DNA of 64,000 bases. Source: Pelagomonas calceolata (lineage: Eukaryota). The notes beneath the pieces are model-generated. The model was not told where the DNA came from and did not search any database. It saw only the letters and a program-made list of their open reading frames with translations. Positions 1 through 64,000 of the stretch are shown here, in pieces (the stretch's first letter is position 1; each line of letters opens with the position of its first letter). Made by a program: the position numbers and the translations under genes. The stretch lies in contig CAKKNE010000005.1 of assembly GCA_918797485.1 (NCBI GenBank), forward strand, positions 558,001-622,000. The letters run 5' to 3'.

Positions 1-107
1 TCACAAAACGGGTTTTCCGGCGCCCCGCGGACGGACTCGGGTCAGTGCTAGAGGGGCTGCTCAATAAGCGACCCTCTGAGTAGCGGGAATTTGTTCCATT
101 CTTACTC

Positions 108-815
108 CTACCGGACGCATCGCGCGTACCACGCGCTCCGCTGCGCCGCGACGCCAGCCTCGAACGCCGCACGCACAACGCCGTCGTCGGGATCATCCAC
201 CCAAGAGGCGTCGCAGGTCCCCAGGGACGACGAGACGTCGCTGGATGACGCGTCGTCCTCTCCGGGAAACGCCCGGAGCAGCGCGCGCCACTCCGAACCA
301 CGCAAGTAATTCGACGCCCACCCAGCGCCTAACCGTTCCAAATCGACGCACGCCAGCGCGAGGGGCAGGTCGTAGAGCTGCGCGAGGAGGTAGGCCGCAA
401 AGGCGCGCGAGCCCCGGCCGCAGACGTAGACCGGAGGTCCCTCGACCAAGTGCGGCGCCAGGTTCCGCGCCTGCACCACGACGTCGTCCGACACGACCTC
501 AGCGATGCGGAAGTCGTACTCGAGCCGCTCCAGCGCGCCCCTTCTTTCCCAGTGGGGATCCGGCCCGACCATCAAGAGCCCAGGCACGGCCCAGAAGCTT
601 CCGGGAATCGGGCCCGCTCGACTGCGGAAGGGGAAGGGCGGCGCCCGCGCCAGTATGGCGGGGTGCGGCCGCCACGCGAGCGCCGGTTCAGGCTCCGGTC
701 CCGGTAACGGGCGCGGCGGGTAGACGTAGTTCGCTCGGTGGTGGTCTATCGGTTCGTCGTCGTCGCCGTGCGGGAGCCAGGGGTCGTCGCTGCGCGGAGG
801 CAGGACGTCGGTCAT
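108..815 (-). CDS. Hypothetical protein
   Basis: ORF 108..842, with a probable ATG (MTDVLPP) near 815. Divergent from the oxygenase gene, with the CTAG motif between them. No family recognised. Confidence 0.45.
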   Translation of the reverse strand: MTDVLPPRSDDPWLPHGDDDEPIDHHRANYVYPPRPLPGPEPEPALAWRPHPAILARAPPFPFRSRAGPIPGSFWAVPGLLMVGPDPHWERRGALERLEYDFRIAEVVSDDVVVQARNLAPHLVEGPPVYVCGRGSRAFAAYLLAQLYDLPLALACVDLERLGAGWASNYLRGSEWRALLRAFPGEDDASSSDVSSSLGTCDASWVDDPDDGVVRAAFEAGVAAQRSAWYARCVR

Positions 816-1011
816 CGTTTTCGCAGAGTGGCCGCGTGACACTGTGGCCTTTGTCGGAGAGCGTAGGGGCAGCCCCTCACTGGCGCCGCGGCGGCCGGCG
901 TCCCGTGGCGGCGGGCGTCTGGCGCTTAGAAAGGGTCAGTTGGGCTTGTGCTGGACGTCCGCGACGCACTCGGGCTCCGCAAGCCTCCTGAGAGCCTCGG
1001 GGCGCTGTGCG

Positions 1012-1033
1012 CTAGTGTCTTACATGCCGCTAG
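1012..1033 (+). promoter_or_regulatory. Conserved CTAG promoter motif
   Basis: ctagtgtcttacatgccgctag between divergent genes. Confidence 0.65.
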
Positions 1034-1148
1034 CTCAGCTCAGCGCTCTCACGTTCAAGCGCTGCTGTCGCGACCGCTGGGCCACGAAAAAATACCTTGG
1101 TGCAGTCATTCAGACCCATATAAAGTCGCGGATCCACGCCAGCCAGCG

Positions 1149-2036
1149 ATGCGGGTCGTGGTGCCGCTCGCAGCGCTGCTGCTCGGGACGACCGTCGAGC
1201 CGCTCGCGCTGAAGAGGAGAGGAGGCCTCACGAAAAGCAAGAAGAAAAAGAAGCTCAAGAAGGCACCGCCGCCCGCGCCCGTCGCGCGGGCGCCGCGGGC
1301 GCCGCTCTCGTGGTCGCTCTCGCCGGAAGAGCACATGGCCGCCGTCTCAAATGCAGTCGCGAGCGCCGCCGACGGCATACAAACAGCGCTCGCCGACGGC
1401 AACTTCTTCGCAAAAGAGTCGTTCCTCGACGAGAGGAGTGTACAAGCGATGGCTGAGGAAGCAAGACGCCTAGATCCTACACTAGTGCCGTCACAGTCGA
1501 CGCGCTACGAAGCCGGAAATACAATCGCCTACGACAAGGAGGGCGTGCGGTCGACGCAAATTCTGGGAGGGAACGATTATGACAAGGCGCCGCGACTGAC
1601 CGAATACGTGGTTTCGCTCACGGCAGCCCTGTCGGGCGTCGCCGGGCAAGTGAGACCGCTCTCGCCGAGTCGCCAGACGAACAAACTCGCGGTCTGCGAT
1701 GCGATCGGCGCGTCGTACCCAAAACACATCGATAATGGCGGTGGTGATGACCCGCGCCTGCTGACCGCTATATTATATTTGAGTGGAGATGTCGACGGGG
1801 GCCGCTTCCGCTCATATCAAGCGACGGAGGACGTCGTCACGGCGGAGGTCGCGCCGGCGCCGGGCACCTTTGTGTGCTTCTGGAGCGACCGCCTCGTCCA
1901 CGACGTCTCCGCCGTCACCCGTTTAGATGAGGCGCGGTGGGCGCTGACCGTCTGGCTCTGCACGGACGACGACGTCGTCGAGGCGACGCCCGATGAAGTC
2001 CTAGCGGCGCACTGGCCACATCTAAGAGACAGTTAG
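1149..2036 (+). CDS. 2OG-Fe(II) oxygenase, prolyl-hydroxylase (EGLN-like) family, with N-terminal leader
   Basis: YPKHIDN (HxD), LTAILYL, FWSDRLVHDV, RWALTVW. Confidence 0.8.
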   Translation: MRVVVPLAALLLGTTVEPLALKRRGGLTKSKKKKKLKKAPPPAPVARAPRAPLSWSLSPEEHMAAVSNAVASAADGIQTALADGNFFAKESFLDERSVQAMAEEARRLDPTLVPSQSTRYEAGNTIAYDKEGVRSTQILGGNDYDKAPRLTEYVVSLTAALSGVAGQVRPLSPSRQTNKLAVCDAIGASYPKHIDNGGGDDPRLLTAILYLSGDVDGGRFRSYQATEDVVTAEVAPAPGTFVCFWSDRLVHDVSAVTRLDEARWALTVWLCTDDDVVEATPDEVLAAHWPHLRDS

Positions 2037-2041
2037 TTTGT

Positions 2042-2689
2042 TTAGGCCCAATCATCATCCCCCCCGCCGTCGCCCCAGTCGTCGCCGCCGCCCGAGTTGT
2101 GGTCCACCGGCTCATGGGACGACGACGAGCCGCCGCCGAACATCGACCCCATGACGGAATGCGCAACACTGGAACCGGCGCCGAAGGCCATGCCCTGGGC
2201 CATCGTCTGGCCCAGCCCCGACATCATGCCGCCGCCTTGTTGCTGGGGCTGGCCGAGCGCGAAGCCCTGCTGCTGCTGGAGCTGACCACCTTGCCCAGGT
2301 TGCTGTTGTAAGGCGGGGCACGGCTCGCCGATGGCCGTGGTCTCATCGGTATCAATATTCCACCAGTAGACGCCGCCGTTCGCTTCTACCGGCTCCCACA
2401 CCGGTTTTTCCACCCCAACCGCGGTGACGAGGCCCGTCATGGGGTTGTGGTAGTACGTGCCCTGCGTCTCCGGATCCACGACGGGGTGCCAGTCGTGCGG
2501 CTCCAGTTCCTTCGGCGGCGGGGCGCCTCGCGCCGGTGCGGTGTCGGACGGCGGCGGGGCGCCACGGTCCGAGAAGGCGCGCAGGGACTGCGCGGACCGG
2601 AGGGCTAGGGCCGGGGCCCCGCGGCGCCACGCTTGAGCTCCTACGGGCGCGGCGCGCTGGAGGAGGAGGCGTGCGGCGCGCAGAGACAT
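2042..2689 (-). CDS. Putative mitochondrial protein with two WW-like domains and a CHCHD2/10 (Mix17)-like hydrophobic helix
   Basis: Arg-rich presequence; W..VDPETQGTYYHN and WE..GGVYWWNIDTDETT; GQTMAQGMAFGAGSSVAHSVMG. Confidence 0.7.
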   Translation of the reverse strand: MSLRAARLLLQRAAPVGAQAWRRGAPALALRSAQSLRAFSDRGAPPPSDTAPARGAPPPKELEPHDWHPVVDPETQGTYYHNPMTGLVTAVGVEKPVWEPVEANGGVYWWNIDTDETTAIGEPCPALQQQPGQGGQLQQQQGFALGQPQQQGGGMMSGLGQTMAQGMAFGAGSSVAHSVMGSMFGGGSSSSHEPVDHNSGGGDDWGDGGGDDDWA

Positions 2690-2831
2690 CTCTGGCTGCG
2701 GGTCCTTCTTGTGCGGCGACAGGCGTCGTAGGCGGAGTGGCTTGTGGTGGACGCGTGAGAGTTCCTGGAGAGCTCGCAACGCTATGCCTGAAAAGCCCGC
2801 AACCGTGGCGTTCGAGCAAAGCTCTGGTTGT

Positions 2832-2853
2832 CTAGTGTCTTACAAGACGCTAG
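2832..2853 (+). promoter_or_regulatory. Conserved CTAG promoter motif
   Basis: ctagtgtcttacaagacgctag between divergent genes. Confidence 0.65.
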
Positions 2854-3025
2854 CGGCGGTTTTTTAGCCAGCCAATATCACGCCTGCGAGACGCGCAGCG
2901 GCCCAGAGCGGTCTCTCGGAGAAGTTCTGAACACTGCGAACCGCGCGCGGCCACGAAATCGGCACGAAACAGCAGCAAAAACACACCCCACACGGTCCAG
3001 CGCTCGCACGCCGCCGCAGACACAA

Positions 3026-4790
3026 ATGGCCACCTCGATGGAAGTCGGCCTCGGAACCGTAGAAATCGACAACGCCGACGTCATTAGATTGGTCCTCCAG
3101 TATCTCCGGGAGGCGGGCCTCACGGGCGCCGCGGCCGAGCTCGAGAGAGAGGCAGACGTAAGACTCAACGCGTTGACAAATAAGGCGTCATTGGTCGAGG
3201 ACGTGCGCAAGGGCCGCTGGGAGAAGGCCTTACCGCGGTTGAATGGGTTGGACCTGCCGCGACAAGCGTCCTGTGATTTGTGGGAACATATAGTAAGGGA
3301 ATTAGTGGCATCGAGAGAGCCCAAGGCGGCCAAAAGTGTCCTGGAGGGCGCGTCACCTCTGCTATATTTGCGCGAGACGGATCCTGGAAGGTTAGATGCT
3401 TTGAAACGACTCGTTTCCAGATCCGCGGAGTTTGAACGACTAGGGGGCCAGGCGTATAGCGCCCAGGACACGGTCGACGCCTTCCCTGAGGACTCCCGAG
3501 ATGTTAAGAGGAGAAAGCTGTCCGAGACCATCGACAGCGCTCTTGGGGAGGTGGCTCCCGAGAGACTAGCATCACTCCTCGGCGCTGCACTCAGGTGGAG
3601 AGCCCACACGGGTCGAAGTGAGGCAGGCCGCGTCGACATCTTTAGAGGTAGTGCAAAGAAGGCCAAGCTCGAGGCCGAGAAGCCACCTCGCAGACAAGCG
3701 GGCGCGTTACGGCTCGGCGAGGGCTCGCGGCCTCTATGTCTCTGTTTCAGTGGAGACGGCACGGCGCTGATCACTGGTTCGTCAGACGGCTTCATCGAAG
3801 TGTGGGATCCCGCATTGTGCAGATTAAGGCAGGACCTCGTGTACCAGGCGCGCCACGGCGTCCTTCTTCTTCGACCGCCTCTCTGATGGAGACGAGTCGC
3901 CTCGACGGCGCGAGACCGCCGCGCGACCGCGAAACCGCACGCAGGCCAAGGACGAGCTCATGCTGCACGACGCGCCCGTGTTGGCGGTACAAGCATCTCC
4001 TGATTCCACCGCGTTAGCCTCGGGATGTAGAGACGGCACTCTCAAGGTCTGGCGGCTGTCTACCGGTGCCTGCGCGCGCAAGTTCGCCAAGGCCCAGCAG
4101 GGCGCCGTGACGTGCATCGCATGGTCGAGAGACGGCAGTCAACTCATCACCGGTGGCGCGGACGGCGTCGTTCGTACGCATGGCCTGAAGTCGGGACGGC
4201 AGCTCCAGCAGTTCTCCCACTCCGCGTCGGGCTCTACCTGTTCCGTGGGATTCGTGTCCGACTCCACAATCATATCGGCGGCCTCTGATGGAAGGGTAAC
4301 GTTGTGGGACGCGCGGTCGGCGTCGTCGCTGCAGTCGCTGACGGCGCCCGAAGCCCTGGCTAAACGAGATAGAGTCGAAGTCGCCTCGACCTCAAGAAAC
4401 GTGGCCGTCGTCTCTTTGTTATCTGTCGAGGGCCCCAAATTCGTCGTGGTCGATCGATCAGCAACAGCTATCTTAGTAGATGTGCGGTCGGGCAAGGTCC
4501 ACGCGTCCTACTCGTCTTCCTCAGAACCGCAGCGCGCTTTGCCACCGGAAGCGCCGCGGAAGCCTACGACGGGTGGTGTTTTTGTGGCAGCCTGTTGTTC
4601 CCAGCCTCGGCGCGACTACGTCTACTGCGTGACCGAGGAGGGTTTTCTGTATGCGTTCGTGACGCAGACCGGCGTGTTGGAGCGAATCCTGGATCTCGGC
4701 GAGGCGTGCTCCGGCCTGGAGGCGCACCCTTCGTTAAATACAATCGCGTGCTGGGGCGCTTCCGACGTCGTCCGGCTCTGGAAACACTAA
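3026..4790 (+). CDS. SMU1: WD40 splicing factor SMU1 (exons 3026-3847, 3945-4790)
   Basis: LisH DVIRLVLQYLRE, CTLH and WD40 repeats. Splicing restores DLVYQ|AKDELMLHDAPVL. Confidence 0.9.
3848..3944 (+). other. GC-AG intron of SMU1
   Basis: cag|gcgcgc...cacgcag|gcc joins the two ORFs in frame. Shares a 30-nt block with the intron at 19431-19543. Confidence 0.75.
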
Positions 4791-4801
4791 CACTTATACA
4801 T

Positions 4802-5779
4802 CTATGTCGCCCTACGGATTATGACACCGTTGTCGATCACGGTGCCATGCCTGTCGGCGGCATGTCCTGGAACCGCTTGCAACACGAGGGGAGCCTTCTC
4901 CCTAATCTCCTCGGGCACCGGCGCCCTCCTCGAGTCATCTCCGGCGACGGCCCAGACCTTCTGGCGCGTCTTCGCCGGTAATAGGTAGGTTGCGGTCGCG
5001 AGCGACACGCGCGCCCACCGCGGTAAAGGGTAGACGACCACGCACCGCAACCGCTCGGGATAGCAGTCCGGCACCGTCCTTGCGAGCTCTCGTATCAAGG
5101 GCCAGAAGGCCGTGGCCCCGTGGTTCGGCCAGCCCTTGCCGGCTCGACAGTCGATCAGAACGACAAACTGCGCCGCATCCTCGGAAGCGAGGGCCGCATC
5201 CAACGTGCGGCAGACGTGCGCCGCGTAACTACTGGAAGAGATTTGAGACGGGTCGAAGCGCGCACCTTCTACTAACACTACACGATCACCTCGCTTGCCG
5301 ACGCCGTCGTCCTGATGTAATCGCTCGCCAAGGGCGATGAAGCGCGACGGCGACGACTCTCCACCGACTACTAACGGTGCCGCCTTCCGTTGTAATGTCT
5401 CGGCCGCGCCCTCACCTAAACGCCAGCGCTGGTAGGCCCTATAGAATTCGACGGCGCCGCCGTCCGGCCGCGCGTCGGCGAACCGTCGGAGCTCGGCCCG
5501 CGGCGCCGCCGGGAAGTGGCGTCTTAGGATAGCGACCTTGCCGTCGTCGTCGTCGTCACTACTGCTGCTTGACGGCGCGTCGGCGGCGCCCCAACGAGCA
5601 TTTCGCTCGGTCTGTGACACTTGGCGCAGTGCGAACGGTGGATGGTCGTACACATCGTCTCGCCTGGGACCGTCCCGTCGCGCCGACGCGTCGCCGTCGC
5701 TGCGAGCGCGATCGTTGGCGGCATAGGAAGCCATTGTTGCGGCCGCTGCGCGCACGGCAACTCTGCGGGCCACCAGCAT
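4802..5779 (-). CDS. CRAL-TRIO (Sec14-like) lipid-binding protein
   Basis: ELRRFADAR, FVVLIDCRAG, DCYPERLRCVVVYPLP, LLPAKTRQKV. Start uncertain. Confidence 0.75.
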   Translation of the reverse strand: MLVARRVAVRAAAATMASYAANDRARSDGDASARRDGPRRDDVYDHPPFALRQVSQTERNARWGAADAPSSSSSDDDDDGKVAILRRHFPAAPRAELRRFADARPDGGAVEFYRAYQRWRLGEGAAETLQRKAAPLVVGGESSPSRFIALGERLHQDDGVGKRGDRVVLVEGARFDPSQISSSSYAAHVCRTLDAALASEDAAQFVVLIDCRAGKGWPNHGATAFWPLIRELARTVPDCYPERLRCVVVYPLPRWARVSLATATYLLPAKTRQKVWAVAGDDSRRAPVPEEIREKAPLVLQAVPGHAADRHGTVIDNGVIIRRAT

Positions 5780-5935
5780 GTAGGGCCTCAAACTCGCTGG
5801 TGCCGGTTCGGAATCACACCCAGTTTTCTCACGCAGCGAGGAATGCTGTAGGGTCGCGATGCACGACCTTCACGTCGACGCGTATGGTTGAGCAGGGGCT
5901 GGCGAGGGGTCTTTTGGTCCAGGCTGGCTGGAGCT

Positions 5936-5956
5936 CTAGTGTGTCTCTGCCGCTAG
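5936..5956 (+). promoter_or_regulatory. CTAG promoter motif (variant)
   Basis: ctagtgtgtctctgccgctag between divergent genes. Confidence 0.5.
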
Positions 5957-6125
5957 CACGAATTCTTTAAAATTTTTGCCGAGTGGCATTTGAAGGGCGC
6001 GGGAGCGCCAAGGCAGCCTGTGTAGCTGGCATAGTGTAGCCGGCTGTCATAAGAGGCAGTGCTGACGACCGGAGGTGCTGCAGCGATCTCTAAATCCAAA
6101 AAAACTTGAAACACTGAGCAAACCG

Positions 6126-7890
6126 ATGCGCGACGACGCCGCCGACGCGGGCGCTCGGCCCGCACCGATGGCCGAGACCGATGCGCCACCGACCGACACC
6201 ACCGATGCGTCGACGGCGCCAGCAGACAACGAAGAGGCCGTGCCGCGCTACGTCGTCTTACTAGCAATGTGCGCCGCGTTAAATTCGTGCAACCTCGGCT
6301 ACGACATCGGCGTGAACAGCGGTGTGGGCCCCCACCTGCAAGCGAAAGGAGAAGGCATGAATTTATCAGACCTACAATTAGAATTATTTTTTGGCATCTT
6401 CGGTTTAGCAGCAATGCTAGGCGCGGCAGTAGCCTACACGGCGTCGGACGGTTTCGGGAGGAGGAAGGCCTTCGCGTGTACTTCTGCAACCTTCATTATT
6501 GGAGTTTTGTGGACCGCGGCGGCCACGTCCTACGCGTCATTGATGTGCGGACGCTTCGTCACCGGTCTCGGCGTCGGCCTCGGCCTAGCAATAGACCCGG
6601 TCTACATCGCGGAGGTCTCGCCCCCGAAGCATAGAGGTAGATTAGTGACGTGGAGCGAGACCGCAACGAACGTGGGTATATTGTTAGGATTCGTGTCCGG
6701 TTTTGGATTCCGAAACGCGGGGGAGGTGGGATGGCGCTCGATGCTCGCGCTGGGTGCTATTATACCGTCCGTGTTACTGGTGCTCGTGTTTACGTTCATG
6801 CCGGTCCGCGCGCGGCGTCCGTCTCTTCGCGGCGCGGCGCTTGCCGTGCCTTCGCGTCGGTGGCGTCGGGTGCCACCCATATCGCCGCGACGTCGCTTCC
6901 GTGCGCCCCTGACGCGGCGATGGCGTCTCGACTGGCGCCGCCGCGACGCCATCGACGCGACCCACCACCAGAGATCTCACGACGCCCACGACGCGCCCGC
7001 TCCCCGCGCAGGAGTCGCCGCGCTGGCTCGTAGCGAAGGGTCGCAGCGAGGAGGCCAAGCTCATTCTGCGGAGGTGCTATCCACCTAATGCTGATGTGGA
7101 CGCCGTCGTCGCGGCGATACAAGCCGCAATTACCGAAGAGCGCAACGCGTCCAACGCCTACGGCTGGTCCGCGTTGTTGTGGCGGCCGACGAAGACGACG
7201 AAGCGCATGCTCATTGTGGGCGTCGGCGTCGCGATGTCGCAGCAGACGACCGCGATCGAAGCGATCCAGTACTACATCTTGTATATTCTGGCGGACGCCG
7301 GCGTCGAGGCGCGGTCCAAGCAATTTGGGATATTATTACTTATTGGATGTATCAAGGTTGTGGTCATTGTGGTGGCTGGTAGGCTCTTTGACCACCCTCG
7401 TCTAGGCAGGAAGCCTTTATTAACGCTGTCGAACGCGGGCTGCGGAGGATGCCTACTTTTGTTGGCCATCGCGACGGCGACGAGCTCAGCACCACTAGCG
7501 ATTCTGGCGCTCGCATTGTACGTGACGTTTTTCAGTCTGGGCGCGGGCCCGGGGATATGGCTCGTCGCGTCGGAAGTGTTCTCGCTCGGCATCCGCGGCA
7601 AGGCGATGTCCATGGCGACGACGGGCAACCGGGCGCTGGCGACGTTGGTCAGTGCGACGTTCCTGTCGCTGAAGAACGCGCTGGGTGATGTGGGATTTTT
7701 ATTACTCTTCAGCGCGTTGTGTTGCGGGAACGTGATTTTCATTCGGTATTTAGTGCCGGAGACCAAAGGAAAGTCACTGGAGGAGATGCTCGCCTACTTC
7801 GAGGACCTGGCCGGCGAATCGGCGCGCAAGGAGATCGAGCTGCCTGCTTCCCGCTCGCCCGAGGCGACGCCCGAGGCGACCATGGTGTAG
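6126..7890 (+). CDS. MFS sugar/polyol transporter (exons 6126-6803, 7012-7890)
   Basis: LGYDIGV, SDGFGRR, PVYIAEVSP..RG, FMP|ESPRWL restored by splicing, VPETKGKSLEE. Confidence 0.9.
6804..7011 (+). other. GT-AG intron (208 nt) with inverted copies of the CGCCATCG motif
   Basis: ccg|gtccgc...cgcgcag|gag; motif copies at 6913-6926 and 6946-6960. Confidence 0.85.
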
Positions 7891-7926
7891 TTTTGTAATG
7901 TACATGTATTTCTTACTCACACGCCA

Positions 7927-7977
7927 CCACGCCATCGCCGCGACTCACAAGCCTCCACGCCATCGCCGCGACTCACA
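7927..7977 (+). repeat. 23-bp direct repeat x2 (ccacgccatcgccgcgactcaca)
   Basis: Copies at 7927-7949 and 7955-7977 in a convergent intergenic gap. Confidence 0.85.
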
Positions 7978-7984
7978 GGGTAGC

Positions 7985-8800
7985 TCAGAGGTCGGCGGCG
8001 AGACCCGCCCAGGGGAATTCGCCCGCGGACGTCGGCGAGGTCACCGCCGGCGCCAGGACCTTCGTGAGGCGCTCGCACGCCGTCGAGCGACTCGCGCACG
8101 TCGCGACGGTCGCCGGCGACATCGTCACCCCGCCGTCTTTGCGGACGAGGCGCACCACGTACGACAGGCGCGCCGCGCCGGCGCCGACGCTGTGAAGGCG
8201 CATATTATCGAAGGAGTTGCCCACGCCTACGGCGTTCCGCCGCGTCGTCGCGAAGAGCCAGAAGAGCGGCCGCGACAGAAAGTTCAGGAGCTTGTGCGGC
8301 CGGCTGTAGATGCCCCACTTAACGATGACGAAGTGGTGCAGCGTCGACACGAGCGGCCAGTCGAGCGTCGCGAGGCTGCCTCCGTCCGGCGTGAGGTTGA
8401 AATGGACGCTCACGAAGTCGTGGTTTCTTATAGAGGAGACGCCGGCAAATTCAAAAGGCCCGAGGCTCTCGTAGTCCCCGTGCCAGTCGACCCGCTTTCC
8501 TTGTGACTCGAAGACGACGTCGAAGGCGATCGCGTGGTCCGGTAACTGCTCGTGGATCTGCTCGCGTAAAGACGCAAACGCCTTGCTGTGAATGTGCATC
8601 GGGGCGTACTGGCGCCGGCTCCAGCCGTAGCTGCCCGCGAGGGTCGGCCCGGAGTTGAAATGGTCTTGGATCGCCGCCCGCTGCTCGGGCGCGAGGCGAA
8701 TGCTCGCCGGCTCGGGCTTGTTTCGCACCAGAAGCATGACGACGACGAGGCCCACTGCGGCGCCGGCGAGGGCCGGGAGAAAGAGGGCGGGGATCTCCAT
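7985..8800 (-). CDS. Membrane-anchored hypothetical protein, possible cupin/2OG-Fe(II) fold
   Basis: N-terminal TM helix; WHGDYES (HxD) and FDNMRLHSV. Confidence 0.6.
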   Translation of the reverse strand: MEIPALFLPALAGAAVGLVVVMLLVRNKPEPASIRLAPEQRAAIQDHFNSGPTLAGSYGWSRRQYAPMHIHSKAFASLREQIHEQLPDHAIAFDVVFESQGKRVDWHGDYESLGPFEFAGVSSIRNHDFVSVHFNLTPDGGSLATLDWPLVSTLHHFVIVKWGIYSRPHKLLNFLSRPLFWLFATTRRNAVGVGNSFDNMRLHSVGAGAARLSYVVRLVRKDGGVTMSPATVATCASRSTACERLTKVLAPAVTSPTSAGEFPWAGLAADL

Positions 8801-9271
8801 ATAGTGCGCGTATGAAACAAATGACTCTTCGGCTTCTCGTGTCTCTCGGGCCACACGCAGCGGGCCGATCACGCTGCAGTTGTTAATCCAGAGTAAGCGG
8901 GTTGATGGCTACCTCTTCGCAGCGTGAGAGCAGGTGAGAGCTCGTCTCCGTCGCGCAGGAGCCGATTTGATCTCAGTCTCACAAAATGATGCCGGCCGCT
9001 GCCGCCGAGCCGCCTGTCGTGCCTGGAGCTCCGAAGAGCCATAACCTACCCGTGCGACGACTCTTGCGACAGCTCGAGGCGAAGAAGGGCAGTTCGCCTC
9101 CTCGACGGAGGTCGAGTTGTAGCTCTCACTGGCTCGTAAAAACGCTGCCACTGACGCCTGCCGACGCGCGTTTGCAAGCAAAACACGTCCTTTGCACTCG
9201 TCACGTTTCGCACCCTTCGACTCCCTGCAAAAAGTGCAGCCGTAGGACTCGCAACCCTCTGAAAAGCAGCC

Positions 9272-10354
9272 ATGAGGCGTGTCGTCCGCCTCAGCAACTT
9301 CAGGGGCCGCCGGCACAGCACCGCCGCTGCAACCCAAGCCTCTCAGCTAGACGTGCTCATCAGGGAGCGCGCGACGGATGGGGCCATATGCAAGGACACG
9401 GGCCTGACGTACGCAGCCAAGTACGACTGCTCATTATTAGATGGTGCCACGGTCCTAGATGAAGCGACGGGCTGGGGACTACGAGTACCCAATTGTGACC
9501 TCACGAAGGCCGCACAATTCACGAAGGACGACGTCCAAGCTATAAAACGTGTCATTCAGGACGTGAGAGGCATCCTCACTTTTCCCAATCAGCAGGACCT
9601 CCACCCGAAGGACCACGTCGCGTTTGCGGCCCACTTCGGAACACCAGAAAAGCACATGGTGGCGAACGGGCTGCCGGACCACCCCGAGATCTTAGAAATT
9701 GTCAGAGAAAAAGACGCTCAAATAGTCTTCGGCGAGGAGTGGCACAGCGACCACAGCTTCCAGCCGTTACCTGCCTCCTACTCTTTTTTGAGAGCGACGG
9801 CGCAGGTGACGCCCTACGGTACAAATAACACGGAGTTCGCGCACTGCGAGGCTGCTTGGGATGCATACTCCGATACGATGAAACAACTACTCCTGCCTTT
9901 AGATGCCTACCATTCGGCAGGAAAAGCCTACGGCGACGGCGCCAAGTACGGCAAGACCACGCCGAACTCTAGGGAGGCGATGCTCGAAACCAGTTCTATG
10001 ACTTTCGCAGTAGAAAAGGAAGAGGAAATTATTCCTGATTGTATTCATCCCGTCGTCGTGCGCCACCCGGAGACCGGTAGAGATGCCGTCTTCATCTCCG
10101 AGACCTTTACCAATGGCATCGTGGGCATGACGGCGCGCGAGGGCCTCGAGATGACGCGCCTGATCCAGAACCACGTCACGCAGCCGCAATTTCGCGTCCA
10201 GGTGGCCTATGAACCTCATCAATTAGCGATGTGGGACAACCGCTCGCTGATCCATCGAGGCTTGCAAGATGATACGAGCGCGAAGCGTGTGATACAAAGA
10301 GCCTCGGTGTCGATGGCGGCGCCGCCCGTGGCGACGCGGGACTTCCTCCTCTAA
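9272..10354 (+). CDS. TauD/TfdA-family alpha-ketoglutarate dioxygenase
   Basis: WHSDHSF, HPVVVRHPETGR, MWDNRSLIHR. Confidence 0.9.
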   Translation: MRRVVRLSNFRGRRHSTAAATQASQLDVLIRERATDGAICKDTGLTYAAKYDCSLLDGATVLDEATGWGLRVPNCDLTKAAQFTKDDVQAIKRVIQDVRGILTFPNQQDLHPKDHVAFAAHFGTPEKHMVANGLPDHPEILEIVREKDAQIVFGEEWHSDHSFQPLPASYSFLRATAQVTPYGTNNTEFAHCEAAWDAYSDTMKQLLLPLDAYHSAGKAYGDGAKYGKTTPNSREAMLETSSMTFAVEKEEEIIPDCIHPVVVRHPETGRDAVFISETFTNGIVGMTAREGLEMTRLIQNHVTQPQFRVQVAYEPHQLAMWDNRSLIHRGLQDDTSAKRVIQRASVSMAAPPVATRDFLL

Positions 10355-10390
10355 GACCCCCCTTTTAAGATTCGCTCCGACTTACTCCAT

Positions 10391-11035
10391 CTATTTCACG
10401 GCCTTTTGGACCTTCTCCAGCTGCGCGGCGACGGCGTCCTTCGCGTTCGAGGCGGCGACGGCGGCCCCGCGCGCCTCCCAGCCCACCTTGGCGCCGACGA
10501 GCCCTCCGAGGACGGCGCCAATACCGGCGGTCTGGAACGTCGCCTTGATACCCGCAAACGGCCCGGCCGGCTCGGCCAGTTCGCCCAGGTCCGGGACCGC
10601 CCCGGGCAGCGACACCTTCGGCAGGTCGACCTTCTCGGGCAGCACGGACTGGACCTCGGGGGGAAGCGCGGCTTTCGCTTCTTTGATCGGCTTCAAAACG
10701 GCACCGACGGCGTTCGCCTTGGTAGTTTCGACCTGTTCCAAGGCACTGGCTTTGGCCTGCGCCACGCTGTCGACGGCCGCCTCCTTCGCATCCAACACAG
10801 AGTCCTTGGCGTCCAATACCGAATCTCTCGCATCCAAGACCGAGTCCTTGAGCGAGTCGAAGTCGAAGGCGAGGAGGTGCGTGCCGGAGAAGTCAAACGC
10901 CAGCAGGTGCGTGCCGAGCTCGTTTAAAATTGAGGCAGCGCAGGTCGTGGGCGTGCGCCGCCGCGCTGGCGCCGCGTGGAAGCCCGCGGTCATCCCGCAT
11001 GAGATCAAAAGCAGGGCAGCTCTGGCTTGGCGCAT
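10391..11035 (-). CDS. Putative plastid-targeted hypothetical protein with internal repeats and a C-terminal Gly-rich TM
   Basis: Signal peptide ending TAG-F; GTHLLAFDF x2; DSVLDA x3. Confidence 0.65.
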   Translation of the reverse strand: MRQARAALLLISCGMTAGFHAAPARRRTPTTCAASILNELGTHLLAFDFSGTHLLAFDFDSLKDSVLDARDSVLDAKDSVLDAKEAAVDSVAQAKASALEQVETTKANAVGAVLKPIKEAKAALPPEVQSVLPEKVDLPKVSLPGAVPDLGELAEPAGPFAGIKATFQTAGIGAVLGGLVGAKVGWEARGAAVAASNAKDAVAAQLEKVQKAVK

Positions 11036-11419
11036 GGTTTTACAGCCGTGGGATGCGCGACCTCGCGAGCAAGCGATGCTGGCGGGTAGAGAGGCTGCAA
11101 ACGAAGGCGTGCGCGGCTCACAACTCTCCGGCCTGCTGCCTGGCGCGAGAACAGCGCGCTTTTGTTCTAAGATTCCAGCTTATCTCGCGGGTTTCCAAGG
11201 CTGATGGACAAAGGCATAGCATGCGGAGAATAAAGCCACCACTCGCCTTCTCCCGGTGTTTCGGTACCTGTGGACCTGCGAGTCTCCTGCCCGGCGGCGC
11301 CGCGTCGTTGCCGCGCGGTCGGCCGTCACGGCGCTTCCTGGTAGCACTAGTACGCGTGGGCGCGTCCACGCGTCTATCCGGAGCAGCGAAGGGCCGCAGA
11401 CGTTCATCTCATTTTCAGG

Positions 11420-11440
11420 CTAGCGGCTGAGAGACACTAG
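11420..11440 (-). promoter_or_regulatory. CTAG promoter motif (variant)
   Basis: Reverse complement ctagtgtctctcagccgctag between divergent genes. Confidence 0.55.
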
Positions 11441-11667
11441 CAATCACTTTGCGGCTTGCTACTCGATCGGCTTGCTCGCCTCGATCGAAGCTTACTGCTC
11501 CCCCGAACATAGCGCTACAGCTCGCGGACGCATCAATCTTTCAAGCGCACGGCTCGAAGGTGTCGCCGGACGCCACGCAGCGACGCCCTTGCTTATTCGG
11601 CTGGCAAGCAAAGCACGCCGCGCGAAGACGCCGCCGCCGCGACCCACAATAACCAACGACAGCGGCC

Positions 11668-12618
11668 ATGGAGCACCGCCCGCCAATACCGCCAGTGCCA
11701 CAGCCCGTCGCGCCTCCACTCCAAAGGCCCTACGAGCCGCCGCCCTTGCTGGGGAACCCGTACGACACGTTCAATGGCCTGACTGCAGCGGTGGCCGCGC
11801 AGATGCCCGTCCAGCCGCCCATGGCCATCCAGACGGCCCTCCCACCACTCGGCGGCGTGCCCCAACAACCTGTACAACTCAAGCGGCCGGCCCCTGAAAG
11901 TACCCAGAAGAAGAAGAGGGTCAGGAGGCACTGGGACGAGTGCACGAATTGTGACTCGAAGCACGGCATGCGGTACGGGAGAGTCGTGAATCGACAAATA
12001 CAGTACCTGGGGTGTGACCGCTGCAAGGGCGATTATTTTGCGACCCATGGTGTCAAGCTCAAGGATTTGACGAGGGTCTGTGAATGTGGAAGTGGCAAGG
12101 ATCGGAGGTACGGCCCGAAAGGGGGCACGGCCGTCGCGTGCGTCGAGTGCAAGGACCAGAAAGTCTCCCAAGACGGGCAGCCTTTGATAAACCTGAGACC
12201 GTCCACGGGCCAATGTTCCTGCGGCTCGGGCAAGGTCAAAAGGTTCGGCTACCCTCCGACCCAGGTTGACCAAGGTAGGAAAGGTCCAAGCGCGAGGACG
12301 AACTGCATCGACTGCAAGACCGAAGGCATGGTCAATTTATCACTGAGTAAAAAGCCCGAGGAGTCCTGGGGCGGCAAGTGTTCGTGTGGTAGCGGGAAGG
12401 TGCGGCGGTTTGGTCTTAAAGGTGGCCCTCGCACGGCGTGCATCAACTGCAAATCGGACGCGATGATTAATCTGACCACCAAAATCTGTACGTGTGGTTC
12501 GGACCGGCAGGTGCGCTTCGGGAGACCTGGTGGGAAACCGGAAAAGTGTTCCCAATGTAAGAGTGAGGGCATGGTCGACCTCACGAAGAAGAAGGACGAG
12601 GATCCCGCGCTCGGGTAA
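11668..12618 (+). CDS. Cys-rich repeat protein, EsV-1-7-like
   Basis: About 5 repeats of CxCGSGKxxRFG...CxxCK..GMVxL after a Pro-rich N-terminus and a KKKR NLS-like patch. Confidence 0.7.
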   Translation: MEHRPPIPPVPQPVAPPLQRPYEPPPLLGNPYDTFNGLTAAVAAQMPVQPPMAIQTALPPLGGVPQQPVQLKRPAPESTQKKKRVRRHWDECTNCDSKHGMRYGRVVNRQIQYLGCDRCKGDYFATHGVKLKDLTRVCECGSGKDRRYGPKGGTAVACVECKDQKVSQDGQPLINLRPSTGQCSCGSGKVKRFGYPPTQVDQGRKGPSARTNCIDCKTEGMVNLSLSKKPEESWGGKCSCGSGKVRRFGLKGGPRTACINCKSDAMINLTTKICTCGSDRQVRFGRPGGKPEKCSQCKSEGMVDLTKKKDEDPALG

Positions 12619-12821
12619 TTTTACACATAGATATACTTAGTTGCGTCGATGGCGTGCCCCCCCACGCCGTCGCCGCATGCTGGTGGCTGCGCGCTCGGGT
12701 AATCACATAGTATACTTAGTATCGCGCCGTCGCGGCGATGGCCACGCCGTCGAGGCGGCGCGCGGTCGCGGCGAGGCGTGCTGGTGGCTTCTCCACGGCC
12801 TCCACGCTGCCGCGGAGGCGC

Positions 12822-14461
12822 CTAGAACGCCTCGCCCCGGAAGAAGCGCGCGATGAAGGCTAGAGCGGCTTCCGGTTGGAACGTCGGGACCATGTGGCCC
12901 GCCAGGCGGATCGTGAGGAAGGATGCATCCGGGCCCTTCGATGGAAACGTCTTGCCCGGGACGCTGTACGTCGTCACGTAGCCGGCCGGCGCCTTCTGCG
13001 AGCCTCTCTCGGCGTACCACGGCTGCCACGGTGCTTTTTCCACCAACGAACCGGCAGTCTCCAGATTTGTGACGAGCTCCTCGTTTCCTTTGTAGGGGAC
13101 GCATAAATCGGCGTCGCCGTTGTAGATGAGCACGCGCATGTGCTGCACGAGGTGGGGCCAGAGGAGCTGCGACGCGGGGCCGGATTGCTTGTACTTGAAC
13201 CCGCTTCCCGGGCCCTTGAGGTGGAGCGCTGCCTGCACGTCCGCCCGCGTGAAGTAGCCGTCGAGGGCGCTGTCGGAGCTGCAGTCCCAGGGGTAGCCTC
13301 CATTGACATCAAAAGCCGCTTCGAACGCGGCGTCGAGCTCCAAGCGACTCAGGTGCATGCGGCCGCGGTGGAACGCCCGCACGGCGCGCTGCGAGACGTG
13401 GGGATTCGTCGCGTGCCAGGCGTCGGCGAGCGGGCCTGTGTGGAAATCAAATTTCAGGCGCGCCACGCCATCGACGCGACTGTGCCCATTACTACACCTG
13501 AAAAAATCGAACCCACGGTTGATTTTCCACACAGCAAGGGACAGTCGTCGTAGATGTCGTAGATGTTGAACGGCCCCACAGCGTCCTCGGCTTGATCTAA
13601 CAACGTATTGCAGGCCGCCGACGCCCCGGCCACGGGTAACGAGTCGTCGTCGTCGTCGCCCTCCGCAATGGCGTCCCAGTCGCAGGTGGCCTGGATCTTG
13701 GTGTAGAGCTTGTCGGGAAGCATCCCCTTGCCGTAATATATGTCTATGTCGTTGCGCTCGGCGTTCGGCCCGTTGCACTGGACGCTAGTTTGGGTGCCGC
13801 CCCAACAACCATTTCCCACAGCTAATCCCGTGATCTTGAAACTATATGAAGACTGCAGCACGTGGTAGGCGATGTTCGGCACGTACTGGCCGGCGTAGCT
13901 CTCGCCCGTCAGATACAACTCACTGGACTTGTACTCGGGGAACTTCTCGAGGAAGGCCTCGATCGTGTGGGCGTAGGCCACCGCTTGAGTGACATCCGTC
14001 CACTTGCAGGCGTCCTGTTTCTTCCCGTCAATGAAACACGTCGAGTAGCCCGTCTGGGCGCCCGCGATCGTGGAGCCGGCCGGGCTCTCGAGGTACAACA
14101 TGTGCGCCGCCTGGTTCCAGGCGTTCTTCTCGTTGTAGACCGGGCCCTGGGCCATCAACTGGAACGGGCCCATCTCCGTCCAGGCCCCAAACACGGCCGA
14201 GCCGCCGGGCCCGCCTTGATGCCAGAGCGCGAGCGGGCAGTCCTTCGCACGGCAGGTGTGGAGCTCGTAGTGGATCGAGAGCGAATCGTAGCCCGTCGAG
14301 GCTTTTGGCACGTCGACGTCGAGGTAGCCGCTGTAGACGTCGAAGCCGAGGCCCTGCTGGAATTGCTCTTCGAAGCCCGGGATCGACGTGACGCGGTCGT
14401 CTTCTTTTGTTGCGGCCCAGGCAGTGCTCAGTGCCAGCAGAAGGGCGGCGGCGCGCGCCAT
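12822..14461 (-). CDS. Secreted serine carboxypeptidase S10 (exons 14461-13543, 13435-12822)
   Basis: WHQGGPGGS, GESYAG, LIYNGDADLCVP, AGHMVP, signal peptide. Confidence 0.92.
13436..13542 (-). mobile_element. Introner element (intron = 8-bp TSD + 99-bp TIR element)
   Basis: Sense strand: gtcccttg + ctgtgtggaaaatcaa...ttgatttccacacag | gcccgctc. Splicing restores DDCPLADAW. Confidence 0.85.
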
Positions 14462-14714
14462 CGTTGACCGCGCAGCGAGCAGAGATCAGTGAGTGTGTTT
14501 CAGGCACGTGCGTTGCACAAGTCAAGCGCTGCGGATTGTCTCGCGGCGCCAGCACCGTATTTCAGGCTGTGGCACAGGAGAGCAGCGCGAGGCCTCCCAA
14601 GCAAAAAAGCTACGCGACGCCTCCGGCAACGCAAAGGCTTGGTCAAGCAGACCGCCTGGGGTGCGCAGCGATCCGCAAGAGCAATAATTTGTCACCGCGG
14701 ACGCACAGCGCACG

Positions 14715-15503
14715 ATGCGACAAGCCCGGAGAGCTGTAGCAGCCCTCACCCGGCGCCAGCCGGCGCGCCCGCTCTTCACCGATCGCAAGTCGCTCTACCG
14801 GGGCCACCTGCCCACGAACCCGCTCCAGAAGCTCGCGGCGACGGCCATCTCCGCGGCGAAAGCGCTGAAAGACCCTCGGCGCGCCGACATGGTGGGAGTG
14901 TTGGGCGAGGCGACGGGGCGCGTTGCGCTCGAGAAGATCCGGAGTGACCTGAAGACGACGCGGGAAGGGAGGTTGATTCTTTCTGAGAGACCCGTGGTCG
15001 ACTCCACCACCATTAATGGCGACGAATTGCGGCAATTAGATGAAAACACCTTCGGCCACGCCTACGGGCGGTTCCTGGAGAGGTATGGTTTTGATCCTGA
15101 TGACAGAACTCCGGTAGCGTTGGTCGACGACGAGGAGCTCGCTTATGTGTTGCTGAGGTACAGGCAAGTGCACGATTTCTGGCACGTGCTCTTTGGCCTG
15201 CCGCCCACCGTGCATGGGGAGTTGGTCCTGAAGTGGTTCGAGCTCGTGCATACCGGTTTACCTGTGGCGGCGTTCTCGGCGCTGTTCGGGCCTTTGCGCC
15301 TGTCCTCGAAGCAACGAAGGCGGCTATACGATGCACACGTCCCCTGGGCTACCCGTCAAGGTCGGGCGTGCACGCAGTCGTTGTTAGCTGTCTACTACGA
15401 GAAATGTTTTGATGAGGACATGGATTTGTTAAGGAAGCGGCTCGGCGTGACCGTGGCGCCGCCGCTCGGGACGTCGTCGCCCAAGTCGGCGTCGTCGGCG
15501 TAA
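14715..15503 (+). CDS. COQ4: Ubiquinone biosynthesis protein COQ4
   Basis: DPRRADMV..LGE, RYRQVHDFWHVL, GELVLKWFE. Confidence 0.93.
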   Translation: MRQARRAVAALTRRQPARPLFTDRKSLYRGHLPTNPLQKLAATAISAAKALKDPRRADMVGVLGEATGRVALEKIRSDLKTTREGRLILSERPVVDSTTINGDELRQLDENTFGHAYGRFLERYGFDPDDRTPVALVDDEELAYVLLRYRQVHDFWHVLFGLPPTVHGELVLKWFELVHTGLPVAAFSALFGPLRLSSKQRRRLYDAHVPWATRQGRACTQSLLAVYYEKCFDEDMDLLRKRLGVTVAPPLGTSSPKSASSA

Positions 15504-15580
15504 GGAATGTGTGTGTACCTTTTGATAGGCGGGCAGTCGCTCATTCCCCCGGGTACTAGTCTATCCGGGTCACAAAACAC

Positions 15581-16310
15581 CTAACAACCCGCCAGCCCCC
15601 GCGTCTCGGCAACCGCGCGCCGCGCCAACGCCACAAGCGTCGTCCCATACCTCACGACGCGCGGCGGCGCCGTCGGATAGTTCGGATCATCGTCATAGCG
15701 GTCCATGTCTAAACCGCGCACGTTCTCCTGGACGTAGGCGTACACCCTACCTTTTTCGACGACGAGCCCGTCAAAGGGCTGGTGGAACGTGCGGCCCGCG
15801 CCGGCGTTCCCCGCATGTGTTACATCCAGAAATTTCGAGAAGTGCACGCCGTCGCACGAGAACGCCGCCACGATCGCATGCCGACCAGGTGATGACAGCG
15901 GGAAGAGGCCCAGCAGGTAACCGGCCACAGCGTTGACGGCGCCAAAATACAAGTTTTCAAATGAACGACCACCAACAAAACCCTCGACCTCGATGAGGCG
16001 GAAGGGGCCCCATCCTTTTGTACCGGGGTCGCCTCGATGCAAGGCCACCTGGACGTGCCTCCCACCAAACCGGCCCCGTTTATTGGACACACCATTCGCG
16101 TTCGCGCGGGCGTAGAGCAAATAGGCGCCGTCTCCTCTTCTCGCGACGGAGAATCTTCCATCAAACTCGCAGCGCGGCGCGTGCGTCTTTCTTCGCGTCG
16201 TCTCGCTTTCGCTTTCGAGTCGCTGGCGGATCGGACAGGCAGTGCATGCACGTCCGCGGCCTCGAGGTCTTCGGGACGATCCTGCCGCCGTGGCGGCTCT
16301 GACTCGGTCT
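15581..16310 (-). pseudogene. Gene fragment or unresolved 5' end, unknown family
   Basis: Open frame CEFDGRFSV...YLLYARAN...VAGYLLGLFP with no ATG before an upstream in-frame TGA near 16312. Confidence 0.4.
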
Positions 16311-16352
16311 CACGCCGTCCGTTGGGTAAGGATTACTAGGAGCCGGCCAGAG

Positions 16353-16374
16353 CTAGCGGCTTGTAAGACACTAG
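16353..16374 (-). promoter_or_regulatory. Conserved CTAG promoter motif
   Basis: Reverse complement ctagtgtcttacaagccgctag. Confidence 0.65.
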
Positions 16375-16557
16375 CAAGCCAAGCCAGCAAGCCAGCAAAA
16401 AAACCGCATAAGCTCTCGAATTACCGCGCTAGACCTCGCTCTAGGCGTAAACGCTGACGACTTATTCCAGCACGCCTTGAATTTCGTAGCAAAATCCATC
16501 GCTGCGGCGAGCAGCACGCACTACATTGCCATTGGTGCTGGACAGCACACTCGCAAT

Positions 16558-17947
16558 ATGGCTGAGAGCACCCCAATCACGGAGAGCACCACCACGCCAG
16601 ACGACGAGACAGCCAACCCGCTACAGATTGAAAGTGTAGACGAAGAGTCGCGCGCCTCAGAGGACACGGCCGGGTCGCTGCTCGAAGCCGCGCAGGGCCG
16701 GCCCCTGAGGCTGCCGGTACGGGCGGGCGCACACCGACAGACTGCGAGGGCGCCGTACTGGTTCTGGCTCCTCGGCTTATTGAATAACGCGAGTTATGTC
16801 ATTATGATCGCGTCCGCGAAATCGATCGACGCCGGCGGCGTCGCGGTTGTGTACCTCGTGGCCATCGGGCCGGGTTTAGCCGTGAAGGCGTCCGCGCCGT
16901 ACTGGTTCGATCTCGTTCGATACGAGAAGCGGTTGTTGGTGGCGGCTCTGAGCATGGTCGGCGGCTTCCTCCTCGCCGGTTTGGGTGCGCGGAGGCCCCT
17001 GCAGTTACTAGGAGTGGCGCTGACGTCGTTCCAGTCGGCGCTCGGCGAAGCCACTCTATTAGCTTTGGCGGCGCGCCACGACGAAGGCTGCGTGAGCGCG
17101 TGGTCGTCGGGAACGGGCTTCGCGGGAATTGTGGGCTACGGCTGGGTCTGGTTATTTACAAGGGCGCTGCGCTTCTCGATGGCGGCGTGTCAATCAGTGG
17201 CCGCGCTGTCGTTGCCGCTGTTGTATGTCTTGGCTTCCAGACGAGTTACGGGCGCCGACGAGATCCGGCCGAAGCGGCTCGGCTCGTTCTGGGAGCGGAC
17301 GAGGTTTGGGTTAAAACTCTGGCCGACGACGGGGGCCCTGTTCCTCGTCTACTTCTCGGAGTACGCGCTGCAGTCCGGCGTGTGGGCGTCGATGGGCGTG
17401 CCTCAACCGACGAAGAAGCATAGGCAGGATTTCTACCTGTACGCGAATTGGTTATATCAAGTTGGGGTTTTGGTGTCGCGGAGCTCGGGGCCTCTCTTCC
17501 CGACGCCGCCGTCCAATGCGTGGCTCTGGGCCGCGAGCGGCCTGCAGGCCGTGTTTCTCTGCCTCTTCGCCGTCGATGCAGCAACAAGGTACTGGTACGC
17601 GTCGTCGATTCTCGTGATGTGCGTGCTGGTCGGGCTGCTCGGAGGCGGTGCGGACCCGTGTGGAAATCAAGGTTCACGGAAGCCCCACGCCATCGCCGCG
17701 ACGGCGTGGCGCTGGCTCCGACTCACTGGTCGATGCTCGCACAGGGGTCTACGTCCACGGGTTTCGGCGCTTATCTGTAGGACACGAGCCGGAGCTGGCG
17801 ATGCCCGTGGGCGCGCTGGCCGCGGATGCCGGAATTGTATTAGCCAACGTCATGGGGTTGTTCCTCCAGGCGTGCCTCTACGAGGTGAACGGGATCGACG
17901 GCGCGGCCGTGCCCTGGCGGTTGCCGGGCTGCCGCGAGCGGTGGTAA
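16558..17947 (+). CDS. CLN3: Battenin/CLN3 lysosomal membrane protein (exons 16558-17647, 17745-17947)
   Basis: FWLLGLLNNASYVIMIASA, WSSGTGFAG, YQVGVLVSRSS, GLLGG|GVYV. Confidence 0.9.
17648..17744 (+). mobile_element. Introner-derived intron in CLN3
   Basis: gtgcggac + ccgtgtggaaatcaa...cgcacag | gggtctac; contains cgccatcgccgcgac. Confidence 0.75.
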
Positions 17948-18027
17948 TTGTATGTTCTGTGACATTTACTAGACCCTCCCCACGCCATCGCCGCAAAGTG
18001 CATACATAAACTTACACGAAGGGAGAA

Positions 18028-18781
18028 TCAGACGACCTCGGCTAGCGCCAAATCCGCCAAGCCCGCGGCGTCAACATCCTTCGAGGCGACGCGGTAGAGG
18101 GTCGCAGGCACCGGGCGCCGGCGCTGCGACGCGTAGAGCAACCCGAGCACGAAGCCGACGCCCATGCCCCCGGCCATGACGACGGCCGCGCCGGCGAGGA
18201 GGCACGGCAGGACGTCGTCGCGCTCCTCGACGACGTAGGTCTCCCTCTCGGTCTGAGGCTCGGGCGCATCGCGCGACTCGCGCCACGTCGCCGTCATACC
18301 CTGGGCAAGACGCAGAAAGTACGTGTCGCCGCGCGCGACCTTGTACTCGAGGTCCGGGACGCGGAGTACCGCTGCCGGCGGCGCGTCGTCGACGGCGGCC
18401 CGCTCGGTCTCGCCGCCGACGAGCCCCTTGACGAACTTGAAGAGGCCGCCGAGGCCGAACTCGTCGCCAAACTCGTCGTAGTCCTCAGCGGCCGACTCGG
18501 CGGGCGCCGCCGCGACTTTTTTGGCCAGGTAGGCCGCCTCCAGGGCATTGTACTGGGCCTCCCAGTCGCCGGCCGCGGGCGCCGCGGGTGCCGCGACGGC
18601 GACGCGCTCCTCGACCGGCGCCTCGGCGGCCGCGGGCTCCTTGGGCGCCTCGGCCTTCGACGGCCGCGGCCGCGGCGCGCTGGTCGCGCTCGAGGTCGAC
18701 GGGCGCCGCGGCGGCCTGATCGGGCGCCGCGACCGCGAGAGCGGCCACGCCCGCGAGGGCTATCATTAAGAGGCGCGACAT
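18028..18781 (-). pseudogene. Signal peptide + C-terminal TM protein with an apparent frameshift near 18655-18660
   Basis: MSRLLMIALAG...AAAAVE lies in one frame; KAEAPKE...YNALEAAY...LLAGAAVVMAGGMGVGFVLGLLY lies in another. Confidence 0.55.
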
Positions 18782-19182
18782 TATCTTCCGGGCCGCGCCC
18801 GCGGGTCAATTCAGCAAAAAACTCACTTTGGCTCTGAGAGGGGTCAAGCTCTCTGTGATCGGCGCCGGACAGCGCGCTCGCTTGCTTCGTGTCACTGTCC
18901 GGTCTGAAAGTATACTCTAAAATCCTCAAGTTGTCTCTGGCCTCGCGGAGTGGACAGAGCGAGGCGTTTTTTCTCGCCCGCAATGCCGTGCGAGGCTCTT
19001 GAAAAATCGAGCCGCACGACGCCTCCCGCAGGCCCCCATCGACTCCCCCAGAGCTCGAAAGCCGGAAAATGCGAGACGCGGGTCACGCGGCCGCGGACGA
19101 CCCCCACCACGCCATCGCCGCAATAATGTACCGCTAGCGGTACATTAGTCCGCAACGTACGGCAAACACACCCTTACTCCCA

Positions 19183-19814
19183 CTAGATCGGCTGCGGCCC
19201 GAGCAAGGCCGGCCCGAGCGGCGGCTGCGCCGGAGCGGCGGGCTCCTCGGTTGCGGCCGCCGCGGCCTGGGCAGCAACAACCTTCGCGCGCTTCGCTCTT
19301 TTAACTTTGTTCTCTCCTCTTCTTTTCTCCACACAAGTCGCCAGGAACGCTTCGAGGGGAGCGGCCTGGCGGTCGAAGCCGAGGCGCACCACGGCATCAA
19401 CCACATCGCGTCCGGTCATAATCCTCCTACCTGCGTGTGTCAAAAGCGTGATGGCACGCCGTCGACGCGACTCGTGTCCATCAGAGAAGGCGATGGGTGG
19501 TCTCTGGTCCAAATTTGGGCCGATTCGGACGCCGACGCACTACCCGCGGCGGCGCAGGCGTCGGAAGCTTCCGAGGCGACAAACGCGACAAACTCCGACG
19601 CGCAGTCTTGGGCCGCTTCCCGCGCGTCTCTCCCGATCTTCGCCTCGGGCGGGATCGCGGCCCTCATCACAGACGCTACGGTACCGACCGGCAGCAAGCG
19701 GTCAAGCTCGTCGTCGAAGAGGGTCTGGCCGTCCTCCGCCGTCTCCGGTTGGGTCGACTGGGGCGGCTTCTTCTTCGGGGGCTGTTGTGGCGGGGGCGGC
19801 GGCGGGGCCTCCAT
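19183..19814 (-). CDS. Histone-fold protein, NF-YB/Dr1 family (exons 19814-19544, 19430-19183)
   Basis: DRLLPVGTV..VMR, AKIGRDARE..QDCASEFVAFVASEA, then RRIMTGRDVV...LGF after splicing. Confidence 0.85.
19431..19543 (-). other. GT-AG intron, introner-related
   Basis: g|gtagtgcg...acacgcag|gtaggagg (partial TSD); shares a block with the SMU1 intron. Confidence 0.75.
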
Positions 19815-20393
19815 TTGGTGTTCGGCTGGTGCGCGGCGGCGGGCGTCCGGGGCAGCCGATGTTATGTCGTGGCCGGGGCGTCCTTGGGACGGCGGCAGCG
19901 GGGCGGCGGCGCGTCGGGGGGCCGGCGCGCGGGGGCCCAATAGCGAGGCGACGCCGCCTGCTCCAGATTTGGATGGCCGGCTAGTGGCGGAGTGCGCGGC
20001 CGCGGACCGCTCCCCGGAGTGGTGCCTCCGGGGCGCCCACGCCTGGCGTGGTCGCTGCGGGCGGGCGAGGCCGCGGCCATACGCGGCCGCGCGGCCATAC
20101 GCGGCCGCGCCGCTGCACCAAGACACAGACCGCCCCGAGGGATCTTCTAGGGGCTAGAGCCGTCGTTTTACGCGTGTTTTTCGGATTTCAATCGTCGTTC
20201 CGAGTACGTTTCGAACGAGTTCAGCGGCGTTTTTTTTACCCGGTCATCGACGCTCTGACCCTGTTTGCTCAGCGCAAACGTAATCGCAAACAAAACTGAG
20301 GCTGTGACAAGCCCCAAACTATCCGAGCTACCGATCGCTGGCAAGAATTGGAGAAAGAACGGCCCAATACAAAGCGTGTGTGCTCTGAGCAGC

Positions 20394-20831
20394 ATGCACC
20401 GACCAAAGCGGCGCGCCACCGCCCTCGTAACACTGACACTGCTGTCCCACGCGACGCCCGCAGCCGCATTAGCGCTGCGGACGAACTTCGTCGCGCGCCT
20501 AGCGGCGCCGCTCGCGCCGTTAACAACAAAGGACATGTGGATGGGCGCCCGCGCCTCAACGCAACCACCACCAGAAGCGCCGCTCGACGCCGAGGCCATC
20601 GAGGCCGCCCGCCTGCGCGCGTCGGGCCACGCGCACCTCCACAACACGATCGCGAGCGTCGCGCGCGCGACGACGCGGCGGCTCGACGGAGTGAAAGCGC
20701 CGCTGACCGTTGTGGGCGACGCGTACAAGAACAACGTCCTCCGCTTCAGGAAGCTCTGGCGCCGCGACCCGGCGGCGCCGGCGCTGTGCCTCGACGACCC
20801 GCAGGCGCTCCTCGTCATCCGGCGGCCGTGA
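20394..20831 (+). CDS. Hypothetical protein with a leader peptide
   Basis: ORF with a hydrophobic N-terminus followed by an AT-rich 3' region. Confidence 0.45.
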   Translation: MHRPKRRATALVTLTLLSHATPAAALALRTNFVARLAAPLAPLTTKDMWMGARASTQPPPEAPLDAEAIEAARLRASGHAHLHNTIASVARATTRRLDGVKAPLTVVGDAYKNNVLRFRKLWRRDPAAPALCLDDPQALLVIRRP

Positions 20832-20941
20832 TTGTTCAAAGACCCAAGCAAGCTGTACATTGTCAAGAACGAAGTCTCCCTGTCAATATATAAATAGAGT
20901 TTTCTGTTATTACACAACACACTGCGGGCGCGTCGATGGCG

Positions 20942-21496
20942 TCATGAGTGGCCGAAAGCTTTCAGCGTCCGGTTCCACACCGCGCTCACCAGCGCCTCGC
21001 GCCGCCGATCCGGCGGCCGCCACGGTTCGACGCCGCCGCAGGGGGCATGATCAACGCCGCGAGGCGTCACCACGGCGTCGCCGGGCGCGCGCGCGAACCA
21101 CGTCATGTAGGCCTCCCACGGGAGCTGACATTTGCCTAGCAGGCGCGTCGCGACGAAGTGCGTCAACGCCGCGAGCCGATTACCACTGCAGACCGCGAGC
21201 TCGTCGCCGCGCCGCCGCGCGTGCCACCGACAGCTTGCCACGGCCGCGCAGTGCAGCGTCCAGGGCGTCGCCGCGTTGATGTCGACGTCTTGTGATGCGC
21301 AAGCTCCCAGGTAACCCGTGGCCCACTTCGCACCAATCGTCGCGTTGACGGCGACCCAGCAGCCGTCGCCTCGCGGCGCTTCGAGCTGCGGGATCTCATC
21401 GCCCGGCTCGACGCAAACGGTGGCGTCCCAGGACGCGCGGAGGAGCTGGGCCGCGATGGCCGCGAGCGCTGCGAGCGCGGCGAGTCGTTGGAGCAT
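20942..21496 (-). CDS. Hypothetical secreted or membrane protein
   Basis: MLQRLAALAALAAIAAQLL leader; Cys/Trp-rich body. Confidence 0.5.
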   Translation of the reverse strand: MLQRLAALAALAAIAAQLLRASWDATVCVEPGDEIPQLEAPRGDGCWVAVNATIGAKWATGYLGACASQDVDINAATPWTLHCAAVASCRWHARRRGDELAVCSGNRLAALTHFVATRLLGKCQLPWEAYMTWFARAPGDAVVTPRGVDHAPCGGVEPWRPPDRRREALVSAVWNRTLKAFGHS

Positions 21497-21677
21497 CGCT
21501 GCGGTGATGGCGTGATCGCGTGTCGGCAGTCGGTGGCCTCTGCTCGGAGGCTAGCGTCCGTAGCGGTGCTCGGTGCCGCGCGCGCAGCAACTAGGTCTGT
21601 TATGTCCACTGGCTGACAGCCGGGGAAGTTCACACAATGCGTTTTTGGCCGCGCGCGCGCGCGCGCTCCGACCGCAG

Positions 21678-21697
21678 CTAGCGTTGTAAGACACTAG
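21678..21697 (-). promoter_or_regulatory. Conserved CTAG promoter motif
   Basis: Reverse complement ctagtgtcttacaacgctag. Confidence 0.65.
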
Positions 21698-22001
21698 CAA
21701 GCAGGCAAGCAGGCGCGCGCAACTCGACGCGACGCAGCCTGCTGGGCACCAGCGGCCACATTGCTGCCTAGAGTTGCCCTACGGAGCAGCTTGTCCGAAA
21801 AAGAGCGCGCGCCAAGTGCTGCAGAGGCGAGTACAAAAGCCAGCACTGCTTGTGCGCCAGCGCCACGCTCCGCGAAGCGCGCACGTTGACGCCGCCGAGG
21901 CGCGCTAGTAGTCGACGTCACACTTTTCTTGACGACGCTGCGAGCGGCGACGCGAGATCGAGCAGTGCGTCTCGACCGGGCGATCACCGCCGCCGCGAAC
22001 G

Positions 22002-22211
22002 ATGGCCTCGGACGGCAACTGGGTCTCCGCGCCCGCGAAGCGACGAGGAGTCGTAGATTACGTGAAGCTCAAATACTACCACTGGTGCCTGTGGACGGGC
22101 ATTTATATGCTCGACACGCGGGAACGGGCAGCTTTAAATAGCATCGTGCTGGTCCTGCTCGCGCTGCTCGCGCGGTACGTGCACCACCTCTTTTTTCTGG
22201 GCGAGCTCTGA
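22002..22211 (+). CDS. Serine palmitoyltransferase small subunit-like
   Basis: YVKLKYYHWCLWTGIYMLDTRERAALNSI plus a TM helix. Confidence 0.75.
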   Translation: MASDGNWVSAPAKRRGVVDYVKLKYYHWCLWTGIYMLDTRERAALNSIVLVLLALLARYVHHLFFLGEL

Positions 22212-22383
22212 GGGCGCGCGCGTTTTTGCGCGGCGCCGTCGTCGTCGTCGTCGCAGCGCCGCGCTCGGTTCCTCGACGATTGTTTCTGAAGCTGCAGGTT
22301 AACATGTCCCGTCGACTTGTGGGTAACAACTACTAGTATAGTTCAAGTTAGTACTAGTAGGTGCCGCGGAGTTGGCTGACATA

Positions 22384-22530
22384 CTACGAATTACTAAGTC
22401 GTTCCCGAGCACTTTCCAGCGCGCGCTGGGCACCAGCCGTCGTCGGATGGGAGTCGCCAAAGACGCGTCGACACCGCTGCTCGACGTCCTCGAGGATCGC
22501 CACAGCTTCGGTATATTTTCCCTCAATTTG
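22384..22530 (-). pseudogene. C-terminal TPR-repeat fragment
   Basis: YTEAVAILEDVEQRCRRVFGDSHPTT...ALESARERL*; no 5' part. Confidence 0.55.
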
Positions 22531-22537
22531 GAGGACT

Positions 22538-22668
22538 ACGCGGCCGTCCTGGCTCCGTCGAGCGGCGAGGAACCGACATCGCCACGCCATCGAGCAGGCG
22601 TCGCGTCGAGGCGTGGAGGTCGACGCGTCGATTCAGGACGAAAGCGCCGTAAATTGATATCCACACAG
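22538..22668 (+). mobile_element. Truncated introner (right TIR only), followed by orphan exon 22669-22904
   Basis: cgccatcgag core; ends aaattgatatccacacag; no left ctgtgtgg TIR. Left boundary approximate. Confidence 0.6.
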
Positions 22669-22913
22669 GCGACGACATGTGCCGCGACGACTGCCGCACG
22701 GTCGTGGCGCCCGCGTTCGCGGCCAAGAATTTCCGGCATCTCGCGGGGACCAAGGCCAAGGCGCGCTGGAACGCCACGACCGCGGACGCGCCGACAGAGC
22801 CGACGGCGACGCACGGCGCCGCGGCGGCGAAATGGGACCCGCGGCGGGTCGGCTACTACCGCGCCCGCTTCCAGGAGGAGACGGCGTGCCTGTCGCGAGG
22901 GTAAAACAGTTCA

Positions 22914-25142
22914 CTAAGTTAGCCGCCCCCGCCCCGCGAAAAAGTCCGCCTCGCGCCGCGTAAAATGCTTGTCACAGGTACAGCAGTAGAAGAACGCGTC
23001 TGGGCCCTTGCCCGAATTGTGGACGACGCCGCGGTACGCGTCGTCGCAGAAAATACAGGCGGGGACGTCGTCCGGGCCCGGCCGTCGCCAGTTCGCGGAG
23101 ACCTCGGCGAGCGGGTCCCGCTTCCAGACGCGCTGCCGCGCCGACCGCGCGTCGCGTCGGAGAGCATCCGCGACGACGGCGCGCGGCGAGACCGGCGGTC
23201 CCCGCGGTCGCCGCGGTGGCGCGGCGGGTTCCACCGGTGCGGCCGGTTCCGGTACTGTCGGATTCGGAGCGACCGGCGGCGCCGGCGGCGCCACGGACAT
23301 GGTAGGTGCCGTATCAGGCGGCGTGGCGGGTTCCACCGGAGTCGGCGCCGGTGCGGCCGGCGGTTCCGGTACTGCCGGATCTGAGGCAACAGGCGCCGGT
23401 TCACATGGTGTCGAAGCCAGAGCAGCGGGCGCCGGCGCCTGAGCAGGTGCCTGAACAGGCGCGGGCGCGGAAGCGGCCACGGCAGGCGCCGGCTCCGTCG
23501 CCGCCGGTGGCACAGGCGTAGACGACACGGGCGCGGTTGGTGCTGGTTCTGGTGGTGTCGGTGCGACCGGCGCCGGAGCCGGAGCGGCAGGCAGCGGCGC
23601 AACCGGAGCCTGAGCAGGTGCCTGAGCAGGCGTCGACGCGGCGGCGGGCGCCAGCTCCGATGGCGCCGGCTCCGTCGCCGCAGGTGCCGCAGGCTGAGGC
23701 ACGACCGACACCGCCGCGGCCGCCCGCAGGCGCCTCCGCTCGTCGTCGACGAACGACCGCCGGCTCGCCGCGAGCGCCGCCGCGAGGCCCGCCGACGCGG
23801 GAGGCCGCCGCCGCGGCGCCGGCGCCCGCCGCGCGCCGGCGCTCCCGCCGGCCGGGCCGCGGCAGTCGACGACGACGCCAGGCGCCAGGCGGACCCGGGC
23901 CGGCGGCAGCCACGACGACGGCGGCGGCGGCGGTGCGGCGGGGAGGACCGTTGACGGCGGTGCGATTGGTATCCGCGGGGCCGGAGCTGGCGCCGGAGCA
24001 GGCATCGGTGCGGCCGACGGCGCGGCGGGCGCGGCAGGTGCCTGAACAGGTGCCAGAGCAGGCGCCGGCGCGGCGACCGGCGCTGGAGCGGCCGCGTCGG
24101 GCCTCAGAGCGGCGGGCGTTGGAACAGTCACTTCAGGCGCAGGTGCGGCGGCCGGCGTGGCAGGTGCTGGAGCAGGCGTCGCGGCGGCGGGTGCCTGAGC
24201 AGGCGCCTGAGCAGGTGCGGAGTCAGACGTAGGCGCGGCGACGGGCGCCGGAGCGGCCGCGGCCGGCCTCGGAGTCGCGGACGGCGGCGCGGCAGCCGGT
24301 CTCTGTGCCGGGATGGCCACAGCGGCGGGAGCGGGTGCGGCGGCCGGCGCGGCGGGCGCTGGAGCAGGCGGCGGCGCCACGGGCGTCGGCGCGGCGACCA
24401 CAACCTCGGGCGCGGCGGCGGGCACGGCGGCCGGTGGTGCGGGCGCCGGCGCGATGGTCGGCGCCGGAGCGGCGGCCGGTGAAGAAGGCGCCGGCGCAGC
24501 GGTCGGAGCGGCCGCGGCGGGCCTCGGCGCGGCGGGCGCCGGTGCAGGCGCCGGAGCGGCCGCGGCGGCGGGCGCCGGCGCGGCGGCCGGCGCCCGGTCG
24601 CGAAGAATGCGAAGCTCCGTCCGCACGCGCGCCGCGAGCGTCTTCGCGTCGCGGTAGGCTGGCAGCGACGCCGCGTCGCACAACAGCCGGAATTCGATCA
24701 GCCGCGCCGCCCGCGGGAAATTGCGCGCGTTCCGTACCACACAAACGCCGCCCCGCGCCAGCGTCCGCAGCCGCGATTCGATCAAAGACACGACGAGCTT
24801 CCGCGCCGACAGGTGCTTGGCCCGCACGTACCAGGCCGGCGGCCGCCGCGGCTCGTTCTCGTCAATTTGTACGATGGCGCCCGTCCGCTTGGCCTCGGCG
24901 AGTGACGCCGCGGCCTTGCTCCGCGGCGTTTCTACATGGGTCAATACGACGTCGTCGTCGCTGCTCTCTTCTTGAGTCACGGGCAGGAGCTGCGCGGCGA
25001 GGGCTTCCGTCGTTGCTCGCACGCTCACGAACTGAATGCCGACCAATTGCGCCGCGGCTCGCACGCGCTCGACCATGGGTTTGCTGGCGTCGATGCCCAG
25101 CTCGCCGCAGACGAGCTCGACGAGCACGGACGTCGAGGCCAT
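22914..25142 (-). CDS. Pro/Ala-rich protein with a KIX-like helical domain and a C-terminal Zn finger
   Basis: ARLIEFRLL..AASLPAYRD..TL; long PA linkers; CIFC...FFYCCTC. Confidence 0.65.
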   Translation of the reverse strand: MASTSVLVELVCGELGIDASKPMVERVRAAAQLVGIQFVSVRATTEALAAQLLPVTQEESSDDDVVLTHVETPRSKAAASLAEAKRTGAIVQIDENEPRRPPAWYVRAKHLSARKLVVSLIESRLRTLARGGVCVVRNARNFPRAARLIEFRLLCDAASLPAYRDAKTLAARVRTELRILRDRAPAAAPAPAAAAAPAPAPAPAAPRPAAAAPTAAPAPSSPAAAPAPTIAPAPAPPAAVPAAAPEVVVAAPTPVAPPPAPAPAAPAAAPAPAAVAIPAQRPAAAPPSATPRPAAAAPAPVAAPTSDSAPAQAPAQAPAAATPAPAPATPAAAPAPEVTVPTPAALRPDAAAPAPVAAPAPALAPVQAPAAPAAPSAAPMPAPAPAPAPRIPIAPPSTVLPAAPPPPPSSWLPPARVRLAPGVVVDCRGPAGGSAGARRAPAPRRRPPASAGLAAALAASRRSFVDDERRRLRAAAAVSVVPQPAAPAATEPAPSELAPAAASTPAQAPAQAPVAPLPAAPAPAPVAPTPPEPAPTAPVSSTPVPPAATEPAPAVAASAPAPVQAPAQAPAPAALASTPCEPAPVASDPAVPEPPAAPAPTPVEPATPPDTAPTMSVAPPAPPVAPNPTVPEPAAPVEPAAPPRRPRGPPVSPRAVVADALRRDARSARQRVWKRDPLAEVSANWRRPGPDDVPACIFCDDAYRGVVHNSGKGPDAFFYCCTCDKHFTRREADFFAGRGRLT

Positions 25143-25229
25143 CGTTGACGGCGTACGGTCCACGGCACGCGCCGATGGGCTGCGTTTTCGGCCCGAGACA
25201 AGGACCAACGATTGCAAAAAATAATCGAG

Positions 25230-25251
25230 CTAGCGTGTATAGACACACTTG
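25230..25251 (-). promoter_or_regulatory. CTAG promoter motif (degenerate)
   Basis: Reverse complement caagtgtgtctatacacgctag between divergent genes. Confidence 0.4.
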
Positions 25252-25451
25252 GAATCCGTAAACTGATGATAAAAAGCTGCCAATCTCTGCACCAAAGGCA
25301 TAAATCAGCCAACCGAGGAACTTGGACAACCCCAGGGACTCACCGGCGCAGCCAGTAAAATCTCCTGCAACGGCGTTAGCTACCAACATAAAAATCGAAG
25401 TCCGCAGCTCGAGCAGAGGGCATAGAGACGCTATCGACGCGAGCCGTAGAG

Positions 25452-26711
25452 ATGGCCACGCTCGTCGACACCACAGCGGCCTTGGAAGCAACAAAGCTCG
25501 ACGACGCGGCCGAGCTCAAGCGCCAGCGGCTAAGGGACAAGAAGCGCCGCCAGCGACAAAAACAAAAAGAAAAGAAAAGATCTCTCACGGAGCGCCGCGA
25601 CACGCCGGGCAAGGGCCAAGGGTTATTTGCGACCCAATCATTGGAAGAGGGCGCTATCGTCGCGAGGCAGCCGCCCGCCCTCTCCGTCGTCTTCGACGCG
25701 CACTCGCAGACGGTCTGCGGTTTTTGTTTTAAGCCCGATACTACTGACAAGAAGACCATTAAACTAGTGAAGAGAGATGGCAAGGTCGGTGTGGTTTTCG
25801 CGGACGACGAGCATGGGGCGGCGGTGGTTACGAGGTTGTCTGCCACTGGTGCCAACTCGACAGCAGACATCAAACAAGGAGACGTGCTCATAGGCGTCCA
25901 CGGTGCGTTAGTGGCGACGACCGGTCAGGCATTAGAAGCGCTGCGGAACGCTCCTGCAGCTTTCGAGGCCGTGTTCATCCGACCATCCCTACTCATCTGT
26001 CGGGACTGCGGCCGCTTCGCCACCTGTAAAGACTGTGCCGAGCAAGGGAGACATAAGTGGCACGCTCATGAATGTCAACTGTTCCAGAATCTGCCATCCT
26101 CGTCGAAGCGCGGCGAGACGTCTCCGGTCCGATTACTACTGCGGTACCGCGCTTCCGCGGACATCGGCGACTGGTCCACTGATAAAGAGACCATCGATGA
26201 AGTGCGTTCACTAGTGACGACGAAGGGCGGCATCGACGCGTCGACGGCGTTAGCTTTACAAAAGTTAACTGGCGTCCCTTCGGACGTCTGTTCTTTACTC
26301 ATCGGAACGATCCGGGGCAACGCCGCGGCCGTCTTCAGGAACAATCATAGGGTGGCGTGCGCGCTGTCGGCGAAGGTCGGCTACTGCAACCACAGCTGCG
26401 CGCCGAACTGTAGTGCCTCCGTCGATGCGGACGGAAAGTGCGTCCTGACCGCTACTACTTCTGTTACGAAGGATGAAGAACTGACAATATCGTACGTCGA
26501 CGCCAATCAACCGGTGGAGCAACGTAGAGCCATCCTCCAAGAGCATTATGAATTTAGATGCGAGTGTGTGAAGTGCGTCAAGGATTCGCGCGCTTTGCTG
26601 AAGCTGAAGGCGCGGTCGCGGGGCAAGGAGCATCTGCAGAATACCTCTAGATTAGCGCGGGAGCAGTACATGCACGCCCATGTGAAGGGGGGGAAGTCGA
26701 CGGGGGTCTAA
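25452..26711 (+). CDS. SMYD-type SET/MYND lysine methyltransferase with a PDZ insert
   Basis: GKGQGLFA, CGFC...CRDC..CKDC..H.HEC, CNHSCAPN, EELTISY, YEFRCECVKC. Confidence 0.85.
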   Translation: MATLVDTTAALEATKLDDAAELKRQRLRDKKRRQRQKQKEKKRSLTERRDTPGKGQGLFATQSLEEGAIVARQPPALSVVFDAHSQTVCGFCFKPDTTDKKTIKLVKRDGKVGVVFADDEHGAAVVTRLSATGANSTADIKQGDVLIGVHGALVATTGQALEALRNAPAAFEAVFIRPSLLICRDCGRFATCKDCAEQGRHKWHAHECQLFQNLPSSSKRGETSPVRLLLRYRASADIGDWSTDKETIDEVRSLVTTKGGIDASTALALQKLTGVPSDVCSLLIGTIRGNAAAVFRNNHRVACALSAKVGYCNHSCAPNCSASVDADGKCVLTATTSVTKDEELTISYVDANQPVEQRRAILQEHYEFRCECVKCVKDSRALLKLKARSRGKEHLQNTSRLAREQYMHAHVKGGKSTGV

Positions 26712-26745
26712 GCGCGATTTTGAAACTAGGTCGTCACCGTGACGG

Positions 26746-27639
26746 TCACGGTCCGCCGGCGAGTGCTCTAGTACTACTACGGATGTACAGACGGGTCTGA
26801 GTCGCGTCGATGGCGTTATGCCCGACGAGTTCGCTCAGAGAATCGCTCTCGCGCGCCTCGAAAGCTCCAAGTTCGACATCTGCTTCGACGCCGCGACGAC
26901 GCGACCGTGACACGGCGTCGGCACCGCTCCAACGCCGTCGACGCGAAGAGACGGGGAACACTACTTACTTCTCCCCCTTCTCCTCGGGGTTGAGCTTTCG
27001 CCGGAACGTGAACGCCCAGCCCGCCGCGGTGTCGCGCTCCTGATTGGTAACGACGGAGAAATCCAGCTGCCCGACCAGAGGACAGACCGTGATGACGTAG
27101 CTCCGGTAGTGCTTTTTTTCTTCAATCGGATTGCCAAATAAAGATAATTTCTTGAGCTTTGGCAGTTCGCCCAATCTTTTCACCTGCTTCAGATCAGAAA
27201 TTCTGTTCGCTTGTAGATTCAAAACTTGGAGCGACGGCATGCACTTGAAGCAGTCGCCAAACACTCTGATGTTATTGAAGGACAGGTCGATCCACCGGAT
27301 CATCGACAGATCGGCTACCACATGAGACAGTGCCATTTCCAAAGATGGCGGCGGTCCCAGATCTACTCCTTGCTCATCGACGACGTTCGCACCCTCTCCA
27401 CACAACTCCACTATACTATTGTTGTTCAGTCTTATGGAGGAGTGCTTGAGCTTGCGTGGACCCGGTTCTTGGGGCGCGTTCGCGCCGGCCGGCGGGTGGC
27501 ACAAAAACACTGCTTTTTCAACATCAACTAACGACTCCATCTCCATGAAGCTCAGGTTCATCTGGTAGTACTTGCTTTCTTTGCGGCTGGGCTTGATCAG
27601 GTGCCATCCAGACTTGTCGATCTCGCCGCGCACGCCCAT
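26746..27639 (-). CDS. LRRC51-like leucine-rich repeat protein (stop at 26965 if unspliced; probable intron 26777-26968)
   Basis: WIDLSFNNI, LNLQANRISDL, LSLFGNPIEE..HYRSYVI, LDFSVVT. Confidence 0.8.
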
Positions 27640-28103
27640 GGTTGGTTGGAGGGGCTGCCTCGGCGCGCTTAAATGATTGTGTCGGCTGCCTCGACGGCGT
27701 GCTGGGGTCGGCGGTCGGCCTGGCGCCGCAGCGCGCCTCCTCTGCCACTCTGCGGCGCTAGCTCTCGGAGTTTGAGCGTCGCGCGGACGGCTGCGTCTCA
27801 GACCCATCTCCTGCCCGCCGCGAGAGCTCTCTGCGCACGCTGCGAGCGCACGCATTAAAACCCGCACGATACAGAGACGAGCTCGCCTCCGCTGGCCATT
27901 GGGCTACCGCTGCCGCTGTGCTCGGTAACGACTTGCTTTTGAGTGCTCAAGGGGCGCTGGTGCATCGCGAGAACCGCTGGGCATCGCTAAGCATCGCTGC
28001 GTGCAAAACCAGCTTGGGAGAGCGCTGTAACTCGCCGTCGTCGCACGGTCCGCGCGCCGCGCCATACCTCGAAGAGGCAGCGCCGGCAGAGCTACGGGCA
28101 GCC

Positions 28104-30584
28104 ATGGAAGCGCCCCAGCGCGTCTACGACGCCTTGGACGCGCGGAACTACAAGGCCGCCCTCAAGCTCTGCGACAAGAACGCCAAAAAGAACCCTGTAT
28201 TGGCTGCTTTACGATGCCTCACATTACAAAGGATGCGGCGCCTGTCGGAGGCCGCGGAGGCGTGCAACGAGCTTGTGACGAAGGGCTACACGGACGAGAA
28301 CGTCCTGGCACCCCTGACGATGTGCCTCAACGCTCTGAACCGAGACGGCGAAGCCACAACGTTGTGGGCGCACGCGTATCAGCAGAAGCCCGCCGATGCG
28401 TCGCTAGGTCGTCGAGTGTGTGCGGCGCATGCGAGACAACAAGACTGGCCGCACGTCCGGTCCGTAGCTGCTGCCTTGTATAAGAGCACCAAAGACGTTT
28501 CGTATTTGCGACGCTTCGCGGCCGCCGCATTGGTCGAGGCGACGGCGACGCCAGCACCACCGACGAAGCTCTTAACGCTCAAGCTAGGAGACAAGATGTT
28601 GGAGCGATGTATCGACGAGTCCGGCGGTTATGGCAGGTGTAGCGCGGAAGATGTGGAGCTCTTGGCATCGTTGCGCGAAGCGCGAGGAGATTATCCAGGA
28701 GCGGCCCACTGCATCCGGCAGGCGCGCGACGGCCTCGCGTCGCAAACGGAAGGCGATTTCATACGAAGGCCGACCGAGCGGAACTTGATGCGAGACGAGG
28801 CCGCGTACTTGCTGAGAGGGCGGGCTGTGGATGAAGCTAGACAGTTGTACGAAGCCCTGTTGGACGATCAGGACGACTGGGCCTCGTACGAGGGGTATGT
28901 AAAGTGCAGCAAGACTCTTGAAAAGGAAGATGACGCGCTACGGAAGCTCGACGCCCTCGCAACACAAAGGCCGAAGCACCGCGGGCCTAGATTAGCGTCG
29001 TTGTTGCTCGTGGACGGCGATGCTTTACAAGATAGAATCCTGAGATATATTGAAACGCACGCTTCCTCTCCCTCATTGTTCGACGACCTCGAGACGTCGC
29101 TGCGACGCGTCCAATCACTCCCATTGACCGTGGAGGGCCCGCCTCGGAAACAAGCGTCATTACTATGCATGCGCCGGTTTTTGAGTGACGACGTACCTGT
29201 TGAGCAATGTCTGTCAATCATCAAGGGTGACGATACGTCAGCGTCATCAGACGCGGCCTGCGTCCTGGCCTGCACCTTACAAGACGCAGGAAATAAGGTA
29301 GATGCGTGTCGAGTACTGTACAGCGCCCATGCGCGCGACGAGGGAAACGCTCGAGTGACGCTCGCCTTCGTCGACGCCTTACAATCTATTGGGGCAGGCG
29401 AAGCAGCTCTACGAACGTACGCCTCGCTCGGCGTGAAGCAGATCCAGCTCGATAGCTTGGGGCACTTGATTACGCCGTGGGCCGCGTCTAGTGGCTTTTG
29501 GGCCGAAGTGTCTTTGCACTGTCGCAACGTGCTCCATGTGCACGACGGGTGTAGGCGAGATTCGCGCGAATTTGCTCATAGAGCACTGGACTGCTGCAAC
29601 GGGGCCCGAGCGGCGGAAATCTGGCAGTTTCAACGCGATAAATTAGACCGCTCGACGACGAAGCTCTGGGCTAGATGCGAGCTCATAGGCCTCGACCTCG
29701 TATTGCAGTGCCACTCCGCTACCAAGGTTGTGGAGCTATTACCTCAGTGGGAAACGGGCCCGCGCCTCGACGACGTCTCTGACGATGAGACGTTCGAGCG
29801 GGTCTTCGGGTCCCTGAATATTGATGTACGAGCGAGGCCGGCCTGGACCCATTCTACGAGTGATGGGGAGCGCTCGTCGCGTCAAAAGTTTGTCTTTCGG
29901 AACTCTAGTGCTTATCATTTAGCTACCAGGGAATTACTTGCGGCCCTATTAACGGACAGGCAGGCGAACGCGCCTTTGGTGGATCGGGTTTTGGCATCTA
30001 TAAGGGGTGCCATCTCCGACAAACTAGAACAGAGCTGTGTGGACGCGGTGCTATCTGCGTACGAAGCTGCCTCGGCGTTTAAAAGTGACAGAGATACTTC
30101 TACAAAGCTCTTCGACGTCGTGTCTGAGAAAATAGCTGATGTCGCTACTTTATTGGAGGCGTTGGACCCCGCTTCAACTGTAGAGGCTTGTCACACGAGG
30201 CTGAGGAGCGCCGCGGTCGTCCTGGAACGGACGGCGCCTCTGTTAGTAGTGTTGTGCTTTGCCGACGACGCGTCATCAAAAAAGAAGAAGGCCAAGGGCA
30301 AGAAGGGCAAGCGAGAGAAGGAGGCGGAGCCCGCGTGGCGCCTCGCTTTGTCAAAAGCTCTATCTTCATTTTTAACGCTGCTCACGGCGCTGAAGACGTC
30401 TCTGAAACGCGACCAGACGGACGAGGACGCCCCGGCGGAATTACCGGAAGAGAGTGTTTTACCGGAGGACGGGAGTCGACAGGAGGTCGCGAAGCTCCTG
30501 GGCGCCGCGCGCCGCGTGTCCCTCGACCGGTTGCTAGGCGTCTGCGGCGACAAGCTGGCCGCGTTACAAGGTAGGATACGTTAA
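28104..30584 (+). CDS. NAA25: NatB N-acetyltransferase auxiliary subunit (NAA25/MDM20)
   Basis: VYDALDARNYKAALK, DDWASY, RGPRLA, LGVKQIQLDSLGH. Confidence 0.85.
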   Translation: MEAPQRVYDALDARNYKAALKLCDKNAKKNPVLAALRCLTLQRMRRLSEAAEACNELVTKGYTDENVLAPLTMCLNALNRDGEATTLWAHAYQQKPADASLGRRVCAAHARQQDWPHVRSVAAALYKSTKDVSYLRRFAAAALVEATATPAPPTKLLTLKLGDKMLERCIDESGGYGRCSAEDVELLASLREARGDYPGAAHCIRQARDGLASQTEGDFIRRPTERNLMRDEAAYLLRGRAVDEARQLYEALLDDQDDWASYEGYVKCSKTLEKEDDALRKLDALATQRPKHRGPRLASLLLVDGDALQDRILRYIETHASSPSLFDDLETSLRRVQSLPLTVEGPPRKQASLLCMRRFLSDDVPVEQCLSIIKGDDTSASSDAACVLACTLQDAGNKVDACRVLYSAHARDEGNARVTLAFVDALQSIGAGEAALRTYASLGVKQIQLDSLGHLITPWAASSGFWAEVSLHCRNVLHVHDGCRRDSREFAHRALDCCNGARAAEIWQFQRDKLDRSTTKLWARCELIGLDLVLQCHSATKVVELLPQWETGPRLDDVSDDETFERVFGSLNIDVRARPAWTHSTSDGERSSRQKFVFRNSSAYHLATRELLAALLTDRQANAPLVDRVLASIRGAISDKLEQSCVDAVLSAYEAASAFKSDRDTSTKLFDVVSEKIADVATLLEALDPASTVEACHTRLRSAAVVLERTAPLLVVLCFADDASSKKKKAKGKKGKREKEAEPAWRLALSKALSSFLTLLTALKTSLKRDQTDEDAPAELPEESVLPEDGSRQEVAKLLGAARRVSLDRLLGVCGDKLAALQGRIR

Positions 30585-30590
30585 CACATG

Positions 30591-32252
30591 TTACTCAGAG
30601 ATATCCCCGCCATTGACCACGTTCAGGAAGGCCTGGTACGTGCCGAGCGTTCCTCCGATCACACCTATAAGGATCGTCATTCCGTCCGCGACGCACTCCC
30701 ACCCACCTTTCTCGCGCGGACACTTTCTATTGATCAACGCAGGCGCGATCAGCGATAATATCGAACCCGTCAGCGCGCCCAACAGCGCGATCAGCGCGCC
30801 CAAATCGGGCACCGCCACGGCAGCCAAGAAAGTACCTAAAACAACTCCAAGGCGGAAGAAGACCCTAGGCCAGGTCATGACCTTCCTTTTGGCGGTCGCC
30901 TCCGGGACCGCGCGCGGACTCACCGGCTCGCCCACCTCAGTATTGGCGGGCTCGCGCCGCTTCGCGAGCTCGACATCAACTAAATTGTCGAACTCGGGGT
31001 CGGACTTCGCCTCGTCCTTCGTCAAGGGATTCGTGGAGGTGGGCGTCTCCGGCGTCGATGTGTCGGGCGTTTCCAGCAACGGCGTCACCGACGGCCTCTT
31101 GACCACGGGAGACGACGTCTTGACCTCGTCCAGCTCATCATCCCCAGCACACTCGTCGTCGGCCGCGTGCATGGGGTTCCCCACGTCGTCGGCGGAGTGC
31201 ACGTCGGAATGTTTTTTTACGTAGGAAGGACGTCGCAATTCAACTCCATCCTCCGTGCTCACGAGGTGCCTTCTTCGTCTTTTCCGCTCCCGGAAGAAGA
31301 AGGACGCCTCCAGCAGCTCCATGGACGGAAATAATTGAATGGGAAACGTGAAGATCACGGCGACGACGGTACACACGTTCGCGACGACAGGGCCTGCGGC
31401 CTCGAGTGACGACGCGTGGTCGTGGCTCGCGATCTCCGCCGTAATACTACCAGATTGGACGTCGGGCCAGGCCGCGTAACAGAACGCGCCGACCGTCGCG
31501 TAGCACGCCACGACGACCGACATCCCCCCGTAGAGGATGGGCCAGACGTCGTCCGCATGGCGCAGCGCGTTCTCCACCGGTAACATGTTGCACACGCCCT
31601 CGAACGAGTAGACGACCGTGCCAAAAAACAAGGGTAGCGTCGCGGGCTTCGCGACGGCATATTGTCTAGAGGTAGACGCGTCCTGGCGCATGGCCGCCGC
31701 CGCACTGAATAAAACGATGCCGATGGCCAGGAAGATCAATGCGTTGGCCAATGCGGCAAATTTAGCTAATCCTTTCACGGACTTGAGGAGGGCCAAAGAG
31801 CCATACACGGGAAAGATGCACAGAGCTAATAAACGAACACCGATATGTTCCCGCTCCTTCCTCGGCAGTAAGGCGCGCATGTTCTCGCCAAAAAAGTCAA
31901 AGTACACGGCACAGACGCCGAGCTGGACGATGTGCACCAGCACCTCGACGAGCATGCGGCCGTACTTGCCCAGCGCCCGTTCCGCGACATCAGCATAAGT
32001 TGTGGTTTTGTGGACCCTCCCGCCGGGCGTCGGCGGCGCGTCGTTCGTGTTATAGTAGCGCTTGCACAGGACTAGGGTGCGTAGATTCAGCGTCACGCCG
32101 ACGGCCAGGGTTAACAGAGTCACCAACCCTAGTTCCAACCCGGCGTTCTGGAAGGCCAAGGGTAACGAGAGGCACCCGGGTCCAACAAACGCTTTAATGA
32201 AGTACAACAGCGCGGCGTTCTTCGACGCGCCGGGCGCGGCGCCGCCGGCCAT
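30591..32252 (-). CDS. AAAP/SLC36-type amino acid transporter
   Basis: IKAFVGPGCLSLPLAF..AG, FFGTVVYSFEG, FTFPIQLFP. Confidence 0.92.
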   Translation of the reverse strand: MAGGAAPGASKNAALLYFIKAFVGPGCLSLPLAFQNAGLELGLVTLLTLAVGVTLNLRTLVLCKRYYNTNDAPPTPGGRVHKTTTYADVAERALGKYGRMLVEVLVHIVQLGVCAVYFDFFGENMRALLPRKEREHIGVRLLALCIFPVYGSLALLKSVKGLAKFAALANALIFLAIGIVLFSAAAAMRQDASTSRQYAVAKPATLPLFFGTVVYSFEGVCNMLPVENALRHADDVWPILYGGMSVVVACYATVGAFCYAAWPDVQSGSITAEIASHDHASSLEAAGPVVANVCTVVAVIFTFPIQLFPSMELLEASFFFRERKRRRRHLVSTEDGVELRRPSYVKKHSDVHSADDVGNPMHAADDECAGDDELDEVKTSSPVVKRPSVTPLLETPDTSTPETPTSTNPLTKDEAKSDPEFDNLVDVELAKRREPANTEVGEPVSPRAVPEATAKRKVMTWPRVFFRLGVVLGTFLAAVAVPDLGALIALLGALTGSILSLIAPALINRKCPREKGGWECVADGMTILIGVIGGTLGTYQAFLNVVNGGDISE

Positions 32253-32963
32253 CGGTCACTGGTGCGCCGGCGCCGGGAGCGATGCGACGGTCGGCGCGCA
32301 CTTGTCGGCGCAGCCCGGCGAGCGCTGCCGGTCGGCCTTCCGCGTCGACGACGTTGGCCGTGGTCGGCCGACCTCCTGCGCAGCGGGAGGCTGGCGCAAC
32401 GCAGTGCTCAAGCCTTGTGCTGAGTTTCCAGAGATCTTAACCAATGCGTTATGATCGCTGACACACACACACACCGATGACAGGCTCCAATGCCCAAAAA
32501 AAGTTAATAGCCAAAAAGGGCCAAAAAACAAAAAAACAAAAAAACAACATACCGGGTTTTGATTGAACAGAAAGAGCCCTAGCTGCGCGACGGAAGCAGC
32601 ACAAGACACAGTATACACAGTATTAACAACAACCGAGGACGTGTGTGCTGCCGGCGCACCGGCCGTACCGCGAGCGCGGGCCGGCCTACTAACCTATGTT
32701 TCTCCGTACCGCGTGCCTTCCGCCGCCGCGCGGGGAAGAGTGGGGCTTATTTTCCTCCGAGCCGCACTTGACGCGCGACGGACGCCCGGTTCGCGACGCG
32801 CGTGCGTTTTTTTCCAAAATACATATATACTATCTAGAAGAAAGCTACTGTGGACTTCGCACGACTGCTGCGCCACCGCGGATTTTTTGGATTCGTGATG
32901 TCAAAATGTCAAATGATGATAACAAAGATGCGCGCAGCGCGCTAACAGAGGCGACGAGTTCTT

Positions 32964-35900
32964 TTGAAGATGCTGCGTGCCCTTGTTAGCGCTGTGTTGT
33001 CCGTGACCAGCGCGCTGCCGCTGCGGGCCCCCGCGCGCGGCCCCATTCTGGGCAGCTGCCTGAAACCTTGGAAGGGCTGCCCCGAGGGCGGCTCCCTGAG
33101 CGGCTCCCGGCTCGGTTTCGCTGGTTTCTCCGAGGTCATGGCCATGTACGACGGCAGCAAGTCCGACAAAAGCGGCAGCACGTGTGCGCCGCATGGCGAG
33201 AACGGCCTCGACCGCGCCGCCCCCAAGGCCCTGGCGACGAGCCCCGCCGCGACGGCGCTGCGCCAGCTCTACAAGAACCACGGGGCGGACGGCAGCACGT
33301 CCGACAAAAGCGGCAGCACGTGTGCGCCGCACGGCGAGAACGGCCTCGACCGCGCCGCCCCCAAGGCCCTGGCGACGAGCCCCGCCGCGACGGCGCTGCG
33401 CCAGCTCTACAACAACTACGGCGCGGACGGCCTCTACGCCGACGCGTTCGACTCCGAGACTATAAAAGGCGCGGCGACGACCGAGCTCGACCCGAACAAG
33501 TACCAGGCGGGCGGGGTGCACGCGCTCCACGCCGTCGAGCAGCCTGTTTCTGGCACCATGATGCCGTTTGCGGCCCCGGGCGCGACCAATGGAGGCGGCA
33601 GCGCGAACGAGCTGCAAACAGGCATCGACGTCTTGGACGTCGCGTCCGCCGAGCTGGCGCCTACGCCCGGCACCACGATGCAGTTCAAGGGCGGCGTCGA
33701 CGAAGAAGAAGCGGCCCAGAGCTACCTTGGGCGGACTTCCTGGTGCCTCTTCCAGGTACTCGCTTCGGTGGTTCCGCGGCGCAGTAGCTCGGCGATGGGA
33801 GCGGCCTGGCGCTCGTCCATCGTCGGCTACCTGCTTATTTGGGGGGACGTTACCCATGTGGCGGCGGAGACTTCGGTCCGCGGCGGCAGCGGCCGCAGCG
33901 ACGACAACACCAAGTCCAAAACCAAGACCAATAACGCACCGCGCGCGCCGGCGGGAGGCCTCGCGCAGCGGCGCGCGCTCACGGGCTATGTGATGGACAA
34001 CGATAGCATTAGAACGGCGGTGACGACTTGGTTTGACGACCAGTCCGCCGCCGAGGCGGTCTACGGGCACATTTCGACTTGGGAGACTTCCGGGGTGACG
34101 GACATGTCGGGGTTGTTTTGCGTGCGGCAGGATATGGACGACGACTGGTACAACGATTGCATCAATGCAGATGCGTCCTTCAACGAGGACATCGGCGCGT
34201 GGGACACCTCCGGCGTCACGACGATGCACATGATGTTCGCCCACGCCTACGCCTTCGACCAGGACATTAGCTCGTGGGACACCTCTGGGGTCACGAGGAT
34301 GGACTACATGTTCTATGAAGCCTTGGCCTTCGACCAGGACATCGGCGATTGGGTGGTCCACAGTGTCATGAGCATGGAAGGGATGTTTCAGGAAGCCTGG
34401 TCCTTCGACCAGGACCTCGGCTGGTGCGTGGACGCGTACCTCGACGAGGCGTTCTCCGAGACCCGGTGCGCGTCGACGTCGTGCGGCGTCAAGGTGGGAC
34501 AATTTGTAACTGCGAGCGGCAGCTGCGAGTCTACCTACGCGCCGACTGCGTACTACGACGGCGTGCATCACACAGACGTAAGCATCCGCACGGCCGTGAC
34601 GGCTTGGTTGAGCGACGCGACGGCCGCCGAGGCGACGTACGGCCACATTTCCACGTGGGAGACTGGGGGGGTGACGGACATGTCGTATTTGTTTTGCGTG
34701 CGGCAGAGTTGGATGGACAGCGATTCACATTACGACGATTGCGTCTTATCAACGTCGTCCTTCAACGAGGACATCGGCGCGTGGGACACCTCCGGCGTCA
34801 AAAGGATGGACTACATGTTCTTCTTAGCCTCGGCGTTCGACCAACCGCTGAACGACTGGCGGGTTGACAAGGTCACGGATATGAGCGGGATGTTCGCCGG
34901 CGCCTCGGTCTTCGACCAGGACATCAGTGCATGGGACACCTCGGGCGTCAGGAGCATGGGGGACATGTTCGGCGGCGCCTACGCCTTCAACCAGGACCTC
35001 GGCTGGTGCGTGGACGACGACGTTGACTTTGCGTATTCCGATGGGGAAGGCTCCACCTTTCAAGCTGCTTTCTCTTATACCCAGTGCGAGTTGACGTATT
35101 GTGGCGTCGTGCAAATGGACAACTGCCCGATCACGGGCTACGTCATGGACGACGATAGCATTAGAACGGCCGTCGCGGCATGGGCCTCGGACGCTGCGAC
35201 CGCCGAGGCGACGTACGGCCACATCTCGACGTGGGCGACTGGGGGGGTGACGGACATGTCGCACTTGTTTTGCGTGCGGCAGGATTATATGGACGATCCT
35301 GATGAGGCGGAATATTATGAATCCTGTGTGCTTCCGGCATCTGCTGCGTCCTTCAACGAGGACATCGGCGCGTGGGACACCTCTGGCGTAACGAGGATGT
35401 ACGGGATGTTCGCCTTCGCCTCGGCGTTCAACCGAGACATTGGTGGTTGGGCGGTTCACAGCGTCACAACGATGGAGGAGATGTTCGAAAGCGCCTTGGC
35501 CTTCGACCAGGACCTCGGCTGGTGCGTGGACGACGACGTGGACCTTCACCTAGCGTTTCGCTACACCCCGTGCGCGTCGACGTTGTGCGGTGTCTCGTGG
35601 GGCGGCTGCGACATCCCGAGCAATGGTAATGTCATGGCCAACGGGAAGATCAGAATTGCAGTTGCAGCGTGGCTCTCCGACGCCACGGCAGCCGAGGCGA
35701 CGTACGGCCACATCTCGACGTGGAGGACCGACAAGGTGACGGACACGTCAGGTTTGTTCAGAGAAAAGACCTCATTCAACGACGAAATCGGCGCGTGGGA
35801 CACCTCCGGCGTTACGAAGATGCACTGGATGTTCGACGAGGCCTGGGCGTTCAACCAACCAATTGGCAACTGGCGTGTCGACAACGTCATGGATATGAAC

Positions 35901-37028
35901 GGCATGTTCTTCCGCGCCTATGCCTTTAACCAAGACATCGGTGATTGGGCGGTCCAAAGCGTCAAGGACTTTACGGAAATGTTCGGCGGGGCCTCGTCTT
36001 TTAACCAATACATCGGTGATTGGGCGGTCCACAGCGTCACTGACATAAGCTACATGTTCGAGGGCGCCTCGGCCTTCGACCAGGACCTCGGCTGGTGCGT
36101 GGACAACGACGTGAGCCTGGAAGGCGCGTTCTCCGAGACCCAGTGCGAGTCGACGTCGTGCGGCATCGTGCAAATGGACAACTGCCCGATCACGGGCTAC
36201 CCGATCACGAGCTACGCCATGGACGACAGTAGCATTAGAACGGCGGTGACGACTTGGTTCTATGACCCGAGTGCTGCCGAGGCGACGTACGGCCACATTT
36301 CGACATGGGAGACATCGGGGGTGACGGACATGTCGCTTTTGTTCTACGACTCCAGTAGGAATATAGCCAGGCCCTTTAACGAGGACATCGGCGCGTGGGA
36401 CACTTCCGGTGTTACGACGATGAGGAAGATGTTCGCTGCCGCCAGGGCCTTCGACCAGGACATCAGCGCCTGGAGCGTCGACAACGTCAGGGACATGAAC
36501 CAGATGTTCCGCGAAGCCTCGTCTTTTAACCAGGACCTCGGCTGGTGCGTGGACGACGGCGTGATAGGTAACTCGGCGTTCTCTGGCAGCGGGTGCTGCT
36601 CAACGTCCTGCGGCGTCGCTCAAAAGGACGAAACCGGTGACTGCCAAATCAAAAGAATATACAATCGAATAAAGGGAATTTTAAACGATTGTGACGACGA
36701 CGATGGGGCCACGGAACTTGTCATGTCAACGGGACTCGCTGCGATTGGAATCACGTTCACGGGGATCACCATCGCGGCGATCGCGAATGCGCTCCAGGAA
36801 CAATGCGCCCTGGGCCCCACGATCGTCTACGAGGCCGGCACGACGCACCCCTACTACATCACCCCCAACCTCTGCACCATCGGGACCAAGACCTTTTCGT
36901 CGGACAAGACAGTTCGCGACGCCTCGCCGCGCAAGGTCTGCCGCAAGTTCTGCGAGGCTGCATCGGAGAAGGGCAAACTGGCGCTCAAGCACGTCCAGGG
37001 CCTGACGTGCTACTGCAAGCGGGGGTAA
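32964..37028 (+). CDS. DUF285/BspA-like repeat surface protein
   Basis: [16 protein letters not shown]..MF repeats in 5 modules; late TM segment; Cys-rich tail. True start uncertain. Confidence 0.85.
33151..33430 (+). repeat. 138-bp tandem duplication (2 near-identical copies, in frame)
   Basis: Copies start at 33151 and 33289. Confidence 0.9.
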
Positions 37029-37046
37029 CAAACACACTTATTAACA

Positions 37047-40000
37047 TCACTCGAGCTTCGTCGCGCACGCGCCTCCCACCGCATCCTTGAAGATAGATAA
37101 AGACTCCTCGGCGCAGAGCACGGCCCAGCGCGCCGGCTTGCCCCCTTGATCTTGGCCGAAGACCACGAGGACGCGCGTCGACGCCTCCTCATCTAAATCC
37201 CGGCAGTCCGTGGGTGATGGTGCTGTCAGCCCCGCGTGGCCTAACAGTACCAGCACCTCGCGCGGGGCCCGCCCGCCATCCACGTCCTTCTCCGAGGACC
37301 ATCCAGCTAGACGCCGCCCGTGCAAGATCACATAACGATCCTGCCACTTGTCCTGGAGATGGATGCGACACCTAATTTCGCAGGACGGCGACCAGATGGC
37401 ATGCAGCTGCGCCCGTCTCCTCATCCGCTTCTCGTTCTCTATAAGTAACTGGGCGTGCTCCTTCGCGCGCACGTCGTAGCAGTCCCTCAGTGCCCTATCG
37501 TGGGGCACGCTCCTCACCGCATTGACGAGTCGCGTCGTCATCGGCGAGCCGTCGCCCGGTAGCAAGCGATAGAGGAACTCATACAAACCTCCCGCGAGGA
37601 TCAGGTATCTCGTCTGCACCCTCGCAAATAACACAACCCCAAAGCACGCGCATAGAAACAGAAACAGCGTCTTTTCCGGGTGCGTCCACGTCAGCAGGTT
37701 CTTAAACCCCTCGCCGAAGTCCAAAATCCTTCCTAGTAAGTTCTGGGCATAAACGGCATACTCGTTCGCCGTCACGACGGTGCTGAGGGGTTTGGTAGCT
37801 TCCCGCGCGTAGGCGCCGACGGACTGCGTCAGCGTGTGCGTATCTGTGGTCATGGGGTCGATCATGGCCTCGACGGCGCGGCACAATCTTTTTTCTTCAT
37901 TGTTCGGCTCACTGTCATCTCTCAAGACTAACTGTAGTCTCACGTGCACCGCGGGCTTCTCCTTACGCTTCTTCGGAACTTCCTCATCCACAATTTCGAG
38001 CTCGTGCCAGCCTCTTCTCTCTCGTTGCGGGCCCCGTTCGTCGCTGTCCACTAAATCACACAAAGGTATGACGACTTCTCCTATACACGAATCGGCCAAT
38101 CGTCCCGTCCGGAAGACCGCAACCCTCACACCGCCCTGCGCCTCGGACCAGGCCAGCATTTGTTCCGCGTCCATGGGCTGCGGCAGGGGGTAGACTAAAC
38201 ATCTGTCGATGGTCTGGGACGTGTCGTTCTTGCGCCAGCCCCGCCGTTCCCAGGGTTCGACGATACAAGGTGTTGCGTGGTCGTGATCCCCGAGCAAAGA
38301 TGATACTCGTCTGATCGAGGACCACCCGGCCTCCCGGTCGACCGTCGCCCCCAGCGACCCGTGCCACCTCGGATCTCTCCCTCGACACGTGCCCGTGTAT
38401 CCTAATAAAGTTTCGTGGTGCGTGATTTCTTCCTCTTCGACCTTGGTGGTCGTCGGTGACACCTGTGTGGAAATCAAAGTTGCACCTGACGCACCGGTTG
38501 GTTTCCACGCAGGGCGAGACGGGCAGCGGGGCGTCGTCCAGCATGATCGAGTCGCCCCGCGCCTTCGTACCTTGCGCCGCACCGGGCGTCGGCATGGCCT
38601 GGGCGTCGTCCAGCAGAGCGTCGAGCGACGTATCAACAGATAGCGCTTCCGCTATCCTAGGTGAGGCCGAGCCCGAGCGTGGTCGAGGCTTCTCTACAAC
38701 AGGTTCATCCAACAACGGTCTTCGAAACGTCGCCACGGCGTACACATCATCATCTTTCTCGAAACCGCGTCCAGCACACACCGCGATCTTCAGCCGTCCG
38801 CACGGCCGGAACCGCTGCGTCGCACCATTCAGCAACTCCGCGTCGGCCTTCTCGAACGCCTCATCTAAAAATGAAGCTCTAGGGTAGCCTCTCAGAAATC
38901 GTCTCCTGCCTAGCACGAGCAACCCGAGAGCTACCAATGTAACTGGAACGAGTCCGGCATACTCCGCATCTAAGAATAAACAAATGGAGACAAATACAAT
39001 AAACACGGAACCGGTCTGCAGCGGCCTTGTCCACCTCATAAATGCATCATAAGCGTCCATGAACGCGTAGATCGCGTGGACGCAATCGGTCGCGCGCCTT
39101 ATATGTTGCTTCGAGATCTCGATGGAGAACTGCTCTGGTTGCGGGGGGCGCTCTACGGATATCGGTGTCGGCGCCCACCACAGCTTGTCCCCAAACACCG
39201 TGAAGCGCGCCGACGGCCAATGCACGACCGCCGTCGGTAGGTTCGCTTTATCTCGCAGGTAGGAGTTGGCCGCGTCGTCAAAATAATAGGATGAGGGAGG
39301 TGATCCGTACCTCTTCGCGGATTCCGATTGCGTCAAGTAGGGTATCTGCGTGCCTGGGGGTAAGTTAGCTTTTATAATTGATTGGGCCTGCTTCAGGTAG
39401 TCCAAAGCTTTCTGATCGGCCTGCTCCTGTAGTAAGTCGAGCACGCCGAAGCGGTGACTCCCAACAACACTGTCACGAGCCGCGTCGACGAGTTCCACGC
39501 GAACTTCGGCCGCGAAGCTTTCGACGCAGAACCGCCACCGGACGTCGAAGTGCGGCTCCCTACTTTGGTAGACCGTATGCGTACGTCTATTAAAGCGGCC
39601 TCGTTTGGGCGGAGGCATGTCCCTCGAACCCGCCAGCACGACTCTGACATAGTAGTCTCCAGTGGTAGTGTCTTCTTCGTCACTCGTTTCCAGTAATTTG
39701 ACCGATGCCAGATGCAATTCTAATCTTCCAACACCTTCTTCGACATCATCGACAAACACAGCGTCGCCCGACGGGGACCTTTTCGCCCGCGGAGACCCTT
39801 GCACCAACGGCTCATCAAAGGAAGGTTGCGGCGTCTCGAGGGGAGGCGGCTTCTTCCCCACACAATCAAACACGGCGTGCGCTTTCAGCTGGCAGCCACC
39901 ATGCACGCTGAGCCCGCAGGCCTCACACCTAAACCCTTGATGCCGCAGTCCCATCATGAGTTTTTCGCATACCGCGCACCACTGCGGCGTGTTGTAGGAC

Positions 40001-40476
40001 TGCAATCGGAAGAGGTGCTGGTGGCGCACGTCCTCATTCAACACCAAGGACGGCGTCCGCGCGATAGCTGTCGGGGTCGTCGTGCCCGGGACGAATTTCG
40101 TTTGTAGGAGTACGGAGGTCTTCTCATTGAGTGAGATCCACATTTCATTCTCTTCGCCCGGGATGAGTAGGGGCTGGGCGTCGATTGTGGTCAAACCGAG
40201 ACAGCGCTCATAGACGAGTAACTCGCGACTCCTCAGATCAATTGATAATTGTGGCTGGGCCTCGTCGTGTGCCGCGAGATGCGGTAAGACTACGAGATTG
40301 GCGTCGGACAAGGCCCACTCCGCCGTGCCGTCGTCGTCGCACTGGGCCGTATCCGACGATTGCTCCTCCTTCCACGGGAGCAGTCGGAGTCGGACCGTTA
40401 GAGCGGCCGCGGGCGCCGCGTCTAGACCCTTGGCCTGCCGCACTCTAACTTGTAATAAGCCGGAGACCGAGGCCAT
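37047..40476 (-). CDS. Multiple-C2 + C1 transmembrane protein (MCTP-like) with a C-terminal PH-like domain (exons 40476-38521, 38462-37047)
   Basis: C2 strands; C1 HLF..WCAVCEK..GLRHQGFRCEACG..H..C; PRT-C-like NLLTWTHP plus TM. Confidence 0.8.
38463..38520 (-). mobile_element. Minimal introner (8-bp TSD + 50-bp TIR element)
   Basis: Sense strand: gtctcgcc + ctgcgtggaaaccaa...ttgatttccacacag | gtgtcacc. Splicing joins the ORFs as APLP|VSPTTTK. Confidence 0.88.
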
Positions 40477-40688
40477 TATTCCTTATGTTTATCTTCTTCG
40501 CGTGTGCGTGTACGTGCTGAACAGTGCGCTGCGGAGAGGCTGCTCGTCGTCGGCGCCACCGCTCGAACGAGTGGCGCGGGCGGCTGTGTGCGCCGACAGT
40601 GAGCACTGTACGCACACTGATGCGTCAAAACTCACGTCGCTCGTCCCCCTGTCGCGCCGAGCAGCTTTTTTTGCCGTCTGAGGCTGAG

Positions 40689-40710
40689 CTAGCGGCATGT
40701 AAGGCACTAG
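40689..40710 (-). promoter_or_regulatory. Conserved CTAG promoter motif
   Basis: Reverse complement ctagtgccttacatgccgctag(ctcagc), nearly identical to 1012-1039. Confidence 0.65.
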
Positions 40711-40991
40711 CGCGGTTTGACCAGGCGTCTTCCAGCACGCCCGAGCGCTCCTCCGGCACGGCGCGCACCCGTCGCCGCACGGAAGTGAGCGCTCCGCCGC
40801 CGCCCAAAACCCGTGTCCGGCAAGAGTTATTCGAAAAGCGGCCCGATAAATCGCCGCCGCAGAGCACGGGCGCGGGGAGCGCGGCTGCCCGACGACGTCC
40901 GGGACCCTATAGGCCCAACTCCACGGCGAGGAACAGCCCCCAGACGCCACCGCGGCCGGCGGGCCCAGCGCCCTGGGAGCGGGCAGCCACC

Positions 40992-42882
40992 ATGCCCTCC
41001 GAAGGCAAGGAGGACGACAAGCCCAAGAGCCGCCTGCGACCTAAAGTGGTTTTGTTGAATGCCTCCAAGCGCGAGGCCTTCTCGCCCAACAGCGGCTTCA
41101 AGCGGCTCTTCCGGCGATTACGATCGAGCAATTACAAGCCCGTAAATAATCGGGACGACATCACGGCCAAACTCCTGGAAGATGCGGACGTCTTAGTGAC
41201 CGCTTGTCCGAGAGAAAAGTTCACGGGTGAGGAAATTGAGTGCATCCAGGCCTGGTTGAAAAAAGGCGGTTCACTGTTCTGTTTATCGGCCGAAGGCGGC
41301 GAGGAGAAATATGGAGGGAACATGAACGACTTACTCAAGCCCTACGGCATGTCGTGTAGCAACGATAGTGTTTTGAGGACCGTGTACTACAAGTACCTTC
41401 ACCCAAAGGAGGTGTTCGTTTCGCACGGCGTCCTGCAGCCGTCTTTGGTGGCCAACAAACATCTGGTGATCTCTGGCAAGCGAAAGACGAAGCGGGAGCA
41501 GCTGAAGGGCGACGCACTGAAGGAGGCGACGGCGAACGGTGGCGGTCTCAGTTTCGTCTATCCCCGCGGCGCGACTTTAGGTATAAGAAGACCGGCCCGA
41601 GCCGTGTTATCTACCGGAGCCATCTCCTACCCGATCCACCGCACGGTCTGCGCGGCCTGGGAGGGCAAGACGGATAAAGATCTCCCTCCGAAGTCGCCCA
41701 AACCAAGGGTGGTTGCGATGGGTGCGGCAGAAATGTTTGCAGATGATTGGCTCGACAAGGAGGAGAATAATATTGTGATGGACTTGCTGTTCAAGTGGCT
41801 TTGCAGGGATGATGAGGCGCCTTCGCTCGTTGCGGCGGCGCCGTCTCAGACATCACGTCCAGTCAAAGACCGAGGCTTGACGAGGCATAGCTTCGATCCA
41901 GGGGCGGATGCGACCTTCGAGCTCGCGGAAGGCGAGCACCACCACGCGGAGGCGGACAAGGAGTACGCGCGCGTTCCAGACATAGAAGCCCTCGCCAGTC
42001 GTCTGCGAGCGTGCCTGCAGGAGGGCGAGGAGCTCCCGCGCAACTTCGCGAAGTTATTCAATGACGCCCTCTTCCGCTTCGACACGGACGCGATCCCGGA
42101 GGTCGTGGCCTTGTACGAATCTGTGTGGAAATCAACCAGTGAGTCTCGAGACTCATGTTTTCGGCTCAAACCTGGACACAATCTCCGAGGGATAGTTGAG
42201 ACCGTATCCAGAGAGTAGCACCTCACGCAAACCACGAGAGATTGAACTTTGCTGTCCTCGCAGGTACGAACAGCTTAATGTCAAACACGAGCCCCTGTCG
42301 CTCATACCGCCGACGTTCGAGTGCCCCCTGCCTCCGTTGTTGCCGGCGACGTTTCCCCCGGCGTTGCGGGAGCCGCCGCCGCCGCCGTTGGACCAGTTCG
42401 ACCTCGACGAGCACTTCGCCAGCAAACGCGAGCGGCTCGCGCAGTTGACGAACAAATGCTTACAAGGCAACGGTGTGGAAACAGATGATGATTTGGACTA
42501 CTACATCCGGGAGGCGTGCGACGTCGTCGGCGCGACGAAGGTTCTGGCGGACAAAACGGGCGACGGCGCGCCGCCGTCGGCCATGCGGGCTCTGGCCTTT
42601 GTGTTAGCTGAACTGGTGAACTTCAAGAAGGTCAACCCCGGCGAGAGCGAGGTCAACCACGAGCGGCGGGCGGGAGAAGGCGAGGAGCCGGGCGAGAACC
42701 TGTCGGCCGGAGCCATCCTCGCAAGTTCGGAGCCGATGAAGAAACGCACACAACTGAAACATTTAGATGGGGCGCCGGACGCGAAGTCCATGGCCCTGTC
42801 GCCGATCGCTGGTGGTGGTGAACCTAGCTTCCAGGCCGAGGCCAAGGGCGGTGACGGCGCGGAGGTGATGAGCTTCAAGTAG
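40992..42882 (+). CDS. IFT52: Intraflagellar transport protein 52 (exons 40992-42112, 42264-42882)
   Basis: NASKRE, PREKFT, RTVYYKYLHPKE, LYEQLNVKHEPLSLIPPTFECPLP, FDLDEHF. Confidence 0.95.
42113..42263 (+). mobile_element. Introner element in IFT52
   Basis: gtacgaat + ctgtgtggaaatcaa...ctcgcag | gtacgaac (TSD 7/8 identical). Confidence 0.88.
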
Positions 42883-42912
42883 GTCCTTCTCCCCTGGTGT
42901 AAGCGACTCACA

Positions 42913-43761
42913 TTACTTCCTACGCTTCGCCGGCGCCAGGGACGGATCGTGCGCGCCACATAAGCGCGAGTAGATCGAGTCGAGCGAGTGCTCTAGCGAC
43001 GCGTAGGCGCCGTCCTCGCGCTGCTCGGCGATGACCATCTCGTTCATGCCGCCCGGCGTCTGCTCCGCGACCAAGTCCGATAGGGTCGACGGTTTTGCGT
43101 TTCGCGCGTCGTGCGTCATCGTGTGGAAGACGCCGCCGACGTACGCCGACGCCGCCGTCGCGTCGACGCCGTTTGCAACGAGCCAGTCCTGGGCCGTCTT
43201 CTGGCGCGCGTAGAGGTCGCCCATCACGCAGGTCATGGCCTGCAGGCGCTGGAACTGGTCTTCCGTGGCCACGGGCACGGCCGTTCCCAGTCGCTCAAAG
43301 ATGGCGACGGTGCGCGGTTCGGGCGGCGTCACGATGGTCGTGCCGGCGTTCTCCGCGATGGCCGGCAGCGGGCACGCCAGCGCACATTCCGCGGGGCCGC
43401 ACCATCTTTCAATGTCTGCCAAAGGCACGCCGGCCATCAGTGAGATGACGAGCTGCCCTTGTCGAAACTGCAAAGGCTCGCACACCTGTTGAGCCTGGCC
43501 GGGCAGCACGGCCAGCACCACGCAGTCGCAGGCGTCGACGACGGCCTGGTTGGTTGCCGCGATTCGTACCGTTTCGAACTCTTGCTCCAATGCTTGCGCC
43601 TTGGCGGCGTTGCGCGGCGACAGCACAACTTGCGGTGCATCGCTGCGGCAGAGGCCGCGCACGGCCGCGGAGCTGATCGTGCCGACGCCGACGACACCGA
43701 TGGACTCGGGCACCAGGGCGCTGCCGACGCTGGCGGCCATGAGGAGTGCGATGCGGTGCAT
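42913..43761 (-). CDS. Pyrroline-5-carboxylate reductase-like oxidoreductase with a leader
   Basis: IGVVGVGTI, LSPRNA, NQAVVD..D.VVLAV, QTPGGMNE. Confidence 0.8.
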   Translation of the reverse strand: MHRIALLMAASVGSALVPESIGVVGVGTISSAAVRGLCRSDAPQVVLSPRNAAKAQALEQEFETVRIAATNQAVVDACDCVVLAVLPGQAQQVCEPLQFRQGQLVISLMAGVPLADIERWCGPAECALACPLPAIAENAGTTIVTPPEPRTVAIFERLGTAVPVATEDQFQRLQAMTCVMGDLYARQKTAQDWLVANGVDATAASAYVGGVFHTMTHDARNAKPSTLSDLVAEQTPGGMNEMVIAEQREDGAYASLEHSLDSIYSRLCGAHDPSLAPAKRRK

Positions 43762-43833
43762 AAAAATCGTTGCAACGCGTGGGTGCGCCAGCAGCCTTCC
43801 CTGCGGCTTTTTAGGCAAGCTTGCTAGGCAGCC

Positions 43834-43855
43834 CTAGTGTGTTACTCTACGCTAG
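43834..43855 (+). promoter_or_regulatory. Conserved CTAG promoter motif
   Basis: ctagtgtgttactctacgctag between divergent genes. Confidence 0.6.
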
Positions 43856-43927
43856 CTTGTGTTTTTGGCTCAAAAAAGCCTTTGCGTACGCTGTTTAGCA
43901 CGCTTTCGTCGTCAGCGATACAAGCGC

Positions 43928-44296
43928 ATGGCCCTGGCACTCCTCCGCCGCGCGAGCACCCTGCGCCGCTCGCTGGCCACGTACGCAAAGGTCCAAGACA
44001 GGGACACCACTGTGGCAGCCCTGCGATTACGAGGCTGGAAGGACCAAGCACCTAAGAGGGACGCCGTCGCGAAGCGCTTCGAGTTCGCGAGCTTCAACGA
44101 AGCGTTCGGCTGGATGTCGCGAGTAGCGTTACAAGCGGAATCCGTAGATCACCATCCCGAGTGGACGAACCTCTACTCCATCGTCGAGGTCACGCTCACG
44201 ACACATGCGGTAGACGGTTTATCGGACCGCGACGTTCAAATGGCCGATTTTATGGACCATGCGGCGGCGCGCTTCGCGCCCAAGCCCTTCAAATGA
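43928..44296 (+). CDS. Pterin-4-alpha-carbinolamine dehydratase
   Basis: [34 protein letters not shown]. Confidence 0.92.
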
Positions 44297-52773: not shown

Positions 52774-55380
52774 TTAAAACTCGTGCTTGTGGTGCGACTT
52801 TGAGGGAGGCGGCTTGCGCAGGTGGACGATCTTCGCGCGGCGACCCGTCGCGTAGGGGCCGTTAATTATCAAGTTCGGCAGCAGCGTTAATGATCGGCCT
52901 TTTGAGGCCAGGCACTTGTTGAGGAGGACGTGCTCGCAGTCCCAGATGCCATCTGTCACAGAAAAATCGTACGCGCAGCCGTCGTCGCGGAAAATTGCGG
53001 AATCGTAGATAGCTAGACCACCAAAGCACGACGCGACGCGCCGCCCGCCGCTATCATACAGACGGTCGGCTTCGGAGGAAGGGCTCTCCGACGGCGCGAG
53101 CTCGATACCGCCCGAGGGCTGGTCCTCGAAATCGGACCACCGTAACGCGAGCAAGTCGCGGTGGATGAATCGATCCTGTTGCGCCTGCGCAATGATGCCG
53201 TTGCCGCAGACGGCGTCGTAGCGCCCGTCGATGACTGCCGCTATAGCGTTAATGATGTGGGACGAGGCCCAGCCACTCCCCTGGTCGGCGTCGTAAACGA
53301 CGAGAGCATCCACAACTGATTGTTTGAGGATGTAGGACGTCAAATGGTTCCGCAACAAGGCCATCCGCATGTACCGCTTCTGGCGCAGGGCCTCGTCCCT
53401 CCTGAGAGCGTAGGCTCCTTTCATGGACTCGTCCCACGCCCACTTATCTGAAGACGGAGGCGGCGGCACCGCTTCCACATATGTTTTGGCATCGATCCAC
53501 CGCTCCAGCACTTGGGGCGTGCAGTCGGAGGACCCGTCCTCGAGGATATATACTTTGAATTCCAAATCAACAGCTTGTGCGATCAGCGCGTCGACCATCC
53601 TGGTGTTGCACGTGAACGCCGCGCACGCGTCGCGCACCAACGCCGCTAATGCCACGTTTTTTGAGGCTGAGTTTTTTTCTCTTTCTAGTCGTGTGACGGG
53701 AGAGACGTAATCGGCGGCATGCTGCAGCATGAGGTAGTCTTCTCTTGTCTTCGGGTGTGTTGATGCATAAGTACCTTTCATCCACCAGGCCCTCCGGTTC
53801 TTCTGCACCTTCTCGCTCAGGTTGTCGCAGGTCGGCGACACGGCCTCGCCACTTTTATCTTTTGCTACTTTGTCCCAGGCTTGGAGGAACCACTGATACA
53901 TCGGTTCCACTAATTCGAGTGACGCCGTGACGAACGTCGCCAGAGGTTGTTTCGGGTAGCCCAAGCTTTTCATTGTTTGTCCATTAATTTGCAAGATGGC
54001 TTCCAATGCTTCCCGACTACCAGCGAGACCAAACAGCCAGCCGGCGCCCCGCTCCAGACTGTCTTTATCTTGTGGCCCGAGGCCGCCCGACAGCGTCATG
54101 TCCACTTGCATGTCACGAGAACAGGCCCTGGACGACTTCGACGCATCATATCTCAAACCTAGCCTCCAAGCCAACGCTTGCACCGCACGAACGCAGCTTC
54201 TCGTAACATCTTCATTTCTCACGATGACGATGCGACGGTCTTTTGCCATCTCGAGCCACTTCGTGTACGTCGCGTCCCAGAGCTGAGCGTAGTAACCCGG
54301 CGCGTGCCACACAGCTTTCGCTCTAGTGCCTCTCATGCTCAGAGGACAATCGGGGCAGTGCCGATGGAGCGAGTCCAGCCAGGCGCCGGGGTGCCTCACT
54401 CCTATGATGTAGGCTCGCACTTGGACTTGTACGGAACAAAGCGCGCCCTTACGAAAGCAGGCCTCGGCCTTGATTAATGAGTCCAGATCGCGAGCACTCC
54501 GCGCGTAGAAGGCCTCCCTATCATCTCCGACGTTCGCCGGTCTACTGGAAGCGCCATAGCCACTCCTTTCCTCCAACGGCGTCATTTCTTTGTGGGCGAG
54601 GTGCGGTGTTGTGCTATGAGGAGAGGCATATAAAACATGAGTTGAGTTCAGGCGAGAAACGTGCGTCGGTCTAAAATGCTTCCATCTTGGATCATTGAAT
54701 CGTGTTGGCGATAACCTAGGAGCCCGCCTCGCGTAGTACTCGTCGTCGCGCTCGCCATTATACACTTCCGTGCCGAGGTGCGCACTGACCAGTCCCGTGA
54801 GCGCGTTCGTTCCGGATCTCTGTAGACCGTAGAGCACGAGCGGCCCGCCCGTCTTCTCATATATCATGGGAGAGCCCCGGTCGAACCAGCCGCCACCGGT
54901 CCTGCGGCCCATTCCTGTGACGTAATTCTCCTCCAAAGCTTCGGCGAAGGCGGCCCGTCTGATCTGCAGCGCCAAAGATGACGCGTTCCGTATGGGATGC
55001 GGAGGTAACGGTGCTCCCGCCCCCCACAGGTCGCCGCCCCACAGCACAAGGGATAATCTACGACGATCTTCAATGACGGGCGCGACGAGCTGCCGCGCCG
55101 TCGCCCGCCACAGCGTCGCGCGGCACCGGTCGAGGCACATGGCCCCCCAGGCCTTCAGGCCCGGCCGCTCCCCGGTCCCGCAGTGCTCCTCGACGCACTT
55201 CCGCGCTTTTTCTTGGACGTTTAACCTCTTCGCGCAGTCGTCGCTCGGCCAGCATTTTTTGTGTTGTCCACTACCCTCGCAGGTCACGGCTGCCTTTCCT
55301 CCCTTGCGCTGGCAGAAGGCGGCGTCGAGAATTGGTAACGTGGCGAGCAGCGCGACGCATTGGCACAGGCGGCGCGTCAT
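52774..55380 (-). CDS. Secretory-pathway sulfotransferase-like + CAP59-like glycosyltransferase fusion
   Basis: Signal peptide; YGLQRSGTN, VRHPGAWLDS, VRNEDV; ILEDGSSD.T, MALLRN, VASCFGGLAIY, DCEHV. Confidence 0.7.
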   Translation of the reverse strand: MTRRLCQCVALLATLPILDAAFCQRKGGKAAVTCEGSGQHKKCWPSDDCAKRLNVQEKARKCVEEHCGTGERPGLKAWGAMCLDRCRATLWRATARQLVAPVIEDRRRLSLVLWGGDLWGAGAPLPPHPIRNASSLALQIRRAAFAEALEENYVTGMGRRTGGGWFDRGSPMIYEKTGGPLVLYGLQRSGTNALTGLVSAHLGTEVYNGERDDEYYARRAPRLSPTRFNDPRWKHFRPTHVSRLNSTHVLYASPHSTTPHLAHKEMTPLEERSGYGASSRPANVGDDREAFYARSARDLDSLIKAEACFRKGALCSVQVQVRAYIIGVRHPGAWLDSLHRHCPDCPLSMRGTRAKAVWHAPGYYAQLWDATYTKWLEMAKDRRIVIVRNEDVTRSCVRAVQALAWRLGLRYDASKSSRACSRDMQVDMTLSGGLGPQDKDSLERGAGWLFGLAGSREALEAILQINGQTMKSLGYPKQPLATFVTASLELVEPMYQWFLQAWDKVAKDKSGEAVSPTCDNLSEKVQKNRRAWWMKGTYASTHPKTREDYLMLQHAADYVSPVTRLEREKNSASKNVALAALVRDACAAFTCNTRMVDALIAQAVDLEFKVYILEDGSSDCTPQVLERWIDAKTYVEAVPPPPSSDKWAWDESMKGAYALRRDEALRQKRYMRMALLRNHLTSYILKQSVVDALVVYDADQGSGWASSHIINAIAAVIDGRYDAVCGNGIIAQAQQDRFIHRDLLALRWSDFEDQPSGGIELAPSESPSSEADRLYDSGGRRVASCFGGLAIYDSAIFRDDGCAYDFSVTDGIWDCEHVLLNKCLASKGRSLTLLPNLIINGPYATGRRAKIVHLRKPPPSKSHHKHEF

Positions 55381-55537
55381 TCTCCTCTTGGTGGCCCGCG
55401 GCGACGGCGTGCGAGGAAACACGTCACTGCATTGGTGCGCTACGCCCGCGTGGGGGCGGTTCCATTACGCCATCGATGCGGTCGAGGCGCAGGCTGCCCG
55501 GGCAGCATCGATGATGATCATCAGCTCGATTTGCTGG

Positions 55538-55558
55538 CTAGTGCCTTACGGACGCTAG
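55538..55558 (+). promoter_or_regulatory. Conserved CTAG promoter motif
   Basis: ctagtgccttacggacgctag between divergent genes. Confidence 0.65.
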
Positions 55559-55785
55559 CTAATCTGCCCTGCGCAAATTCCCCCAGCTCCAGCTCTGCAG
55601 CGGCTCATCCGCGGCGCAAAACGTGCGAATTGCCAAGCCTACCTGAGCAGCGCTCCGAGCGGCGCGCAGCGTGACGCGTGGCCTACCTTCGGGCCCAGCC
55701 AGAGACACCACACGAAGCACAGAGGTTCGGGACGCGCGACAGCGCCGGGGTCAACCTACGAATACCCAACAGCGCCTCCAGCACC

Positions 55786-58071
55786 ATGGCCGCGCCGCCC
55801 TCCTACGAGGAACACCTCACGCGACGCTGGGCGCTCGAGGCCTGCGCCGACGACCCGGCGATGCAGGCGGCCTTCCGCGCGGCCGGCGCGCGCGACGGCT
55901 GGGTCGCCGGGTTATCGGTACGGGCCTACTGCGAAAGGGAAGGTCTCATGCAGACCGCCACCTCCCAAAGGGGTGTCCCGAAGCAGGCCCTCGCGAGGGC
56001 CTGGGCTTTAGCGGATGCGAATAGGGACGCGCGCGGGCTGCGCTTCGAAGAATTTTGCGTCTTCATGCACCTGCTGGCCGTCGTTTCGGCCGGTGGTGAG
56101 CTGCCCCGGTCCCTACCGAGCGACCTGGCGCCGCCGCCCCCGAAGCCGCCGACGCCGACGGGCGACGAGGCCTTAGCGCGGTCCCTCCAGCGGTCTTTTG
56201 ACGACGAACGACCGCCGACGCTCCAGCCCGTGACGCTGCCGGAACAGCGACCAACGCTCCAGGCCGTGACCCTGCCGGACGGTTCGTCCCTAGCACCGGC
56301 GCAGCTGCGGAGTCTGCTACTGAGCCAAGGTGGCGTCCTCGAGATCGGCCGCGTCCTCTACGCGTGCGACGAGGCTCTCGAGAACGAGCGGTGGCGGGCC
56401 GGGGGCGCGGGCTTCAGTGCACAACACCTCCTCGAAAACGAAGGAGCGTGGAGCAGCGAGGACGGCTCGTTAGTCGGTCCGGACCGCGATTCGATCGCAC
56501 CCCCTCGCGATGCAACAGTGTGGTCCCTCGAGGCGCCGTGGCACGCCCACGTCGACGTGCGAAGTGGCGCGACGGACAGACGGGGCTGGGCTTATTGTAG
56601 GAGCCTCCCCAATGGCTCTGAAGAGACGTCAGAAGGTTCGTCGGGCACGCCCTTCGCCGGCGCCGTGGCGAGAAGAAGACGGTGGCTCCGCGTCTATTCG
56701 CGGGATCTGGCGCCGCCGCGCATCACGGTGCATGCGGTACCGGTCCCGTCGCCCGCCAAGCGGCCTACACCACCATTTCTACTGCGGCTGCAGGACGGCT
56801 GGCGGAGCGGCTTGGACGAAGTGCAGCGGAGATTAAGCAGAGAGAAGACGACGGCTCCAGAACCGCCGTCCGACGTTCCCTTCGCCGAGCGCTGGGCCAA
56901 GGCTACGCGGTGCAAGGCCTCGCTCGACGCCTTTGTCAGGAACTTCGGCAAGCACGAGACGGCCACGACGTCGGACGACGCGCGCGCGGCGCGCGTCAAG
57001 CGGTTCCTGGCCCACGCCGAACGCTTGTTACGAGCTCAGCCGGGCTGGGCGACGCAAGATCCCGAAATTTTTGAAGTGGAGACGCTGGATAGGGTCGTCT
57101 CCAAACTATTCCGTAAATTAGAAGAAGCGGGCTTTCGCCTCATCACGGAGTGCGACGCCGATGATTCAATTTTTGAAAAGCGCGTCGACGCGCTGGCTTT
57201 TTTGACCTGTATTGAAATAGACGCGCCGGACGTCGAGGCGCTGGCGCCGTTCTCGGACGCGCTCATAGCGTTAAAAGAAGTGCCTCTGGCGGAGACGCCG
57301 CTGCGAGCGGTCTCCAAGATCCGCGAGGCCGTCGATGCGTTGTTTGCTTGTCTGAGATTGCTCAACGACGGCAAGGGCAAGCCGCCGTCGACGGACGACT
57401 TGTTACCTCTGGTCATTCTGGCGACGTTACGAGCGAGACCCCAGAAGCTGCCGTCTTCCCTTAGAAGAATAGAGTACTACGTCGGCGACCATAGGATGCG
57501 CGGCGAGGCCGGGTTTTTACTGACGCAGCTCTCGGCCGCGGCGGCGTTCCTGGCGTCGTGTGACGCGTCGCAGCTGAAGGGTGTGAATGAGGAGGTTTTT
57601 GCGAAGGCGGTCGGCGTCGAGGCGACGCCAGAGCCGGCGGCCTCGCCGCCGCCGACGCCCGAGGACCCGCGCTGGCCTCGAGCGCCGGCGACGCCCGCCC
57701 GGACCGAGGAGGTCGCCTCGGACGTGGCCGAGCTGCGCCTCTCGGAGACGTCGGCGGCGCTGCGGACGGAGTTCAGCTTTGCGCCTGCCGCGGAGCCGAC
57801 GGCCGAGCCTCCTTCGGCGCCTGCTGCGGCGCCCCCAGCGCCGGCGGACCAGCCACCCGAACCTCCGGCATCTCCGAAGCGGAGCTACGAGGAGGTCAAC
57901 GGCCCGATGCCGACGGGCCCGGTCATCGACGCAAACGGGCTGGCCCAGCAGGTCCGCGAGGAACCCGACGAGCCGCTCCGGGGCAGCCTCTTGGACCCCG
58001 AGAGTCTGCGGGAACTCGCCGAGGGGCTCGCGGCGCCCGACGAGGCGCCTCCCAGTGTTGTTAACAATTAA
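55786..58071 (+). CDS. EH + dysferlin-like + VPS9 domain protein (Rab5-type GEF)
   Basis: LARAWALADANRD..L.FEEFCVFMHL; TDRRGWAY..ARRRRWLR; STDDLLP, GEAGFLLTQL. Confidence 0.85.
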   Translation: MAAPPSYEEHLTRRWALEACADDPAMQAAFRAAGARDGWVAGLSVRAYCEREGLMQTATSQRGVPKQALARAWALADANRDARGLRFEEFCVFMHLLAVVSAGGELPRSLPSDLAPPPPKPPTPTGDEALARSLQRSFDDERPPTLQPVTLPEQRPTLQAVTLPDGSSLAPAQLRSLLLSQGGVLEIGRVLYACDEALENERWRAGGAGFSAQHLLENEGAWSSEDGSLVGPDRDSIAPPRDATVWSLEAPWHAHVDVRSGATDRRGWAYCRSLPNGSEETSEGSSGTPFAGAVARRRRWLRVYSRDLAPPRITVHAVPVPSPAKRPTPPFLLRLQDGWRSGLDEVQRRLSREKTTAPEPPSDVPFAERWAKATRCKASLDAFVRNFGKHETATTSDDARAARVKRFLAHAERLLRAQPGWATQDPEIFEVETLDRVVSKLFRKLEEAGFRLITECDADDSIFEKRVDALAFLTCIEIDAPDVEALAPFSDALIALKEVPLAETPLRAVSKIREAVDALFACLRLLNDGKGKPPSTDDLLPLVILATLRARPQKLPSSLRRIEYYVGDHRMRGEAGFLLTQLSAAAAFLASCDASQLKGVNEEVFAKAVGVEATPEPAASPPPTPEDPRWPRAPATPARTEEVASDVAELRLSETSAALRTEFSFAPAAEPTAEPPSAPAAAPPAPADQPPEPPASPKRSYEEVNGPMPTGPVIDANGLAQQVREEPDEPLRGSLLDPESLRELAEGLAAPDEAPPSVVNN

Positions 58072-59594
58072 ATTAGTTCATGGAACCGGTTCTGGAGCCA
58101 CTGGTCGCCGAACCGCGCCCGATGTTTCTCTTCGACGACCGTGCGATCCTCGAGCAGCGCCTGGCGCACGACAGGTAGCGTAGGATACCGCTTCTCGCCC
58201 GACGGCTCAGGTTTAAAACCCTCCATGGCCACGAGCGCGCGGTACTCCGTCTCCATGGGCCCGCCATTTAAATCCAACTCCTGCCGCGATTCGGCCATGA
58301 GCGCCCCCGCGTACTTCTCGAGCAACCGCTCGTGGTTCGTCAGGTGGAACTCCGCGAGCTCGGAGTACTCCTGCCTCGCTCTTATTTTCATGTCTATCGT
58401 GGGTTCCTCCGTCTTTTCTATCCCATGAGCGTAGCGATGGCGTTTTTCTACCGAAAGCTGGGCGAGCGTCGCGCCGGCCCTGGCCAGTTGCATGTCCAGA
58501 AACGCATTTCTAGCGGCTGTCTCTTTCTGGCGCTTGAGCTTCGCTTCCCGCGCGACCCTCGCGGCGCGCTTGCGCCTTGCATGAAGGGAAACGTGCTCCT
58601 CGTCTTCAGTAGGTTTCTCCGCTCGCACGGGCCGTTGCATTTCATGAGGCGTCGCAAGAAATAAACCGCTCCGCGTCCTTTCGGGCGTCGCCGCGAGCAC
58701 GGCGCGCCGCTCGGCCTCGGCGGTGATCGCGCGCGGGTCCTTTCCGGGCGACGCTCGCACGGACTTCCGGGGCACCATGCCACCCCGTTTCTGAGGGGCG
58801 GGCGCCATCCTTACTAGCTCGGGCGGCGGCGGCGCCTCGTCGAGCGGCGAGAAGACGCCGGCCAAAAGCTCGGCCGTCGGCGTCGATTGCGGTCCACGTT
58901 CGAAGGCCGAGGCCTCGCTCGCCTCGCGCCGCAGCGACGGCGTGTAGGGTGGGCTTTCTAGCTGCGGCGCGGGCGCGGGCGCTTGTACAACGCCGGGGCC
59001 GACGCCCAGGGCCGGCCCGTCGCCGTCGCTGTCGTCGCCGAGCACCTCCTCGCGGTAGCGCGCGTAGTCGGCCGGCAGCGGCGCCTCCGCGACGGGCCGC
59101 CGCCGCCGCCGCGGCCGCGCCGGCCGCGACGGCGACACTACGGGCCGCGCGTCCCGATCTAGTCTATCAGGCAAAACATCGCGGCCGCCGCCGGCACGCG
59201 GGATCTGCGGCCGCTCCATGGCGGGTGACGGCCGCGACCGCCCGATGAACTTGACCAGCTCCGCGTTCTCTCTTTCAATTTCGCGGAGGCGCGCGGCCGG
59301 CGTCTCCTCAGAGGGAATCCAGCCCGCGATCTGCGGCGACTTGAGACGCGTACCGTGGCCGGCAGACACGCCCGTGAGGCCCGGGCCCGGCCAGGTCACG
59401 GTGTGCTCGCGGCGCTGGCGGAGCGCGCGCGGCCGCTCCGGCTCAGCATTCTTTGGCGCGCGGTAGCGGTACTGGATCAGGGGCGGGATCTTGCGCTGCG
59501 GTCTCGGCGGTGGCGTGGCCCGGCGGGCGGCCGGTGCGTCCTCGAAGGAGAAGATGGGCAGCCCATCGGGGCCGCGTTTGATGGTGAGGCCCAT
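58068..59594 (-). CDS. Hypothetical protein (disordered N-terminus, coiled-coil C-terminus)
   Basis: Long ORF; its stop overlaps the VPS9 stop (TTAA). Confidence 0.6.
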   Translation of the reverse strand: MGLTIKRGPDGLPIFSFEDAPAARRATPPPRPQRKIPPLIQYRYRAPKNAEPERPRALRQRREHTVTWPGPGLTGVSAGHGTRLKSPQIAGWIPSEETPAARLREIERENAELVKFIGRSRPSPAMERPQIPRAGGGRDVLPDRLDRDARPVVSPSRPARPRRRRRPVAEAPLPADYARYREEVLGDDSDGDGPALGVGPGVVQAPAPAPQLESPPYTPSLRREASEASAFERGPQSTPTAELLAGVFSPLDEAPPPPELVRMAPAPQKRGGMVPRKSVRASPGKDPRAITAEAERRAVLAATPERTRSGLFLATPHEMQRPVRAEKPTEDEEHVSLHARRKRAARVAREAKLKRQKETAARNAFLDMQLARAGATLAQLSVEKRHRYAHGIEKTEEPTIDMKIRARQEYSELAEFHLTNHERLLEKYAGALMAESRQELDLNGGPMETEYRALVAMEGFKPEPSGEKRYPTLPVVRQALLEDRTVVEEKHRARFGDQWLQNRFHELI

Positions 59595-59994
59595 GGTGTC
59601 GGTGCGTCGACGACAGCGTCGCGACCGCCCCTCGACCGAATGCTTGTCTGCCAAAGCCTGGCGTTGGCGGCTGCCCCACCGCGACGCACGCTGCCTCTTG
59701 AGACAGGCCCACCTCGCGGCTGCCGGACGGCGAATCGATGCGTCGCCGGGCTGCCGACCGCGTGCCCCCGACGCTTGGCCGGCAGCAATTTGACTGCTTG
59801 CTGGCTCTGCTGTGGGCGTCCGCGGCGGCTAGTGGCGGCCGCGTGTACTAGTCGTGCCAGCGCTGCGAGCACTGGCTCTCGAACGGACGGCGTGGGTTTG
59901 CCGTCCGCTCGACGCGGCGACGCGACCTGCAATTGATGCATCGAGAGGCTGGGATTTGCGGCTGTGCAATCGCATCGCTGCAGTAAACACAACC

Positions 59995-61155
59995 ATGATG
60001 CGACGAATAGTCACAGCGCTCGCACTCGCAAGCGCTGCCGCGCTCTCGACGACGACGGCACCGCGGCCCACGGTAGCTACAAATGCAGCGCCCGGAGACC
60101 ACGACGTCTTGCTACGAGCGGCGCGCGGCGAGAAGACCGAAAGAACCCCAGTATGGCTCATGCGCCAGGCGGGGAGGTACATGGCCGACTTCCGGAAGTA
60201 CAGCGATAAAATTCCGTTCCGACAGCGGAGCGAAAATCCCGAGATCGCGACCGAATTATCCTTGCAGTGCTGGCGCGCGTTCGGGGTCGACGGCGTCATC
60301 ATGTTCTCGGACATTCTGACGATTCTACCAGCTCTCGGCATCGAGTTCGACGTCGTCAAGGGCAAGGGCCCGCAGATCGAGGACACCCCGAGAAGCGCCG
60401 AGCGCGTGGCCCGGTTCGAGGCCGACGCGAAGAAGTTCGATCCCACATCCCAATTGCCCTTCGTCGCCCAAACTTTGAAGAACTTGCGGAAGGAGACGGA
60501 GGGCAAGACGACGCTAGTAGGTTTCGTGGGAGCGCCGTGGACACTCTGCGCCTACGCGTGCGAAGGCGGCTCGACGCGCCACTGCCTCAACATCAAGGAG
60601 ATGATGCGCGACGACGCGGCGACGGCGCATCGCTATTTAGATGCGATGGCGGACAGTGTCGCGGAGTACGCGTGCTATCAGATCGAAAATGGCGCGCAGA
60701 TGGTCCAGGTCTTCGAGAGCTGGGCGCACCAGCTGACGCCGGCCTACTTCGAGGCGTTCGCCAAGCCGTATGCTTTGCGGGTCGCGGCGTTGGTGCGAGA
60801 GCGCCATCCGGAGGCGCCCGTGCTCTTTTTTGCGAACGGCGGTTCGAGCTACCTAGCTTCCCAGAAGGACATGGTCTCCGACTCGCACTACCACTGTCTC
60901 TCGCTGGACTGGGCCGTGGATATCGGTGAGGCTCGGAAGCAGCTCGGTGATGACGTGCCAGTTCAGGGGAATATTGATCCCTCATTACTACTGGGCTCGA
61001 CGGAGGAAGTCGAGAAGGCCGTCAAAGCATGCATCGAGGGCGCCGGCGGGCCGGGCGCGCACGTCCTGAACCTCGGGCATGGGGTCTTGCAGCCGACGCC
61101 GGAGGGGAACGTCCAGGCGTTCGTCGACGCCGCGCGGAAGTGGGGGACGAAGTAG
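59995..61155 (+). CDS. hemE: Uroporphyrinogen decarboxylase, plastid-targeted
   Basis: PVWLMRQAGRY, FSDIL, GFVGAPWTL, VQGNIDP, NLGHG. Confidence 0.95.
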   Translation: MMRRIVTALALASAAALSTTTAPRPTVATNAAPGDHDVLLRAARGEKTERTPVWLMRQAGRYMADFRKYSDKIPFRQRSENPEIATELSLQCWRAFGVDGVIMFSDILTILPALGIEFDVVKGKGPQIEDTPRSAERVARFEADAKKFDPTSQLPFVAQTLKNLRKETEGKTTLVGFVGAPWTLCAYACEGGSTRHCLNIKEMMRDDAATAHRYLDAMADSVAEYACYQIENGAQMVQVFESWAHQLTPAYFEAFAKPYALRVAALVRERHPEAPVLFFANGGSSYLASQKDMVSDSHYHCLSLDWAVDIGEARKQLGDDVPVQGNIDPSLLLGSTEEVEKAVKACIEGAGGPGAHVLNLGHGVLQPTPEGNVQAFVDAARKWGTK

Positions 61156-61522
61156 TGGGTTTCGCGAGGGTAAGGCCGTGGCTCTCGTAGTGTATGTACT
61201 GGATGTCCCGCGCGCGGCGGGTGTGGGCGCGCGGCGTGTGTGCGAAGAACGCCCGCCGCGTCGGCCACGCGGCGGGACTTACGAGGAGCCCTGCCCGTCG
61301 ACGCCCATCGGCCGTCGACGCGCCCGTCGCTCGACGCTCACGTGCTTACATACTAGCCTTTCACTTCAGACAAGGCTGGTGTGCGGGCCCATAAACGCGC
61401 TGGATTAGGCGCCGAGTACGACGGGCACGCGCCCCGAAACTCTGCAAAGACAGGCTGCTTCAGTGCTCAATAGATTGATCGCAGCCCCGCCGGCTGCCCA
61501 CCCCCTACAAGCCAGAACAAGT

Positions 61523-62566
61523 ATGGGCCGCGAGGGGAGCCCAACCAGCGTCGCCCGCGACGACATGGAGACGGCGACGCCGAGCAAAGACAACGACGTG
61601 AACCCCCTGCACATCCACGTGGGCGACGAAGATGAGGTAAGACTCTACTGGCGGAAGCGGCAAATTCGCCAGAAGTACTGCTCGTTACTGTGCATGCTGC
61701 TGTTCGGCTTTTTTATTGGATTCGGCACGGGCGCGGGCATCTTCATCCAGAAGGACTGGGGGTCCAACGACGACGACGACAGTTCCCCGACCACGCCGGA
61801 CACGATTCTCGTGGCCGACTTCATCGACGGGAAGCCCTGGGAGCAGACGAACGACCCGGTCATGGGCGGCCAGTCGACGGGCGCGTTCACCGTGTCCGCC
61901 GACGGCGTGGGCTTACTGGAAGGAAGCGTCAAAATCGTCAAGTTCCTGACCAAATGTAGTGGAGGAGCCCAGGACGGCGAGCAGTGCGCCGACGATGCGA
62001 CCGACGACACCGACGATGCGACGTGCCCGGGCGGCGTCTGCGTCCGCGCGCCGGGCTTCATCAAGGCCGAGAAAGCGGGCACGTTCCCCGACATCTCCGC
62101 GTGCAGCGCCTTTGTGATTTCCTGCAAGCATTATACTGGTGATCCAATGGGCGATTACACCGGCTATAGAATAGGCTTCGGGACGCAGCGCGCCCCCGAG
62201 GACCTGGAGCCGCACCGCTGGTCGTCGGGCTTCAAGGCGCCCTTCCAGGCGGGCATGGTGTTGACCGATGTGGAAATCCCCTTCACGGCGTTCAGCGACG
62301 ACTGGGACGACGCCACGGGGGAAATCATCGTCTCGTGCGCGGACGACCAGCGCGTGTGCCCGCACGCGTCAAATCTCCAGGACCTCCAGAAGCTGAGCAT
62401 CTGGGGAGAGGGCGTCGAGGGCAACGTACATCTGGAAATCCACTCGATCAAGGCGATCAACTGCGCCGGGGGCGCGCACACCGCGGCGACGGGGTCGTGG
62501 TCGCATGCCGCGGCTACCGCTGCATCCGATGAATCCGAGGACGGCGGCGAGCCCGACGACGACTAG
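61523..62566 (+). CDS. Type II membrane protein with a CIA30-like carbohydrate-binding domain
   Basis: TM helix; NDPVMGGQSTG, APGF, VEIPFTAFS, LEIHSIKA. Confidence 0.75.
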   Translation: MGREGSPTSVARDDMETATPSKDNDVNPLHIHVGDEDEVRLYWRKRQIRQKYCSLLCMLLFGFFIGFGTGAGIFIQKDWGSNDDDDSSPTTPDTILVADFIDGKPWEQTNDPVMGGQSTGAFTVSADGVGLLEGSVKIVKFLTKCSGGAQDGEQCADDATDDTDDATCPGGVCVRAPGFIKAEKAGTFPDISACSAFVISCKHYTGDPMGDYTGYRIGFGTQRAPEDLEPHRWSSGFKAPFQAGMVLTDVEIPFTAFSDDWDDATGEIIVSCADDQRVCPHASNLQDLQKLSIWGEGVEGNVHLEIHSIKAINCAGGAHTAATGSWSHAAATAASDESEDGGEPDDD

Positions 62567-62745
62567 AATTCTCCGGTCCGCGCCTGTCGTGTAGCGCGGG
62601 AACCACATCGACCGAAGCCTACCCACTTGTAAAATACTACATTTCTCGTCTAGTACATTTCTCGAGTCCGTCCGAACCGTGACACTCCTAACACAGCGAA
62701 AACTTACGGGGGAGGGGTTGGAGGGGGAGGGATGAAGAAGACTGC

Positions 62746-64000
62746 TCACGCCCGCCGCCGCGTCGCCGCCAGCGTGATCAGCACTCCGGCACCGAACGCT
62801 AACAAAGCCGCCACCGGCGGCACGGCCGGCCCGCGCCGGTCGCGCTTCGCGACCGCCGGCACCGCGTCGTCCGCCGGTGCTTCCGCATAAATCAGGGACT
62901 TCGGAGTCGAAAACTGGCGCCAGCCGTCGAAGCCCGAGTGCGTCCCGTAGCCCGACTCCTTGTGCCCCACGAAGGGGCAGCGGATCGACCGCACGCCCGA
63001 CAAAGGATTGGTGTTGACGCCGACCTGGCCCGCGGCCAGCCGCGCCGCGACGGCGCCCGCGCGCTTCAGGTCGCTGCTGTAGACGGAGGCCGTGAGGCCG
63101 TAGCGGGAATCATTTGCCAGCGCCACTGCCGTGTCGTCCGAGCCGTCGAAGGTCGACAAAGCGACGACCGGACCGAAGGTCTCCTCGTCGCGCAGGGCCC
63201 CGTGCGGCACATCCGCTAAAACGGTCGCCGGATAGTAATTGCCTCGTTCCGAGCTGCCCGGCAGTTCGCCACCTAGCACGCAGCGCGCGCCGGCCTGCGT
63301 CGCCTTCGTCACGTGGGAATGCACTATATCTCTCTGCATCCTAGACGCCATCGGCCCTATGGTGGTCTCGGGGTCGACGCCGTCGCCTACCTTCCATTTT
63401 GATGCCTCGGCCTTCACTTTATCTTCAAAATCCGCCGCGACGCTCGCGGCCACATAGACGCGCTCGACCGCACAACAAACCTGGCCGCAGTTCGCCAGAC
63501 TATAAGCCACGGCATCATGCGCCGCGAGCTCCAAATCAGCATCCTCGAGCACGACCATGGGGTCCTTGCCCCCGCACTCCAAGACCACGGGCTTCAAAGT
63601 TTTGGAAGCCGTGTTTAGTATTTTTTGACCGGTGGCCGTGCTACCGGTGAATCCGACCATATCGACCAGCGGATGTCCTGTTAACAATGCACCAACTTCG
63701 CCGTCGCCCTGCAATAGGTTGACGAGTCCTGACGGTAGGGCGTCGCGCAGCGTCTCCACGACGAGACCGCTTGACAAAGGCACGACCTCGGACGGCTTAA
63801 CTACCACAGCATTGCCCGCGATCAGCGCCGGGACACAAAGTAACACTATTTCTTCAACAGGATAGTTCCAGGGCGCGCAGACGGCGACGACGCCGTGGGG
63901 GTGTCTTACTATTAACGAGCCGCCGTCGACCTCCGGCGCGTTCGCCTGCTGGACGAGGTCGCAATAAGCACTCATATCAATGTTGTCGTCGACCTCCTCG
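62746..64000 (-). CDS. Aldehyde dehydrogenase (5' end outside the window) with a C-terminal TM anchor
   Basis: PWNYP, KPSE, FTGS, LECGGKDP, GQVC, EETFGPV. Confidence 0.93.
   Translation of the reverse strand, partial: EEVDDNIDMSAYCDLVQQANAPEVDGGSLIVRHPHGVVAVCAPWNYPVEEIVLLCVPALIAGNAVVVKPSEVVPLSSGLVVETLRDALPSGLVNLLQGDGEVGALLTGHPLVDMVGFTGSTATGQKILNTASKTLKPVVLECGGKDPMVVLEDADLELAAHDAVAYSLANCGQVCCAVERVYVAASVAADFEDKVKAEASKWKVGDGVDPETTIGPMASRMQRDIVHSHVTKATQAGARCVLGGELPGSSERGNYYPATVLADVPHGALRDEETFGPVVALSTFDGSDDTAVALANDSRYGLTASVYSSDLKRAGAVAARLAAGQVGVNTNPLSGVRSIRCPFVGHKESGYGTHSGFDGWRQFSTPKSLIYAEAPADDAVPAVAKRDRRGPAVPPVAALLAFGAGVLITLAATRRRA

Follow-up and report, generated by a model that had tools for sequence, protein, structure and literature searches.

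Introners of Aureococcus anophagefferens, as treated by Huff, Zilberman and Roy in 2016, reportedly come with an 8-bp duplication. Criteria for introners of this type, which carry terminal inverted repeats (TIRs), include insertion in nucleosome linkers. The relevant passages of two sources describe one splice site of the Aureococcus introners as coming from the element and the other from the duplication, with insertion in either orientation (bioRxiv 10.1101/2020.10.14.339549, PMC10228655). In the same bioRxiv source, the part concerning the dinoflagellate Polarella glacialis describes classes 6, 8 and 10, in which an 8-nt duplication gives the 5' splice site and both orientations occur, and likens these 8-nt classes to the Aureococcus introners. 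For Pelagomonas calceolata itself, the pertinent sections of Guerin et al. 2022 (PMC9481584) report 956 putative introner elements with GT/GC donors, an AG acceptor and a conserved TIR, and an intron length peak near 210 bp; the relevant passages of its main text and supplement are silent on target-site duplications, on orientation and decay, and on differences between alleles. Table S6 of PMC9860276 gives "?" for duplication in all 4 Pelagomonas families listed. A literature search, with most subscription papers outside its scope, returned nothing devoted to duplications or polymorphism of Pelagomonas introners.

The window, that is, the whole 64,000-nucleotide stretch of the P. calceolata contig analyzed here, contains four introns that we consider highly likely (probability roughly 0.93) to represent one family of short inverted-repeat elements with 8-bp duplications, their probable origin being the insertion, into exons, of a non-autonomous DNA transposon of the Aureococcus introner type. 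The features are as follows.

13428..13435, minus strand: exonic duplication copy of element 1, 4/8 identity, all 4 differences amino-acid-neutral
13436..13542, minus strand: intron 1, 107 nt, phase 1, serine carboxypeptidase gene; intronic 8-mer and 99-bp element
13436..13450, plus strand: TIR of element 1, family consensus; its minus-strand CAG is the acceptor of intron 1
13519..13534, minus strand: opposite TIR of element 1, with one additional A
13535..13542, minus strand: intronic duplication copy of element 1, GT start, encoding Cys-Pro-Leu as in the exonic copy
17648..17744, plus strand: intron 2, 97 nt, phase 1, battenin/CLN3; intronic 8-mer (17648-17655) and 89-bp element
17745..17752, plus strand: exonic duplication copy of element 2, 4/8 identity; GG start, silent relative to GT (Gly codon)
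38455..38462, minus strand: exonic duplication copy of element 3, 6/8 identity, both differences silent
38463..38520, minus strand: intron 3, 58 nt, phase 0, C1/C2-domain gene; 50-bp element
38513-38520, minus strand: intronic 8-mer of intron 3, whose element keeps both TIRs
42113..42263, plus strand: intron 4, 151 nt, phase 2, IFT52; intronic 8-mer (42113-42120) and 143-bp element
42264..42271, plus strand: exonic duplication copy of element 4, 7/8 identity

The upstream 8-mer, which begins with GT or GC, supplies the first base of each intron, and the terminal repeat supplies the closing CAG; splicing therefore removes the element together with one 8-mer, and the protein length is kept. When the letters were rechecked in the window, the intron coordinates, the strands and the four 8-mer pairs were as originally predicted.

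Canonical splicing of all four introns is present in raw RNA reads, at the predicted ends. Among the joints listed, intron 1 is spliced in 14 (X21) and 11 (X22) reads and intron 2 in 13 (X21) and 11 (X22); the corresponding numbers are 8 (X21) and 5 (X23) for intron 3, and 269 and 169 for intron 4, where X21, X22 and X23 are a single sample. For each joint, one or more further samples among X10, X12 and X14, the RNA nature of which was guessed, also yield a contig containing it. The four host genes are unrelated to one another. Pfam PF00450 (serine carboxypeptidase) matches both exons flanking intron 1, and the spliced products of this gene and of battenin/CLN3 are identical to the annotated P. 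calceolata proteins P0250 and P0425, respectively, as is that of IFT52 to P0090 (579/579). Restoration of the protein, another part of the original prediction, is borne out by these three products and by the IFT52 homologues covering the intron 4 junction, 80 of 81 of which show no length change there; close carboxypeptidase and battenin records likewise have no indel across the junctions of introns 1 and 2.

The 15-bp end motif has 7 matches in the window (with 3 mismatches at most) compared with 0.54 expected by chance, a number reached in 0 of 100 shuffles of the window. Both element ends read CAG on the outgoing strand and, relative to the gene, element 2 is oriented opposite to elements 1, 3 and 4 (3:1). 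Only two introns had been thought to keep both TIRs; in fact, the second TIR is recognizable in all four elements, with the 3' TIR decayed in elements 2 (about 10/15) and 4 (about 11/15, both counted by eye). The 8-mer pairs, gtcccttg/gcccgctc, gtgcggac/gggtctac, gtctcgcc/gtgtcacc and gtacgaat/gtacgaac for elements 1 to 4, match at just 4, 4, 6 and 7 of 8 positions, and about 27% of shuffled flank pairs reach at least 4/8, so that the target-site duplication is unproven from the window alone.

The duplication is, however, established at the level of the family, as judged from the sequences of metagenome copies. The family occupies at least 120 metagenome loci, the source species of which may not be P. 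calceolata. Viral contigs, by contrast, gave 0 matches to either end motif. From the 122 matches listed, 22 were left out (second end absent or flank lacking) and five long end-to-end candidates (>320 bp) were removed before counting, leaving 95 short copies with both ends. Three of the long candidates (L016, L075 and L064) were rejected as long elements on account of separate short copies inside, L042 as probably a chance match within a long ORF, and L047 for its weak second end. Among these 95 listed copies, mean flank identity is 0.74 at a length of 8 bp compared with 0.21-0.32 at the remaining lengths between 2 and 13 bp; the 8-bp duplication is exact in 28 and matches at 7/8 or better in 50, a level that only 0.5% of shuffled pairs reach. 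The 8-mer match is 4/8 or lower in 22 of the 95. Some of the poorly matched copies look chimeric or base-shifted, and L003 and L005 have a single flank in common. Thus, of the claim that the 8-mer pairs in the window are duplications, the 8-bp duplication stands for the family, whereas the four pairs themselves are not identical.

GT or GC is present at one end of 87 of the 95 listed copies (31% expected). Sixty-two of them lie confidently within coding sequence, and in these, with the orientation set by coding score alone, the intronic 8-mer starts with GT in 45, GC in 16 and another dinucleotide in 1, in support of the prediction that the duplication supplies the 5' splice site; the two orientations occur at 35:27. 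The TIR ends match at 15/15 in 53 and at 14/15 in 24 of the 95 listed copies, although the pairing rule itself demanded a TIR-like second end. These copies range from 53 to 300 bp, so that the predicted wide spread of lengths and interiors is real, but reflects just ordinary decay and subfamily variety. In the listed copies, the silent share of the differences between 8-mers is 22/50 family-wide compared with 30% expected (p=0.029), an excess that weakens when the 4/8 pairs are added (23/58, p=0.067). Duplication identity correlates neither with element length (p=0.30) nor with TIR integrity (p=0.25), and therefore no age ranking of the copies is claimed.

A transposase acting in trans would make staggered cuts, 8 bases apart, in the target, and insertions into exons would be kept when the duplicated 8-mer starts with GT or GC on the sense strand. 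The two 8-mer copies could then diverge, through silent changes in the exon copy and free changes in the intron copy, while interiors would be deleted and the acceptor-side repeat would decay over time. The alternative that a repeat secondarily invaded or overwrote introns at old positions, the likeness of the 8-mers being due to chance and the splice-site consensus, would fit the 4/8 identity of elements 1 and 2 and the decayed acceptor-side repeat of element 2. We regard it as extremely improbable: in the 95 listed copies, identity is elevated at all 8 positions (0.66-0.80 compared with 0.26-0.44 in shuffled pairs), not at the GT alone; in elements 1 and 3, the intronic 8-mer specifies the same amino acids as its exonic counterpart, all 6 differences between the copies being silent; and, at the protein level, the introns appear to be absent in close relatives, as a comparison of orthologues for empty sites was predicted to show.

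Spread of whole introns via RNA, by reverse splicing and with the donor carried along, a route suggested for introner-like elements of fungi, could account for three copies (L033, L089 and L092) that have an intronic 8-mer in common but exon copies matching at just 5, 4 and 2 of 8 positions. However, the interiors of these copies are unequal (155, 76 and 85 bp), and another 8-mer was seen three times among the listed copies, once as an exact duplication, so that target preference or assembly chimeras can explain such recurrence. Given, moreover, that most listed copies have an 8-mer particular to their locus that recurs downstream, and that both orientations are found, this route is very unlikely, and insertion of a DNA transposon into exons is the reading we adopt.

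Under this reading, the mechanism and the type of family are already known, in line with the original prediction for pelagophyte introners, and for P. calceolata the relevant passages of PMC9481584 already describe introners that bear TIRs and use GT/GC donors. Those elements share with the window family the species, as judged by protein identity, the GT/GC donors, the AG acceptor and the TIR, likened by description rather than by TIR sequence, and very probably are this family or one that includes it; the 90% overlap rule of that study might miss short decayed copies such as these four. The Aureococcus introners are alike in the division of the splice sites and in both orientations, with the TIRs likened by architecture, not sequence, whereas the genus is different (IFT52 exon 1 is just 52-58% identical to that of P. 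calceolata) and the window family has a wide spread of lengths and decay. Polarella differs in its donor, given as GH with GA included in the passage concerned, compared with GT and GC only in the window family.

An 8-bp duplication is a criterion of the hAT superfamily, to which we do not assign this family. No transposase was found among the 69 ORFs scanned (36 of 87 from the long or unpaired loci and 33 of 51 from the window), and the rows listed of the P. calceolata annotation table include one Tc1-like transposase and no hAT.

Environmental protein records of mixed origin, with identities of 84-99%, suggest that both filled and empty alleles exist at intron sites 1 and 2 and, more weakly, at site 4 (IFT52). 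Of the 66 records for site 1, 5 continue into element sequence, whereas 21 pass across the site uninterrupted even though they are broken or unspliced at another place; for site 2, the respective numbers are 3 and 4 of 59. Three IFT52 records (P0110, P0115 and P0116) considered as empty-like were rejected as fragments. The proteins also suggest further family sites that are empty in this window and filled in other records, such as the following.

17388..17395, plus strand: GT-starting 8-mer, probable empty target site in battenin exon 1, judged from proteins

At this site, 23 of 59 related protein records break, many into a translated TIR. Across wild alleles, the protein records indicate three family sites in the carboxypeptidase and two in battenin, and the filled alleles of one site differ in their interiors. 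A search of the DNA of at least 120 metagenome loci and of the window found no empty sites.

Many insertions would, according to these records, be unfixed among wild relatives, and we lean toward a sizeable reservoir of transposon-made introns that are not fixed, with a given gene filled at one site in some wild alleles and at another site in others. A less probable, although possible, explanation is that what look like empty alleles come from spliced transcripts, from precise loss of introns or from differences fixed between cryptic species, rather than from segregation within a species, which would be compatible with the mixed origin and the 84-99% identities of the records and with an allele tree that does not place gains on single branches: the battenin tree is star-like and the filled alleles are not grouped, so that gain is not separable from later precise loss. 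On the other side, at residue 279 of battenin, P0301 and P0436 contain the translation of an element, but both continue uninterrupted across site 2, and three run-through records show no difference from one of the filled records in the part that aligns. Furthermore, records with a common longest-contig size (14,346; 11,146; 38,640; 100,682 bases), taken from this equality to share a contig, combine a whole gene with an intron-broken neighbor, which points to intron-blind calls on DNA. In Micromonas, a green alga with an unrelated element, wild clones differ in introners at 96-99% coding identity (the relevant part of Simmons et al. 2015, PMC4540971), a polymorphism seen in DNA clones, as opposed to protein records for Pelagomonas.

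The mechanism itself gains little beyond a clean, RNA-confirmed example of a described route of intron gain; the contribution is the 8-bp duplication for Pelagomonas, unstated in the PMC9481584 passages and in Table S6 of PMC9860276. P. calceolata is among the ocean's most abundant eukaryotes. If the alleles hold on DNA, it would be a good system for studying the spread, persistence and loss of new introns in very large populations. If the unfixed pool is real, existing ocean metagenomes would make it possible to measure directly how frequent newborn introns are, how selection acts on them and how they are lost, with the two diverging 8-mers as a built-in age gauge for each insertion.

The window also contains a fifth, truncated copy.

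22534..22676, minus strand: fifth copy, with a GT-starting 8-mer and a single TIR, the second TIR missing

This copy lies within a TPR-like frame that has probably decayed, and no acceptor restoring that frame was found within about 270 nt. Over 137 nt, it is 91% identical to a 200-bp metagenome copy (L086).

Raw polyA RNA reads skip exactly the four intervals that the original prediction had delimited as introns, with GT..AG ends on the transcribed strand in all four cases, and the 8-mer pairs lie at the predicted positions:

13436-13542 (-), intron 1, in a serine carboxypeptidase gene; skipped by 14 and 11 polyA RNA reads
17648-17744 (+), intron 2, in a battenin/CLN3 gene; skipped by 13 and 11 polyA RNA reads
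38463-38520 (-), intron 3, in a gene for a C1/C2-domain protein; skipped by 8 and 5 polyA RNA reads
42113-42263 (+), intron 4, in an IFT52 gene; skipped by 269 and 169 polyA RNA reads

The raw runs (X21-X23) represent a single sample, each of the four joints recurs in a contig from another sample, and the joints considered for the RNA region holding introns 1 and 2 are the best 15 of 26. Comparison with named Pelagomonas calceolata proteins covered three of the four spliced products, and these are identical to P0250 (serine carboxypeptidase, intron 1), P0425 (battenin/CLN3, intron 2) and P0090 (IFT52, intron 4; 579/579 residues). The expectation that splicing restores the protein exactly held in 80 of the 81 IFT52 homologues covering the junction, where they show no length difference. 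In the window, the 15-bp end motif is present 7 times with up to 3 mismatches, compared to 0.54 expected, and reads from many other loci, with varied loose ends, pile up on 13435-13480, indicating that the family is high-copy in the P. calceolata genome. The two ends of the element can be distinguished by differences within the common 15 bp, and by these differences element 2 is inverted relative to elements 1, 3 and 4.

The 8-mers were originally described as duplicates; the pairs are present, with identity of just 4, 4, 6 and 7 of 8 for elements 1 to 4. Because about 27% of shuffled flank pairs reach at least 4/8, identity alone provides no evidence of duplication for elements 1 and 2, for which reading the pairs in the host frame is more telling. 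Both copies encode Cys-Pro-Leu in element 1 and Val-Ser in element 3, and all 6 differences pooled over these two elements are silent. Element 2 retains the conserved Gly-Val-Tyr in its exon copy, with drift in the intronic one, and the two copies of element 4 differ by a single base.

The duplication is much clearer in environmental copies, possibly from species other than that of the window. When a 19-base end motif was used to scan metagenome contigs, at least 120 loci were obtained; 100 of the 122 matches had the second end and flanks, and after 5 of more than 320 bp were dropped, 95 copies of 53 to 300 bp remained. In these, identity of the flanks reaches 0.74 over 8 bp vs 0.21-0.32 at every other length from 2 to 13, and exceeds shuffles at all 8 positions; the duplication is exact in 28 of the 95 copies and matches at 7/8 or better in 50 (0.5% of shuffles). 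GT or GC stands at one end in 87 of the 95, where 31% would be expected; the 8 copies lacking it all fall below 7/8. Against this pattern, identity does not exceed 4/8 in 22 of the 95 copies, some of which are chimeric or shifted.

Confident coding calls were obtained for 62 of the 95 copies from a codon model that was trained on the window genes and refined by self-training on the loci, with orientation fixed by the coding score alone. Among these 62, the intronic 8-mer starts with GT in 45, GC in 16 and another dinucleotide in 1, the two orientations occur 35:27, and intron phases 0/1/2 are represented by 27/10/25 copies. In the 30 coding copies with identity of 5-7 of 8, 22 of 50 differences are silent vs 30% expected were the frame irrelevant (p=0.029; 23 of 58 with the 4/8 pairs included, p=0.067). 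From this excess, with modest support, change seems to affect both 8-mer copies, mainly the intronic one.

Two sets of metagenome loci are unusual. L003 and L005 have the left flank and end in common and different right flanks, by assembly chimerism or inter-copy recombination. The unrelated loci L033, L089 and L092 carry one common intronic 8-mer that poorly matches their own exon copies, through chimerism, target preference or overwriting of the donor from another copy.

The donor lies within the upstream 8-mer and the acceptor within the TIR, the 8-bp duplication is locus-specific, and both orientations are used. A transposase acting in trans would insert the element with an 8-base stagger, insertions into exons would survive solely at targets beginning with GT or GC, and the inserted copies would decay later. 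The length of the duplication suggests a candidate mobiliser of the hAT superfamily. The search for a transposase proposed with the original prediction yielded none among the 69 ORFs scanned; the part of the P. calceolata annotation table covered here includes no hAT and one Tc1-like transposase, and both element ends are absent from the viral contigs searched.

The original account of the Aureococcus introners, in which one splice site comes from the element and the other from the duplication, in either orientation, is reportedly that of Huff et al. 2016. The portions consulted of bioRxiv 10.1101/2020.10.14.339549 and PMC10228655 describe this pattern, bearing out the earlier statement that the mechanism was known, and it is well supported that the window introns are a real introner family using it. 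This is very probably the family previously reported in P. calceolata, where the available text of Guerin et al. 2022 (PMC9481584) gives 956 putative introners with GT/GC donors, an AG acceptor and a conserved TIR, and in that text a duplication is nowhere mentioned. Gozashti et al. 2022 (PMC9860276) count P. calceolata among introner-bearing species, with TSD and TIR marked "?" in 4/4 Pelagomonas families; no mention of pelagophytes was found in the accessible sections of PMC12130899 or PMC11282704.

Many environmental protein records appear to have been called intron-blind, so that the protein of a filled allele (one with the element) reads into the translated TIR. Among the 66 members listed for site 1, 5 are filled, 21 pass through the site with a break or unspliced sequence elsewhere, 15 pass through it intact, 23 lack coverage of it and 2 are unaligned. 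For site 2 (59 listed), 3 are filled, 4 empty-like, 19 unbroken and 33 not covering; for site 4 (29 listed), 1 is filled (P0101, whose interior differs), 23 are unbroken and 2 not covering, the other 3, being fragments, having been disregarded. In the larger clusters, the listed members are 15 of 84, 15 of 19, 15 of 18, 15 of 24 and 15 of 17.

Battenin residue 279 is a family TIR site that is empty in the window, with a GT-starting 8-mer at 17388-17395 (+), and 23 of the 59 listed records break there; P0301 and P0436 translate the residue-279 element in frame, yet run through site 2. Likewise, related records carry the TIR at carboxypeptidase residues 189 and 288 (near 13895 and 13600, -), both empty here. 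The 51 battenin records form a star-like tree with filled alleles ungrouped, which fits recombining alleles and leaves gain and loss inseparable. As DNA, no empty site was found among 120 metagenome loci and the window. Judged from the proteins, there are apparently many unfixed intron insertions among wild relatives, a valuable lead if borne out on DNA; presence-absence variation of introners is known in wild Micromonas clones, according to the text available from PMC4540971.

Intron content of the carboxypeptidase is highly variable among relatives: records in the range P0119-P0299 also break around residues 152, 219, 354, 387 and 410, without a TIR signature, where the window is intronless. 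A fifth copy in the window, at 22534-22676 (-), shares 91% identity with a 200-bp member over 137 nt, lacks the second TIR and sits in an apparently broken TPR-like frame, perhaps as an unsuccessful insertion into a pseudogene.

Two further introns were confirmed by RNA. The 113-nt intron at 19431-19543 (-) has a 5/8 duplication-like pair and a 36-nt motif (92%) in common with a probable WD40-gene intron at ~3845-3945 (+), and the two possibly represent a second or older introner family. The 208-nt intron at 6804-7011 (+), in a gene resembling, by eye, a sugar transporter, contains the internal motif of the family, without the TIR and with flank identity of only 2/8. A 66-nt skip at 45904-45969, with non-canonical ends and 6 reads from one run only, is probably an artefact.

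A 31-36-nt repeat, possibly a promoter element or another small repeat, lies at or upstream of gene starts at 1009-1043, 40678-40713 (94% identical to each other) and ~16350-16376, where many outside reads and contigs pile up. The window also contains an ORF at 11653-12615 (+) that carries an EsV-1-7 cysteine motif, and a long DUF285 repeat protein (32946-37025, +) on which paralogue reads pile up.
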